Shown here: positions 1-64,000 of the stretch, in pieces
Layout of the letters: every line of letters starts with the position of its first letter
Position numbering within the stretch: position 1 is the stretch's first letter
From: Ascidiella aspersa
Taxonomy: Eukaryota
Direction of reading: 5' to 3'
Assembly: GCA_963924565.1 (NCBI GenBank)
Contig: OZ004612.1
Location: forward strand, 2,232,001 to 2,296,000
DNA: 64,000 nt
Made by a program: the position numbers and the translations under genes
The notes under the pieces: model-generated
What the model was told of the DNA's origin: nothing
Seen by the model: the letters and a program-made list of their open reading frames with translations, nothing else
Database searches by the model: none

Positions 1-1100
1 AGTTGGTTTTCTAGATTCTCATCGAAACGAGGTTGTTGTGGGATGCCAATTGTTTTCATTTTCATTTGATTGTAGATCGTATTATCGCCACAAACAAAAC
101 ATATTTTAGTTAAAATATCGCCCAAGTGGTAACCGTTTTTAAGATCAATATCCCGTCCAAGATATTTAAGCATTTCAGAAACAGGTTTAATCAGCTCAGT
201 ATCCCAGGGTTTGTTCGGTGTAGCTGACCTACCAAGTGGGAACTTGCAAGCAAAAGTAACCATTCCATCAAACGAAATGCCACGAGGTGTGTGCGCATCA
301 AAGAACCAGCCCTTACCATTATTTTCCTCGGGATCATTAATGAAAGGCAACGAAACGTGAGGTACTAGTGTTTCACCAAAGTTTACAACCACAACTTGAA
401 ACATCACAGACACCCAACGGAAATATTCCAGTATATCGTCATAATCTGAACGATTTTGAACACCTTCTTCCAACAAATAGATGTGCTCGAAATCTGAATA
501 AGGAGTGATTTCATTTCTAGCAAGTGATCCCATTCCAACCAAAGCATATTTACAAGGAGCTGGACCTGTAGCTTCCACACAAAACTCCATTATATCTGCC
601 ATGAGCCACTTGTATTTTTCTGTGATGATGTTTTGCAAACTCTCAATCAGACTAGCTCTACGTTGATCGGTTTGTGCAATTGAAATTGCTTTTAATGCAA
701 TATCCTTTATCCAACAACGAAAGTCTTTCACTTTAGTGGCAGATGCTTCAACTAGTTGCTTCAAACTGTCCACACTGGTGTCATGGCTGCCAGCAAGTTG
801 AAGAACACGCGAACAAAGCTCATCGAGATCTTTCTCAACCTCAGCAACGTTGTCAGGTATTCTCACAACAGCTGCATTTAACAACACGGCGCTGCGAATG
901 AGAGATATTTTCTTGTCTCTACCCTCGGGAAATTCATCAGCTATTTCGTGATATGCCCGGCCGAGTTGATGGATAACTTTGGCGGATTGTTTTACATCAC
1001 GTTCCTTTCCGTTTGCGTAACATAGTGACTTTAATTCCTTTGCAAGTTCATAAGTTTTAACTTTGTAAATGCTAGCTTTATTATCTGAGCACCCTTGCAT
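1..1100 (-). CDS. NTase-TPR family copy 1; 5' part only (N-terminus and nucleotidyltransferase domain), continues beyond the left window edge
   Basis: ATG at 1100-1098 reads MQGCSDNKASIYKVKTYELAKELKSLCYANG...YALVGMGSLARNEITPYSDFEHIYLL, collinear with copies 2-6. Absent from the ORF track, presumably because its stop lies outside the window. Confidence 0.85.
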   Translation of the reverse strand, partial: MQGCSDNKASIYKVKTYELAKELKSLCYANGKERDVKQSAKVIHQLGRAYHEIADEFPEGRDKKISLIRSAVLLNAAVVRIPDNVAEVEKDLDELCSRVLQLAGSHDTSVDSLKQLVEASATKVKDFRCWIKDIALKAISIAQTDQRRASLIESLQNIITEKYKWLMADIMEFCVEATGPAPCKYALVGMGSLARNEITPYSDFEHIYLLEEGVQNRSDYDDILEYFRWVSVMFQVVVVNFGETLVPHVSLPFINDPEENNGKGWFFDAHTPRGISFDGMVTFACKFPLGRSATPNKPWDTELIKPVSEMLKYLGRDIDLKNGYHLGDILTKICFVCGDNTIYNQMKMKTIGIPQQPRFDENLENQ

Positions 1101-2930
1101 ATTACAACTGATTGTAAATTTCTAAAAAAAGCAAGTAAAGTTGTAAAATGCAGGTTAGTCTTGTTATCTACCGATTAAATGCATTTCAGATCTAAAAAGT
1201 ACGACTTCTAAATTGCAAGCAATGAAGTTCTATTAACTATAATTCAGTCTGCATTGAAGCAACTCAATATTAGGCTTAACCAATTCAGGTGGGCTGGCTG
1301 TGACGCGACAATAACCGGATGTGACGCGACAATAACCGGCCGTGACGCAGTGAATAAATATGAGCCTAGCCATTGTTTGTCGAAGCGAGCAACAAGCAAA
1401 GGTAAAATACACAACTATTTATTAGTTTGATAAATAAATGTGTTTAAATACGTTAAATGTAATTTCTTGTGTGATAAAACTTAGAAAATAAAGCTAAATG
1501 TCAATTTCAAAGATTATCAGACTGCTTGTTATATTTGAAAGTAAATTGTGACCCAGTGGTTACTTGGTTAAAATAAACATGACCTAACTTAACCAATTTT
1601 AGGTAATTTGATTTTGTAATTGTCACCTTTTGAGTTGAAACACCTGAATTAATTCACATGTGCAAATGTGGATATTTTGTATTGGTAATAATTTTTAGCT
1701 CGAACTAAACCAGCTTTATGGTCATTTGTTTGATATATAGATATATATGCACACATTGAACTTGTATTTAAGCTGTTTGCGACATGATGGTGTTTAGCAC
1801 TTTTTTTCGTTTTTTTATGCGGCAATTTCGGGAAAACAAATTTTAACAAATTTGTTTTCTGTTCTCGTTTAACCAAATTGCTGAAATTAGTGGGTCTTTA
1901 TCACCGCCTAGCGGACAAACATTTACTCAACATATTTTAAAATATCCAAGGATTATATTACAACTTGTTATATGAAGCCAATATGATATGCTGTAAATTA
2001 CGTAACACTTTTACCTTAAAATGGCTCAAAAATATTAAGGATCTTGATCGTTACAATGCAATGTGCGGTTTGGTCACATGGCTTGGGTTGAAATGAATTG
2101 TGTTTATTTAACATTTTACTCTAAAATAAAGCTATTTATCTAATTTTTTGCACCTAAAACGATTATCATATGTTGGGTATTTCTTATTTTTAGTTAAGGT
2201 TTTACTGAACTTAGCTTGTTATTTTTTTAACTTGGATTTTACTTAAACTTAGCTAAAAGCGCCTATAAACCACTGTAGCCTGATACACTCTAGTATTGGC
2301 CGTAGCTCTTAAACCACTCACGTGAAACCAACTTTTTATTGACAATTAATGTCGAAGCTTACAAATAACACAATAGCAGTTACACATGAGCACATTTTGA
2401 ACTTAATATTTTGCGGCTTGAGCTTTGTATAATGTTTAACTAGTTCGAGAAATATCAAGACCAGTGTATTACATCTAACTAAAACTTCCGTTATACTCCG
2501 CAGATTAACTGGCGTAAATTTAACTAGCTTAGAAATAAAAAATAACAATAAATTGAGTGATATGTCGCCCTATAATTTATTTGAAACTTGCGTAGGAGTT
2601 TCGTTTTACAAGGTTATGTAAGTTTCCTGCAGTTCACATTAATAGATCTTCACACACACACTTTAAAAACAGCAATTAATTAAATTCCTGCTACATTCAC
2701 TCGAAATTCACCTCAAGTCAATCAATCAGTTGCCAATCTAGCATTGCGTTCTTGTGGCTTCCAGCATGCTTTGGGCTGCAAAGAAGTTGTTGCAAAAATT
2801 TAACAAACCATGTTTATTTAAGCGTTTCTACAGCGGGCCTTGGTTGAAGAAAGAGTTGTAAGGGTAATTTAAGTGCAGAAAAACGCTAACTTTCATGTTG
2901 ACCTTTTGTTAAAATATTTGTTATTTTTGT

Positions 2931-3782
2931 TGCATGGCAGATATAGTTTTCGTTACATTGCATGGCAGATATAGTTTTCGTTAAATTGCATGGTAGATAT
3001 AGTTTTCGTTAAATTGCATGGCAGATATAGTTTTCGTTAAATTACATGGCAGATATAGTTTTCGTTACATTGCATGGCAGATATAGTTTTCGTTACATTG
3101 CACGGCAGATATAGTTTTCGTTAAATTACATGGCAGATATAGTTTTCTTTAAATTGCATGGCAGATATAGTTTTCGTTACATTGCATGGCAGATATAGTT
3201 TTCGTTACATTGCATGGCAGATATAGTTTTCGTTACATTGCATGGCAGATATAGTTTTCGTTAAATTACATGGCAGATATAGTTTTCGTTACATTGCATG
3301 GCAGATATAGTTTTCGTTACATTGCATGGCAGATATAGTTTTCGTTAAATTACATGGCAGATATAGTTTTCTTTAAATTGCATGGCAGATATAGTTTTCG
3401 TTACATTGCATGGCAGATATAGTTTTCGTTACATTGCATGGCAGATATAGTTTTCGTTACATTGCATGGCAGATATAGTTTTCGTTACATTACATGGCAG
3501 ATATAGTTTTCGTTACATTACATGGCAGATATAGTTTTCGTTAAATTACATGGCAGATATAGTTTTCTTTAAATTGCATGGCAGATATAGTTTTCGTTAC
3601 ATTGCATGGCAGATATAGTTTTCGTTACATTGCATGGCAGATATAGTTTTCGTTACATTGCATGGCAGATATAGTTTTCGTTACATTACATGGCAGATAT
3701 AGTTTTCGTTACATTACATGGCAGATATAGTTTTCGTTACATTACATGGCAGATATAGTTTACGTTATATTGCATGGCAGAT
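2931..3782. repeat. 28-bp minisatellite, about 30 copies (TGCATGGCAGATATAGTTTTCGTTACAT)
   Basis: Direct tandem periodicity with few variants (tgca/taca, taca/taaa, cgtt/cttt). Confidence 0.95.
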
Positions 3783-4049
3783 GTGTTCTCTAGATACATT
3801 GCTACTTATTTATACAGCGGATGTTTTCATTTGTACCAACATTTTGGTGTTGATTTGCTTTTATATACAATTTTATGCTTGATGTTTTTGGAAATTATTT
3901 AAAAACTTCAAATGAGAAATGTTCCTTCTAAAAGGCGGATTATGTGCTTACTTTGTTTGGTGGTTGATTATCATTATGCCTTGGTCGTTAGATATAAGGT
4001 TTTATTGACATTTTTTGGTTGTTATCGTTGGATATATTTATTTGCTGCG

Positions 4050-5170
4050 TTTTTTTTTAATTTTGACCTTTTTTTTTTGACATTTGTTAAGGAATTTTGT
4101 TCTTGTCTCTTTCGGTTGTTTAAATGAAGTTGTTCTTGTCTTCTATGATTGTTCAATTTTCTTTTTACATTTTGCTTGTTTGAAGGATTCTGTTTTGACT
4201 TTTCGTTATGGTCGGAAGAATATTGTTCTTGCTTTTTTAGTTATTTGAAGAATTTTGTTTTTTACTTTTTTTGGTTGTTTGAAGGATTTTGTTTTTACTA
4301 TTTTTGGCATTTTGTTTTTGTCTATTTTGGTTGTTTGAAACGATTTTGTTTAGCGTTTTTTATTGTATGAAGGAATTTGTTTTAACTTTTTTGGGTTGTT
4401 TACCTGCAATAATTTGTTTTTGTCTTTTTTGATTGTTTGAAGGATTTTGTTTTTACTTTTTTGGTTGTTTGAAGTATTTTGTTTTTGTCTTTTTTGGTGG
4501 TTGAATGAAATATTTTATTTTGAACATTTTGATTGAGGAAAAGATTTAGTTTTTATCTGACTTTTTTCGGTGGTCGAAGGATTCTGCTTGTGTCTTTTTT
4601 GATGGTTGGTTGAAGGATTTTGTTTTTACTATTTTTGGCATTTTGTTTTTGTCTATTTTGGTTGTTTGAAACGATTTTGTTTAGCGTTTTTTATTGTATG
4701 AGGGAATTTGTTTTAACTTTTTTGGGTTGTTTACCTGCAATATATATATATATTTTTTTTTGGGGTTGTTTGAAGGATTTTGTTTTTACTTTTTTCGTTG
4801 TTTAACTGCAATAATTTGTTTTTGTCTTTTTTGATTGTTTGAAGGATTTTGTTTTTACTTTTTTGGTTGTTTGGAGTATTTTGTTTTTGTCTTTTTTGGT
4901 GGTTGAATGCAATATTTTATTTTGAAGTTTTTGATTGAGGAAAAGATTTAGTTTTTATCTGACTTTTTTCGGTGGTCGAAGGATTCTGTTTGTGTCTTTT
5001 TTGATGGTTGGTTGAAGAATTGTTGATGTGTTTTTGTTCTTTGACCGATTTTGTTTTGCATTTTATGGTTGTTTGAAGGATTTTACTTTCTGATTGTTTG
5101 AAAGATTTTGTTCTTGTTTTTTTAAGTGTGTGAATAATTATTTAGTTTTTGTTGTTGTTGGAAATATTTT
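4050..5170. repeat. Degenerate T-rich tandem repeat (TTGAAGGATTTTGTTTT core), related to the 63040-64000 satellite
   Basis: Recurrent ~30-37 bp subunits with larger internal duplications (e.g. ~4270-4410 vs ~4610-4740). Confidence 0.8.
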
Positions 5171-5498
5171 GATTGTTCAATGATAGCGTGTTTACCATTT
5201 TTTTTTAATAATAGACTATTGCCATTTCTTTTTTGCTTGGTGGTTTGCTTTGAATGTGTTTACATTGTTTGGGCGTTTACGGATTAGTTTTATTAGAATA
5301 GTAATTTGTCATTTCTTGTAATTTATGATGATAAAAGTATTGCCTGTATATTTTTTCCACTAAAAAAACGATGGTGTGGTCGTACAAGCGCGCAGCTCGA
5401 AAACATATGGGATTTGTGCAGTCAAATGTATCTAACCTTATTTTAAGCCTTATTGTTTTCTATAACCTGGGGGATTTTCTATAAGCTGGGGGATTTGA

Positions 5499-6515
5499 CT
5501 GTCATGTTGGCTGGTTATAAGTGTCATGTTGGCAGGTGGTCGGTGTCATGTTGGCAGGCGGTCGGTGTGGTCGGTGTCATGTTGGCTGGTGGTGGCATGT
5601 TTTTTATGTGCAGGTGACATGGACATAAGTTATTTGATTATAAAGTTGGCCGAGGTGGGTTGTGCGTCATTGGTTATATAGGTAGTCGGTGTCATGTTGG
5701 CAGGTGGTCGGTGTGGTCGGTGTCATGTTGGCTGGCGGTTAGTGTCATGTTGGCAGGTGGTAGGTGTGGTCGGTGTCATGTTGGCTGCTTATAAGTGTCA
5801 TGTTGGCAGGTGGTAGGTGTGGTCGGTGTCATGTTGGCTGGTGGTGGCATGTTTTTTTATGTGCAGGTGACATGGACATAAGTTATTTGATTATAAAGTT
5901 GGCCGAGGTGGGTTGTGCGTCATTGGTTATATAGGTAGTCGGTGTCATGTTGACAGGTGGTCGGTGTGGTCGGTGTCATGTTGGCTGGCGGTTAGTGTCA
6001 TGTTGGCTTGTGTTCGGTGTCATGTTGGCAGGTGGTCGGTGTCATGTTGGCAGGCGGTCGGTGTGGTCGGTGTCATGTTGGCAGGTGGTCGGTGTCATGT
6101 TGGCTGGTGGTTAGGGTCATGTTGGCAGGTGGTCGGTGTCATGTTGGCAGGTGATCGGTGTCATGTTGGCAGGTGGTCGGTGTCATGTTGTCTGGTGGTC
6201 GGTGTCATGTTGGCTTGTGGCTGTTGGTCGCTGTTAGCAGGTAGTGGTCTCTCAATGCCATGTTAGTTTCATTTTGGCCGATTGCCAGTGTCATGTCATA
6301 TTTGAAGTGCCATGTTAGCAATTTATCGGTGGCATTTAAGCAGATTTCCGGTGTCATGTTGGCAGGTAACCAGTGTCATGTTGGCAAGTGGTGCTGCTGT
6401 CATGTTGGCAAGTGGTTCTTCTGTCCTGTTGGCAAGTGGTTCTGCTGTCATGTTGGCAAGTGGTGCTGCTGTCACGTTGGCAGTTGGCCAGTGTCCTGTT
6501 TGAGAAATGTTGGCA
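5499..6515. repeat. 22-bp minisatellite (GTGTCATGTTGGCAGGTGGTCG) with a duplicated ~100-bp spacer and 24-bp variants at the right end
   Basis: TGTCATGTTGGC core repeated throughout; the spacer at ~5590-5690 recurs at ~5845-5940. Confidence 0.9.
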
Positions 6516-6672
6516 AATGTTTAGTAGCATAGGCCGTTTGTCAGTGTCAATTCTGTAGATCACCAACGATGTTTATAAAAGCATATAATTACAAAAATTA
6601 GGAAATTCTTTCAGTCACTTCAGCTGGTCTATTTACGTCATTATGACGCGTTAAAGAACAGGTGATGTCGTC

Positions 6673-7122
6673 GCTGCCATGGCAACCAGAAAATGACGTC
6701 TAAGTTTTCAGCAAATGTCTAATATTGAGGTAAGCATTTTATAATCAGTGTTTAAAGGTGAATCCCTGGAAGATAATAATACATTGTGACTTTACTACAT
6801 TAATTGTCACTAATGCCCTTTATAAATCACTGACGGTTTATAAAAGCTTAATATTTATGGTAAAAATTCTGAATTGTTGCAGTTTTATAATAAACTTAAA
6901 TAACCTTGGTTACCGTATTTAGCCATTTCGTTTCGCATTGAATATTCATTGTGTCATATTATTAGATCATGATTAAATATTACTTTAACTGATAATAACG
7001 GGAGTAAATCAGAAAATATATACAAAATTAAAAATATACTTGAATAAATTCTTATTTTAGAGCATTTTCAAGATTGTGAACGACTTCCAGCTGGCAAAAG
7101 CATCTTCATCAAACGACAAATG
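6673..7122 (+). other. Candidate small spliced transcript: X-box-like palindrome, ATG exon 6715-6729, exon 7061-7122
   Basis: GCTGCCATGGCAAC at 6673-6686; donor GAG|GTAAGC (6729/6730); acceptor TTATTTTAG| (7060); donor ATG|GTAAGT (7122/7123). Joined frame reads MSNIESIFKIVNDFQLAKASSSNDK. Confidence 0.3.
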
Positions 7123-7249
7123 GTAAGTTATACAAATTATGTATTTCATTGAATAAAATGGCGGAGTATATCTTCTTCAATGTTAGGTTGCTTGGACTAA
7201 CAAATGAAGCATTGGCGTTATGGATGTTTCTCGACTTGCTCTTCCCTGA

Positions 7250-7335
7250 GCTTGTGTAGCTCAGTTGGTAGAGCGACGTTCCCGGCTTGACCGAAGGTCG
7301 TGAGTTCCAATCTCACTGCAGGTTGGTGTTTTTTT
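7250..7335 (+). pseudogene. tRNA-derived element (tRNA pseudogene or SINE head)
   Basis: D-arm/A box TAGCTCAGTTGGTAGAGC, T-arm GTGAG-TTCCAAT-CTCAC, downstream T run; the acceptor stem is mostly wobble pairs and the anticodon arm is irregular. Confidence 0.6.
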
Positions 7336-10300
7336 AGTCTGCTCTGCTTGCATTGATCGACTTTGATTAACGTAATCTCACTATACCACCGCATTATTGC
7401 CACATTGTAAACTTGTTGAGTTATCTTTCAGATTCGCCATATATCACAATGGAAGCGAATTCAAGATTGTACAAATAATGTTCTAATAACACCACTTATT
7501 CAACATTGTCACTTACAAACTAGCTAATGGTGCGAGGGTATTTTCTTTGCAATATTCCATCTTACGTAAACCAAAATGATCAACAAGTAAAACTCAAACG
7601 TTTTGTTTAAAATTAAAATATATTTCGCCAAGTGGCATCTTTAGTTCCTTAATTCGAATGAATGAGGATTAAAAGCATATAGTTACAGATTTACCCACAA
7701 GTTACCCCGAATGAAGTATTCCATTAAAAAAGCAATGAACAAATTTACATTTAACACACGTCCAAAATCAACATCTAAGTAAAACGGTTTTTGTTTTGAA
7801 ATTAAAGAAAAAAATTACCTTGCATGGCATTTTGTGTTGTATGTTTTTTCGATGACTACAGGAAATAGTTATATTTTCCCGATGTAATAGGTTTACGGTC
7901 AACTTAGTGCATTTTATCTTACATAACGTGTTACGTAACTGTGTTTTATAACTGTGTACTACATAACAGTTTGTTACACAATTGCTTTTTATAACTTTTT
8001 TCTACATAATGTGTTGCATAACTTTAAAAAACAATCCAAAGGCTGTTAACATTTTCCTATTTATCCGGTAACTGATTCAATATTATATTGATTGCCAAAC
8101 TAGATCCCTCTAATTTGTCAAAATATCTATTTAGGGGAATTACTCACAACAATGATGAGGGCTGCGCTTTATTGTGACGCGTGTTGTAGCAGTAGCAGCT
8201 GTGTCGTCATACTCTGCCTAGGGCATCCAGTTAAGTATTCTCAGTTAAGCGTTTTCAGACACATTTGTTGTGTAATTATATGGGCGGAAAATATATTTAC
8301 GGACACATCTTTTTTGGCCTTTAAAAGTGTCAAACCAATTTTTGTCCGAAGCTTTATAGAAAACGTATACATCGTAGAATTCTCAAATTTTTAAACAAGA
8401 GGTAGAGTGCTATGTGGATGCGCTGTACAGCTTTATGAGGCTGCACCCCTAGGGGCCTTTGATTGGGGGAAAAAACCTAAAATATTGTGAGGTCATCGTT
8501 TTTAGGCTTTCTGTAGCTATCGACTCCCATCTAGCGGTTGAAAAACTTTAATACAGAATTTGGCCATATTCGATTGCTTTGTTCAGCTCGCGAAACGACG
8601 AAGCGACTTGACGCCTGCTGCGCTTTATTGTCCCGTGGTGCGACTTTCATTGTGCGCTGTGACTCGTCTTAGTAATTCATTGGCAACAGTATAGTATACC
8701 ATTGGCGTTAAACCATCTTAAGAGAATGATTATATTAGGGCTACGATTTTTTTTTGCCTGCAAGTAAACGAAAGTAGAATTGTTACGTTTGAGAAAAACG
8801 TGCCATAATCACAAGTAATGTATTCAGCTTAGAAATTAACACGTCCTTTTCAGAAACAAGGATACTTATGGCGTAGTTCATCAGTAAACAGAGTTTTTCT
8901 CTTTGGCGTTATAATTTCTAGCTTATTTTGCTTCATGGTTGTCAAATTTAAAGAATAATAAAGAAAAATGAAAGCAACTGATGAAAACCAGACCAGTGGT
9001 TCTTAATCTTTTCTAACTCTGCTTTGTGGACATAAACCGCCGTGGGTTCGTGTCATTTTTATAGATTAATCTTATTTAAAGCTTGTAAAAAAACACACCC
9101 ACTCGATTCCAATTGATAAGATCTATTAAATGCTTAAAAGTTAGTATTTAAAATTATTGCCAAACGAATCGATCGATCTACACAAAATACCATGGTCTTA
9201 CATTTCCAAATATTCTAACATATTACGAATGTCAAACATTAACTGACAATTGATTATTCAAAAACTTACAACCGATAACTTAACATGTCCAAAGTATACT
9301 TATACAGTTATACCTCTACCGCAAATTTTACGTTTCTATACCTAAAGCATGCTTTATTTTTCTTCTATTTCAGTTGTGCTATTCATATCAAGCGTTCACA
9401 CGGTCAAAATCATTAAATACGCGAAGTGAGGCAGCGCCAAGCTGTGCCTCTCTTCCGATCACAAAACTTCCATACACTACATTATGCGCGTGCCTTTTTC
9501 GTTCGTAAATTCTCTCGCAAAACATCATGAACGATTTAGCTATGATTTGAGGAATGCCTCAATTGTGACTTCCACGCTATGAAAGCTTTCTTTATCCAGC
9601 TTAAATGCCGGCAAAGCTCTAAAGTTGAAGTCATAAATAAAGGCAGACTTATTGCAAATTTCGTTTTGCATCAGACGACTGGACAAAAAAAATAACACGC
9701 AACTTTCAAAGAGATTTTAAAAAAAAGGAGTGAATGTGTGGCTGTCACAGTCGTAAGCCAGGGTGGTCACCCAAAAATTCTATAAATATTGTACTCTTAA
9801 TAATAATTTGTTTTGTAGCTTTTATGAACAGTACCACAACAGTCCATCACAGGCATACCACGTCATCAAATGTCATGTACTGTTACGTCATAAAAGATGT
9901 AGTCATTATTACGTTTGCTATATTAATGTGGTTTTACTATTGTACTTTTTAAGGATTTTGTTTTTGCTCTCTGCATAATTTGTGCACTAAAACTTAGTCA
10001 GTTGCTGCTCGAAACGGTCTGCTAGCATATTTATTTGTGTTCGATACGCAGTTCATACAATGGCAAAAGCTTAACAAAAAGAGTTCAAACTTTCTTTTTA
10101 TTTTGATTATTACGATACCGTTTTTTTTGGTTGTTAAAGAAAAACGTGACTCGAAAAAAGTTGTGCCTCACCATCTAGGAACCTCACCGCACGTCACTGG
10201 TTACCATGGGTCGGATCCAGGGGGTGGCCACCAGGCCATGTCCCCACCCGCCAAAAAAGCATGATTTCCAAGCATTTACTTTTAAAATGCAATCTGTTTG

Positions 10301-10750
10301 CGCTTTGTGTACTTATATTCTAGTATTTTTTGTCCGTGAAGCTTATTTTAGTTTTGTACTGTGGGGACTCATAAACCATTTCTGCCATAAACTCTGAAAG
10401 CAATTGGTTTCCAAAATATTTTTTAATCCACAACTTAAAGATCAAACATTTTTTTTGCGCTTCGCGTGATTAGCCTGAGGTTCATTCTCATCTTTACGCA
10501 CACGTTCGCTCGAGAACAGCGTTAAAGATTAGTTGTATTATGACGTCATCCCTAAACTTTTCATGTCCTTCTTTTAAACCCGCTCTACCAACTGAATCAA
10601 CAAAGTGACCAAAATATGTTTTATTAAAATTGAAAAAAAAATTGTTTTGTTTAGATTTTAAATGAATAACATATTAGCAACAACACACATAAGTATATAT
10701 TCCTAACTTTATATTGAGCATTCTAAAATCATATGGATGCTGTAAATAAA

Positions 10751-11464
10751 CAGTGGTCGACAAACTGCGGGCCGCATTAATGCTGTACATATATTGTATT
10801 TAATTTTTAAAGTTAGCCTGGCTAAGAATTGGTAAATTGTCTAAACGTGGTTCAGGTCCGCTTGCCAAATGTGTCCCTGAGAGCGCCCACCATCAAACTA
10901 TATCATTTGTTTTCGCGCTTCGCACCTACATTCTTCGTTTCATAGTATGCTTTACATTATGGCTTGGCAGAGTTTTCGGCATGTTGAGGCGTCGTCTAAT
11001 ATTTCACCATTTCTTGGTGTCCGCAGCCTAACGCTGTGTGGACTTAAACCCTTAAAAATACATCTAGTTAATGATTTTTTGTGTATCATTGTAATATTGC
11101 TATTGTACCGTAAGTAACATTTATACAAAATTTACTTCAAGATTAACGTAATGTATGCAATTTTGCATATCGTGCGAACGTTTCACGTGATGGCGGGTGC
11201 CGCCAATCAACTGTGGAGATGATATAGTGGTAATATTTAAAGTATACACGTCTAACGTAAACAATTCGTCAACTGACGTTTAGCTTCATATTTGCGCACG
11301 AGTTTGTTCGAGAACATCAAGTATTTCCAAGAACAATTGTTTTTGTCGTAAATTAAAACAAATATTCTAAAATCACTGTTTTTTTCCGGCTGTAGTGGTT
11401 TTACATAGTGGGCCTTTAGGGAAAAAGTGCTTTGGGCCGCGACAAAAAAGTTTGCCGAACGCTT
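10751..11464. mobile_element. Degenerate hAT-like MITE just downstream of copy 2
   Basis: Left end CAGTGGTCGACAAACTGCGGGCCGC; right end GGGCCGCGACAAAAAAGTTTGCCGAACGCT (imperfect inverted termini); absent from paralogous flanks at ~20310 and ~57345. TSD not clear. Confidence 0.45.
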
Positions 11465-11610
11465 ATGTAAAGTATCAAAACTTAAAATTTATACATTTTT
11501 TTATTTATACGCGACCATTAAAAAGTGACAATAACAGGAATACTTAAGTCAATTGTCGGACATCAACTCATTCAAAGGAGCTCAATAATTAAACTAGGAC
11601 GAATTTATTT

Positions 11611-14600
11611 TCAATGATTAAAAATAAGCTCGGCAAATTGTATCATTTTGTTGCATTCTTTAATTGCCCCACTGGCCGAAGGATGGTCGATTTGTCTCCA
11701 CAACTTGATTGCTGTTTTCGAACTCTGCATTGCTTTGTCAGGTAGCTTCATCTGCAAATAACATCCACTGATTCTCAAGTGACAATCTGCAAAACACATT
11801 GCTACTTCTTGATCGGGTTTCGACGTCGAATGAAGTTTGATTCCTTGTTCGAAGCATTTCACTGCTTTTTCACACTTGTTAAGTTGTTGATACGAACAAC
11901 CGACATAATAAAACAAAACAAATTGATCTTCTAATGGAACTAGTTTTATATATTTTTGCCATTTTTTAAAACAAAAAACAACTTGCTCAGGTTTGTTAAA
12001 TTCAAAGCTGCATCCAATGAGTTGCCTATAACATTTTCCAATCATAACATCTCTCACTACAGTTTGATGAAAACCTACAAGCATTCCAAGGAAAGTTTCC
12101 AGTGTATTATAAGCTTCATCGTATCGATTAAGTTTGTAGAGACAAACTCCAGCGTTTAATTGCGCATTTGCAACTAACATCATGAAGTCATGTCCCGGAT
12201 GTCCATCACATATGGAGATTACTTCTTTAAAATTATCTAACTTTAATTTGTTGTTATCATTATTCATTGCAATACACATATACATATCAGCTCTGACAAG
12301 AACTTTGCGTCGCTGAAAATGTTTACTTGAGGGGTAGAGCTCATAAGCTTCCTTGTACTAATCACTTGCAAGTAGAAAGTTTTTCTTTATTCGGTGGATT
12401 TTAGCCCAGAGCCGTTTACATTCAGCAGAGAGATAATATTTGTTGTTTGGAATATACTGTTTACTCTTTGAAATATTTTCCGCCATTTTAATTGCCTTTT
12501 CAGCTTCTGTACAGTTTTCCATAGCGATGTAAGTTTCACCAAGTTCTACCAACGCAACTGCTGTGTCGTGATCTGAAGTTTCATCGAAAGCCTTTTCACG
12601 ACATTGAAGTAGATATTTCTTGCCATATTCAATGCTTTCTTTATATTTACCAATTCCATTATAGTATCGTGAAACATGTTGTTGTGCACCTTCTGAAACA
12701 TTGTCATTAAGTACAAGGTTAAGCATGTTACCAGCCTTGTCAAATAAACCTCCATAAACATACACTCCGAACAAATAACGTTGGACTTTTTGCCTAACCA
12801 TATCTGTGCTGTCTGAATGCAAAGCTTTTTGGTAACAATTAATTGCATTCAAGTTCAATTCAAGCTTATCGTAACAACGTCCCATGTCACATAAAATTGC
12901 AGCCCGCATTGGATCATTTTCTTCCATAAAATCTAAAGCATGTTGAAAGCAAATTAAGGTGGTTTTATGCTGATTGAGTTGATTGTAACAAAAGCCTTCC
13001 ACATACGTTATGTTTGCTTTTGCTTTTTTTGACTGAAATATATTTTTACTTTTGCATTTTTTTATGATCTTAATTGCTTCGTTATACAAACGTAAAGACA
13101 TAAGTGAAAATATTCCACGAATCCAAGTTGATTTTTTTGCTTCAGACTGCTTGTTGGTGAACGTTTGCAATGTGGAAGCTAAAGAGAAAAATTCAACAAT
13201 TCTTGACTTTCCGAAAACTTCCAGCAACAAATCATGAAAAGGTTCGAATCTTTTGTCAAGATAATCGCACTGGCTGGAGTATTTGAAGTAAACCCGCAAC
13301 CTTACTTCACAGGCGAAAGTAAGTGCGAACATAAAATCATCCGATTGTTGCTGTGATATTCGACTTGGAGTCAATTCCCGCAGAATGTCGAAAGAGGACG
13401 ACGATTTGCAATTATATCGTCTACCAAGTGCTGCTATAAACAAAGTGACGCTTCGAAATACGACGCTTTTGATGTTTACTGAATTTCCAATATACATCAA
13501 AGTCAAGCATTCATCTATGTTAAATTTGTCAGTATCCTCCTTTAGTTGTTTTTCTAAATTCTTATCGAAACGAGGTTGTTGTAAGATGTCTATTGTTTTC
13601 TTTTTCATTTGATCGTAGATTGCATCATCGCCACAAACAAAGCATATTTTAATTAAAATATCGCCCAAGTGGTAACCGTTTTGAAGGTCAATATCCCGTC
13701 CAAGATATTCAAGCATTTCAGAAACAGGTTTGATCAGCTCAGTATCCCAGGGTTTGTTCTTTGTTGCTGACCTACCAAGTGGGAACTTGCAAGCAAAAGT
13801 TACCATTCCATCAAACGAAATGCCACGAGGTGTGTGCGCATCAAAGAACCAACCTTTACCATTATTTTCCTCGGGATCATTAATGAAAGGCAACGAAACG
13901 TGAGGTATTAGGGTTTCACCAAAGTTTACAACCACAACTTGAAACATCACAGACACCCAACGGAAATATTCCAGTATATCTTCATAATCTGAACGATTTT
14001 GAACACCTTCTTCCAACAAATAGATGTGCTCGAAATCTGAATAAGGAGTGATTTCATTTCTAGCAAGTGATCCTATTCCAACCAAAGCATATTTACAAGG
14101 AGCTGGATCTGTAGCTTCCACACAAAACTCCATTATATCTGCCATGAGCCACTTGTATTTTTCTGTGATGATTTTTTGTAAACTTTCTATCAGACTAGCT
14201 CTACGTTGATCGGTTTCTGCAAGTGAAATTGCTTTTAACGCAATATCCTTTATCCAACACCGAAAGTCTTTCACTTTAGTGACAGATGCTTCAACCAGTT
14301 GCTTCAAACTGTCCACATTGGTGTCATGGCTGCCAGAAAGTTGAAGAACACGCGAACAAAGTTTATCGAGATCTTTCTCAACTTCAGCAACGTTGTCAGG
14401 TTTCCTCACAACAGCTGCATTTAACAACACGGCGCTGCGAATGAGAGATATTTTCTTGTCTCTACCGTCGGGTAATTCATCAGCTATTTCGTGATATGCC
14501 CGGCCGAGTTGATGGATAACTTTGGCGGATTGTTTTACATCACGTTCCTTTTCGTTTGCGTAACATAATGACTTCAATTCCTTTGCAAGTTCAAAAGTTT

Positions 14601-14643
14601 TGGCTTTGTAAATGCTAGCTTTATTATCTGAGCACCCTTGCAT
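11611..14643 (-). pseudogene. NTase-TPR family copy 2; full length (~1010 codons) but with one in-frame TAG at 12360-12358 (could give a 761-aa truncated protein)
   Basis: ORFs 12358..14643 and 11611..12285 are in the same frame; LASD*YKEAYELYP aligns with RASELYKEAYELYP in paralogs (TTG>TAG). Confidence 0.85.
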
Positions 14644-15102
14644 GTTACAACTGATTGTAAATTTCTAAAAAAACAAGTAAAGTTGTAAAATGCAAGTTAA
14701 TCTTTTGTTATTTACCGATTAAATGCACTTCAGATCTAAAAAGTATGACTTCTAAATTATAAGCAACCAAAGTACTACTGACTGTGCTTTAGCCTACATT
14801 GTAACTACAGCACTACGTTTGGCCTAAAATAGAAATACTGGTAGGCTGGTTATGGCGCGACAAAAAACAATTGTTACAGATGAATACATCTAAAGGCTGA
14901 GCTATTGTTTGTGAAAATCGAGCACCGAGCGAACATAATTCCAATGGTTTTTATTTCAAACTAGAACTAAGACTAATAAATGCCAGATATCAAATGAAAT
15001 AAAAACATATATCAATGGAATGCTGGTCTTTATGCGACAACCAAGATTATTCGCGCGAATCCGGCAACGACATGAGCTATATTTTCTTTTGTAGCCTCAT
15101 TT

Positions 15103-15267
15103 ATCAGCTATTTCGTGATATGCCCGGCCGAGTTGATGGATAACTTTGGCGGATTGTTTTACATCACGTTCCTTTCCATTGTTGCAAAACATAATGACTT
15201 TAATTCCTTTGCAAGTTCAAGTTTTGATTTTGTAAATAGTAGCCTTATTACATAAGCAGCCTTGCAT
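15103..15267 (-). pseudogene. Relic of an MQGC-type 5' end of the NTase-TPR gene
   Basis: Near-identical DNA to ~14480-14643, frameshifted and truncated after the HEIAD-encoding segment. Confidence 0.8.
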
Positions 15268-15499
15268 ATTTTAACTGATATTAAATTTCAAATAGTGAAT
15301 TGCTTTGATAAAAGTCTAAATAAAAATCAATTTGTGTTATCTGCACTTCTGTTTTAAACAATTAACTTTAATATGGCTTTTGAACTACAAGCAACCAAGT
15401 ACTACTGACTGTAATTCAGCATACATTGTAACTGTGTCGATTTTTGTGCGTTGACAATAAAGCGACCGTGACGAGTTATTCGACGATTCCTGAAACCGG

Positions 15500-15706
15500 A
15501 CTAAAATATTGGACGCCCACAAATGAGAATGGCGGAAGGTTGGGCGTGATGCGCTCACGCGGTAAGTCGGCCATCTTCTCTTGTCCGCTGGCCGCATTTC
15601 GTCGGCGGCAGAAAATGCATTTTCCAAGCACTCGTCGTACAGCGACTCCTCCGCGAACGACCCAATATCTTTGGCGCAGCAAGTTCCATGTTAGTTGTAA
15701 TCTCAC
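15500..15706 (-). mobile_element. BEL/Pao LTR-retrotransposon integrase fragment (zinc-binding region)
   Basis: LRQRYWVV...VRRVLGKCIFCRRR...QEKMADLPRERITP..PPFSFVG matches the BEL/Pao integrase N-terminal pattern as I know it. Confidence 0.8.
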
Positions 15707-15943
15707 CTTAAAAAGTAAACGAGTTCAGCAACTAATTTGTCTGAATATGCCGCACACAGATTACTTGCATCAAATGCAATTAAAGTATATCCAAGGGCAC
15801 AACAAAACATGGTAAAATTCATGCAATGCTAACTAATTTTTAAATGGTTAGCTGCAATATAAACAAGTGATTAAAATAATGTGATTCATGCAATAAAAAA
15901 GTTTCCAGCCCAAAGTGTTGAGATACAGTAAAGTCTTCTAAAT

Positions 15944-16398
15944 CAGGGTTTCCCAAACTTTTTTGGGCGACGGACCACTATTTGTGAATCTGTTTTTTTG
16001 CGGACCGCAATGCAAAGCAACCGAATTTTATTTATTTACAAAACTGACAACATCAGTGGGGGCGGTTCGTTTCTTATCTCTTCGTTTTACTAACTTTAGT
16101 GTTGGCAAACGGTTGGAATGATCTCAACAAAGCCGCAAATTCCGAATGGCGATAAGAATATATTATTACGTCTTAGACGAGGAATACGAGAATTTTTCGT
16201 AGTTAACTTTTTGACTACAACGAAGGCACAACAAGTAAGATTTACGATACTGGATGGCAAAAGCTTTCGAAATTATTATGTTGTGTAGTTTATCTTTGAA
16301 ACGGTAAATACTGTACAACGTATATGTGTGACTTTTGAATTTCTTGTCATATAGCCACGGACCACCTGTGCAGTCGTCGCACAGTTTGGGAAACTCTG
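15944..16398. mobile_element. 455-bp hAT (Charlie-like) MITE
   Basis: TIRs CAGGGTTTCCCAAACT / AGTTTGGGAAACTCTG; 8-bp TSD TTCTAAAT/GTCTAAAT; empty paralogous sites at ~26480 and ~54560. Confidence 0.85.
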
Positions 16399-18008
16399 GT
16401 CTAAATCAACCTTTTTCAAATAATCGTATATCACAATATTGTGAAACAAACCAAACGTTTTTATATTATATTCAGGACCAAAAAACAAACATTACACGGG
16501 AACCAGATAGAAACTAAATTAAATCAAGGGTCTTTCACACAAGCCCGCCGACACATTTTGTGAGGTTGCAACGCACTTTGAAGTAGAAATAATCTCTAAC
16601 TGTTTCATTATTTCAAGTCTTTCAATTTTCTTCGGCCCAAAGCAAATATATTAAGCCATGGATTTAAATCTGATGCAGCGCTATTTTCTTTACTGTGTTT
16701 TCTTGCTTAATGACATTTTATGATGTCTAACGGACTATCCGTGTATGATTATCCAAGGCCTGTGTGCCACATGTGCAGAGCAAAGTAAATATATGCGGCC
16801 CGCCGAACATTGTTTACGGTAATTTTGCTTTAATATTTTATATTTTATTCAAAATTTGTTAGTATTCCACCTTTATACAAAAAATACAACATATAATAAA
16901 AACAGGGCGTAATAAATGGAGGGCTATGGTCATGCTATGGCCCCGTAAAGAATACATTTTTTTCAACTTATCTATTCAAACTTTTTAATTTCTAATAAAA
17001 CCAATAAGTTTCTCGCGTTTTACTTCAGCACTGGTTTCGATTTATTGCACGAAACGGGAATAATATAATTTACTAAACAGCCTTCTATCATTGTCCACGC
17101 GATCAAGAAATTAATCGTTTTATATTAGTTTGGTTTACGGGATTAACATAATTCTTTGTTTACATTTTTTGTTATTTAGGGTATTATTTGACAGAGTAAA
17201 GAATCTAAAACCCTTTCGTCAAAAAACGCTGCTTTGAAAGCAAACCTTAGATACAACAATAATAATTATGTCGACCTACTATCTGACGGTATAGTTTATA
17301 TACAAACTGGTATCGGGTATCGGTTCCATCCGATATTATCGGACATAGGTATTTCCATAAACAAATTCACAGTGAAACTTTAGACATTATAAAAAACGAG
17401 TATTAGCAACACATTTATTTAAATATGCAAAACACAGATGCAAAGAAAAAGTACAACAGCATTAAAAGTATATCCAAGTGCATAACAAAACTTGATAAAA
17501 TGCATGCAATGCTAACGAGTAGAAGTTTAAATGGCGAACTAGATCAACAAGTGGTTGAAATAAAGTGATCTATACAATAATAAATCAACATTATAGCTAA
17601 CAGTGTTTAGAAAAACACCATGGTGTATCCAAGTATTTAAACAATGTTATTGATGCCAACAAAAAATGCATACAAATTTGCAATTGATTGAAACAGTTAT
17701 AAACAAAGATAGATAAAAGTAAATTAAAGGTTAAATTAAACGTACAAAATGCAGAAATTTTAGCAATCTTTTAAATAAACTAAGTTCAACTTTAAAAATA
17801 CGTGCGACAATTAATCTTGCAGGTTTTTGTAAAATCAAAGGTGCCACTTCCACCGCTCGATGTCTCCCTTGAGCTCCATTATTCACCGCAAATAAATCTC
17901 AACTCAACAAGCTTTAATGCTCTTAAGCCACTCCCATAGAACCACTGTCAGTAGATAACTAACTAGCCTATTACTTATAAACATTAATTAGCTTGGACAT
18001 CCCGTTTG

Positions 18009-18139
18009 CTGATTGGTGAATAATAATCACGTGATGGAAGAATGTACATTGCTTTTCATGGCGCAATTTTGTGTTTCTCTTTTTAAATTAATTAAACAAA
18101 CAGCCGCGTTAAGCAAAGAAACCCCAGAGTGTGACGTCA
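18009..18139. promoter_or_regulatory. Candidate promoter module: CCAAT box, 11 nt, E-box, then CRE
   Basis: CTGATTGG-N11-CACGTG at 18009-18033 and TGACGTCA at 18132-18139; repeated at 31681 and 56045. Confidence 0.45.
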
Positions 18140-20508
18140 AATGCAAATAACCTAACGAAAACAACACATTTAGTTATTTTGTTAAACTAGGAAGGAGAGG
18201 TGTTACTTATGATACAAAAGCTACAACGATGTTATCAATTCGCGCAAAGCACAAAACGCCTTTATATCGTTAAGTTGCCAGAATTTTTATTTTCGGTGGA
18301 CCACTGGTTGGTAAGCACTGCATTAAATCGTTAAGGTTGCCCAGCTGTTAATTTTACATGTTGCGATAAAACACACCACGCCTATGGAATAAACCATTTA
18401 ATAAAAGTTTGCCAAGACAACTAGAAACAAAAATAGGATTCGTGCCGAGCGCGAAACATTTGCCATTTATACAGTAATTGTCGGCCAAGGGTGTAGTTAT
18501 TTGGGGGCATTGTCACGTGCCCCTGGAGCCGTCCCCGGTGCTAAATAGTTTACTGGTAAGGTTTCGAATATCTGGCATTAGGAATACTCTTTAGCATTAG
18601 TGATTCGTTGTGTGCCTTTTTCTTCACTCGCCTAGTGTTTTTTGTTGGTTTTTTAAAGGTTTTCTTCGATTTTAAGACTTGTTTGTTGTGCTTTGCGCCA
18701 TAGTGAAATATAACCTGGTTGTATCAAAAAAACGTCCAATTCGACCAACTATCAATCTAGCTGTTTTCGGTTAGAAGATGTTTTACCAGAAATGGTGTTG
18801 CTTTTAATATTTTGCATTTTTATCTTTTCCCAGAGTTTGTTTGTTAACTAACGCCAGCATGAACGTAAAACCGTTGCAATTTGAATATTCTACAATCATT
18901 AAATTTCCTTTCGTGCGTCTTGAAAACGTCTCTGCTTGCAAAAACTAAAACATGCTTTTATGTTCTTAACATAAGCCGTAAAAAACATATTGTCTTTTTC
19001 TTTGTCTGGTGATATCATTTGCTTGAATTTTAAATAATATAATCTATTGAAACTCCACCTCATTTTGTAAATTATTATTCAGAGATAAAGAAACGATTAG
19101 CTGCATTTAAATGGAAATTCTTTCTATTCTGTAGCCTTATAAAATAGCAAGTTTTTCGCATTTATACTAGTTAAACTGTTCTAAACCCATTTTATGTTTC
19201 AGCAAAAAACTAAGAACATTAAATTCAAAAACAACATAGTTTTACGTCGAAATTGCTTTACTTTTAGAAAAAGCTTAAAAATAAAATGTTATGTTATTAA
19301 GGTTCAAAGAATATAATTCGAATTATTCGGCGAAAGAAATTGAGTTGATGGTTTTATAATGTTGTTCAGCTATCAAACTGATGCAGATTTACTTATGGCT
19401 TGCTTACCAGTTAAAAATATTGTAATTTATTAAACGCTCTGCACATTTGTCGGGATTAACTTACGGCAAGAATGGCATGTGGTTGCAGCAATTGCAAAAA
19501 TCAACTTGATTAAAGAAATATCAATTAAGAAAAGGGACATTTTAGTTAAAAATATTATGATTTGTAGCGATTTCTCCATTTTAGTTTAATTTACTGTTTT
19601 AAATTAGTCTGTCGGCGGTTTCTGTGTTTTAAAGTTTACATAGAAATCAGCAAGTCACAAATATTTATCTTAAAAAGTCAACAGAAATCCGTTTATAAGA
19701 GTTTTAATCGTTGTTAGTTTATGGCTTTGCCAGTTTTTGCGGACTCTTTCAACGTATAAATAAACCAGTATACAACCGGTCCCTAAACTTTTTTTGCCAA
19801 AATAAAACAGATTTAATTATAATGTTGAATTTTGTTTAAATTGGTCAAGAAATGATTTTAGCCCGAATTTTGTGCGACGACCTTTAAACTGGCATTTTAT
19901 CATTTTTGTTTTGCTTTAAGTGCGTTCGGAGAACTGCGAATTTACTTGGCCAGGTTACTTGACAAAAGTTTCGGCAGTTTTGTCGTTTTAATTTGATAAT
20001 TTGCTCAGTTGTAGAAAGCGTTAGGTATCAATGCCGAGCGCTGCGCTGTATTGTGACGCGTGTTGCTAAATAACGACTTTAGTTCTACAGAGTGAGGTTC
20101 TCGATATGGGCGAAAACTCTGGTTCGCTTGATAATTTGATATTTAACTTGTATCCGGGAATGTGTGCGACTGCGCTACCAATTGAATTTAACAAAGTGAA
20201 AAATAAAGAATGTTTAATTTGTTTCGATTTTAATTGAATGACATATTTTTAAGAACAAAACACAGATATATATTTTCTTAACTTGATATATAACATCCTA
20301 AAATCATATTGACGCTGTGAATAATCGTTAAAAGGCATGGGGGATCAAAATTCAAATACGCGACACTTGTGACAAACAATAAACAGAAATACTTCAGCTA
20401 ATTGGCATTAGGTTGAGCAAATGCGTAATCATATACATGATTACCTCATGGGATGATTAATTCATATGATTACCTCATTATTCAAAAGAGCTCAATATAG
20501 AAGGAAGT

Positions 20509-23500
20509 TTATTTTTTTATGATTGAAAACTCGGCCATTTTTATAGTACCGTAGCACTGGTTAATTGCATCACTCGCCTTAGGATGGTCAGTTTTTCTCC
20601 ACAACTTGATTGCTGTTTTCGAACTCTGCATTGCTTTGTCATATAACTTCATCTGCAAATAACATTCACCAATTCGCTTGTGACAATCTGCAACAAACAT
20701 CGCTACTTCTTTATGGGGATCCGACGTCGAATGAAGTTCGATTTCTTGTTCAAAGCATTTGACCGCATTTTTAAACTGGGCAAGTTTCTGATGCGAACAA
20801 CCACCATAATACGGCAAATATGTTTTAGTGAAAAGTTGTTTTATATATTCTTTCCCTTTTTCGAAATATTCAACAACCGGCTCATGTTTGTTCAGTATAA
20901 AGCTACAACTAATGAGCTCCCTATAACATCTTCCAATCATGCCATCTCTCTCCACAGTTTTATGAAAACCTAAAAACATTCCCAGTGACGTTTTCAGTGG
21001 TTTATAAGCTTCGTCATATCTTTTAAGTTGATTGAGACAAAATCCAGCGTTATATTGCGCATTTGCAACTAACCGCATAAAGTTATGTCCCTGATGTCCA
21101 TCACATGTGGAGATTACTTCTTCATGCTGATCTAACGCTAATTTGTAATCATCGTTATTACCTTTATGCATTCCAATACACCTAAATATTTCAGCTTTGA
21201 CACGAACTTTGCGTCGCTGAAATATTTTAGTTAAGGGGTAGAGCTCATAAGCTTCCTTCAACAATTCACTTGCTCGTAGAAAGTTTACCTTTTTTGCGTG
21301 AATTTCAGCCTGGATCGTTTTGCATTCGGCAGGGAGATGATATTTGTTCATTGGAACGTAATGTTTACTCTTAGAAATATTTTCCGCCATTATAACTGCC
21401 TCTTCAGCTTCTGTGTAGTTATTCATCTCGATGTAAGTTTGAGCAAGATTTAGCAACGCAATTGCTGTGTCGTGATCTGAAGTTTCATCGAAGGCCTTTT
21501 CACGACATTGAAGTAAATATTTCTCGCCGTATTCAATGCTTTCTTTGTATTTACCAATATAACAGTAATATCGAGCAATATATCGTTGTGCGTATTCCGA
21601 AACATTGTCGTTTAAAACAAGATCAATCATGTCACCGGCCTTCTCTAACCAACCTTCATACACGTACAACCCAAACAACTGGCTTTGTACTTTTCGTTTT
21701 TCCACATCTGTCCTGCTGGAATGCAAAGCTTTTTCGTAGTATGAAATCGCATCCAAGTTCATTCCAAGTTCATTGTAGCAACTTCCCATCATAAACAGCG
21801 TTTTAGCCCGCATTGGATCGTAGTCTTCCATGAGATCTAAGGAAAGTTGGAAACACTTTAAAGCGATTTCATGCAGATCAACTTTAAAGTGACAAAAGCC
21901 TTCGACATAGACCATTTCTGCTTTAGTTTCTTCAAACTCGAATATATTTTCGTTTATGCACTTTTGAATAACTTTAATTGCTTCGTTATACAAACGTAAA
22001 GACACAAGCGCAAATAAAACGCGAAACCAAATTGTCTCTTTTGATTCATATTGCTTGATGGTAAACATTTGCAAACTGGAAACTGAAGAGAAAAATTCAA
22101 CAATTTTTGATTTTCCAAATGCTTCAAGTAACAAATCATGAAAAGGTTCGAATCTTGCGTCAAGATAATCGCACTGGCGGGAGTATTTGAAGTAAACCCG
22201 CAACCTAACTTCACAGGCGAAAGCAAGTGCGAACATAAAATCATTTGATTGTTGCTGTGATATTTGTCTTGGGAGTCAATTCACGCAGAATATCGAAAGA
22301 AGACGACGATTTGCAATTATGTCGTCTACCAAGTGCTACTATAAACAAAGTGACGCTTCGAAATACGACGTTTTTGATGTTTACTGAGTTTTCAATACAC
22401 ATCAAATTCAAGCATTTAATAATGTTGAATTTGTCAGTATCCTCCTTAAGTTGGTTTTCTAGATTCTCATCAAAACGAGGTTGTTGTAAGATGTCAATTG
22501 TTTTTATCTTCATTTGATCGTAGATTGCATCATCGCCACAAACAAAGCATATTTTAGTTAAAATATCGCCCAAGTGGTAACCGTTTTTAAGGTCAATATC
22601 CCGTCCAAGATATCCAAGCATTTCAGAAACAGGTTTGATCAGCTCAGTATCCCAGGGTTTGTTTAATGTAGCTGACCTACCAAGTGGGAACTTGCAAGCA
22701 TGTGGCATCATTCCATCAAACGAAATGCCACGAGGTGTGTGCGCATCAAAGAACCAATCTTGGTCGATTTCCTGATCATTAAGGAAAGGCAAAACTACGC
22801 TTGGTATTATGGTTTCACCAAAGTTTACAACCACAACTTGAAACATCACAGACACCCAACGGAAATATTCAAGTATATCATCATAATCTGAACGATTTTG
22901 AACACCTTCTGCCAACAAATAGATGTGCTCGAAATCTGAATAAGGAGTGATTTCATTTCTAGCAAGTGATCCCATTCCAACCAAAGCATATTTACAAGGA
23001 GCTGGACCTGTAGCTTCCACACAAAACTCCATTATATCTGCCATGAGCCATTTGTATTTTTCTGTGATTATTTTTTGCAAACTCTCTATCAGGCTAGCTC
23101 TACGTTGATCGGTTTCTGCAAGTGAAATTGCTTTTAACGCAATATCCTTTATCCAACACCGAAAGTCTTTCACTTTAGTGACAGATGCTTCAACCAGTAG
23201 CTTCAAACTGTCCACACTGGTGTCATGGCTGCCAGAAAGTTGAAGAACACGCGAACAAAGCTCATCGAGATCTTTCTCAACCTCAGCAACGTTGTCAGGT
23301 TTCCTCACAACAGCTGCATTTAACAACACGGCGCTGCGAATGAGAGATATTTTCTTGTCTCTACCGTCGGGTAATTCATCAGCTATTTCGTGATATGCCC
23401 GGCCGAGTTGATGGATAACTTTGGCGGATTGTTTTACATCACGTTCCTTTCCGTTTGCGTAACACAATGACTTTAATTTCTTCGCAAGTTCAAAAGTTTT

Positions 23501-23542
23501 AGCTTTGTAAATACTAGCTTTATTATCTGAGCACCCTTCCAT
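20509..23542 (-). pseudogene. NTase-TPR family copy 3; split by a 1-bp insertion at ~22271-22273 (real frameshift or assembly error)
   Basis: CTTGGGAGTCAAT here vs CTTGGAGTCAAT in copies 2, 5 and 6; removing one base joins the 433-aa and 575-aa ORFs via ELTPRQISQQQSNDFMFALAF. Confidence 0.85.
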
Positions 23543-23819
23543 ATTTTTACTAATTGTAAAAAAATTCTAAAAGATCAATTGCTGTAATGAAAAAACAAAC
23601 AATCAGTCGTGTTATCTGCACTTTTGTTTTACATAACAAACTTTAACACGACTCCTGAACTATAAGCAATTAAGTTCTACTGGCTGTAATTCAGTCTACA
23701 TTGAAACTACAGCTCAACATTAAGCTTACACCAACACAAGTAGGCTGGTTGTGACGCAATATTGCCCGACTGTAGTGCAACAAAGGAAGTGTGGCGCTTT
23801 TTATGCTTTGACAACAAAA

Positions 23820-23900
23820 CGACCGTGACGAGTTATACGACGATTCCGAAAAGAAGCGCTTGACTTGGCTACGGCCTTGTTTAACCACGAGCGGAGCAAA
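23820..23900 (-). mobile_element. Short BEL/Pao integrase-derived fragment
   Basis: Encodes FAPLVVKQGRSQVKR, the continuation of the fragments at 50600 and 52090. Confidence 0.6.
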
Positions 23901-24393
23901 AATGGTAAACAAATAATTGTTGCGAAGTTAAGAGTTTTATGCTTAATTGACTTTTTGCATTTTTGCAAGCTGCTTATTTAGTCAATCTACTTAAAACACA
24001 ACTCAAAACATTGTTTGTTTTTTCATTGTATATATCGTTTTAAGAAAAAATAAAAAACAAATTATGATATTTTTTATCAATTTACAAAGACAAGGATGTA
24101 GATGTTGAACAGTCATGCAAATAAATATGATAAATTATACTACGCCATTCGATTAAATGCCGCTTCCACACAGGCCGAATCCTTATAAGGGAAGCATTTG
24201 GTTAAACCCATTCAGACACAATCGGCGGCAAACATGTTATTCTACCGAACGTGTAGCGCCAAGTAGTGCACCGGTTAGACATGGGTCTAAATGTTATGCC
24301 TTTATTGTTTAGCCTTCTCAAGAAGCAATTACGCTTTCCGTAACAAAACTTTTTGGTTGCATGGTAATTGTCATGTACATTTTATATCGGTTA

Positions 24394-25549
24394 CAGAGTT
24401 CCCGCTATTTTTTTACCATGTGCGCAGGTGCCCAACGATTTGCGCACAAGCCGTAAATAAGTGCGCAAAGTGCCCAAATTTTTCCACAAAATAGTGCCGA
24501 AATTGGATACACAGGTGACCCTTTTTTTGTCTTCACTATTTTTAGTCTGTTAATTTACCGAACTTGCAAGTCGGAACTTTCGTTTTTTTAGTTCTTTAAT
24601 ACAATCTGTAATTATTTTTTGTTGCTTTATCGGACGGATGCTTTCGTTGCAATGGAGGGGAGCAATATGCGCGGGAGAGCACGAGGGGCGACGCGATAAT
24701 CCTAATCAATTTCTCCCAGACATAAAAATGAGTCTCTTTATTTGGAGAATTGCGCTCGCTTGAGACGCGATTTCGCTTGGCAGTTTGTGTGGCGGACTTA
24801 GTCAAGCGTAGCGCTGTGTAACCGCCTAATGGTCGAGGTAATTATCGCGCGTAGTGCAGCGGTTTTAGCATTAAGCATTTTTAACTTTTACACGGGTTAC
24901 GCATTTTTTTCAAGTGATAACTTTAATTAGAAACAAATTTGGCCTTCGCGTCCTTTCTGTTCATATTGACATAAATTTAACCTACTCCTTTAGTTGATAC
25001 AACACGCAAGCTTTTTCGGGGTATATTGTAATTTGCACTGTACGCTGTTTTACCAAAAAAATAAGCTTAAAAGTTTTATCTTCGGAAAGTCCTAACCTTT
25101 TAAGAATTAAAAAACAGATTGAAAAGTTCTTTTTTGCAAAAAAAAGCATATCGCAGGTAACTGTAATAATTTTGTTTAAAAAAGTTTAAAGCTATTACGA
25201 CGCGAGGTTTTTCATATAAAGCAAGTAGGCTACTTTTTTTTGGTCGTGCGTATAGCTCAAATAAAATGAATTTGGGAACTTTTTTGTCCTACGTAGCTCG
25301 GATAAAACTAATTTGGACAGTTTTTCGAAACTTTCGTAAAGCAAAAATGGGGTACATAAGGTATAATACGTAATAATCTTTGCAAAATAGTGATAATGTG
25401 GGCTTAAGCAGACCACCGGAGGTCGAATTTAAGTAAAAAAACAACTTCTAATTTTTTTCTTTGGCTTGGGCACTGTTGTGAAAAAAAGTGCGCAAGTGCC
25501 CAAAATTTTGCGCAAATGCGGAAAAAATATGCGCTGATCGGGAACACTG
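24394..25549. mobile_element. 1156-bp non-autonomous hAT-type DNA transposon
   Basis: TIRs CAGAGTTCCCG / CGGGAACACTG; perfect 8-bp TSD ATCGGTTA (24386-24393, 25550-25557); subterminal TGCGCA/GTGCCCAA repeats; empty paralogous site at ~53240. Confidence 0.9.
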
Positions 25550-26039
25550 ATCGGTTATAACACGAAGCTAGCCAATTTACAAATTCAGGTTTACCGCGCT
25601 TATTGCGGTTGTAGTTAACTTACATCGTCGGGACACCACAGTCGTTCTTCACTATAGTAACGCCACAATTTCATATTTTATTTCATTCGGTAATCAAAAG
25701 CGCCAGAAATACAGGCTTAAAATAGGTCGGTCACGTTTAAAATGACTTTGTTTGCTGGTCAGTCATTTCTCCCAGACAAAAGCTTGTTCATGAGCGTTTT
25801 CCTTTTGAAAACTGAAACCATGAAAAGTAACAAAAAGTTAAATAAATAAAAGGACGAACTACCAAGCTTATAAAGCTTGTTTACCACATATTTCTACAGG
25901 ACGCTAAGCGATTCAACGCTAAAGTCCAGACACCACTGCCCGTTTATTATTACAATGTTTATGTTTGAACATAAAGTCCCTAGTCCTGTAACATTTTTGA
26001 AATGTATATACGTAAGTGAAATATTTTGTTATCCGAAGC

Positions 26040-26260
26040 TTAGCCACGAGCGGAGCAAAACATTGGGCGCCCACCAATGAGAATGGCGGATGGTTGGGCG
26101 TGATGCGCTCACGCGGTAAATCGGCCATCTTCTCTTGTACGCTGGACGCATTTCGTCGGCGGCAGAAAATGCATTTTCCAAGCACTCGTCGTACAGCAAC
26201 TCCTCCGAGAACGACCCAATATCTTTGGCGCAGCAAGTTCCATGTTAGTTGTAATCTCAC
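26040..26260 (-). mobile_element. BEL/Pao integrase fragment (co-duplicated copy)
   Basis: Same peptide and same right boundary (GTTAGTTGTAATCTCACC) as 15500-15706. Confidence 0.8.
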
Positions 26261-26544
26261 CTTAAAGAAATTTTAGCAACTAATTTAACTGAATATGCAA
26301 CACACACAGATGCAATGATAACATACACTTGCATAAAGGCTTTAAAAGTATATCCAAGTGCATAACAAAACATGGTAAATGCATACAATGCTAACCAGTA
26401 GATGTTTGAATGGTGAGCTACCATGTCAAGTAGTTATCAAGAATCAACTTCAAGCCCAAAGTGCTGAGATAAAGTGAAGTCTAAACAAACCTTATCCATA
26501 ATACCACCTTTTAGAATATAGTGAAACAAACCAAACGTTTTACC

Positions 26545-27062
26545 TGCATATACATATTCATGATTTTGTAATTCAGGAATACCAAGCCACAGACGAGACA
26601 AAAACAAATATTTTTCTTCGGCCTTCGCAAATACATTCTGCTATGGATTTAAATCTGATGCAGCTCTTTTTTCTTTACTGTGTTTCCTTGCTAAATGGCC
26701 TTTTATGATGTCCATCGGAGTATGGTTATCCAAGGCCTGTGTGCCACATGTGCACAGCAAAGTAAATATATGCGGCCCGCCGAACATTGTTTTCGTTAAT
26801 TGTGCTTAAATAATTTATATTATATTCAGAATGTGTTAGTATTCCACCTATATACAGAAAATACAACATAGTGTAAAAACAGGGCGATTAAATGGCGGGG
26901 GCCATGCTATGGCCGTAAAGAATACATTTTTGGTCAACTCATATATTTAAACTTTTGCACTTGTTTCAGCCCAAATGCGCACCAGAAGAGCGATTTCTAT
27001 CTATTGATATGTTGCCTGCTGGAGCTAACTATATAATTAATCTTTGTTTATATTTTTGGTTA
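26545..27062. repeat. ~520-bp near-identical direct repeat; partner at 30313-30832
   Basis: TGCATATACATA...TATTTTTGGTTA occurs twice with very few differences. Confidence 0.9.
26980..27035 (+). mobile_element. ~55-bp Penelope 3'-tail fragment (second copy 30750-30805)
   Basis: CACCAGAAGAGCGATTTCTATCTATTGATATGTTGCCTGCTGGAGCTAACTATATA is the reverse complement of ~40804-40861 with few differences. Confidence 0.75.
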
Positions 27063-27066
27063 TTTA

Positions 27067-30000
27067 CACTGTTAATAATATTGGGTACTTCATTCAGAAA
27101 GTTTTGGGTAGTGCAACATTTTACCCCGAAACAGGGCCAAAAAAATTGGGTACCCTTAAAACCTACCCAAGTAGAATTGGGTAGCGTGTATTTCATAAGA
27201 AATTTCCTTTTTTTGTTGGGTAAAAAAACATGCTACCCAATTGAAGAAAAATATTTTTTTGGGTAATAAGATTTCATACCCAAATATTCATGGTACGTTT
27301 CTACCCAAAACAGGAAAATTGGGTACTAATTGCAAGTACCCAATTCCTTTTATCAGAATTGGGTAATCGTACCACCCAAAAAAATTATGTCTGAGCTTTA
27401 ATACCCAAAACGCATGTACCCATAATCGGTGAATTGGGTAAAGGCAACAGATACCTAATTTACAAATTGGGTACTCTTGACTTTCCGAGCACAGTGATTT
27501 CAGCGTTGCATAAAACAAGACTCCAAAGTAATTCTTTAAACGTTCTGTTTAGTTTATTTACACAATCAAGTCAACTTAAATGCACAAAAATCGGTGAATT
27601 GGGTGAAGTTAACAAATACCTAATTAACAAATTGGGTACTCTTGACTTTCTAAAAGCAGTGGTTTCAGCTTTGCATAAACAAGACTTAAAAGTAATTCTT
27701 AAAACGTTTTGTTTAGTTTATTTGCAAAATCAAGTGAACTTAAATACACAAACATTTGTGAATTGGGTAAAGCTAACAAATACCTAATTAACAAATTGGG
27801 TACTTACGACTTCCTAAAAATTAAATACACACAAGCAGACTGTTTCAAGGATTCTAACCTAAATTTTGGACAAACAAATTCCTCAAATGAACCAAATGGG
27901 GATACTATACATCAAGGGCGAGGAAAAAAATAATGGTTACTTCATTCAGTTTGGGTAGTGCATGAGTTTACCCCGAAAAACGGCAAAATAATTTGGGTAC
28001 CCTAAAAAACAACCCAAGTAGAATTACTCAATGTAATTTTGATTTTTTCTTGGGTAAAAAAACATGCTACCCAATTAAAGAAAAATATATTATACCCAAT
28101 AGTAGGATTTTATACCCAAATTCAGAGCCGAGATTTGTACCCAAAATAAATAAATTGGGTATAGTCAACATGTACCCAAATAATATCGGTAGAATGTTGG
28201 GTAAGGAATGGGAACTTTGGGTATTCATAGATTTAACCCAAAACAAACTTGGGTAAAGTTTAGCACCGGGTATAAAAACAAATTAATGGATCATACATTT
28301 TATTGTTCATCGTAATGATCAACACAAAACTTGTTCGATAGTGGTTATGTTAGAAATATAACTAGTTATGACAGTGATTAATGCGACTGTTTTAAGATGA
28401 AAAATCGGCGGACCATAACGTCCTATTTCACTTATTAATCTATTAGGCATACCGTTATGAGTTAGTTCAGCAGCTTGGAGCCTAACATACATTAAATACT
28501 CCAGTTTGTTATAACGCTTATTAGGTGTAGGCCTACAAATATTTAAATAACGGCAAATTGGTGCGTCGATTTTAAATTTTGAAAGGCGGCGCGAGACGTC
28601 ACACTCCGTTAAGCGAGAGGCATTCTTTCGCCAAGCGCGCGTCTAAAAACGCCTTTGTCTCGCCAAGCGCGCGTCTAAAAGTTAGTTTGCGAACCACATA
28701 AGTTATGTGTATGTGAGAAGTGTTACAAACATCAGCCAGTTGCAGTTATCGTGTTCTCAACTTTAAAAAGATTAGGATAAAAAAGAAAAGGAAGGTGGAT
28801 ATGTCTAGGTCAAGCCATTTATGGTAAGTTAAAACATTACTGTTTTTTATTTAATTTATATGTCAACACTTTTGTTGAAAAAGAAACAAGAAAATATACC
28901 CCACTGATATTTACTACTTTACCTTTTTTGGTGATATTATTGTTGGACCCAGTCAAGTTCACACCAAAAACTTGTAGGTTAAGCAATGTTAATAAATAAT
29001 TAATATAATACTATTTGACCCACCCTTATCCAAATAAAAAGACAATTTCTCCTTTGTTAAATCATTTATTTTAGTTTTTATTTTCATCTTTCAGCAATCC
29101 CAAACTGCAAAAAATGAAGTTGTCTCAGTGGATAAGAGTTACAAAAAGCCATTAGAGGTACAAAATTAATATTTGCAATATTTTGCTATTTTATATGGTA
29201 ATAATTGTCAATGTTGTTTTTAGATATTACCTTTATTTGTGCAAGTGTGCTTTATATAGTAAAATTCTTTACATGAGGCAATTTTGTTTACCTAAATAGT
29301 TTTGTAACATTAACTATTGCACTTATTGGAACTATAGGTTACTGATAAACCAAATTCCATTAGTATCGGTACTTCTCATCATATTAATTTATGCACTTTG
29401 CCATGTTTTTCGATCCACTGTAGTGTTTTCTAATTTGAAGTTAAATTTCTGAGAAAATTTTACATTAAAAATCACTAAAGAGTCTTTCCTGTAAATGCAC
29501 TTATAAATTTGTTTTGCTCATTTTAATATAGTAATGATGTAATTTGGTATTGGATCAGATCCCGGTACATTTTGCCTAAATTTTTTGTATTAGACATTCC
29601 TAATTTTAAGTATAAAAACACAAATATGCATGTAGTAAGTGATATTATTTTAAAGTATAGGCACATACAGACTACTGCACTATACTTTCTTTTTAACTTC
29701 ATGTGTTTTTTTACAGACAAGCAAGGATTATTATCAGCAGTGTCCACTATGTTTAACAACGGACCGTATCTGGTCAGGTGAAGGAAATTAACCAAACGCC
29801 ATTGAAAAACAAAGAACTATTCTTCTGGTAAGAAATATGTTTATAGCTCCTGTTAAGTGATAATATACAATAAAATAACTCCAAACAATAAAGACTAATG
29901 TTGCCTAAAATTGATACTGTTAACATTACTTATTTTATAATTCATATATGTTTAGATTAGTAGAATATATTTGTCTGATGGCTTTTGAGAAGGATCGCAA

Positions 30001-30270
30001 AACTTAGTTTGCATTAAGTGAAGGACATATTTTGTTTTTGTAGAAAAAGACAACCACATATCATGTTACAAGGGCTGTCCAGGACTCCCAAATAACCATT
30101 CATAGCAGTGTTTGTCAGTGCAGAAAAAAAAACTACTGTTGTAAAAATCTAACCCCACTTCTGTATATACCATTGTGTGTTTAATATGAGTGATGTCCCC
30201 ACGTTTAGCCCTTCATTTTTTATAGTCTTTTTGGTGAAACGTTCTTAAATGTTAGTGATACGTTGATAAT
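27067..30270 (+). mobile_element. Probable truncated CACTA/EnSpm-like DNA transposon end with a subterminal repeat array and small exons
   Basis: Begins TA|CACTG; roughly 30 TTGGGTA/TACCCAA motifs in both orientations over 27080-28255; then GT-AG-bounded mini-exons (e.g. ~29095-29157, ~29717-29827). No right TIR or transposase seen. Confidence 0.5.
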
Positions 30271-31680
30271 TGAATATGCAACACACACAGATGCAATGAT
30301 AACATACACTTTTGCATATACATACTCATAATTTTGTAATTCAGGAATACCAAGCCACAGACCAGACAAAAACAAATATTTTTCTTCGGCTTTCGCAAAT
30401 ACATTCTGCTATGGATTTAAATCTGATGCAGCTCTTTTTTCTTTACTGTGTTTCCTTGCTAAATGGCCTTTTATGATGTCCATCGGAGTATGGTTATCCA
30501 AGGCCTGTGTGCCACATGTGCACAGCAAAGTAAATATATGCGGCCCGCCGAACATTGTTTTCGTTAATTGTGCTTAAATAATTTATATTCTATTCAGAAT
30601 GTGTTAGTATTCCACCTATATACAGAAAATACAACATAGTGTAAAAACAGGGCGATTAAATGGCGGGGGCCATGCTATGGCCCCGCAAAGAATACATTTT
30701 TGGTCAACTCATATATTTAAACTTTTGCACTTGTTTCAGCCCAAATGCGCACCAGAAGAGCGATTTCTATCTATTGATATGTTGCCTGCTGGAGCTAACT
30801 ATATAATTAATCTTTGTTTATATTTTTGGTTATAGAGATATGTCTTGACTGAGTAAAGAATCTAAAACCCTTTCGTCAAAAAACGCTGCTTTGAAAGCAA
30901 AACTTAGATACAACAATAATAATTATGTCGACCTACTATCTGACGGTATAGTTTATATACAAACTGGTATCGGGTATCGGCTCCATCCGATATTATCGGA
31001 CATAGGTATTTCCACCAACAAATTCACAGTGAAACTTTAGACTTTATAAAAAACGAATAGTAGTAACAATGTTATTTAAATATGCAAAATACAGATGCGA
31101 AGAAGAAATACAACAGCATTAAAAGTACCCCCAAGTGCATTCACAAAACATGGTAAAATGCATGCAATGCTAACGAGTAGAAGTTTACATGGCGAACTAC
31201 ATCAACAAGTGGTTGAAATAAAGTAATCTATACAATAATAAATCAACATTATAGCTAACAGTGTTTAGAAAAACACCATGGTGTATCCAAGTATTTAAAC
31301 AATGTTATTTATGCCAACAAAAAATGCATTCAAATTTGCAATTGTTCGAAACAGTTATAAACAAAAGTAGATAAAAGTAAATTAAAGGTTAAATTAAACT
31401 TACAAAAGCAGCAATTTAACAATCTTTCAAATAAACTAAGTTTAACCTTAAAAATACGTGCGAGAATAATCTTGCAGGTTTTTGTGCAAAATCGGCGGTT
31501 TCGTAAAGGTTCCACTTCCACCGCTCGATGTCGCCCTTAAGCTCCATTAGTTCACCGCAAATAAAGCTCAAACTCAGCAAGCTTTAATGCTCTTTAACCA
31601 ATCCATTAGAACTACTGCCAGTATATAACTAACTAACCTATTACTTTTAAATCTTTTAATTAGCTTGGAAATCCCGTGTG

Positions 31681-31811
31681 CTGATTGGTCAATATAAGTC
31701 ACGTGATAAAACAATGTACATTGTTTTTAACGGCGCAATTTTGTGTTTCTCCTTTTAAATTAATTAAACAAATAGCCGCGTTAAGCTAAGAAACCCCAAA
31801 ATGTGACGTCA
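31681..31811. promoter_or_regulatory. Candidate promoter module (CCAAT-N11-E-box, CRE), second copy
   Basis: CTGATTGG-TCAATATAAGT-CACGTG and TGACGTCA at 31804-31811. Confidence 0.45.
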
Positions 31812-34648
31812 AATGCAAGTAACCTAAAGAAAACAACACATTTAGTTATTTTATTAAACTAGGCAGGAGAGGTGCTACTTACAAAAGCACTGCTTTAAAT
31901 CGTTAAGGTTGTGCCCAGCTGTTAATTTTACATATTGCGATAAAACACACGACGCCTTTAGGCGAAAACAATTTAATAAAAGTTGGCCAAGACATATTAG
32001 AAACATATTTAGGATTCGTGCCGAGCGCGAAACATTCGGCATTTACAAAGCAATTGTCGGCAAAGGCTGTAGTTATTTGGGGCCCATTGTCACGTGCCCC
32101 TGTAGCCGCCCCCGGTGCTAAATATTTTAGGGGTAAGAATTTGCTTGAATATCAGTAAAATATTTTAGAATTAGTGATTCTTAATCATTTAATGGTGGTT
32201 GTACTGAAATTAAAAATAACATCTGTACCGGCAGCTTACTAAGTAACAAGGAAAAATAAAAACCACATACATCTGTATACCCTTATTTTAACTGAAGCCC
32301 GATGAACTGACTTTATCTTACAATCAACAGTTTCCGAACACTAGTTAAAAAATGACTTATTTTAACTTTTTGCTGCTAAAGAAAGAAAAGCAATCAGTTC
32401 ATTTCCTGAGTTAAAGTTTTTAGCAAATATTGCATTATTTGTTATATGAAAAACTAGTTTGCAAATCAAAAACCCTGTTAATTCATTATTGTTTCGTCAA
32501 ATGCCGACGGACTAGGTTGAAGGTCACCGCTTTATTTGTCAAATATACTAACCAACGATAAAGTTGATACAGATTTTGCTAATTTTTACAAATCCTGCAG
32601 CTAGTTGTTGTTTTAAACAGTGATTTTATCTTAACTACTTCTAAAAGTGTTTAAAATCGTTTCGCAATTTTTTCCCAAATACTTTTGCACCGAATTAAAA
32701 CTTCAAAAAAAAACAATAATCGAATAATTTTGACTCATTTTCTTGATTAAAAATTGATTTCGATCTCTCGACCTACAGACTCGAGACCAGAGGTTCCCAA
32801 CCCCCTTGTGGGCGTTAGCGAGTTAGAAGGGGGCGTTTTGGATCTTTTTCTCATTTAGGGGTTGTTAAACGCACATAAGGGGGGAAAAAATGTATAAAAA
32901 GTTCACATAAAAATTGTAACAAACAGCACTGGAGGTAACTTTTAACCTTAAATGGCAACTTCGGTACTGCGAACTTGTAGTAGTTTACCGACCATTGTTA
33001 CGTAAAAATTGGCTTTCTATGTAAATGTTGGTTGCTATTGCGTTTCTTTCACCGTTTTATATGCGGCAAAATGTTTGTATATTTAAAGGGCCGTCCCTTT
33101 GACAACTAGACACGAATCGATTTCAAATACTTTTTCGACTATTTTACTTAGTACGGGCAAAAAATTTTCTCCTTTGCGCTAATGATCTTGCAACGTCCGG
33201 TTGGTTTACGTTTTAATGCTGTCTTTGGACTAGACCAGCGCTTCTTTACCGTTGCGCCGTAGATGACTGCCAGGTGCGTCGCGGACAAACGAAAAACGTG
33301 TTTAAAAATGTTATACGTATTTTTTTCATTTTTTTTTTCGGCAATGTAATAAAAACTGGCAGGAAATTTTAAGAAATGCTGGTATATCCCAAAAAAATCG
33401 CGATCGCTTCGCTCGCGAGGTGCGCCCTGACTTCACTATCTATTAAGGTAATGCGTTTCCTCAAAGTAGCTTTATTACAAAAAAAAAGAAAAAAGGTTAC
33501 TACATTATGATGCTAGAAAACGTATTTAAAAATGTTGGACATATATTTTTTAACATTTTTCATTCTTAATTTTCGGCAATGTAATAAAAACTTGCAATTT
33601 CAAACAAATGCCGGTATACCAAAAAATCATCGGGCCCGCTTCGCTCTGCGAGTGCGCCCGGACTTAACTATCAAGGTTATCGCGTTTCCTCGAAGTAGTT
33701 TTATTGCACTTTTCATTAGTAGTATGGATGGCAACGTGTGAACTCGAATTTTATACTGAACAAACGCTTTTTTTTGCACTTTGCGCCAACACATAATGCC
33801 TCCTTAAATGTAATTAAACTCGTTTTTAAAGTGCAACAAAAATCCGACGCCCGCCTGATTGACAGTTGTTCTAAAATTTTATTAACACAATTCTTAGTTA
33901 ACAATTTGTGCGGCCAGCGAGACCTTTTTGAGTTTGGTTGGTGCCCACGACTAGAAAAAGTTGCCGAACCCTGATTTAAAGTATTAGTGCAAAAAGTTTA
34001 AATTTTCCTGGTAATAACATAAACTTACGAAATAATGTATATATATTACGAATAAGTCTTATTATGTCGATCTAACGACAAAACTGGATTGCTATGAAAC
34101 TATATGTTGAATCGTCAGCCAAGCAGTTTGCATCAGTATGTTTAAACCTTAACTCAATTAGTTTGTAAGTAAATTATATTTCCTGTTACCTGTTGCCAAA
34201 CAATGGCTTCAGGTCTAGAATGTGACGTCATCGATAAACTCTGGTTCGCTTGAAATCTCTTGATATTTACCTGGTATGCAGGAATAGGCGACCACTACCC
34301 TACCAACTGAACTATCAACAAAGTGAACAAAATACTGTTTATCAAGATTTTGTGTAAATTTTTACCTAGCAACAAATCGTCTCCGTTATCCTAACTAAGT
34401 CATCTTAAAAGGTTTCAATACAAATTAGTAAACAACACTTGAATATATATTTATCCAATTTTATTTGACAACTGCAAATAATTTACCAATAAAAAACATT
34501 TCAAAAACTGTATAGGATTTAAAGTTAAGCATTATTAAGTTTTATGATTTGTTTCAACGCTTTAATTACACGAATTTCAATAAAAGTAGTTGTCTTTGGG
34601 TCAAACCAATTATTTGGCCATTATTTAAAGTTTCAAATGACAAAAAGT

Positions 34649-37600
34649 TTATTTTTTTGATTTCAAACCACGTCTTGCAAGTTTTATTGTTTTGTCGCAT
34701 TCTTTAATTTTCTCACTCGCCAAAGAATGGTCGATTTTTCTGCACAACTTGATTGCTGTTTTCGAACTCTGCATTGCTTTGTCATATAGCTTCATCTGCA
34801 AATAACATTCACCGATTCCCAAGTGACAATCTGCAATACATATTTCTACTTCTTTATCGGGATCCGACGTCGAGTGAAGTTCGATTTCTTGTTCAAAGCA
34901 TTTCACCGCATTTTCAAACTTACCAAGTTGTTGATACGAACGACCTACATAACAAAACACAAATGTGTATTCTTCTGGTGGAACAAGTTTTATGTGCTCT
35001 TGCCCTTGTTCGAAATAATCAACAACCTGCTTACGTTTGTTTAATGTAAAGCTACATTTAATGAGTTTCCTGAAACATTTTCCAATCATGACATCTATTT
35101 CCACAGTTTGATGAAATCTCAAATACATTCCCAGAGAAGTTTCCAGTGTGTTGTAAGCCTCCTCGTATCTTTCAAGTTGGTTGAGACAAACTCCAGCTCT
35201 TAATTGCGCATCTGCAACTAACTGCATAAAGTAATATCCCTGATGCCCATCACATATGGAGATTGCTTCTTTAATCTGATCTAACGCTAATTTGTAATTA
35301 TTGTTGTTAGCATAATGTATTCCAATACATATATGCATTTCAGCTCTGGCACGAACTTTGCTTCGCTGAAATCGTTTACTTGAGGGGTAGAGCTCATAAG
35401 CTTCCTCATACAATTCACTTACTCGTAAAAAGTTTCCCTTATTTGCCTGAATTTTAGCCCGGAACACTTTGCGTTCAGCAGAAAGATGATGTTTGTCGTC
35501 TGGAACGTAATGCTTACTCTTAGAAATATTTTCCGCCATTTCAATTGCCTTTTCAGCTTCTGTGTAGTTTTCCATCACGGTGTAAGTTTGACCAAGATCT
35601 AGCAACGCAACTGCTGTGTCGTGATCTGAAGTTTCATCGAAGGCCTTCTCATGACATTGAAGTAGAACTTTCTCGCCGTATTCAATGCTTTCTTGGTATT
35701 CACCAAGCTTATAGTAATATCGAGAAACATTTCGTTGTGCATTTATCGAATCATTGTCGTTTATAACAATGTGAAGCATATTGCTGGCCTTCTTAAGGAT
35801 ACCTTCATCAACATACCACCGGAACAAATCGCATTGGACTCTTCGTGCAACCATATTTGTGCTGCTTGAATGCAAAGCTTTTTCGTAGCATTTAATCGCA
35901 TCCAAGTTCGTTCCAAGATTATTGTAACAAAGTCCCATCATAAACAACGTTACAGATCGCTTTGGATGGTGGTCTCCCATATATTCCAATAAATGTTTAG
36001 ATAAATTTAAAGCAAGCTCATGCTGATTAAGTTTGCAGTAACACAAGCTTTCGAAAAGAGAAATGTCTACTTTTCTTTCTTTGAACTTAAATGCATTTCC
36101 GCTTCTGCATTTTTTAATGACATTAATTGCTTCGTTATACAAACTTAAAGACATAAGCGAACGTATAACACGACGCCAAGTTGATTCCTTTGCTTCAGAT
36201 TGCTTGATGGTGAACATTTGCAAATTAGAAGTTAAAGAGAAAAATTCAACAATTCTTGACTTTCCGAAAACTTCCAGCAATAAATCATGAAAAGGTTCGA
36301 ATCTTTTGTCAAGATAATCGCACTGGCCGGAGTATTTGAAGTAAACCCGCAACCTAACTTCACAGGCGAAAGCAAGTGCGAACATAAAATCATCCGATTG
36401 CTGCTGTGATATTTTTTCTTCTAAAGTCAATTCCCGCAGAATATCGAAAGAAGACGACGATTTGCAATTATATCGTCTACCAAGTGCTGCTATAAACAAA
36501 GTGACGCTTCGAAATACGACGCTTTTTATGTTTACTGAGTCTTCTTTAAGCATTAAAGTCAAGCATTTATCTATGTTAAATTTGTCAGTATCCTCCTTAA
36601 GTTGTTTTTCTAGATTCTCATCGAAACAAGGTTGTTGTAAGATGTCAATTGTTTGCATCTTCATTTGATTGTAGATTGCATCATCGCCATAAACAAAACA
36701 TATTTTTGTTAAAATATCGCCCAAGTGGTAACCGTTGTTGAGGTCAATATCTCGTCCTAGATATTCTAACATTTCAGAGACAGGTTTGATCAGCTCAGTA
36801 TCCCAGGGTTTGTTCGGTGTAGCTGACCTACCAAGTGGGAACTTGCAAGCAAAAGTAACCATTCCATCAAACGAAATGCCACGAGGTGTGTGCGCATCAA
36901 AGAACCAGCCCTTACCATTATTTTCCTCTGGATCATTAATGAAAGGCAACGAAACGCGAGGTATTATGGTTTCACCAAAATTTACAACCACAACTTGAAA
37001 CATCACAGACACCCAACGGAAATATTCCAGTATTTCATCGTAATCTGAACGATTTTGAACACCTTCTTCCAACAAATAGATGTGCTCAAAATCTGAATAA
37101 GGAGTGATTTCATTTCTAGCAAGTGATCCCATTCCAACCAAAGCATATTTACAAGGAGCTGGACCTGTAGCTTCCACACAAAACTCCATTATATCTGCCA
37201 TAAGCCGCTTGTATTTTTCTGTGATGATTTTTTGTAAACTCTCTATCAGACTAGCTCTCCGTTGATCGGTTTCTGCAAGTGAAATTGCTTTTAACGCAAT
37301 ATCGTTTATCCAACACCGAAAGTCTTTCAGTTTAGTGACAGATGCTTCAACCAGTTGCTTCAAACTTTCCAGACTGGTGTCATGGCTGCCAGCTAGTTGA
37401 AGAACATGCGAACAAAGCTCATCGAGATCTTTCTTAATCTCAGCAACGTTGTCAGGTTCTCTCACAACAGCTGCATTTAACAACACGGCGCTGCGAATGA
37501 GAGATATTTTCTTGTCTCTACCCTCGGGTAATTCATCAGCTATTTCGTGGTATGCCTGGCCGAGTTGATGGATAACTTTGGCGGATTGCTTTACATCACG

Positions 37601-37699
37601 TTCTTTTCCGTTTGCGTAACATAATGACCTTAATTCCTTTACAATTTCAGAAGTTTTAGCTTCGTAAATACTAGCTTTATTCTCTGAGCACCCTTGCAT
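34649..37699 (-). CDS. NTase-TPR family copy 4; intact 1016-aa GlnD/GlnE/DUF294-like nucleotidyltransferase with C-terminal TPR repeats
   Basis: Uninterrupted 3051-bp ORF; GSLARNEITPYSDFE motif (~37085-37129); helical domain NIK...SSFDILREL...EVRLR; TPR-like units such as LFMMGLCYNNLGTNLDAIKCYEKAL and YVGRSYQQLGKFENAVKCFEQEI. Confidence 0.92.
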   Translation of the reverse strand: MQGCSENKASIYEAKTSEIVKELRSLCYANGKERDVKQSAKVIHQLGQAYHEIADELPEGRDKKISLIRSAVLLNAAVVREPDNVAEIKKDLDELCSHVLQLAGSHDTSLESLKQLVEASVTKLKDFRCWINDIALKAISLAETDQRRASLIESLQKIITEKYKRLMADIMEFCVEATGPAPCKYALVGMGSLARNEITPYSDFEHIYLLEEGVQNRSDYDEILEYFRWVSVMFQVVVVNFGETIIPRVSLPFINDPEENNGKGWFFDAHTPRGISFDGMVTFACKFPLGRSATPNKPWDTELIKPVSEMLEYLGRDIDLNNGYHLGDILTKICFVYGDDAIYNQMKMQTIDILQQPCFDENLEKQLKEDTDKFNIDKCLTLMLKEDSVNIKSVVFRSVTLFIAALGRRYNCKSSSSFDILRELTLEEKISQQQSDDFMFALAFACEVRLRVYFKYSGQCDYLDKRFEPFHDLLLEVFGKSRIVEFFSLTSNLQMFTIKQSEAKESTWRRVIRSLMSLSLYNEAINVIKKCRSGNAFKFKERKVDISLFESLCYCKLNQHELALNLSKHLLEYMGDHHPKRSVTLFMMGLCYNNLGTNLDAIKCYEKALHSSSTNMVARRVQCDLFRWYVDEGILKKASNMLHIVINDNDSINAQRNVSRYYYKLGEYQESIEYGEKVLLQCHEKAFDETSDHDTAVALLDLGQTYTVMENYTEAEKAIEMAENISKSKHYVPDDKHHLSAERKVFRAKIQANKGNFLRVSELYEEAYELYPSSKRFQRSKVRARAEMHICIGIHYANNNNYKLALDQIKEAISICDGHQGYYFMQLVADAQLRAGVCLNQLERYEEAYNTLETSLGMYLRFHQTVEIDVMIGKCFRKLIKCSFTLNKRKQVVDYFEQGQEHIKLVPPEEYTFVFCYVGRSYQQLGKFENAVKCFEQEIELHSTSDPDKEVEICIADCHLGIGECYLQMKLYDKAMQSSKTAIKLCRKIDHSLASEKIKECDKTIKLARRGLKSKK

Positions 37700-40331
37700 G
37701 TTTTAACTGGTTTCAAACTGTTAAAAGTGCAATTGCTGTAAATTAATGGAATACGGATTACAATGAATCGTTTTGTTTACATGGTAACTACACCTATGTT
37801 TTAAAAACAGCCTCTAACATATTTAGCTTATCACATGTTCTTAACTACAAGCAACCAAGTACTACTGACTGTGCTTTAGCCTACATTGTATCAACAGCAC
37901 TACGTTTGGCCGAACAATACAAGTAGGCTGGCTGTGATGTAACAATAAACTATTGTGACGCGTGAATAAATGTGGAACCTGAACCATTGTTTATCGAAGC
38001 GAGCACTGTGCGAACATAATTCCAGTGATGTTTGTTTCAAACTGGAACTCAGACTAAATGCCCAATTCCAAATGTTATTAGAAACACATATCAATGGAAA
38101 TTCTTGTCTTAATGCATCAACCAATTAATATTTTCGTAAATCCGATATATAACGATATAAAGTAACAATATATGGTTTGAAGCGACTAACATTTGATATC
38201 ATTAAAACCTAATTATTGGAAACTTATAACTCTAAAGCTTTCCAGCTCGACTCTCTTTGGATTTCCTCAACTCTATATTAATAAGTGTTAACACAAAACA
38301 TGATGAGATAAGAAATAAAGCGTGAAGTGTGCAGAGATGTAAAGCGACGAAAGTAACTTGAACGAAGAAGCAAGGTTGAAAATAGAAAGGTAAAATAACA
38401 CACAAACAAACGATAAAAACAGATTCAAAGAAAAACTAGAGTTGCCAAATCGTATTGACAGCAAGGTACAAATGAATAACAAAACATAGGAAAATGCAAA
38501 CATTGATTACGAAAGCTTTAATATTAGCCGATTATTAAAATATCGTGATGTGTACAAGTATTATTCAACTCCCAATCCTAAAGTGTTAATTATTTTCCCT
38601 GATTCATTTTCGTCAATCCTGTGAAAGTTGATTCCGATCTCTCTCGCTCTACAGACTCGAGACTTAAGTAAACACAGGGAAGGTGTTACGTAACAATGCC
38701 GAGCGCTGCGCTGTATTGTGACGCGTGCTGCCAAACAATGGCTTCAGTTCTACAAATGTCCGATCGTTGGTATTTTACAAACTCTGGTTCGCTTGAAATC
38801 GCTTGATATTTAACTTGTAAGCGGGTATCTGAACTAACAACAAAGTGAACAAAGTAATATTTTGTCAACAAAACCACCTTTATTCTAGCTACTTCTTCAA
38901 TTTTAATAAGATCTATAGTTTTTAGTTTACATAAAAGGAAGTTGAATCTTTTTATTTAGTTATATCTCAATATAAATTTTTCAATATTTATCAAAATGTC
39001 TCTATGTTCGCTTCTGGTGCGCTTATGGGGGCTTTCCATTGGAACAGAAAAGTATGAGTTGTGTCGTCACACTCTGCGTCGGGCATCCAGTTAAGTATTC
39101 AGTGAACCAATTTCAGACACATTTGTTGTGTAATTATATGGGCCGAAAATTTATTTTCGGGATATTAAGTTTTACCCAATACAAGTTGGCCGGCTGTGAC
39201 GCGACAATACATAGACAATTAGACCTTGAGCCATTGTTTGTCGAAGCGAGCAACGAGCGAGCAACGATCCCAGTGATGTTTGTTTCAAATTGGTTAAAAG
39301 TTTTTTAGTAAATGTTTCCAATTGTTTCTTTCGACACTTAAAACTAAGGCAAAATGCACAACTATTTATAAGTTTAATAAATAAATACATTCAAATGCGG
39401 TCCTGCAATTGGTAACCTACTGTTTTGTTGATTAAATTAAGTTTAAAACTAAAATTACTGCGTTACATCGGAAACAGAAAATCCGATATTAGTTTGGTAT
39501 CGATCCGGCACCGATACCACCTATATTATCGGACGACAACCGATACTACAACTTGGCATCGCGTAAAAGCTCCGGTCGATGTTATCCTTCTGTATTACTG
39601 ACTTTTGCATAATTTTTTACTGAATTACAGGCACTAAAATTGACTTTTCATTAGGTTCACATTTGGAACCCAGTTAAAAAGCAAGTCCTGGCTGATTGAT
39701 TCTCATCGTGAATTTTTTAATTTTCCCGACGACCTTTAACAGAGTGAAGCTTCCAGCTAACTGTGAAGCAACAGCAACAACTTCGTCCTAAAAATCTTTG
39801 TTCCGATCTCTTTCCTTCTACAGACTTAGACTTAAGTAAACAAAGCAAATGTGTTACGTAACAATGCCGAGCACTGCGCTGTATTGTGACGCGTGCTGCC
39901 AAACAATGACTTCCAGAATGTGACGTCATCGATATGCCCGTTCAGTTTGGCTTAAAATCGCTTGATATTTAACTTGTATGCGGGAACAGGCGACAACTGC
40001 TCTACCAACTGAACAATAAACTTTATTTTAATTCTGCAGAGTTTAGCACAATCAACGTTAGTATCATAAAACAAACAAGATTTAGTATCGATTTAATTAA
40101 TTAACAATTTATAAACAACACATTAAAACACTTAAATGTACATTTTCTTTACTTCATACTAATCCTCTTTAAATAAAATATTTGGCGACCGATAATGATT
40201 TACCAATAGGCCACCTTAAAATTTTACACATAAAATTTGATATTTTGTCTGATAAGCGATATTTAAAGACCACTTTAAGTCAATTTGGCCTTTTCATTCA
40301 AAAGGATCACCAGCAATAATTATTAAGAAGT

Positions 40332-40428
40332 TTATTTTTGCACTTTTAAACCACGTCTTGCAAGTTTTAATATTTTGTCGCATTCTTTAATTCTCTCATT
40401 CGCCAAAGGATGCTGGATTTTTCTGCAC
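40332..40428 (-). pseudogene. C-terminal relic of a deleted NTase-TPR copy, fused to the upstream BEL/Pao fragment
   Basis: Reads CRKIQHPLANERIKECDKILKLARRGLKVQK*, matching the end of copy 4; immediately adjacent to GAACGACCCAATATCTTTGGCGCAGC. Confidence 0.8.
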
Positions 40429-40803
40429 GAACGACCCAATATCTTTGGCGCAGCAAGTTCCATGTTAGGCCCATGTCAGCTGCACTTCTGTTTTATAAAC
40501 AGGTTTAACATATTTAAGCCTTCATGTTAGTTTTAATCTCACCCGTAAAAAACAAACGAGTTTAGTAACTAATTTATATAATTACGCAAAACACAGATGC
40601 AACGATGACATAAAATTAAACTGCATACAATGCTAACGAGTGGCACTTTACATGACGAACTACAATATCAACAAGTCGTTGAAATATTGTTATACGGGCA
40701 AAATAATCAAGTTCAACCTAGTGTTGAGATTCAGTGAAATCTGAAGCAAACTTTTTAAAATATTGCCTTTTACAATATTGTGAAACAAACCAAACGTATT
40801 AAC

Positions 40804-42860
40804 TATATAGAGTTAGCTCCACCAGGCAACATATCAATAAATATAAATCGCTCTTCTGGTGTAAACGAAGTATAAACCGACGTTTCGGCAGCAGATACCA
40901 GCTGACCTCATCAGGGTTAAAATTAAAACGAGAGTGCGTTAGCCATCTTATATACTAAGAAGTAAAAAATTGTAAAAACGTAGATTAAAATTAATAATTC
41001 TAGACGTCGCTGAAGTATGCGATAAGCTGTGACGCGCCGGAGTCATCCGGTGCAGTACTGCGCCGTCGGACAACGGGCGTTTATCAGCTATTGCGTATAG
41101 CTACAACGACGAGTAGATTGCCGGATACCATGAATCCTTTTTATTCATGGTGTTAGGAGATTTGTCAATCCGGAATGATTCAATGAACCGTCTTTTGTAA
41201 TAGTGCGGTTCCCAGTCTAGAATTTTACAGTTATCCCAATCAATTCCGTGTCGGAGTTCAACCGCATGATCTGCCAGAGCTGACCGGGATGCCTTTTCGT
41301 GGCGGACATCACGCATGTGTTCGAGTTTCCTGGTATGAAAGGAACGTTTAGTTTCCCCTATGTATGTTGCTGAACAACCTCCACAGGGAATCTCATAAAC
41401 TGCCCCTTGACGTTTTTCTGGTTTGACTGGATCTTTAGTTGAAGGTAAAATATTTCCAATTTTTCTGGCTGGTTTAAAAGCTGTAGAGATGTGGTGGCCC
41501 TTCAAAATGCGTTTTAATTTTTCTCCCAGACCTGGAATGTAGGGAATAATGGCCAGACCTTTAGATTCTGGTTTAGATGTTAAATGGTTGGTTTTGTTAC
41601 GAGGTTTGAACAACCAGTCGGGGTATCCGTTTAATCTCATGGCCTTCTTAACATGTTTAATTTCGTTGCCTTCGTCCTGATAGTTACTGCAAAGTTTTGA
41701 AGCTCGGTGTAGCAGGGAACTCACAACCGAGCGTTTGTGTTGTAAAGGGTGGTCTGATCTGAAATTCAAGTAGCGATCTGAATGTGTTAATTTTCTAAAT
41801 ACCTTGGAAGATAATTTAACTGACCGGTTACGAGTGATTAATGAATCCAAGAATGAAATTGAGCATTTGTTCTCTGTTTCCATAGTGAATTTAATGGTAG
41901 GTTCCAAGCTGTTCAAGTGGTCCAGGAACTGCTGTATCAAGTTTGTTTTTATTATGACAAACGTATCATCTACGTATCTTCGCCACATTCGCGGGGGGGT
42001 ATGGAATGAATTCATGGCCCGTTGTTCGATGTCCTCCATAACCAAGTTTGCCACAGTTACTGAAACCGGTGATCCCATAGCTGTTCCAAATATCTGTTTG
42101 TAATGTTTTCCTTTGAATTTAAGGTATGTAGATTCTAGGCATATAGTTAACCCTTCTAGTATATCATTAATATTAAACTTAGTCCTGTTTTCCAGTGTGT
42201 TGTCTTGGTTAAGACGTTCTTTAGCTACTTGTATAGCCAGGTTAGCGGGGACATTGGTGAACAGGGAGGTAACGTCGAACGAGACCATGCTTTCATCTTC
42301 TTTTATTTGAAAATTTGTAATTTCTTCAACGAAACCAATCGAGTTTTTAACATGATATTCTGTTTGACCTAAAAGAGGGGATAAAATTAAAGAAATACGT
42401 TTAGCTAAGTTATACGTGGGGGACCCAATGAATGAAACAATAGGCCTAAGCGGGATTTCCGGTTTGTGTATTTTGGGTAACCCATAGAGTAATGGTGATG
42501 TAGCATCAGAACTTTTGAGAAGGTTCCATTCATAGTTGTTCACCTTCTCTTCTTTCTTCAGCCGTTGCATGTACCTGTTAAGTTGTTTTTCTATACCTTT
42601 AGTGGGATTAACCGTAACAGGACAGTAAGTGTCCCTGTCTGCCAACATATTGTGAAGTTTATTATCGTACTCAGATTTATCCATAACAACTGTAACATTA
42701 CCTTTGTCCGCCCGTTGAATTACCAAACCTGTGTTATTTTTGAGCTCTTTTAAGGCTTGTTTTTCGTCCGGTTGGAGGTTGGGTTCGATTGTTTTGTGGG
42801 ATTTTAAACCTGAAATAACTTTACCTCTTACCAGATTAGCTTCACCGGGGGGTAATCTCC
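40804..42860 (-). mobile_element. 5'-truncated Penelope-like retroelement
   Basis: RT plus GIY-YIG ORF followed by a 3' region containing a hammerhead; both flanks resume the host duplication unit seen uninterrupted at ~16440-16530. Confidence 0.92.
40874..40918 (-). ncRNA. Minimal type I hammerhead ribozyme in the Penelope 3' repeat
   Basis: Minus strand reads AACC-CUGAUGA-GGUCAGC(UGGUAUCU)GCUGCC-GAAAC-GUC-GGUU: full core, stem I AACC/GGUU, palindromic ACGU stem III. Confidence 0.8.
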
Positions 42861-42903
42861 AGGGATCACCAAGCCATAGCCCGGTACCAGACAAATCAAA
42901 CAT
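41101..42903 (-). CDS. Penelope-like reverse transcriptase with GIY-YIG endonuclease (N-terminally truncated; first ~15 codons are host flank)
   Basis: ADKGN, YGLPKIHKP..PLRPI, SFDVTSLFT, GTAMGSP, RYVDDTF and GAVYEIPCGGCSATYIGET motifs. Confidence 0.92.
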   Translation of the reverse strand: MFDLSGTGLWLGDPWRLPPGEANLVRGKVISGLKSHKTIEPNLQPDEKQALKELKNNTGLVIQRADKGNVTVVMDKSEYDNKLHNMLADRDTYCPVTVNPTKGIEKQLNRYMQRLKKEEKVNNYEWNLLKSSDATSPLLYGLPKIHKPEIPLRPIVSFIGSPTYNLAKRISLILSPLLGQTEYHVKNSIGFVEEITNFQIKEDESMVSFDVTSLFTNVPANLAIQVAKERLNQDNTLENRTKFNINDILEGLTICLESTYLKFKGKHYKQIFGTAMGSPVSVTVANLVMEDIEQRAMNSFHTPPRMWRRYVDDTFVIIKTNLIQQFLDHLNSLEPTIKFTMETENKCSISFLDSLITRNRSVKLSSKVFRKLTHSDRYLNFRSDHPLQHKRSVVSSLLHRASKLCSNYQDEGNEIKHVKKAMRLNGYPDWLFKPRNKTNHLTSKPESKGLAIIPYIPGLGEKLKRILKGHHISTAFKPARKIGNILPSTKDPVKPEKRQGAVYEIPCGGCSATYIGETKRSFHTRKLEHMRDVRHEKASRSALADHAVELRHGIDWDNCKILDWEPHYYKRRFIESFRIDKSPNTMNKKDSWYPAIYSSL

Positions 42904-43890
42904 TACACGGGAACCACATATAAACTAAATTAAATCGAAATTCTCAAACACGGGCCGCTTAACATTTTGTGAGGTCGCGACGCAATGTGAAGTACAAAGT
43001 AATATGTTTTTTCAGTATTTCAAGTGTTTTACTTTTTCGCCCAAAGCAAACATATACAGCTATGGATTTAAAGCAGATTATGCGATATTTTATTTACTGT
43101 GTAACTCATAGACCTTTTATAATGTCTATCATTGTATCGTGGTTCAACCCTAGGCAAGTGCCACTTATATACCCAGCAAAAAAATATCCGCGAAAAATTG
43201 GTAACTTTAATTTTGCCGAAATATTTTATATTTTATTCAGAAGGTGTTTTAGTGTGTCACCTATATACAGAGCATAAAGCATAGAGTAAAACAGGGCAAA
43301 TTCAGGGGCGGGGCGATTACCTCGTAAAAACGTAATATTTGTTTAACTAATTTATTCAAACTTTCGCACTTGCAAATTTTATCAGGTCAAATACGCGCTT
43401 ACATATTGGCATTTTTACAACTAGGTTAACGATAAAATGTATCCAGCTTCCTAAACGCTTTTTGTTTGCACCTTTGCTGCTTGTTCAGAGGCAGCACTAT
43501 CTACAATTTCTGCGTTAATAAGTTCATCCAGTTATTTTTCGTTAAAGGGCGCGAAATTATAACGTTTATGTTATATGGTTATTGATCGTTAATGGCACCA
43601 ACTTTGGAATGTGCATAATCTATTTTGCATTTCGTTGCTGTTTACGTTGTTCGTGCGTTTGCAGTCTTACCGTTCTGGTAAATGCTTCTAATACAATTCG
43701 TTTCCCAAATCCTGATGAACATTATTGTATAAGGCAAAATAATTTTTGTGAACCTAATGCGTAAGTTTCTTTTAAAGTGAAGCGTTTGTCAATTGAAACC
43801 AATTAGAATTCCGAACGCGTCTCGCACATTTTTATCTCCTTTTTTCTTATTGTGATTTTACTTTGTGTCTAGTTGGCTTTGTGTGTCAGT

Positions 43891-43930
43891 CCCTGACGAA
43901 GGCTTGCCGGGTAGTAAGCCGAAACGTTGG
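43891..43930 (+). ncRNA. Second minimal hammerhead-like motif, probably in a relic Penelope terminal repeat of another family
   Basis: CC-CUGACGA-A-GGCUUGC(CGGGUA)GUAAGCC-GAAAC-GUU-GG; 7-bp stem II but only a 2-bp stem I. Confidence 0.6.
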
Positions 43931-46436
43931 TAGAAAATAATATAAATTGCCAGAGGAACCTGTTTTAAATATATGGATATGATGTGCAAGATGCGTTTTT
44001 ATGAGTTATCTTAGACATAACAGTCAACATTACAAAAGTAGGGTATAATTAAAAAACAATACAAAAATGCAAAGAACAATTTTACCGAACGAAATATAAA
44101 TAACGTATTTACAAAGTGTTATCATTGTTAATGTGAACCATGAGCTTCATGTTTAAAACAAAAAAAAACAATGAAAATTGAGCAGAAAAGCATGTATTTT
44201 TTTCCGAAGATTATAAAGTGTTCCTTTTTTTTTGTTAAAATATCTGTAATGGCACTAAAACCACATGCAACTAAATATGTAGTCGGAAAGGGAAGAAGTG
44301 TTTGCTCTGCAACGGTTGATTTGGCAAACTTAGAACAAACTTGTGGATCCTACCACATTAGCTGTTTTTAAATGAATGAATTGGAAAAAGTCGCTCTCGA
44401 GCACTTGCTTTGGCATTTTGCAGAATTCAAAATATATACTTGACCTGGGCAACCTTATGTTTTACCCTTTCTTTACTTTACTTTTACGTATCACTTTTAC
44501 AAACATGCAAAAAGTTAAAACAAACAAACAGTATAAGACATACACCTGGTGCTAGTAAACTTTACTTATTGTGACGAAACAATAGGTATTGTAAACCAAC
44601 CTGAGTCTATTATGACGTAGGTTTAACATAGTTAAAGAAGCATATTGTTTTCACGTAAGGCTACTTTAAGTCTTATAGCAGGTAGACGTTCACATTTAAA
44701 CTTTGTGCAAAATTTAAAATTCCCCCTGAAGTGAGCCACGTGGCTCCCTTTGAGAACCACTGCTCTAGATAAATAATACTCTTACTTTAGTTTTTTGCGG
44801 ATAATAAAGAGAGCAATAAGTTCATTCCGTGCTGAATTTGAACTAAACTTTTTAGCAGCTAAACTTTTTTTTTTTTTTTGGATTATTTTGCTACATGAAA
44901 AACTAGTCAAAAACCCTATTATTTTATTATTTTGTCGTAAATGCCGGCGAAGTTGATTAAAAATATCTTGACTCACAAACGACTTCTTACAGATTTTGTT
45001 ATTTTGCGCAAATCCCAAAGCTTGTTGTTGTTTGAATTAGTGATTTTATCTAATTACTTCTAAAAGTGTTTAAAATCGTCGCAATTTTCCCCTAAATACT
45101 TTTGCACCGAGTTAAAACCATTTAAAACAAAAAAATAATCGAATATTTCTTCTGATTCATTTTCGTCCATTCTTTGAAAGTTGATTCCGATCTCTCTCGT
45201 TCTATAGACTCGTGACTTAAGCAAACAAACGGAAGGTGTTACGTAACAATACCGAGCGCTGCGCTGTGCTGTGACGCGTGCTGCCAAACAATGCCTTGAG
45301 TTTTAGAATGTGACGTCCTCGATATTTTACAAACTCTGGTTCGCTTGAAATCGCTTGATATTTAACTTGTATGGGGGAATGGGCGACCACTGCTCTACCA
45401 ACTGAACTATCAACAAAGTGAACTAATATTTATTAGGAATTAGAGACAATTTTAATTGAAGAACAATTAGGGAACAAACACTAAAATATACATTTTCTAA
45501 ACTTTATGTTATGCTTCTCCAAATCAAATAATTGGTAGCTGCAAATCATTTACCAATAAGGCACATGAAAGAACCTGAATAGTATTTTAAGTCAGGCATT
45601 ATACGAATTTCAATAAAATTAGTTATGGCTATACTTTTTAAGTTATGTTCCTGTGACCTATGGTAATATCCTATACTCGTTTAATAAGTAACAAAACCTA
45701 AAGTCGCTGAGTGAGTTCTATTCGGGTAATTATAATTCCTATTCTGTCCTTAGAAAGACAAAATTTACTAATTCAAAATAGATTGTGCTACATGAGCGCT
45801 ATTAATTATCACCAAACGAGAGGTATTAATATTCGGCATTATACAAATCTTAAATCATAACATGTTACTACAATAACCACAAATCAAGACTGGCAAATCA
45901 GCACCGAATCGTTCTCAAATATATAGCACAAAAGCAAATTTCGCAAAGTCTTAACGCTCATAACCCTATTTCTGGCCAAGTTAGTAATTTTAGAAGCGCA
46001 AAAGTCCAGCAGTCACTTGTCGACCGGCAGACGAGAAAAGGCCAACAGGAAATTACCAAGTAAACAGAACACAGCACTGGGCGCCCAATTATCTCGCCCG
46101 AGTGACCATTGCTTCGGGCAGCGAATTTCGCTCGCACGCCCAGGTAACATCAACAATGTATGCTCTAAATGACAGAAATACAACCTTGGTAACGTACACA
46201 AAAAAGATAGAAAGGAACAGATTATAACTATATTAACTTCGAAATGCAAAAACACTTTAGAATAATCGCCGTCCTAAAACCTATTTAACAATTCGTAATA
46301 ACTCCTAATGATAGTGGAACTTGAGATTATATAACAAATTTAGGTGTTTACTGTGTTGATAAACACGTAAAAGCCACGCCAAGTCATTAGGACGACATTT
46401 AAGGTTTTAAATTAAAGGAAATAACTAGGAAGAAGT

Positions 46437-49400
46437 TTATTTTTTTGATTTCAAACTACGTTTTGCAAGTTTTTTTATTTTGTAGCATTCTTTAATTTTC
46501 TCACTCGCAAAAGGATGGTTGATTTTTCTGCACAACTTGATTGCTGTTTTCGAACTCTGCATTGCTTTGTCATGTAGCTCCATCTTCAAATAACATTCAC
46601 CGATTCTCAAGTGACAACTTGCAGTAAGCATCGCTAACTCTTTATCGGGATCCGACGTCGAATGAAGTTCGATTCCTTGTTCAAAGCATTTCACTGCATT
46701 TTCAAACTTGGGAAGTTGTTGAAACGAAAAGCCGACATCATAAAATAAATATTTTCGTTTTTCTAATGGAAGCTGTTTTATATATTCTTGTCCTTTTTCG
46801 AAATAATACACAACCTTCTTATGTTTCTTTAGTTTAAAGCTACAGCTAATGAGTTCCACGAAACAACTTTGAATCATGACATCTCTCTTGGTAGTTTTAT
46901 GAAAACCAAAAAACATTCCCAGAGAAGTTTCCAGTGTGTCATAAGCTTCCTCGTATCGATTACGATCAAGTTGGTTGAGACAAATTCCAGCGTTTAATTT
47001 CGCATTTGCAACTAACCGCACAAAGACATGTCCCTGATGTCCATCGCATATGGAGATTACTTCTTTATACTGATCTAATGCTAATTCGTACTTATTGTTG
47101 ATTTCATTATTTACTCCAACACACAAATACATATTAGCTCTGACACGAACTTTGCTTTGCTGAAATTGTTTACTTGAGGGGTAGAGCTCATAAGCTTCCT
47201 TATACAATTCACTTGCTCGTAGAAAATTTTCCTTTTTTAGGTGGATTTTAGCCCGGAACCATTTGCATACAGCAGGGAGATGATATTTGTCGTCTGGAAC
47301 AAAATGTTTACTCTTAGAGATATTTTCCGCGCTTTCAATCGCTATTTCAGCTTCTGTGTAGTTTTCCATTGCGATGTAAGTTTTACCAAGATCCAGCAAC
47401 GCAACTGCTGTGTCGTGATCTGAAGTTTCATCGAAGGCCTTTTCACAACATTGATGTAGATATTTTTTGCCATATTTAATGCTTTGTTTGTAATCACCAA
47501 TTCCACGGTAATATCGAGACAAAAGTAGCTTTGCAGTTTTCGAAACATTGTCGTTTAGAACAAGGTAAATCATGTTACCGACCTTCTCAAACAAGACCTC
47601 TTCTAAATATAATCCCAATAACTTACATTTAACATCTCGCATATCCATATCTGTGCTGCTGGAATGCAAAGCTTTTTCGTAGCATTTAATCGCATCTAAG
47701 TTCATTCCAAGAACATTGTAACAATGTCCTATAATGGACAACGTTACAGGTCGATTTTGATCTTGGTTTCCCAAACAATCCAATGAACGTTGAAAGCACT
47801 CTAAAGCGGTTTCATACTGATTAACTTTAAAGTGGCACATACCTTCATATGATTTGCATGCTTTTTCTTCTTGGAATGCAAATATATTTTTGCTTCTAGC
47901 ATTTTTCATGACGTTCATTGCTTCGTTATACAAACGTAAAGACATAAGCGAAACTACAACACGAAACCAAGATGATTCTTTTAGTTCAGATTGACTGATG
48001 GTGAACATTTGCAAAGTAGAAGCTGAAGAGAAAAATGCAACAATACTTGATTTTCCAAATTCTTCGAGTAACAAATCAGGAAAAGGTTCGAATCTTGCGT
48101 CAAGATGATCACACTGGCGGGAGTATTTGAAGTAAACCCGCAACCTAACTTCACAGGCGAAAGCAAGTGCGAACATAAAATCATCCGATTGTTGCTGTGA
48201 TATTTGGCTTGGAGTCAATTCTCGCAGAATATCGAAAGAAGACGACGATTTGCATATATGTCTTCTACCAAGTGCTGCTATAAACAAAGTGACGCTTCGA
48301 AATACGACGCTTTTGATGTTTACTGAGTTTTCATTATGTATCAAAGCCAAGCATTCATCTGTGTTGAATTTGTCAGTATCTTCCTTTAGTTGTTTTTCTA
48401 GATTCTCATCGCAACGAGGTTGTTGTAAGAAGTCAACGGTTTTCATCTTCATTTGATCGTAGATTGCATCTTCGCCACAAACAAAGCATATTTTAGTTAA
48501 AATATTACCCAAGTGGTAACCGTTCTTAAAGTCAATATCCCGTCCAAGATATTTAGTCATTTCAGAAACAGGTTTGATCAGCTCAGTATCCCAGGGTTTG
48601 TTCGGTGTAGCTGACCTACCAAGTGGGAACTTGCAAGCAAAAGTAACCATTCCATCAAACGAAATGCCACGAGGTGTGTGCGCATCAAAGAACCAGCCCT
48701 TACCATTATTTTCCTCGGGATCATTAATGAAAGGCAACGAAACGTGAGGTATTATGGTTTCACCAAAATTTACAACCACAACTTGAAACATCACAGACAC
48801 CCAACGGAAATATTCAAGTATATCGTCATAATCTGAACGATTTTGAACACCCATTCCAACCAAAGCATATTTACAAGGAGCTGGACCTGTAGCTTCCACA
48901 CAAAACTCCATTATATCTGCCATGAGCCATTTGTATTTTTCTGTGATGATTGTATCAGACTAGCTCTACGTTGATCGGATTCTGCAAGTGAAATTGCTTT
49001 TAACGCAATGTCCTTTATCCAATGCCTAAAGTCTTTTATTTTAGTGACAGATGCTTTCACCAGTTCCTTCAAACTGTCCACACTGGTTTCATGGCTGCCA
49101 GCAAGTTGAAGAACACGCGAACAAAGCTCATCGAGATCTTTCTTAATCTCAGCAACGTTGCCAGGATTTCTCACAATAGCTGCTTTTAACAAAACGGCGC
49201 TTCGAATATATTTTCTTGTCGCGTCCTTTAGTTAGTCGTGCAATTTTTTGATACGCAAGGCCGAGTTTGTGGATGATTTTTGCAGATTTCTGTGGCTCTT
49301 TCTCTTTTCCATTCGCATAGCAGCATTCTTCTGACTTTAAATATTTTGCTAAAGGTTCAGTAAAGCTTGTCAAATATTCAACAGACACAATGTTTCCCAT
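46437..49400 (-). pseudogene. NTase-TPR family copy 5 (MGN-type start); two 5' frameshifts and an in-frame 66-bp deletion of the catalytic motif; residual 828-aa ORF 46437..48923
   Basis: 5-bp deletion at ~49207 and net 13-bp deletion at ~48950 relative to paralogs; YALVGMG|VQNRSDY junction at ~48851. Confidence 0.88.
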
Positions 49401-49525
49401 TTTAGGATTAAAATGATCAGCTATGAAAAAGAAAGTGTAACTTTCTTAAAAAAGAAAATTAAATTTAAACAAATGAAAATTCAACTAGCAGAATAAAGCT
49501 AGCTCAATTTAGGTCAGTCAATCTT

Positions 49526-49528
<3 letters not shown>

Positions 49529-49560
<32 letters not shown>
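49529..49560. repeat. (AT)16 microsatellite
   Basis: Direct observation; much shorter at the paralogous site ~61184-61193. Confidence 0.9.
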
Positions 49561-49564
<4 letters not shown>

Positions 49565-49711
49565 CAACCAAACCGTCGTCAGTATATTCTAATTAATGTA
49601 AATTTCTATTAAATAAAACGTAGAACGAATAATAATTAATCGAATGTTTCTAACTAATCTTAATTCAAAACTTAACTTTGAACATGGTGGAGAAATTTTT
49701 AAGTATATATT

Positions 49712-49819
49712 TTCATCACGTTCCTTTCCGTTTGCGTAACATAATGACTTTAATTCATTTAAAAGTTCAAAAGTTTTACCTTTGCAAATACAAGCTTTAT
49801 TATCTGAACACCCTTGCAT
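49712..49819 (-). pseudogene. Truncated MQGC-type 5' relic upstream of copy 5
   Basis: MQGCSDNKACICKGKTFELLNELKSLCYANGKERDE, then unrelated sequence. Confidence 0.8.
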
Positions 49820-50599
49820 ATTTTTACTGATTGTTTAAAGTAGCGCAAAACAGATGGAAATCAATCGTGTTATTTGAACATCAACTACTTATCTGTTTGA
49901 ACAAACTATAAAACGACTTCTAAACTACAAGCAACCAAGTACTACTGGCTGTGCTTTAGCCTGCATTGTAACAATGGCTGAAAAACAGTAAAATAGGCTG
50001 GTTGTGACGCGACAATACACGATTGAGGTCTCTGGCGCTTTTTGTGCGTTGGCAATAAAACGAGCGTGACGAGTTATACGACGATTCCTGCAATTCGACT
50101 GTTTGTCGAACGCAAACATCGAAGGGAAATGCTTTAAATGTTTGTTTTTCGCCCAAATCTGAACGAAAGTATTTTAGGGCGAGGTAGCAAATTGTAGGTC
50201 GAGGATTAAGTTAGATCAATGGTGGGAAGTTATTTTTTACCCCCAGCCACATGTGAATCATAAAATAATATATCGAGTCCAAAATACAATCAGAATGTCA
50301 CACTATATGGCGTCATACTGAGTCGCTATAAAGAAGTATTTTTGCGAAACCTGATATTATCATAACTTTGTTATAGTTTTCGCAAATATGCAACCGAAGT
50401 TGAATGTCAAGAAAAATCGACAAGACGTCGCGTAAAACGCGAAACAATTGCTTCCAATTAGTAGTTTAAAATGCAAACTATAATTAAGATTTAGAGGGGT
50501 AACGAAATACGCACAGATAAAATATATGCACATTTCTCAAAATGTTGGCTTTTATTAAGTTGTGGGGGCGTTGATTCAACAGCGGTAAGGTTGCGCACA

Positions 50600-50850
50600 C
50601 AAAGTACGTAAAAAAAGCGCTTGACTTGGCTACGGCCTTGTTTAACCACGAGCGGAGCAAAACATTGGGCGCCCACAAATGAGAATGGCGGATGGTTGGG
50701 CGTGATGCGCTCACGCGGTAAGTCGGCCATATTCTCTTGTCCGCTGGCCGCATTTCGTCGGCGACAGAAAATGCATTTTCCAAGCACTCGTCGTACAGCA
50801 ACTCCTCCGCAAACGACCTAATATTCTTGGCGCAGCAAGTTCCATGTTAG
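50600..50850 (-). mobile_element. BEL/Pao integrase fragment
   Basis: LGKCIFCRRRNAASGQENMADLPRERITPNHPPFSFVGAQCFAPLVVKQGRSQVKR. Confidence 0.8.
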
Positions 50851-52089
50851 GCCCATGCCAGAGTGGTGAACTGTTTGGTGGTGATCCTCAATAATCAAGT
50901 TGCGTGGTGTTAGTGTGGCATTATCACAGGATGCTTGAGATCGTATGACACCGGAGCGTGATTTGAACTTTTGCACGTACTTGATCACTACCAATGAACC
51001 AGGCCACAGTCTTTTTCAACCTTGTCCTAATAACGATGACGAAATACGACAACCGATGCTTTGCAAAGACTCTATAACTTGAAACATGAAAAAAGACATT
51101 ACCTAGATTAGGTTGAAAAATGTAAATCTTGTTCGGGCGTTTCAATATATTGTCCCTTCTTTTTTAATATGATTTAGCATTTGTATGCACCACTTCGCTC
51201 GCCGGTCGTTTACAAATAGCAGAGAAAGACAGAGCAACGTCGCTCACAATTCGCCCACACTGCTCGCTCTTAAGCAAGAAGTGGCTCGATAAGATGAAAT
51301 GTAGGAAAGACATGACCGATTTTTGGGGATTAAGTCATTCTTAGGCGTGGGAAGGTATTGTGTGATTTTACTGAAATCCTGTGATTCAGCTGCATAATTT
51401 CGGAAACAAAACACAGCATTCAGTAGGTTTTTGGTTTGCTATCTCTAGTACCAAAAATCGTGGGCATATAGTTAAGCAGAAAATCACATCGTTTAATAAA
51501 ATAGAGTGGCTGTGACGCGACGATAACTGACTGTGGTGCAACAAAGGAACTGTGGAGCTTTTTGTGCGTTGGCAATCAAACGACCGTGACGAGTTTTGCG
51601 ACGATTCTTCAATTCGACTGTTTGTCGAACGCAAATATCGAAGGGAAATGCTTTAAATGTTTGTTTTTCGCCCAAATCTGAAGGAAAGTATTTTAGGGCG
51701 AGGTAGAAAATTGCAAGGCGAGGATTATGTTAGATCAGGGGTGGAAAATTAATTTTTACGCCGGGCAACTTCAGAAATGTCGGATCAGCAAAAAGAAATG
51801 CACACTATATGTGGTCATACTGTGACGCTATAAAAACGTAAATTTGCAAAATCTGATATTATTATAACTTTGTTATAGTTTTCCGCAAATGTTCAACTGA
51901 AGGAGAATGTCAAGAAAAGGCGAAAAAAAAGAGAAAGTATTGCGGCTATTTGATTTAAAATTCAACATTTAGGATTTAGAGGCGTGACGAAATAGGCACA
52001 GATAAAGTATTTGCACATTTCTCAAAATGTTAGCATTATCAAGTTGTAGGGGCGTTGTCACAGCGGTAAGGTTGCGCACACAAAGTACT

Positions 52090-52300
52090 TAAAAAGAAGC
52101 GCTTGACTTGGCTACGGCCTTGTTTAACCACGAGCGGAGCAAATCATTGGGCGCCCACAAATGAGAATGGCGGATGGTTGGGCGTGATGCGCTCACGCGG
52201 TAAGTCGGCCATCTTCTCTTGTCCGCTGGCCGCATTTTGTCGGCGGCAGAAAATGCATTTTCCAAGCACTAGTCGTACAGCAACTCCTCCGTGAACGACC
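52090..52300 (-). mobile_element. BEL/Pao integrase fragment within a local ~0.8-kb duplication (~49990-50820 vs ~51500-52300)
   Basis: DNA nearly identical to 50610-50820; left-flanking sequence also duplicated. Confidence 0.75.
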
Positions 52301-54159
52301 GAATAAATATGTCAGCTGTACTTCGGTTTTATAAACAGCTTGACCTTGGTAAAGTAGATTTGCGAAGTAAAGACTTTTATGCTTAACTGGCTTTTTGCAT
52401 TTTTTGCAGGCTACTTAATTAGTCAATCTATTTAAAAAAAACTCAAAACCTGCTTTTCAGGTTATACGTTAATTTTTGACGAAGAAAGGGAAGTAGTTTT
52501 TTTACATTCACCCACTTAAATGTGATAATTTTTTCTACGCCATTCAATTAAATGCCGATTCCAGACAGGCCGTATCCTTATAATGTATTAACCTTGTTGT
52601 GGGGAAGTACTAAGTTAACACATTTTTGACACAATTGTTGTGTAATTTATTATTGGTTTTCTTGGTTTAATTTGCTTCACTGCATTTCACTTCTTGCCTA
52701 ATTTTGTTTTTTTTGCCGTTACACTTTTACTCTCAAAATCACTCATTTGTCTTACTGTTTTAGCTTTGAAGGGACATTCCTTCGATTGCAAACCGTTCTG
52801 TAGCACGAGGTTTGTCCTGTTTTTGTTGTTGTGTTAGATGGTCACAATTTAAAAAGCAAGCGAGCGAGTGTTCGCACAAGAAAAAACCTGGTGACGAAGT
52901 CGCGTCACGCAACCTTTCTACAACGATGGAGTTTTAAAGCACAGTTGAATGCGTACACGAGGTCAGCGACAGGCGTTTGGCAGCGACAAAAACATAACGT
53001 AACGCATTCAAGAGACGACCAGCGCTTTTGCTTTTTTCACAATGTAGGCTATACACGCATTACGTTCATCGTGAAATATAAAGAAAACACATGTCATGAA
53101 ACTTCTCTCTACCGAACGTGTAGCGCCACGTGGTGCAAGGTTTAGGCACAAGAAAAAATGTTATGCCTTTAAAAATAAAGAAGCTATTACGCTTTCCGTA
53201 TAACGTTAAGTTCCATGTTAATTGCCAGATTCATTTCGTATCGGCGACAACACGAGGCTGGCAAATTTACACAGAAATGTTGTTTGCATTTGGTATTCTT
53301 TCTTTGCTCAATCGTTTGTACGCTTGTTGTTATTTTAACTCTTTCTTTCTCACTCACGTTAATTGTATCGCTTTTTAAATTTTGCACCTCACCTTCCACG
53401 CTTTTATTTCTCATTTTAGTACGATTGATTGGCATCGAATAATTAGTTACATTGGCACTTACGCCATTTTTCTCTTCGTCGTGGTGATTCGGAAAACGTA
53501 AACCAATAAAGCAATCTGGTTTTGGGAGAGCTTGTGAAACATTTAGAAACCTTGGGAATTGACGTTTCTGCCACCTTTTTATGCGTTTGCCGATTTTCAT
53601 TGTTTTACTATTTTGTTGTTTTCCTTATCGCTTTTATCGATACAGTTGAACTTGAACAACACGTAAAGTGTAGCGCTTGACATCCTAAAGTAGAGATCCT
53701 ACAGCTTGGCGTAACATTACAAAGTAATCAGTTCTTTTTCCCTGACGAAACTTGATTCATGAGCGTTTTCCTTTTGAAAACTGACGCCATGGAGAAAGTA
53801 ACGAAAAGTAAATAAATAAAAGGACGAACTACCAAGCTTATAAAGTTTGCTACAACTTATTTCTACAGGACGCTAAGCGAATCAATGGTAAAGTCCAGGT
53901 ACCTTTATTATTACAATGTTTATTTTTGAGTCCCGGTGACATTTTTGATTTATATATAAGCAACATATTTTGTTTGCCCAAAGCGTTTGAATGAGTTGCA
54001 CTGAAAAAAAGTTCTGAAACTATATTTTTGCTATGCCATTGTAAATATTTAGAAGGATTTTTTCAGATAAATCTTAAGAGCTTCACAAGTGTCACTTCAA
54101 CCGCTCGATGTGGCCCCTGAGCTCGATTAATTAACCGCGAGCAAGGCTGTCAGAACAAC

Positions 54160-54330
54160 ATGGTTGGTCGTGATGCGCTCACGCGGTAAGTCGGCCATCT
54201 TCTCTTGTCCGCTGGCCGCATTTCGTCGGCGGCAGAAAATGCATTTTCCAAGCACTCGTCGTACAGCAACTCCTCCGCGAACGACCCAATATCTTCGAGA
54301 AGCAAATTCCATGTTAGTTGTAATCTCACC
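54160..54330 (-). mobile_element. BEL/Pao integrase fragment
   Basis: RYWVVRGGVAVRRVLGKCIFCRRRNAASGQEKMADLPRERIT. Confidence 0.8.
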
Positions 54331-56044
54331 CTAAAACGGTACACGAGTTTTAGCAACTAATTTTTCTGAATATGCAACACACAGATGCAATGATAACTGC
54401 TTAAATGCATTAAAAGTATATCCAAGTGCATAACAAAACACGGTAAATGCATGCAATGCTAACGAGTAGAAGTTCAAATGGTAAGCTACCATGTCAAGTA
54501 GTTATAATTTGTTTTGTACAAGAATCAACTTCAAGCCCAAAGTGCTGAGATACAGTGAAGTCTAAACAAACCTTATCCATAATACCACCTTTTATAATAT
54601 TGTGAAACAAACCAAACGTTTTACATATTTATATTCATAATTTTTGTAAATCAGCAATTAACCAGCCACGGACCAGACAAAAACAAATATGATTAGATAT
54701 AAGTTAAATTAAATCAATGGTCTCAAGCCGCTGAACATTTGTGACGTCGCTGCGCACTTTTAGAAAATAATTTACATTTCCTTCAGTATTCCAAGTGTTT
54801 TCACTTTCACTTTTCGTCGCCTAAATACTTTCAGCTTTGGATTTAAATCTGATGCAGCGCTTTTTTCTTTACTGTGTTTTTTTGCTTAATGACCTTTTAT
54901 AATGTCTATGCGAACCTTCTACGTCGAACAAAAATTTTGATCGAATTTGCTTAAATTTATTATATATATTAATATGTATTTAAACAACTTGGTTCCCATC
55001 GTCAAACCTAGGTTTTATATTAAAAGTGAATTAAATGTGGCAATGAGAGAAAATAACTTACGGCGCAATAATGATCTACTTTGGTTAATTTTCAATAAAA
55101 CCGATAAGTTGCTCGCGTTTTACTTCAGCACTGGTTTCGATTTATTGCACGAAACGGGAAAACAGAGTTTACTAAGCAACCTTCTATCGTTGTCCAGGTG
55201 ATCAAGAAATTAATCGTTTTATATTAGTTCGGTTTTACGGGATTAACATAATTAATCTTTGTATACATTTTTGTTATTTAGGGATATTACTTGACTGAGC
55301 AAAGAATCTAAAACCCTTTCGTCAAAAAACACTGCTTTGAAAGCAAACCTTAGATACAACAATAATAATTATGTCGACCTACTGTCTGACGGTAGAGTTT
55401 ATATACAAACTGGTATCGGGTATCGGCTCCATCCGCTATTATCGGACATAGGTTGTTCCACCAAGAAAAACAGATACAACTAAGAAATACAACAGCATTA
55501 AAAGTATATTAGCAAAACATGGTAAATGCTTACAATGCTAACAAGTTTAAACGGTGAACTACATCAACAAGTGGTTGAAATAAAGTAGTGATCTAAACAA
55601 TAACAAATCAACATTATTAGCTTACAGTGTTTAAGTAAAACACCAGGGTGTATCCAAGTATTTAAACAATGTTATTTATGCCAACAAAATGCATACAACT
55701 TTGCAATTGTTCGAAACAGTTATCAACAAAAGTAGATAAAAATGATTTAAAGGTTAAATTAAACTTACAAAAGCAGCAATTCAATCAATATTTTAAATAA
55801 ACTAAGTTGAACCTAAAAAATACGTGCAAGAATTAATCTTGCAGGTTTTTGTGTAAAATCGACGGCTTCATATAGGTGTCACTTCCACCACTCGATGTCG
55901 CCCTTGAGCTCCATTAGTTTACCGCAAATAAATTTCAAACTCAGCAAGCTTTAATGGTCTTAAGCCACCGCATTGAACTACTGCCAGTGAATAAATGACT
56001 AACCCATTACGTTTAGGCACCGATTAGCTTGGATATCCCGTTTG

Positions 56045-56170
56045 CTGATTGGTTAATAGTAGTCACGTGAACAATGTACCTCGCTTTTCAGGGCGCAATT
56101 TTGTGTTTCTCTTTTTAAACAAATTGAACAATTAGCCGCGTTAACAAAGAAACGTCAAAACGTGACGTCA
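56045..56170. promoter_or_regulatory. Candidate promoter module (CCAAT-N11-E-box, CRE), third copy
   Basis: CTGATTGG-TTAATAGTAGT-CACGTG and TGACGTCA at 56163-56170. Confidence 0.45.
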
Positions 56171-58033
56171 AAGGCAGAACCTTAAGAACATCACACATTT
56201 CGTTCATTTGTTAAACTTTAGGCAAGAGAGGTGTTACTTACAACACAAAAGCTACAACGATGCTATGGATTCGTGCATAAAACGCCTCTATGTCGTTTAA
56301 GTTGCCAAAACTTCTAATTTTAAATGTTGCGATGAGGCGTCTTTGGGCTTAAAATATTTAATCAAAATGGATCAAGACCTACATAAAACATAGTTAAGAT
56401 TCGTTCCGAGCGCGAAACATTTGGCATTTTCAAAGTAATTGTCGGCAAAGGCTGTAGTTATTAGGGGGCTATTGTCACGTGCCCCCCCCGGGGCCTCTAA
56501 ACTGATTTTATCTTACAATAAACAATTTCCAAACACCTAGTTCAAAAAAACCTTACTTTGATTTTTGCTGCTAAAAAAGGCAATAAGTTTATTCCCTGCT
56601 AAATTTGAGTTACACTTTTGGGCAAATATTGGATTATTTGCTATAAAAAGCAAACAAGTTTGCAAATCAAAACCCTGTGTATTTATTTGTTTCGTCAAAT
56701 GTCGACGAAGTAGGTTAAAGGTAACAGTTTTGTTTGTCAAATATGCTAACCCACAATACAGTTATTACAGATATTGTTAATTTTTACAAATCCTACAGCT
56801 CGTTGTTGTTTTAAATAGTGATTTTATCTAACTACTTCTAAAAGTGTTTAAAATCGTAGTCGAATAATTTTGTTTGACTCATTTTCGTTCTTTCTGTGAA
56901 AGTTGATTTTGATCTCTCTCGCTTAACAAACGTGAGACTTAAGTAAACAAAGCAAAAGGTGTTACGTAACAATGTCGAGCACTGCGCTCTATTGTGACGC
57001 GTGTTGCCAAACAATGGTTTGAGTTTTACAAGTGTGAGATCCTTAATATTTAACTTGTATGCGGAAATAGGCGACCACTGCTCTACCAACTGAACTATCA
57101 ACAAAGTGAACAAAATAATGTTTACTAAGATCTGTGTAAATATTTAGTTCAAAAAAGCCTTTATTTAAGCCCTGCGCAGTTTAACTGAATCAAGGTTTGT
57201 ATTATAACAACGTGTAGTAAATAGTTTTAATAAAAATGAAAGAAAGTTAAATTTGTTACTGTTTTAATTGAATGACATATTAGGAACAACACAAATATAC
57301 ATTTTTTTTAACTTTATACTGAATATCTTAAAATCACATTTACGCTGTAAATATTCGTTGAAATTCGGGATAAATGATCGAAATATAAACACTACGCATC
57401 TTGAAGCTTTCTATGAGAAAACTAAAAAGTGACAATAAACAGGAATATTTCAAAGTCAATTGGAGGACAAAATCAATTCATCAAATGGAGCACAATGATT
57501 AAGAATCTTTGTATATGGCCGTATGTGTCTAATTCTACAATGAGGAATCAGGTGGTACTGTATAAGGACAAATTGAATTGAATTCTCGACAAGCTTTCGC
57601 ACAACCGTGCTTCCATCAGGTCAAAGTAGAAATGAAAGCAATTAAAATGCACGTAAAAGCAGAAGCGCGAGTAAAAGGCGAAAAGAATGATGACGACTGA
57701 CATATCAACAGGCTTATGCTCGCAAAAATGTGTCAATGACAAAAAAAATTATAATTAGGAAGAAGTTTATTTTTTCGATTTCAAACCTTCTCGCCTCAAT
57801 AATCCTAAAGAATTAGTTGTGCTGATTGGTTATTATTAGTCACGGCATTTTATACAATAAACCTATTATGAACTTTGTATTTTTGTTTAGAATCGTTATG
57901 GCGATAGAAACCTAAAGCAATTAAAATGCACAAGCGCGAGTAAAAAATGGTGGTGTCTAATATATCTATAGAAACATGCTATCAAAAACGTGTAACTGAC
58001 GCAAAAACAAAAAAAATATAATCAAAAATAAGT

Positions 58034-61000
58034 TTATTTTTTTGGTTTCAAGGCACGTCTTGCAAGTTTTATTGTTTTGTCGCATTCTTTAATTTTTTCA
58101 CTCGCCAAAGGATCGTCGATTTTTCTCCACAACTTGATTGCTGTTTTCGAACTCTGCATTGCTTTGTCATGTAGCTCCATCTTCAAATAACATTCACCGA
58201 TTCTCAAGTGACAACTTGCAGTAAGCATCGCTAACTCTTTATCGGGGTCCGACGTCGAATGAAGTTCGATTCCTTGTTCAAAGCATTTCACTGCATTTTC
58301 AAACTTGGGAAGTTGTTGAAACGAAAAGCCGACATCATAAAATAAATATTTTCGTTTTTCTAATGGAAGCTGTTTTATATATTCTTGTCCTTTTTCGAAA
58401 TAATACACAACCTTCTTATGTTTCTTTAGTTTAAAGCTACAGCTAATGAGTTCCACGAAACAAATTTGAATCATGACATCTTCTCTCTTGGTAGTTTTAT
58501 GAAAACCAAAAAACATTCCCAGAGAAGTTTCCAGTGTGTCATAAGCTTCCTCGTATCGATTACGATCAAGTTGGTTGAGACAAATTCCAGCGTTTAATTT
58601 CGCATTTGCAACTAACCGCACAAAGACATGTCCCTGATGTCCATCGCATATGGAGATTACTTCTTTATACTGATCTAATGCTAATTCGTACTTATTGTTG
58701 ATTTCATTATTTACTCCAACACACAAATACATTTCAGCTCTGACACGAACTTTGCTTTGCTGAAATTGTTTACTTGAGGGGTAGAGCTCATAAGCTTCCT
58801 TATACAATTCACTTGCTCGTAGAAAATTTTCCTTTTTTAGGTGGATTTTAGCCCGGAACCATTTGCATACAGCAGGGAGATGATATTTGTCGTCTGGAAC
58901 AAAATGCTTACTCTTCGAAATTTTTTCCGCCATTTTAATGACCTTTTCAGCTTCTGTGTAGTTTTCCATATCGATGTAAATTTCACCAAGATCTAGCAAC
59001 GCATTTGCTGTGTCGTGATCTGAAGTTTCATCGAAGGCCTTTTCACGACATTGAAGTAGATGTTTCTCGCCGTATTTAATGCTTTCTTTGTATTTGCCAA
59101 TTCTACGGTAATATTGAGCAACATAGCGCTGTGTACCTTCCAAAACATTGTCTTTTAAAACAAACTTAACAATGTTACCGGCCTTCTCAAACAAATGTTC
59201 TTCAACATATAATTTCAGCAACACACATTGACCTTCTCGTACATCCATATCTGTGCCGCTTGAATGAAAAGCTTGTTCATAACAATTGATGGCATATAAG
59301 TTCATTCCACGCTCGCAGTAACAAATTCCCATCAAAAACAACAACGTGTAACGCTGCATGTGATTATTTTCTTCCATCAAATCTAACCCACGTTGAAAGC
59401 ACTTCAAAGCGGGTTCCAACAAATTAACTTTGTAATAACACAAACCTTCGAGGGCGAAACTTGGGCCTTTATTATTTACAAACTTAAATATATTTCTGCT
59501 TCTGGATTTTTTTATGACATTAATTGCTTCGTTATACAAACGTAAAGACATAAGCAAAAATACAACACGAAACCAATTTGATTGGTTTGCTTCAGATTGC
59601 TTGATGGTGAACATTTGCAAATTAGAAGTTAAAGAGAAAAATTCAACAATTCTTGATTTTCCAAATACTTCGAGCAACAAATCATGAAAAGGTTCGAATC
59701 TTGCGTCAAGATAATCGCACTGTCCGGAGTATTTAAAGTAAACCCGCAACCTAACTTCACAGGCGAAAGCAAGTGCGAACATAAAATCATCCGATTGTTG
59801 CTGTGATATTTGGCTTGGAGTCAATTCCCGCAGAATATCGAAAGAAGACGACGATTTACAATTGTATCGTCTACCAAGTGCTGCTATAAACAAAGTGACG
59901 CTTCGAAATACAACGCTTTTGATGTTTACTGAGTCTTCATTAAGCATTAAAGTCAAGCATTTATTGATGTTAAATTTGTCAGTATCCACCTTAAGTTGTT
60001 TTTCCAGATTCTCGTCATAACGAGGTTGTTGTAAAATGTCAATTGTCTCCATCTTCATTTGATTGTAGATTGCATCATCGCCACAAACAAAGCATATTTT
60101 AGTTAAAATATCGCCCAAGTGGTAACCGTTTTTAAGGTCAATATCACGTCCAAGATATTCAAGCATTTCAGAAACAGGTTTGACCAGCTCAGTATCCCAG
60201 GGTTTGTTCGGTGTAGCTGACCTACCAAGTGGGAACTTGCAAGCATGTGGCATCATTCCATCAAATGAAATGCCACGAGGTGTGTGCGCATCAAAGAACC
60301 AATCTTGGTCGTTTTCCTGATCATTAATGAAAGGCAAAGCGACGCTTGGTATTATGGTTTCACCAAACTTTACAACCACGACTTGAAACATCACAGACAC
60401 CCAACGGAAATATTCCAGTATATCATTATAATCTGAACGATTTTGAACACCTTCTTCCAACAAATAGATGTGCTCGAAATCTGAATAAGGAGTGATTTCA
60501 TTTCTAGCAAGTGATCCCATTCCAACCAAAGCATATTTACAAGGAGCTGGACCTGTAGCTTCCACACAAAACTCCATTACATCTGCCATGAGCCACTTGT
60601 ATTTTTCTGTAATGGTTTTTTGTAAACTCTCTATCAGACTAGCTCTACGTTGATAGGTTTCTGCAAGTGAAATTGCTTTTAACGCAATATCCTTTATCCA
60701 ACACCGAAAGTCTTTCACTTTAGTGACAGATGCTTCAACCAGTTGCTTCAAACTGTCCACACTGGTGTCATGGCTGCCAGCAAGTTGAAGAACATGCGAA
60801 CAAAGCTCATCGAGATCTTTCTCAACCTCAGCAACGTTGTCAGGTTTCCTCACAACAGCTGCTTTTAACAACGTGGCGCTTCGAATGTAGGATATTTTCT
60901 TGTCGCGTCGTTTTGATATTCGTGCAATTATTTTATACGCTAGGCCTAGTCTGTGGATGACTTTAGCAGATGTCTTGGGGTCTCTTTCTTTTCCGTTTGC

Positions 61001-61078
61001 AAAGCATTGTGACTTTAACTCTTTTGCTAAAGGTTCAGTAAAGCTTGTCAAATATTCAACAGACACAATGTTTCCCAT
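58034..61078 (-). CDS. NTase-TPR family copy 6; intact 1014 aa, MGNIVS N-terminus
   Basis: Uninterrupted 3045-bp ORF; catalytic motif at ~60474-60517; TPR-like C-terminal half. Confidence 0.92.
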   Translation of the reverse strand: MGNIVSVEYLTSFTEPLAKELKSQCFANGKERDPKTSAKVIHRLGLAYKIIARISKRRDKKISYIRSATLLKAAVVRKPDNVAEVEKDLDELCSHVLQLAGSHDTSVDSLKQLVEASVTKVKDFRCWIKDIALKAISLAETYQRRASLIESLQKTITEKYKWLMADVMEFCVEATGPAPCKYALVGMGSLARNEITPYSDFEHIYLLEEGVQNRSDYNDILEYFRWVSVMFQVVVVKFGETIIPSVALPFINDQENDQDWFFDAHTPRGISFDGMMPHACKFPLGRSATPNKPWDTELVKPVSEMLEYLGRDIDLKNGYHLGDILTKICFVCGDDAIYNQMKMETIDILQQPRYDENLEKQLKVDTDKFNINKCLTLMLNEDSVNIKSVVFRSVTLFIAALGRRYNCKSSSSFDILRELTPSQISQQQSDDFMFALAFACEVRLRVYFKYSGQCDYLDARFEPFHDLLLEVFGKSRIVEFFSLTSNLQMFTIKQSEANQSNWFRVVFLLMSLRLYNEAINVIKKSRSRNIFKFVNNKGPSFALEGLCYYKVNLLEPALKCFQRGLDLMEENNHMQRYTLLFLMGICYCERGMNLYAINCYEQAFHSSGTDMDVREGQCVLLKLYVEEHLFEKAGNIVKFVLKDNVLEGTQRYVAQYYRRIGKYKESIKYGEKHLLQCREKAFDETSDHDTANALLDLGEIYIDMENYTEAEKVIKMAEKISKSKHFVPDDKYHLPAVCKWFRAKIHLKKENFLRASELYKEAYELYPSSKQFQQSKVRVRAEMYLCVGVNNEINNKYELALDQYKEVISICDGHQGHVFVRLVANAKLNAGICLNQLDRNRYEEAYDTLETSLGMFFGFHKTTKREDVMIQICFVELISCSFKLKKHKKVVYYFEKGQEYIKQLPLEKRKYLFYDVGFSFQQLPKFENAVKCFEQGIELHSTSDPDKELAMLTASCHLRIGECYLKMELHDKAMQSSKTAIKLWRKIDDPLASEKIKECDKTIKLARRALKPKK

Positions 61079-61344
61079 TTTAGGATTAAACTGACTAGCT
61101 GTGAAAAAGAAAGTTCAACTTTCTTAAATGTTGTGAATTTTAATAGTAGAATATTCTAGCAAAGCTAGCCAGTCAATATTAAGATATATATATTTATTTC
61201 TCCGGCAAACCGTCGTCAGTATTTCCTAATTATTGTAAATTTCCATTAAATAAAACGTAAAACAAATAATAATTAATATAATGTTTATAACTAATCTTAA
61301 TTCACTTTGAACATGGTGGAGAAGGCACTGAGTATATATTTACT

Positions 61345-61447
61345 TCACGTTCCTTTCCGTTTTTGTAACATAATAACTTTATTCGTTTGCACGTTAAAAA
61401 GTTTTAGCTTTGCAAATACAAGCTTGATTATCTGAACACCCTTGCGT
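61345..61447 (-). pseudogene. Decayed MQGC-type 5' relic upstream of copy 6
   Basis: ACG CAA GGG TGT TCA GAT AAT CAA GCT TGT ATT TGC AAA GCT AAA ACT TTT TAA (start mutated, early stop); paralogous to 49712-49819. Confidence 0.75.
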
Positions 61448-63039
61448 ATTTTTCCTGATTGTTTAAAGTAGCGCAAAACAGATAGAAAGCAATCGTGTTG
61501 TTTGAATATTAACTACACATCTGTTTTAACAAACTTTAAAACGACTTAAAAAAAAAAAAAAACTTACACATAATCCAAACAAAAGTGTGTTCCAGGCCAA
61601 ATATCAATTTCTAACATTAGCAGATTGCTTGTCATATTAAAAAGCAAATTGTAAACAGTGGCAACTTAGCATAAACATAACTTAAATCACCCGATTTTGA
61701 TAATTAGAATTTGTAAACGTAACAAATTTAGTTAAAACACCTGAATAATTTTACATGTGCTAAATGGGGTATTCTTTGGGAAACGTTACTTTTCTAATAA
61801 ACTACCCACTTTTAAAAAATGCATGCATTATAACTGTTTAGTGCACTCGATTTTTATGCGGCAATTTCGGAAACGTAACAAGTTTCATTTTTTTTCTTCA
61901 AACTGTTAAAAAGCTGTTTTGTGGTTCTTTATCACCGTCTAGCGGACAAACATTTATTCAACATATTTTAAAATATTTAATGATTACATCATACCTTGAT
62001 TTATGTATTGTGCTAAGCTGTAAATTATGTAACATGTTTACCTTGAAATAGCTCGAAAATATTAAGGGTCCTAATTGTTGCAGTTCAATGTGCGGTTTGG
62101 AATAATGTACCGTTGAAAAATATAAACTTAGCTGAAAGCGCCTGTAAACCTCGTTTACTTTACTCAATATACTCTAGTATTGATCCTAGCTCTGAATGGA
62201 CTGAATACTCCAGTGAACTTAACTTTTTACTGTCTCGAAACTTATAAGTAACTTCCAGCCATTATGCACCACAGTTTAACAATAGAGTAAATTTAACTAG
62301 TTTAAAAATATAAATAACAATAAATTGAGTTGTATGTTGTCCTACAAGTTGTTGTAAACTTAAAGACAAACCACGAGCATAGCAGTTGTATTGTACATTA
62401 TTATGTAAGTTTCCTGCAAGTCACATCGATTGGCACTTTAAAATGAACAACTATAATTCAATTCCTGAAAATTCCACCCGAAACTCACCTTAAGGCAATC
62501 AATTAGTTGCCAATCAACCATTGAGTTCTTGTGGCTTCCAGCATGCTTTGGGCTGCAAAGAAGTCAGTTTGTTGCAACAATTCGACAAACCTTGTTCATT
62601 TGAGCGTTTCTACAGCGAGCCTTGGTTGAAGAAAGAGTTGTTGCAGTAATTTAAGTGAAGAAAACCGCTAACTTTTATGTTTACCTTCAGTTAGTATTTA
62701 TTATACTTTGTTGTTGCATCGCATGGCCGATGTGTTTTACTTAAGGTTATACAAGTGTAAGATATATTGCCAGTTATTTGTACAGCTGATATTTTCATAT
62801 CTACTAATATTTTGTTGTTGGTTTTTTGTTATGTATAATATATATTTTTTTAAGTTTATGAAAGGCGGATTATGTGTTCACTTTGTTTGGTGGTTGATTG
62901 TCATTTTATGCCTTGGTCGTTAGATAGAAGGTTTCATTGACATCTTTGGGTTGTTAGCTTTTATTTTTGGATACATTTTGCTGCGGTTTTAATTTGTAGT
63001 ACGATTTTAGCTTGTCCTTTTTGTTTTTGAAATATTTTG

Positions 63040-64000
63040 TTTTATCTTTTTTGTTGTTCGAAGGATTTTGTTTCTGTCTTTTTTGGGTATTTGAAAGCTA
63101 TATTTTGTTTTTGTCTTTCTTGGTTGTTTGAAGCATTTTGTGTTGTCTTTTTTTGTTGTTCGAAGCATTTTTTTTTGTCTTTTTGGAGTATTTGAAAGCT
63201 ATATTTTGTTTTTGTTTTTCTTGGCTGTTTGAAGCATTTTGTATTGTCTTTTTTGGTTATTTGAAAGCTATATTTTGTTTTTGTCTTTCTTGGTTGTTTG
63301 AAGCATTTTGTGTTGTCTTTTTTGTTGTTCGAAGGAGTTTGTTTTTGTATTTTTTGGGTTTTTGAAAGCAATACTTTGTTTTTGTCTTTCTTGATTATTT
63401 GAAAGCTATATTTTGTTTTTGTCTTTCTTGGTTGTTTGAAGCATTTTGTGTTGTCTTTTTCTGTTGTTCGAAGGATTTTGTTTTTGTCTTTTTTGGGTAT
63501 TTGAAAGCTATATTTTGTTTTTGTCTTTCTTGGTTGTTTGAAGCATTTTGTGTTGTCTTTTTTTGCTGTTCGAAGGATTTTGTTTTTGTCGTTTTTGGTT
63601 ATTTGAAAGCTATATTTTGTTTTTGTCTTTCTTGGTTGTTTGAAGCATTTTGTATTGTCTTTTTTTGTTGTTAGAAGGATTTTGTTTTTGTCTTTTTTGG
63701 TTATTTGAAAGCTATATTTTGTTTTTGTCTTTCTTGGTTGTTTGAAGCATTTTGTGTTGTCTTTTTTGTTGTTCGACGGATTTTGTTTTTGTCTTTTTTG
63801 GATATTTGAAAGCAATACTTTGTTTTTGTCTTTCTTGATTATTTCAAAGCTATATTTTGTTTTTGTCTTTCTTGGTTGTTTGAAGCATTTTGTGTTGTCT
63901 TTTTTTGCTTTTGTCTTTTTTGGGTATTTGCAAGCTATATTTTGTTTTTGTCTTTTTTGGGTATTTGAAAGCTATATTTTGTTTTTGTCTTTCTTGGTTG
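63040..64000. repeat. T-rich satellite with a ~102-bp higher-order unit of three 32-37 bp subunits; continues past the window end
   Basis: GAAAGCTATA recurs at 63401, 63503, 63605 and 63707. Confidence 0.9.

Follow-up and report, generated by a model that had tools for sequence, protein, structure and literature searches.

Typical bacterial proteins with the Pfam domain DUF294, for which we know of no characterised function, carry N-terminal cNMP-binding and CBS domains and are approximately 350-650 amino acids long. In a 2025 review, FICD and SelO are the only eukaryotic AMPylases named, the adenylyltransferase fold is cited from bacteria only, with GlnE and the Legionella effector DrrA as its examples, and the TPR of FICD is described as serving substrate choice (PMC12409994). 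A preliminary description of the locus reported here held that its architecture, a nucleotidyltransferase (NTase) joined to TPRs, was without known precedent. This stands for animals, in which no characterised member and no paper on the family was found in the literature, but a DUF294-TPR layout has been described for the NEX2 family of Neochlamydia (Domman et al. 2014, PMC4209131), and the present searches recovered it from several intracellular bacteria. The array suggests a candidate, unstudied class of animal AMPylases.

Gene copies in the 64-kb window

The whole stretch of Ascidiella aspersa DNA that was analysed, 64 kb long and free of N runs, is called the window here. A tblastn search of the window with copy 4 as query returned six paralogs, all on the minus strand and each about 1015 codons long, 8.9-14.2 kb apart from start to start, in agreement with the six head-to-tail paralogs at 9-14 kb spacing of the preliminary description. 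Its matches to copies 1, 2, 3 and 5 cover 3-1100, 11632-14643, 20533-23542 and 46458-49361, respectively. The motif VG[M/I]GSLARNEITPYSDFE is carried by copies 1, 2, 3, 4 and 6 and has gone from copy 5 through an in-frame loss of 22 codons, again as first noted. The genes had also been called intronless, which holds for the coding region, the part for which intron absence is established. The features are, by position in the window:

1..1100, minus strand: copy 1, first 366 codons with the NTase motif; the remainder lies before the window start
11611..14643, minus strand: copy 2, full-length frame with the NTase motif and a single in-frame TAG
15010..15267, minus strand: relic of a further copy, 49% identical over N-terminal residues 1-88
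20509..23542, minus strand: copy 3, frames of 433 and 575 amino acids, NTase motif present
34649..37699, minus strand: copy 4, intact, 1016 amino acids, N-terminus MQGCS
34652..36199, minus strand: TPR solenoid of copy 4, residues 501-1016, 25 helices, about 12 hairpins
36200..37699, minus strand: enzyme module of copy 4, residues 1-500, AMPylation-domain match to DrrA/GlnE
37085..37138, minus strand: catalytic motif of copy 4, residues 188-205, G-S-x10-D-x-E
40332..40457, minus strand: relic of a further copy, 60% identical over the C-terminal 42 residues
46437..49361, minus strand: copy 5, open frame of 828 codons from which 22 codons, the catalytic motif among them, are missing
49610..49819, minus strand: relic of a further copy, 43% identical over N-terminal residues 1-74
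58034..61078, minus strand: copy 6, intact, 1014 amino acids, N-terminus MGNIVSV

Intact reading frames in the window are confined to copies 4 and 6, the other four copies being decaying or broken. Copy 1 has a frameshift near codon 889, i.e. beyond the window, the TAG of copy 2 is codon 762 (12358-12360), the frame of copy 3 is split by a frameshift near 22237-22275, and the N-terminal part of copy 5 has two frameshifts besides the 22-codon loss. The catalytic motif of copy 6 lies at 60473-60526, and the start of this copy, MGNIVSV, resembles an N-myristoylation signal. DNA homology between the units hardly extends past the gene body, and a reverse-transcriptase ORF is found within the array. 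RNA support, looked for at copy 4, is thin, with a few sense-oriented reads, about six of at least 96% identity, in a 6% sample of one run, for which an origin from paralogs is possible.

Fold and catalytic residues of the enzyme module

Pfam DUF294 (PF03445) matched copies 2, 3, 4 and 6 with 28.4-34.6 bits relative to a gathering threshold of 21 bits, and DUF294_C was weak in copy 4 and above threshold in relatives. Residues 1-500 of copy 4 consist of N-terminal helical hairpins, a Pol-beta-type NTase core and a HEPN-like helical domain, and the AF2 model of residues 1-505 had a pLDDT of 90.8 and a pTM of 0.91. In VIA-align this model matched the whole AMPylation domain of DrrA (6yx5_B, Z 24.7, rmsd 3.7 Å, 320 of 339 residues) and both GlnE domains (1v4a and 3k7d, Z 20.1), with unrelated entries below Z 10, and Foldseek returned these three entries again, each with a probability of 1.00, its next match having an E above 0.03. 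Residues 360-505 matched HEPN domains with Z 8-10. Beyond GlnE and DrrA, only aminoglycoside NTases appeared, weakly, and cGAS, OAS, CD-NTase and TENT enzymes were all absent among the 50 matches listed by each of the two fold searches. The placement of the enzyme with GlnE and DrrA, and apart from cGAS, OAS and TENT, which had been proposed from the motif, is thereby upheld. A single-sequence search of the PDB gave no meaningful match, and a profile search matched DrrA weakly, yet aligned the family motif correctly to the DrrA catalytic loop GSLAKAQATEYSDLD; the enzyme assignment therefore rests on the fold comparison. The nearest protein-language-model neighbours were bacterial DUF294 clusters, and the family consensus contains the helical-domain motifs NIK, SSFDI and RLR.

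The catalytic motif, G191-S192-x10-D203-F-E205, is invariant or near-invariant in 54 tunicate, amphioxus and bacterial domains. It had been read as the signature G-x11-D-x-D; the Pol-beta NTase consensus, hG[GS]-x9-13-[DE]-h-[DE], fits, but the catalytic pair is D-x-E. Members from tunicates, Branchiostoma and bacteria alike conserve G191, S192, T199, S202, D203, E205, E243, D278, K286, K392, R397 and R449, and by conservation the candidates for a third metal-binding acid are E243 and D278 (each in 53 of the 54 domains) and E302 (50 of 54). The domain is probably an active nucleotidyltransferase, and the chances are about even that the predicted activity is protein NMPylation. NCBIfam assigned no family membership, its GlnD models PRK00227 and PRK03381 scoring 14-16 bits at cut-offs of 631-799. 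Pfam found no HD or ACT domain in the window proteins and no NB-ARC or NACHT NTPase in any window copy, F-box and OTU were without a match in copies 4 and 6 at E up to 1, and PADLOC found no known defence-system model, its marginal match reaching 16 bits.

Two other activities were considered in the light of these matches. The synthesis of a nucleotide second messenger, as the preliminary description had suggested, would make the protein a cGAS/CD-NTase- or OAS-like synthase with the TPR as sensor and a small nucleotide as signal. The enzyme does belong to the Pol-beta NTase superfamily, and Mab21/cGAS-type NTase-TPR fusions are mentioned from oyster (PMC8195603). Only the protein-modifying GlnE and DrrA, however, stand clear among the 50 matches listed per fold search, the attached HEPN-like domain is of the GlnE/DUF294_C type, and the PADLOC match is marginal. 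Second-messenger synthesis is highly improbable because the nearest folds are those of protein-modifying enzymes, and the cGAS-like reading was rejected on the matches listed by the fold searches. The second activity is the removal of AMP or UMP, alone or in a bifunctional enzyme resembling the GlnE N-domain or GlnD, by which NMP marks would be erased, e.g. those set by bacterial effectors. It is very unlikely, the top match being the AMP-transferring domain of DrrA and a GlnD-type HD domain being absent, although the deadenylylating GlnE N-domain 1v4a matches equally with the adenylylating C-domain (both Z 20.1) and marine hosts commonly harbour intracellular bacteria that bear relatives; the fold by itself does not reveal in which direction the reaction runs.

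The repeats, their divergence and the wider family

The approximately 500 amino acids of TPR expected after the enzyme were found both by Pfam, whose TPR families span residues 545-990 or thereabouts, and in the full-length model (pTM 0.80), in which the C-terminal part forms about 12 TPR hairpins (residues 507-1015) and has OGT and SPY among its structural neighbours. This region diverges faster than the enzyme domain among the paralogs, with omega 0.63-0.75 as compared with 0.27 for the NTase core. The A helices of the solenoid are hypervariable across paralogs: omega is 1.01 in A helices and 0.53 in B helices, and non-synonymous changes per site are 7.2 and 3.6, respectively (p 3e-10), while synonymous rates are alike. 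The catalytic motif is near-invariant among paralogs of 40-90% identity, and, judged from the aligned sequences, purifying selection acts on the enzyme domain. Relaxed constraint, misaligned repeats or gene conversion could also account for the raised omega of the TPR region. When positive selection was assessed per codon by parsimony counting in 23 paralogs, 8 codons passed nominal p<0.05 but no codon passed 0.01 or survived correction, and the claims on selection are for this reason limited to the region- and helix-level contrasts.

Diversifying A helices and tandem birth-and-death evolution would also be expected of a ligand-gated sensor-enzyme, NLR-like but without the NTPase switch, in which a microbial or danger ligand on the TPR relieves autoinhibition of the NTase and a signalling target becomes AMPylated or UMPylated. 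The pTM of the full-length model suggests a defined domain arrangement, and the same NTase occupies the N-terminal effector position in metagenomic NB-ARC-DUF7779-TPR proteins, both of which are consistent with such gating. An NTPase or other switch domain is nevertheless absent from the window proteins, and in characterised enzyme fusions the TPR picks substrates and does not gate by ligand (FICD, PMC12409994; OGT, SPY), so that a ligand-gated enzyme is considered rather doubtful.

A genome-wide copy count, as the preliminary description had proposed, gave at least 91 matches at about 80 loci, and the contig with the window holds a cluster of about 51 loci, the window being one part of it. 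Open frames of at least 950 codons are kept at about 45 loci, and 54 genomic matches pass the DUF294 cut-off. Duplication and decay across the ~80 loci, with broken copies among them, agree with the rapidly turning-over cluster that had been supposed, and by these counts the family is lineage-specifically expanded in an animal genome. In a public protein library it comprised 1595 clusters at 50% identity. The animal relatives, from Clavelina, Ciona, three Branchiostoma species and soft corals, are present in databases as uncharacterised proteins, as had been anticipated. The same enzyme-TPR layout was found in Chlamydiae (NEX2 family), Holosporaceae and Midichloriaceae, and in some metagenomic relatives the NTase is N-terminal of an NB-ARC-DUF7779-TPR module. 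A family-profile search of bacterial genomes found no relative because its patterns were too tunicate-specific; the bacterial relatives were recovered by a looser degenerate motif scan. In the tree a tunicate-type clade with 100% support excludes every bacterial sequence. The tree favours no particular branching order of animals and bacteria, the AU test does not reject one single clade of animals (p 0.66), and a recent horizontal transfer from bacteria is neither favoured nor contradicted. The metagenomic homologues P0003, P0004, P0006 and P0260 proved to be located on gene-poor, eukaryote-like contigs and to be nested within the tunicate-type clade.

Bacterial contamination was ruled out by the context, an AT-rich, gene-poor, eukaryotic contig of 33 Mb, and the locus is covered by three DNA runs. 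Four of the six window copies are broken, relics lie between the genes, the array contains a reverse-transcriptase ORF and the RNA reads are very few, as might be seen in a decaying or selfish repeat family without present function or in mis-assembled bacterial or symbiont DNA. The low omega of the enzyme core, the near-invariant motif of otherwise divergent paralogs, the ~45 loci with long open frames, the contig and its DNA coverage and the distinct tunicate-type clade all argue against this, which is regarded as extremely improbable, and a real, selected gene family is almost certain.

Proposed function and comparison with known systems

A family of partner-specific protein NMPylases evolving by birth and death is taken as the best explanation and is, on balance, favoured. 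The protein would be a cytosolic GlnE/DrrA-type nucleotidyltransferase that continues directly into a solenoid of about 12 TPRs, the concave face of which, built from the A helices, would bind a partner protein; we infer that specificity would be directed by the TPRs in this way. Mg-NTP would be held by D203 and E205 together with one more conserved acid, either E243 or D278, the HEPN-like helical domain would contact the phosphates through its K392 and R397, and AMP or another NMP would be transferred to a hydroxyl of the bound partner, most likely that of a tyrosine. Through duplication, decay and A-helix diversification each paralog may have come to bind a different partner. Such a pattern would fit biological conflict, e.g. 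immunity or symbiont control, and an immune or conflict role is tentatively put forward. The wider proposal, that tunicates, amphioxus and some cnidarians possess a third animal AMPylase class of DrrA/GlnE fold as a diversifying immune or symbiont-control system, with TPR surfaces that each recognise a different microbial or danger protein and cause either this protein or a signalling target of the host to be NMPylated, is speculative and rather unlikely in its entirety; such a system would mirror the AMPylating effectors injected by intracellular bacteria.

Some animals hold scores of intact genes that combine a DrrA/GlnE fold and an intact motif with a fast-diversifying TPR surface, and bacteria living inside eukaryotic cells also expand the same enzyme-TPR layout. 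If the enzymes are active, animal AMPylation would gain a third enzyme class, invertebrate chordates a new candidate immune or conflict protein family, and bacterial AMPylating effectors a host-side counterpart.

DrrA/SidM of Legionella pneumophila (PDB 6yx5, 3nku) has the whole-domain fold in common with the window proteins, a nearly identical catalytic loop (GSLA...T.YSD.[DE]) and, next to it, a HEPN-like helical domain with conserved Lys and Arg, yet sequence identity is only about 13% and the second acid is Asp in DrrA and Glu in the window proteins. DrrA is a secreted bacterial effector with GEF and PI4P-binding domains and without TPR, whereas the window proteins are animal, in the present reading cytosolic, and have 12 TPRs attached. 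GlnE (1v4a, 3k7d) shares the NTase and the helical substrate-binding fold, and the likeness to GlnD is confined to the weak motif-level NCBIfam matches; unlike both, the window proteins have no tandem NTase, no HD or ACT domain and no link to nitrogen regulation. With bacterial DUF294/DUF294_C proteins they share DUF294 above the gathering threshold in the copies that retain the motif, but the cNMP-binding and CBS domains of typical bacterial members are lacking.

The bacterial relatives of NEX2 type, from Parachlamydiaceae, Rhabdochlamydiaceae, Holosporaceae and Midichloriaceae, have the same order of DUF294 NTase, helical domain and C-terminal TPR_12/TPR_10, are 26-40% identical across the enzyme module and are likewise expanded and multi-copy. 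They often carry an N-terminal F-box, OTU, methyltransferase or ankyrin domain, as in Neochlamydia P0308 with the order F-box-like, DUF294, DUF294_C and TPR, and are presumed to be host-directed effectors, whereas the window proteins have none of those N-terminal domains and group apart, with strong support, in a clade of their own. STAND/NLR-like NB-ARC-TPR proteins resemble them in the C-terminal TPR_12/TPR_10, in lineage-specific expansion and in tandem birth and death; the window proteins are not STAND proteins because the NB-ARC/NACHT NTPase is absent, and NB-ARC, this NTase and TPR are combined only in some distant metagenomic proteins. FICD/HYPE and OGT have unrelated catalytic folds (FIC and GT-B) and are single-copy conserved genes as opposed to the expanded arrays found here, but the principle is alike, in that a TPR array selects the protein substrate for the attached transferase.

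Gene copies and intergenic DNA

The window (C6:2232001-2296000 in an assembly of 308.6 Mb and 75 contigs) has no runs of N and a GC content of 31-41%. With the 1016-aa product of the ORF at 34649-37699 as query, tblastn recovered six copies of the NTase-TPR gene, all on the minus strand with starts 8.9-14.2 kb apart, and three short relic fragments situated between the copies. The six tandem paralogs of the preliminary description were thus confirmed, but only copies 4 and 6 are intact and the catalytic pair, given there as D-x-D, is D-x-E.

Gene copies and relic fragments in the window
Copy 1, start 1100, minus strand: truncated by the window edge; genomic frame shift near codon 889
Copy 2, start 14643, minus strand: single in-frame TAG at 12358-12360
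15010-15267: short relic fragment of a gene copy
Copy 3, start 23542, minus strand: frameshift near 22237-22275
Copy 4, 34649-37699, minus strand: intact, 1016 aa
40332-40457: short relic fragment of a gene copy
Copy 5, start ~49361, minus strand: 22 codons lost, the catalytic motif among them, and two N-terminal frameshifts
49610-49819: short relic fragment of a gene copy
Copy 6, 58034-61078, minus strand: intact, 1014 aa

Units are 84-95% similar in DNA across the gene body, and this similarity runs no more than about 40-200 bp into the flanks; between the genes the DNA has turned over and is occupied by satellites and a reverse-transcriptase ORF. The latter, 600 aa at 41101-42903 on the minus strand between copies 4 and 5, has an RVT_1 domain (E 2e-8) and is a retroelement inside the gene array. 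A satellite with a 28-bp unit (30.5 copies, 95% identity) lies at 2930-3782, and a GT-rich minisatellite at 5500-6220 has a 22-bp unit inside 44-253-bp higher-order periods. Related T/G-rich tandem repeats of ~102-nt units (blocks 74% identical), found at 3931-5135 and 62861-64000, some 1.8-2.8 kb upstream of where copies 1 and 6 begin, account for the strong GC/AT skew of those bins, and a 257-aa TTG "ORF" at 63042-63815, being part of this repeat, is unlikely to be a gene. The 32 nt at 39131-39162, with a short palindrome (CCGAAAAT..ATTTTCGG), reach a depth of ~90,000 in DNA contig sets, where most other bins range from a few hundred to a few thousand, and attract nearly all RNA reads placed on the stretch around copy 4. 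Reads there extend into unlike sequence and show ~30-nt joints that go back; the segment looks like one piece of a short repeat, tandem or dispersed, that is transcribed and very abundant.

Coverage by three DNA data sets extends over the whole stretch, and the locus is therefore not an assembly artefact. About six RNA reads at 96% identity or higher matched copy 4 in its N-terminal half (one run with the same species label, ~6% sample), and in most copy 4 reads the first mate lies on the plus strand, which in a dUTP library is the sense orientation when the gene is on the minus strand; this is weak evidence for transcription of copy 4, and paralogs could be the source of the reads. Sites resembling AG acceptors precede the start codons by 25-45 nt, a hint of possible trans-splicing or of an intron in the 5′ UTR.

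Searching the genome with the N-terminal 500 residues gave at least 91 matches, counted from the match table as ~80 distinct loci, with open frames of at least 950 codons at ~45. About 51 loci fall within C6:0.72-2.66 Mb, a 2-Mb super-cluster of which the window is one part. Copy 6 (start at 61058-61078) and five of 40 fetched paralogs (L011, L020, L023, L024 and L040) start with MGN-x-x-S, resembling an N-myristoylation signal, while copy 4 and most other paralogs start with MQGCS or MEGCS; judged from these starts, some members may be anchored in membranes and others soluble.

Enzyme module and proposed activity

Pfam DUF294 (PF03445) matched residues ~146-219 at 28-35 bits (cut-off 21), SidM_N and DUF294_C matched weakly, and many TPR families matched between residues ~545 and 990. 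An AlphaFold2 model of the N-terminal 505 residues, built from a 50-sequence alignment, had a pLDDT of 90.8 and a pTM of 0.91. Only four PDB chains were significant in Foldseek, each with probability 1.00 and the next with E above 0.03: 3k7d twice (GlnE C-terminal domain), 6yx5_B (DrrA) and 1v4a (GlnE N-terminal domain). An independent all-against-all structural search gave DrrA at Z 24.7 (rmsd 3.7 Å, 320/339 residues, model 67-505) and both GlnE domains at Z 20.1, as the preliminary description had anticipated; unrelated structures were all below Z 10, namely HEPN domains matching residues 360-505 and TPR-like hairpins matching 5-114. In a profile search the family motif aligned with the loop of DrrA that carries its catalytic residues, and the helical domain's conserved Lys/Arg with those of DrrA.

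Forty further paralogs from the genome, with 37-90% identity in the N-terminal domain, keep the catalytic motif almost unchanged, except for Gly to Ala in the deep loci L035-L037, S192P in L011 and the lack of E205 in L029. Among 54 enzyme domains from the Ascidiella genome, Clavelina, Ciona, Branchiostoma and eight bacterial proteins, G191, S192, T199, S202, D203, E205, E243, G274, D278, K286, G290, K392, R397, R449 and Y453 vary little or not at all. As these include further acids, a third catalytic acid, whose absence had been named as counting against the enzyme, does not appear to be missing. An array without function is given lower odds.

The closest characterised enzymes put NMP on protein tyrosine, GlnE on glutamine synthetase, GlnD on PII and DrrA on Rab1 (PMC3710099, PMC12409994), and the window proteins are by analogy proposed to be TPR-guided protein NMPylases. 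The less probable reading that the product is a nucleotide second messenger is opposed by the best 50 matches listed per structural search, among which there was no cGAS, OAS or CD-NTase; removal of AMP by the enzyme is likewise rated lower. As an NMPylase, the protein would pick a partner protein with the TPR concave face and the enzyme module would then modify that partner with NMP. The TPR could be a substrate adaptor, as in FICD and also in OGT, or a ligand sensor licensing the enzyme, as suggested by metagenomic relatives with the NTase before NB-ARC-DUF7779-TPR.

TPR array and evolutionary rates

In a full-length model (pLDDT 88.9, pTM 0.80) residues 507-1015 form 25 helices, or ~12 TPR hairpins, with generic TPR solenoids, OGT and SPINDLY among them, as structural neighbours. 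Pairwise dN/dS among 23 close paralogs (mean dS overall 0.26) was 0.42 in the N-terminal helices, 0.27 in the NTase core, 0.36 in the HEPN-like domain and 0.63 in the TPR region, and a tree-based count gave similar regional values. Within TPR hairpins the first (A) helices had 7.2 non-synonymous changes per site versus 3.6 in the second (Mann-Whitney p 3e-10), with similar synonymous rates (1.8 versus 1.55) and an omega of ~1.0 versus 0.53, contrasts obtained by crude counting in which gene conversion is possible and repeats may be misaligned. The concave, ligand-binding face of TPR superhelices is lined by A helices, and their faster change therefore fits a diversification of binding specificity. 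No single codon was significant for positive selection after correction in the 23 paralogs.

Relatives and comparison with known systems

Public proteins with E 1e-3 or better form 1595 clusters at 50% identity. Named animal relatives come from Clavelina lepadiformis, Ciona intestinalis, three Branchiostoma species and the soft corals Xenia and Dendronephthya; their annotations call them uncharacterised, "TTC28", "KLC1" or [quoted passage not shown]. Models P0001 (Ciona) and P0121-P0123 (Branchiostoma), of 1300-3100 aa, carry two or three NTase modules each, and may represent either genuine proteins with several enzyme modules or a fusion of tandem genes by gene prediction. Metagenomic P0361, P0367, P0387 and P0389 (2000-2700 aa, JGI contigs of 11-22 kb) have an N-terminal DUF294/SidM_N-type NTase, then NB-ARC, DUF7779 and TPR_10/TPR_12, the order being confirmed by hmmscan for P0361 and P0389 and the same domain set given by precomputed Pfam for P0367 and P0387; such a layout is of STAND type, the NTase occupying the effector position.

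Bacterial genomes were scanned with a degenerate motif, and tblastn and Pfam checks of the matches revealed relatives with NTase-then-TPR order, 26-40% identical over the enzyme module, in the following carriers.

Bacterial carriers of NTase-TPR relatives
Parachlamydiaceae
Rhabdochlamydiaceae, including a complete chromosome of a Dictyostelium symbiont
Holosporaceae
Midichloriaceae
Gammaproteobacterial MAG with two chromosomes: OZ257147.1 (loci L054, L061, L063, L071, L077, L078, L096, L107) and OZ257148.1 (L100, L109)

All 10 catalytic-loop pattern matches in the MAG were tblastn-confirmed relatives, the two scanned with Pfam both being DUF294 proteins of more than 1000 aa, and the set is a bacterial lineage-specific expansion paralleling the animal one. 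In enzyme-domain trees the tunicate-type sequences form one clade apart from bacteria (100% support, stem 0.73-0.84), in which Ascidiella proteins join those of Clavelina and Ciona; the amphioxus, coral and bacterial groups branch without resolution, and a single animal clade is compatible with the data (AU p 0.66). The placement beside Clavelina and Ciona, a trace of GH6 in the genome and the identity of the nearest named matches together point to a probable tunicate origin.

Full-text literature searches found no paper on the animal NTase-TPR family. A HEPN survey places GlnD/GlnE/DUF294_C in bacteria (PMC3710099), the only eukaryotic AMPylases named in a 2025 review are FICD and SelO (PMC12409994), and the bacterial NEX2 family is described at domain level only (PMC4209131). 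The window family is, by predicted fold, an animal enzyme of GlnE/DrrA type, TPR-fused and massively expanded. A Neochlamydia protein has the order F-box-like, DUF294, DUF294_C, TPR, and F-box-DUF294-TPR is the published NEX2 architecture (PMC4209131); DUF294 followed by TPR is common to NEX2 and the window proteins, whereas the F-box-like domain is seen in the Neochlamydia protein.

What the first reader, a model, noticed from the sequence alone, without database searches (positions are those of the whole stretch)
34649..61078. Conserved enzyme half versus hypervariable TPR half
Seen: copies 4 and 6 (and 2, 3, 5) are close to identical across the NTase and helical domain, but identity falls to roughly half by eye in the first TPR block (e.g. 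ERKVDISLFESLCYCKLNQHELALNLSKHLLEY vs NNKGPSFALEGLCYYKVNLLEPALKCFQRGLDL), while TPR scaffold residues (G, Y, A) are kept. Inference: diversifying selection on a ligand-binding surface, and/or homogenising gene conversion of the enzyme half, as in NLR and R-gene clusters.
Basis: partly seen in the sequence, partly recalled or inferred. Interest (0 to 1): 0.8.

Follow-up and report, generated by a model that had tools for sequence, protein, structure and literature searches.

The report
Enzyme-TPR genes with fast-changing binding groove
A large tandem family of animal genes joins a well-conserved bacterial-style protein-tagging enzyme to a TPR repeat arm whose predicted ligand-binding groove is being pushed to change by natural selection, the way immune-receptor families evolve.

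Summary
The window holds six minus-strand copies of an intronless gene: c4 and c6 are intact, c2, c3 and c5 are broken, and c1 is cut by the window edge. c4 and c6 are 91% identical over residues 71-500 and 49% over residues 501-650.

Thirty intact paralogs from the same genome show the same contrast: 90%, 57% and 69% identity for the enzyme half, first TPR block and remaining TPRs.

- **Selection.** Mean dN/dS of the TPR half is below 1 (0.66). Variation is concentrated at TPR register positions 2, 5, 6, 9, 12 and 13, the canonical concave ligand-contact positions, in all 12 repeats. There dN/dS is 1.5 (pairwise) to 2.4 (likelihood, p=4e-15). B helices give 0.5-0.7 and the enzyme half 0.35-0.48.
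- **Exchange.** Silent divergence is about twofold lower in the enzyme half. Two ancient N-terminal leader types (dS about 2) share one homogenised enzyme body. Recombination is detectable in both halves, not only the enzyme half.

The enzyme half folds like the AMPylases DrrA and GlnE. Function is untested.

Earlier reports of this scan found the same family on other windows of this genome. The groove-specific selection test is new here.

The parts
3..1100 (-). c1: N-terminal 366 codons of a family copy; the rest lies beyond the window start
   Evidence: tblastn with c4, 90% identity
11611..14643 (-). c2: full-length copy interrupted by one in-frame stop, between ORFs 12358..14643 and 11611..12285; probable pseudogene
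   Evidence: listed with 1 TAG
20509..23542 (-). c3: full-length copy split by a frameshift near 22236-22275; probable pseudogene
   Evidence: two ORFs in different frames; 2-nt gap in the alignment
37490..37699 (-). c4 leader, residues 1-70, MQGC type. It is one of two ancient leader types in the family.
   Evidence: dS between the two types is 2.08 over residues 1-70
36200..37489 (-). c4 enzyme body, residues 71-500: GlnE/DrrA-like nucleotidyltransferase core plus a helical domain. It is conserved and homogenised among paralogs.
   Evidence: Pfam DUF294 34.6 bits against a cutoff of 21. AF2 model pLDDT 87.9. Foldseek top hits DrrA 6yx5_B and GlnE 3k7d/1v4a, E 5e-7 to 3e-6. dN/dS 0.35-0.48.
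37085..37129 (-). c4 catalytic motif G191-x11-D203-x-E205 (GSLARNEITPYSDFE)
   Evidence: Read from the translation. G191, S192 and D203 are invariant and E205 nearly invariant across 71 homologs. All four are invariant in the 30 paralogs. Motif definition from PMC8097203.
34652..36199 (-). c4 TPR half, residues 501-1016: 12 helix-pair repeats plus a capping helix. Register positions 2, 5, 6, 9, 12 and 13 of each A helix are hypervariable.
   Evidence: AF2 model with TPR pLDDT about 80-95. Pfam TPR_12/TPR_1/TPR_2. Register and entropy. Class dN/dS.
   Evidence: Mean paralog identity 57%; dS 0.43, dN 0.28
46437..49361 (-). c5: copy with at least 2 frameshifts and a 66-nt deletion that removes the catalytic motif; probable pseudogene
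   Evidence: translation lacks SLARNEITPYSDFEHIYLLEEG
58034..61078 (-). c6: intact copy of 1014 aa, MGN-type leader. The enzyme part is about 59597..61078 and the TPR half about 58037..59596.
58096..58907 (-). Recent exchange tract inside the TPR half. c6 is 97-100% identical to c5 (46500..47307) here, against 66-95% in the other 150-nt windows of the gene.
46500..47307 (-). Partner in c5 of the c5/c6 exchange tract

Best explanation
The window is part of a tandem array of intronless genes. The whole-genome scan gave at least 50 matches, and earlier scan notes say about 80 copies. Each gene encodes a GlnE/DrrA-type (Pol-beta superfamily, Pfam DUF294) nucleotidyltransferase joined to a 12-repeat TPR array.

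**Shown here:**
- The enzyme half is under purifying selection. It is kept similar among copies by sequence exchange, so it coalesces about twice as recently as the TPR half, and across two anciently diverged leader types.
- The TPR half also exchanges tracts between copies. Its A-helix positions 2, 5, 6, 9, 12 and 13 evolve with dN/dS significantly above 1 in every repeat. Scaffold positions and B helices stay constrained.
- Copies are born and die. Three of the five complete copies in the window (c2-c6) are broken.

**Inferred:**
- Those six positions line the concave groove, by canonical TPR geometry.
- The groove binds a peptide or protein ligand, and its specificity is driven to differ between paralogs.
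- The array acts as the sensing or targeting module that directs or gates the enzyme. The enzyme probably transfers AMP or another NMP to a protein hydroxyl.
- The family would then be a germline repertoire of sensor-enzymes in a host-parasite or self/non-self conflict. In evolutionary mode it is analogous to NLR/R-gene clusters, but it lacks a NOD module.
For: **Family size and layout.** One search gave 50 matches, mostly on one contig between 0.7 and 2.4 Mb and almost all on the same strand.

**Contrast between the halves.**

**Register-specific variability.**; the top six entropy positions are 9, 2, 6, 13, 5 and 12. These match the ligand-contact positions in PMC1261162.

**Tree-free dN/dS by class.**
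- Concave positions 1.52 [1.25-1.80] against regional dS, rising to 2.4 in pairs with low dS.
- B helix 0.47.
- Enzyme half 0.35.

**Likelihood dN/dS by class.**
- Concave positions 2.42, LRT 61.9, p=3.6e-15.
- 1.95 with 40-codon segments and 2.58 on a single tree.
- All 12 repeats lie between 1.44 and 5.6.
- Neutral sites simulated on right, wrong or mixed trees return dN/dS 0.88-1.00.

**Window copies alone.** Concave positions 1.5, or about 1.9 for c4 versus c6; other TPR positions 0.55-0.59.

**Sequence exchange.**
- PHI test p<0.001 in both halves.
- Excess of long shared tracts in both halves.
- Between-type dS equals within-type dS from residue 71 onward, against 2.08 in the leader.
- AU tests reject leader-type monophyly, p=2.5e-6 and 2e-5.
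- An 800-bp c5/c6 tract.

**Enzyme identity.**
Against: - No direct functional or expression evidence. The RNA run sampled gave one read on c4.
- The concave location of the selected positions rests on the canonical TPR register and literature. I had no access to model coordinates, so it was not measured in 3D.
- Only 30 intact copies of the family were analysed.
- The site-level empirical-Bayes calls (86 sites) are liberal. The strong claim therefore rests on the a-priori class test.
- With own-codon pS, the concave class gives dN/dS 1.12 [0.83-1.51], which does not exclude 1. That pS is probably inflated by multi-hit codons.
- The twofold lower dS of the enzyme half could partly reflect constraint on silent sites rather than more exchange.
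- An immune or conflict role is by analogy only.
Confidence: 0.72

Rival explanations
1. Relaxed constraint only. The TPR half is a tolerant solenoid whose exposed residues drift, and the enzyme half looks conserved because of purifying selection plus conversion. No positive selection is involved.
For: Region-wide dN/dS of the TPR half is 0.66. dS also rises about 2-fold there. With own-codon pS, the concave class has a confidence interval that includes 1.
Against: - Drift cannot push dN/dS above 1, yet the concave class gives 1.95-2.58 with LRT p<=3e-11.
- Against interleaved regional dS it gives 1.52 [1.25-1.80], and 2.4 in young pairs.
- Exposed B-helix positions are not variable: the highest mean entropy is 1.22, against 1.5-2.0 on the A face.
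- Positively selected sites fall 56/202 in A helices and 16/175 in B helices, p=3e-6.
Confidence: 0.08
2. Substrate sub- and neofunctionalisation for housekeeping regulation. Each paralog's TPR groove has been tuned to a different endogenous protein that the enzyme modifies, as FICD's TPRs select BiP or OGT's TPRs select substrates. No conflict or immunity is involved.
For: Positive selection after duplication fits the same dN/dS pattern. TPR-directed substrate choice is documented for FICD (PMC8065156, title and abstract seen). No immune domains such as Death, TIR or NACHT were found.
Against: - Dozens of tandem copies with frequent pseudogenes and continued exchange.
- dN/dS is highest in the youngest pairs (2.4 at pS<0.12), which points to ongoing diversification rather than a finished partition of fixed endogenous targets.
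- A second individual's DNA run lacks reads at least 98% alike over the c4 TPR half. That fits high within-species variation, but it is unresolved.
Confidence: 0.17
3. Artefact of alignment or assembly. Misaligned TPR repeats, or chimeric or collapsed copies in the assembly, create apparent hypervariability and mosaics.
For: Repeat proteins are easy to misalign. Tandem families are hard to assemble.
Against: - Variable positions are interleaved every 3-4 residues with near-invariant scaffold positions. Position 20 has entropy 0.09 and dN/dS 0.04, which fixes the register.
- There are few indels: 1074 alignment columns for about 1016 residues.
- The window has no N, and 30 full-length open frames are present.
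- Contigs from independent runs X1 and X2 cover c4, including its TPR half, at 98% identity or better.
Confidence: 0.03

Closest known systems
GlnE (glutamine synthetase adenylyltransferase) and Legionella DrrA/SidM AMPylation domain
   Same: - Best structural matches of the enzyme half: 6yx5_B, 3k7d and 1v4a, probability 1.00.
- Same G-x11-[DE]-x-[DE] Pol-beta motif.
- Pfam DUF294.
- DUF294_C is recorded on many homologs.
   Different: - Sequence identity to these structures is only 11-14%.
- The gene is animal-encoded and intronless.
- It is fused to a 12-repeat TPR array and expanded to dozens of copies.
- Nucleotide and substrate are unknown.
Plant NLR (R-gene) clusters and animal NLR expansions
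   Same: Tandem birth-and-death array, pseudogenes, sequence exchange between paralogs, a conserved signalling or enzymatic part, and dN/dS above 1 on the predicted ligand-contact face of a repeat domain.
   Different: - No NACHT or NB-ARC NTPase and no LRR.
- The repeat is TPR.
- The output module is an enzyme of the AMPylase fold fused directly to the sensor.
Fungal and brown-algal NLR-like proteins with hypervariable TPR arrays (PMC13449251; PMC3341825)
   Same: In those families TPR repeats serve as the fast-evolving candidate recognition module, with diversity-enhancing exchange. I saw only the titles and abstracts.
   Different: - Those carry a NOD module.
- They often diversify by shuffling near-identical repeat units or exons.
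- Here the 12 repeats were not seen to be near-identical to each other. Diversity sits at six register positions and in tract exchange between paralogs.
FICD/HYPE (TPR + Fic AMPylase) and OGT (TPR + glycosyltransferase)
   Same: The architecture logic is the same: a TPR array chooses the protein substrate for a fused transferase (PMC8065156).
   Different: - The catalytic folds are unrelated (Fic, GT-B).
- Those are single-copy conserved genes without diversifying grooves.

Membership tests
GlnE/DrrA-type Pol-beta nucleotidyltransferase (Pfam DUF294, PF03445) | Profile match above Pfam's gathering score | tested here: met
   c4 34.6 bits and c6 32.5 bits against a cutoff of 21
GlnE/DrrA-type Pol-beta nucleotidyltransferase (Pfam DUF294, PF03445) | Catalytic motif G-x11-[D/E]-x-[D/E] (PMC8097203) | tested here: met
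   G191-x11-D203-F-E205 in c4. Invariant in 30 paralogs. G191, S192 and D203 are invariant in 71 homologs. The motif is deleted in c5.
GlnE/DrrA-type Pol-beta nucleotidyltransferase (Pfam DUF294, PF03445) | Fold similarity to solved GlnE/DrrA adenylyltransferase domains | tested here: met
   Foldseek: 6yx5_B E 4.8e-7, 3k7d_A 6.2e-7, 1v4a 2.8e-6, TM (target) 0.45-0.60. The next hits have E>0.02. Model pLDDT 87.9.
GlnE/DrrA-type Pol-beta nucleotidyltransferase (Pfam DUF294, PF03445) | C-terminal helical substrate-binding domain (DUF294_C/HEPN-like) | tested here: inconclusive
   PF10335 is recorded on many homologs but was not reported for c4 or c6 at E<=0.01. The model shows a helical domain at residues 340-498.
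GlnE/DrrA-type Pol-beta nucleotidyltransferase (Pfam DUF294, PF03445) | Transfers AMP/UMP to a protein hydroxyl | not testable with these tools
   Needs biochemistry
TPR repeat proteins | Pfam TPR matches above cutoff, and helix A / helix B pairs with small residues at positions 8, 20 and 27 | tested here: met
   TPR_12 97 bits, TPR_1 77 bits, TPR_2 73 bits. 12 helix pairs in the AF2 model. Position 20 entropy 0.09.
TPR repeat proteins | Hypervariable positions coincide with the concave ligand-contact positions 2, 5, 6, 9, 12, 13 | tested here: met
   These are the six highest-entropy register positions. Literature positions from PMC1261162. The 3D location itself is inferred, not measured.
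NLR / STAND receptors | Central NACHT or NB-ARC P-loop NTPase | tested here: not met
   No such Pfam match in c4 or c6. The family is therefore not an NLR; it only evolves like one.
R-gene-like cluster evolution (evolutionary mode, not a protein family) | Tandem array with pseudogenes, inter-paralog exchange, and dN/dS above 1 on the recognition surface | tested here: met
R-gene-like cluster evolution (evolutionary mode, not a protein family) | Demonstrated role in pathogen or non-self recognition | not testable with these tools
   No functional data. RNA evidence is inconclusive.
Fic-domain AMPylases (FICD) | Fic domain | tested here: not met
   No Fic match. Analogy of architecture only.

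The most novel reading that the evidence does not exclude
The family would be a third, undescribed class of animal AMPylase or NMPylase, deployed as a germline-diversified receptor repertoire. Each paralog's TPR groove would recognise a different pathogen, symbiont or allogeneic peptide. Binding would direct or unleash the fused GlnE/DrrA-type enzyme to nucleotidylylate the bound target or a signalling partner. That would make it an NLR-like immune logic built without a NOD module.
Probability: 0.3. Interest if true: 0.9.

Novelty: new variant of a known kind. Interest (0 to 1): 0.72.

Why it matters
[quoted passage not shown] My literature searches found no description of an animal GlnE/DrrA-type enzyme fused to TPRs.

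Positive selection sits exactly on the canonical ligand-binding positions of every repeat, while the catalytic half is conserved and homogenised. That turns a bare domain architecture into a testable hypothesis: the TPR groove is a recognition surface in an evolutionary conflict, and the enzyme is the output.

The result also gives concrete residues to mutate or swap: register positions 2, 5, 6, 9, 12 and 13 of repeats R1-R12. Natural paralog pairs such as c4 and c6 can be compared in binding and activity assays.

Tried and rejected
- **Phage search.** tblastn of c4 against phage records found nothing.
- **First tract test.** A GENECONV-like test with permutation over the whole gene suggested that tracts concentrate in the enzyme half. 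I rejected it as biased, because enzyme-half sites have lower heterozygosity. I replaced it with within-region permutations, which show an excess in both halves.
- **Own-codon pS.** I judged the synonymous rate at concave codons (0.323) to be inflated by multi-hit pathways. I therefore also used the interleaved regional dS and a likelihood model.
- **Site calls.** My FUBAR-like empirical-Bayes calls (86 sites with P>0.9) use unregularised weights and are liberal. I report the class-level tests instead.
- **GC3.** It does not differ enough between the halves (0.356, 0.346, 0.325) to argue for biased gene conversion.
- **Distance.** dS does not correlate with genomic distance on the contig.
- **First structure model.** The full-length AF2 model built from paralogs alone failed on the enzyme half (pLDDT below 50). 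A second model with distant homologs succeeded.
- **Expression.** One RNA read in the 6% of run X15 that was sampled. Runs X1 and X2 are of unknown library type.
Full report
**What is in the window.** The window is AT-rich (GC about 0.31-0.41) and has few long ORFs, so it looks eukaryotic. It is G000:C6:2232001-2296000 of a 308-Mb assembly in 75 contigs. A tblastn with the 1016-aa ORF at 34649..37699 finds six minus-strand copies:
- c1 3..1100, cut by the window start.
- c2 11632..14643, one in-frame stop.
- c3 20533..23542, frameshift.
- c4 34649..37699, intact.
- c5 46458..49361, frameshifts plus a 66-nt deletion.
- c6 58034..61078, intact.

There are also three short family fragments: 15010..15267, 40335..40457 and 49610..49819. 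All copies are intronless.

**Check of the observation.** A nucleotide alignment of c2-c6 gives these identities:
- 0.85-0.99 over nt 300-1500.
- 0.65-0.78 over nt 1500-1950.
- about 0.73-0.90 further 3'.
- 0.97-1.00 between c5 and c6 over nt 2248-2990.

Over 651-1016 they are 70.5% identical.

It is also general. The genome holds at least 50 matches, nearly all on the same contig between 0.7 and 2.4 Mb and on the same strand. In the 30 intact copies of 990-1035 aa that I extracted (alignment A1), mean identity is 89.6%, 56.9% and 68.7% for the three regions.

**What the protein is.** Pfam finds DUF294 (PF03445, 34.6 bits against a cutoff of 21) and many TPR families.

The Pol-beta motif G191-x11-D203-x-E205 is invariant in the paralogs. 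G191, S192 and D203 are invariant across 71 homologs, and E205 is nearly invariant. It fits the G-x11-[D/E]-x-[D/E] motif given for GS-ATase and DrrA in PMC8097203.

An AF2 model of residues 1-520, built on a deep alignment, has pLDDT 87.9. Its only significant Foldseek matches are:
- DrrA from Legionella (6yx5_B, E 4.8e-7).
- The two adenylyltransferase domains of E. coli GlnE (3k7d and 1v4a, E 6e-7 to 3e-6).

The next hits have E above 0.02.

The full-length model resolves the TPR half well (pLDDT about 80-95). It shows 12 helix pairs plus a capping helix between residues 507 and 1012.

Named relatives of the enzyme half are tunicate proteins (Ciona, Clavelina) at 39-46% identity. Hundreds of unnamed sequences also match. 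The window's own proteins are not in the protein collection.

**Sliding dN and dS.** Nei-Gojobori estimates over all 435 pairs of the 30 intact copies give:

| Region | dN | dS | dN/dS |
|---|---|---|---|
| Enzyme half (71-500) | 0.052 | 0.151 | 0.35 |
| First TPR block (501-650) | 0.277 | 0.426 | - |
| Remaining TPRs (651-1016) | 0.185 | 0.291 | - |
| Whole TPR half | - | - | 0.66 |

The higher silent divergence is not an artefact of the method. At 4-fold sites of codons that share their first two bases, divergence is 0.098 in the enzyme half against 0.208 and 0.154 in the two TPR parts. At columns with an invariant 4-fold codon family it is 0.095 against 0.233. In 95% of pairs dS is higher in the TPR half.

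So dS does rise, about 2-fold, while dN rises about 4-fold. The regional dN/dS stays below 1.

**Where the variation sits.** I anchored the TPR register on the B-helix small residue at position 20. It lies at B-helix start +3 in all 12 repeats: residues 524, 563, 601, 638, 671, 715, 760, 805, 848, 892, 931 and 975.

Averaged over the repeats, the six positions with the highest entropy are:

| Position | Entropy |
|---|---|
| 9 | 1.99 |
| 2 | 1.94 |
| 6 | 1.89 |
| 13 | 1.80 |
| 5 | 1.64 |
| 12 | 1.47 |

Scaffold positions are low: 0.09 at position 20, 0.64 at position 8 and 0.52 at position 10. No B-helix position exceeds 1.22.

Magliery and Regan (PMC1261162) report that positions 2, 5, 9, 12, 13, 33 and 34 are the most variable in TPRs. 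They report that these lie on the concave face. They also report that HOP TPR1 and TPR2A contact their peptides through positions 2, 5, 6, 9, 12 and 13. I took that set as an a-priori class of 70 codons.

**Selection tests on the a-priori class.** These classes are interleaved every few codons, so they share local genealogy. That makes the comparison insensitive to conversion tracts.

Tree-free pooled Nei-Gojobori estimates:

| Class | pN | dN/dS vs regional TPR dS | dN/dS vs own-codon pS |
|---|---|---|---|
| Concave positions | 0.351 | 1.52 [bootstrap 1.25-1.80] | 1.12 [0.83-1.51] |
| Other A-helix positions | - | 0.49 | - |
| B helices | - | 0.47 | - |
| Inter-repeat loops | - | 0.63 | - |

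The enzyme half gives 0.35 against its own pS.

The concave-class ratio falls with pair divergence, as expected from saturation. It is 2.4 at pS<0.12, 1.8 at 0.12-0.2, 1.6 at 0.2-0.3 and 1.2 above 0.3.

I then wrote an MG94xGTR likelihood with a separate IQ-TREE tree for every 75-codon segment. The results are:

| Class | dN/dS | LRT vs dN/dS=1 | p |
|---|---|---|---|
| Concave positions | 2.42 | 61.9 | 3.6e-15 |
| Other A-helix positions | 0.68 | 22.4 | 2.2e-6 |
| B helices | 0.68 | 23.8 | 1.1e-6 |
| Enzyme half | 0.48 | 129.6 | 4.9e-30 |
| A-helix N-terminal extensions | 1.56 | 7.8 | 0.005 |

Position 9 alone gives an LRT of 56.5.

Further checks:
- With 40-codon segments the concave class gives 1.95 (p=3e-11). 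On a single tree it gives 2.58.
- Every one of the 12 repeats has concave dN/dS between 1.44 and 5.6. The rest of each repeat is mostly 0.4-0.9.
- Simulated neutral sites analysed on the right tree, a wrong tree or a mixture of trees returned dN/dS 0.88-1.00. Tree misspecification from recombination therefore does not create the signal.
- A grid empirical-Bayes analysis gave 2dlnL of 115.5 for allowing beta>alpha in the TPR half, against 6.7 in the enzyme half.
- That analysis of 70 concave sites against 47 of 438 other sites (Fisher p=2e-15). It of 202 A-helix sites against 16 of 175 B-helix sites (p=3e-6). I regard the individual site calls as liberal.
- The five window copies alone show the same pattern: concave 1.5 (about 1.9 for c4 versus c6), other TPR positions 0.55-0.59, enzyme half 0.25-0.37.

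**Sequence exchange.**
- The pairwise homoplasy test is significant in the enzyme half and in the TPR half (p<0.001 each; 27-39% of site pairs fail the four-gamete test).
- With permutations done within each region, 89 of 435 pairs in the enzyme half have an unusually long shared tract at p<0.05. In the TPR half 220 of 435 pairs do. About 22 are expected by chance.
- Inside the window, c5 and c6 share an ~800-bp tract of 97-100% identity within the TPR half (46500..47307 and 58096..58907).

Exchange is therefore not confined to the enzyme half.

The clearest evidence that the enzyme body is homogenised comes from the leader. Copies start with either MGNIVS... (10 of 30) or MQGCS... (20 of 30). 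The two types differ by dS 2.08 over residues 1-70. From residue 71 onward, between-type dS (0.086) equals within-type dS (0.067-0.092).

Leader type changes once on the leader tree. AU tests reject monophyly of the MGN copies in the enzyme half (p=2.5e-6) and in the TPR half (p=2e-5).

Several of the longest shared tracts end at residues 499-514, the domain junction.

Flanks are only patchily alignable, over about 200 bp at 76-80% identity. c5/c6 homology stops at the stop codon and about 0.5 kb upstream of the ATG.

My reading is as follows. Exchange acts on the whole coding region. It homogenises the enzyme half, where purifying selection keeps copies similar and tracts are harmless. In the TPR half, divergence lowers exchange efficiency, or selection removes homogenising tracts, or both. 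That leaves older silent divergence there. This last step is inference.

**Mechanism.**
- Shown: a conserved catalytic module with an intact Pol-beta motif and a DrrA/GlnE-like fold.
- Shown: a 12-repeat TPR array whose canonical ligand-contact positions are under positive diversifying selection in every repeat.
- Shown: a tandem birth-and-death array with exchange between copies.
- Inferred: the groove binds peptides or proteins, and recognition differs between paralogs.
- Inferred: this directs or gates nucleotidyl transfer to a protein.
- Inferred: the driver is a conflict with pathogens, symbionts or non-self.

The rival of endogenous substrate partitioning is not excluded. It fits less well with the high dN/dS of the youngest pairs and with the pseudogene turnover.

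**Comparison with the known.** The family is not an NLR, because it has no NACHT or NB-ARC domain. It evolves as plant R-gene clusters do. It also resembles the TPR-bearing NLR-like families of fungi and brown algae; for those I saw only the abstracts. The TPR-plus-transferase logic recalls FICD (PMC8065156) and OGT, but their catalytic folds are unrelated.

I found no paper on animal DUF294-TPR proteins. Of the two papers holding both DUF294 and TPR, the one I read treats DUF294_C only as a bacterial GlnD/GlnE-associated domain (PMC3710099).

**Earlier notes of this scan.** Several follow-up reports on other windows of this genome describe the same family. They put it at about 80 copies in a probable sea squirt, call the enzyme GlnE/DrrA-type, and report further relatives in lancelets, soft corals and amoeba-associated bacteria. 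My fold and motif results agree with them independently. I did not test the wider taxonomic claims. None of the notes I could retrieve tested groove-specific selection.

**Reads.** RNA run X15, about 6% sampled, gave one read on c4. Runs X1 and X2, of unknown library type, cover the gene in many short high-depth contigs.

DNA run X14 was sampled to about 6x. It has essentially no reads at least 98% alike over 34906-36113 (the TPR half) or over 37624-38378. The 3' flank has normal depth with fixed differences. This could be allelic hyperdivergence or presence/absence variation.

**Limits.**
- The codon-model code is my own. I checked it by simulation, but it is not PAML or HyPhy.
- Only intact copies were used.
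- No functional data exist.

Noticed in passing
window 60869-61078 (c6 leader) versus 37490-37699 (c4 leader): The family has two N-terminal leader types. MGNIVSVEYL... fits the N-myristoylation pattern G-x-x-x-S. MQGCSDNK... does not. They differ by dS about 2 and are shuffled relative to the gene body. They may send copies to different compartments.
   Followed up: partly
window 41101-42903 (-): A 600-aa ORF lies between c4 and c5. It has a reverse-transcriptase domain (RVT_1) and a C-terminal GIY-YIG-like stretch (YEIPCGGCSATYIGETKR), so it looks like a Penelope-like retroelement.
   Followed up: partly
window 46500-47307 and 58096-58907: An ~800-bp tract is near-identical between the pseudogene c5 and the intact c6, inside the TPR half. 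Broken copies may therefore take part in exchange with live ones, as donors or recipients.
   Followed up: partly
window 34906-36113 and 37624-38378: DNA run X14, from another sample of the same species label, has almost no reads at least 98% alike over the c4 TPR half and the 5' flank. The 3' flank has about 6x depth with fixed differences. This could be allelic hyperdivergence or presence/absence of the copy.
   Followed up: partly
window 15010-15267, 40335-40457, 49610-49819: Three short orphan fragments of the family lie between the full copies: two of the N-terminal 74-88 codons and one of the C-terminal 41 codons.
   Followed up: no
window 4311-5135 and 63012-64000; also 2930-3782 and 5500-6220: A T-rich ~102-bp satellite lies a few kb upstream of both c1 and c6; the 257-aa K-rich 'ORF' at 63042-63815 lies within its 63012-64000 array. 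There is also a 28-bp x 30 satellite, and a GT-rich 22/253-bp array with strong GC and AT skew.
   Followed up: no
window 46437-49361 (c5): The 66-nt in-frame deletion in c5 removes the catalytic GS...DxE motif, as another first-stage note says. c5 also carries 5-nt and 13-nt gaps and frame changes upstream of its 828-codon ORF. It therefore looks like a pseudogene rather than an intact decoy.
   Followed up: partly
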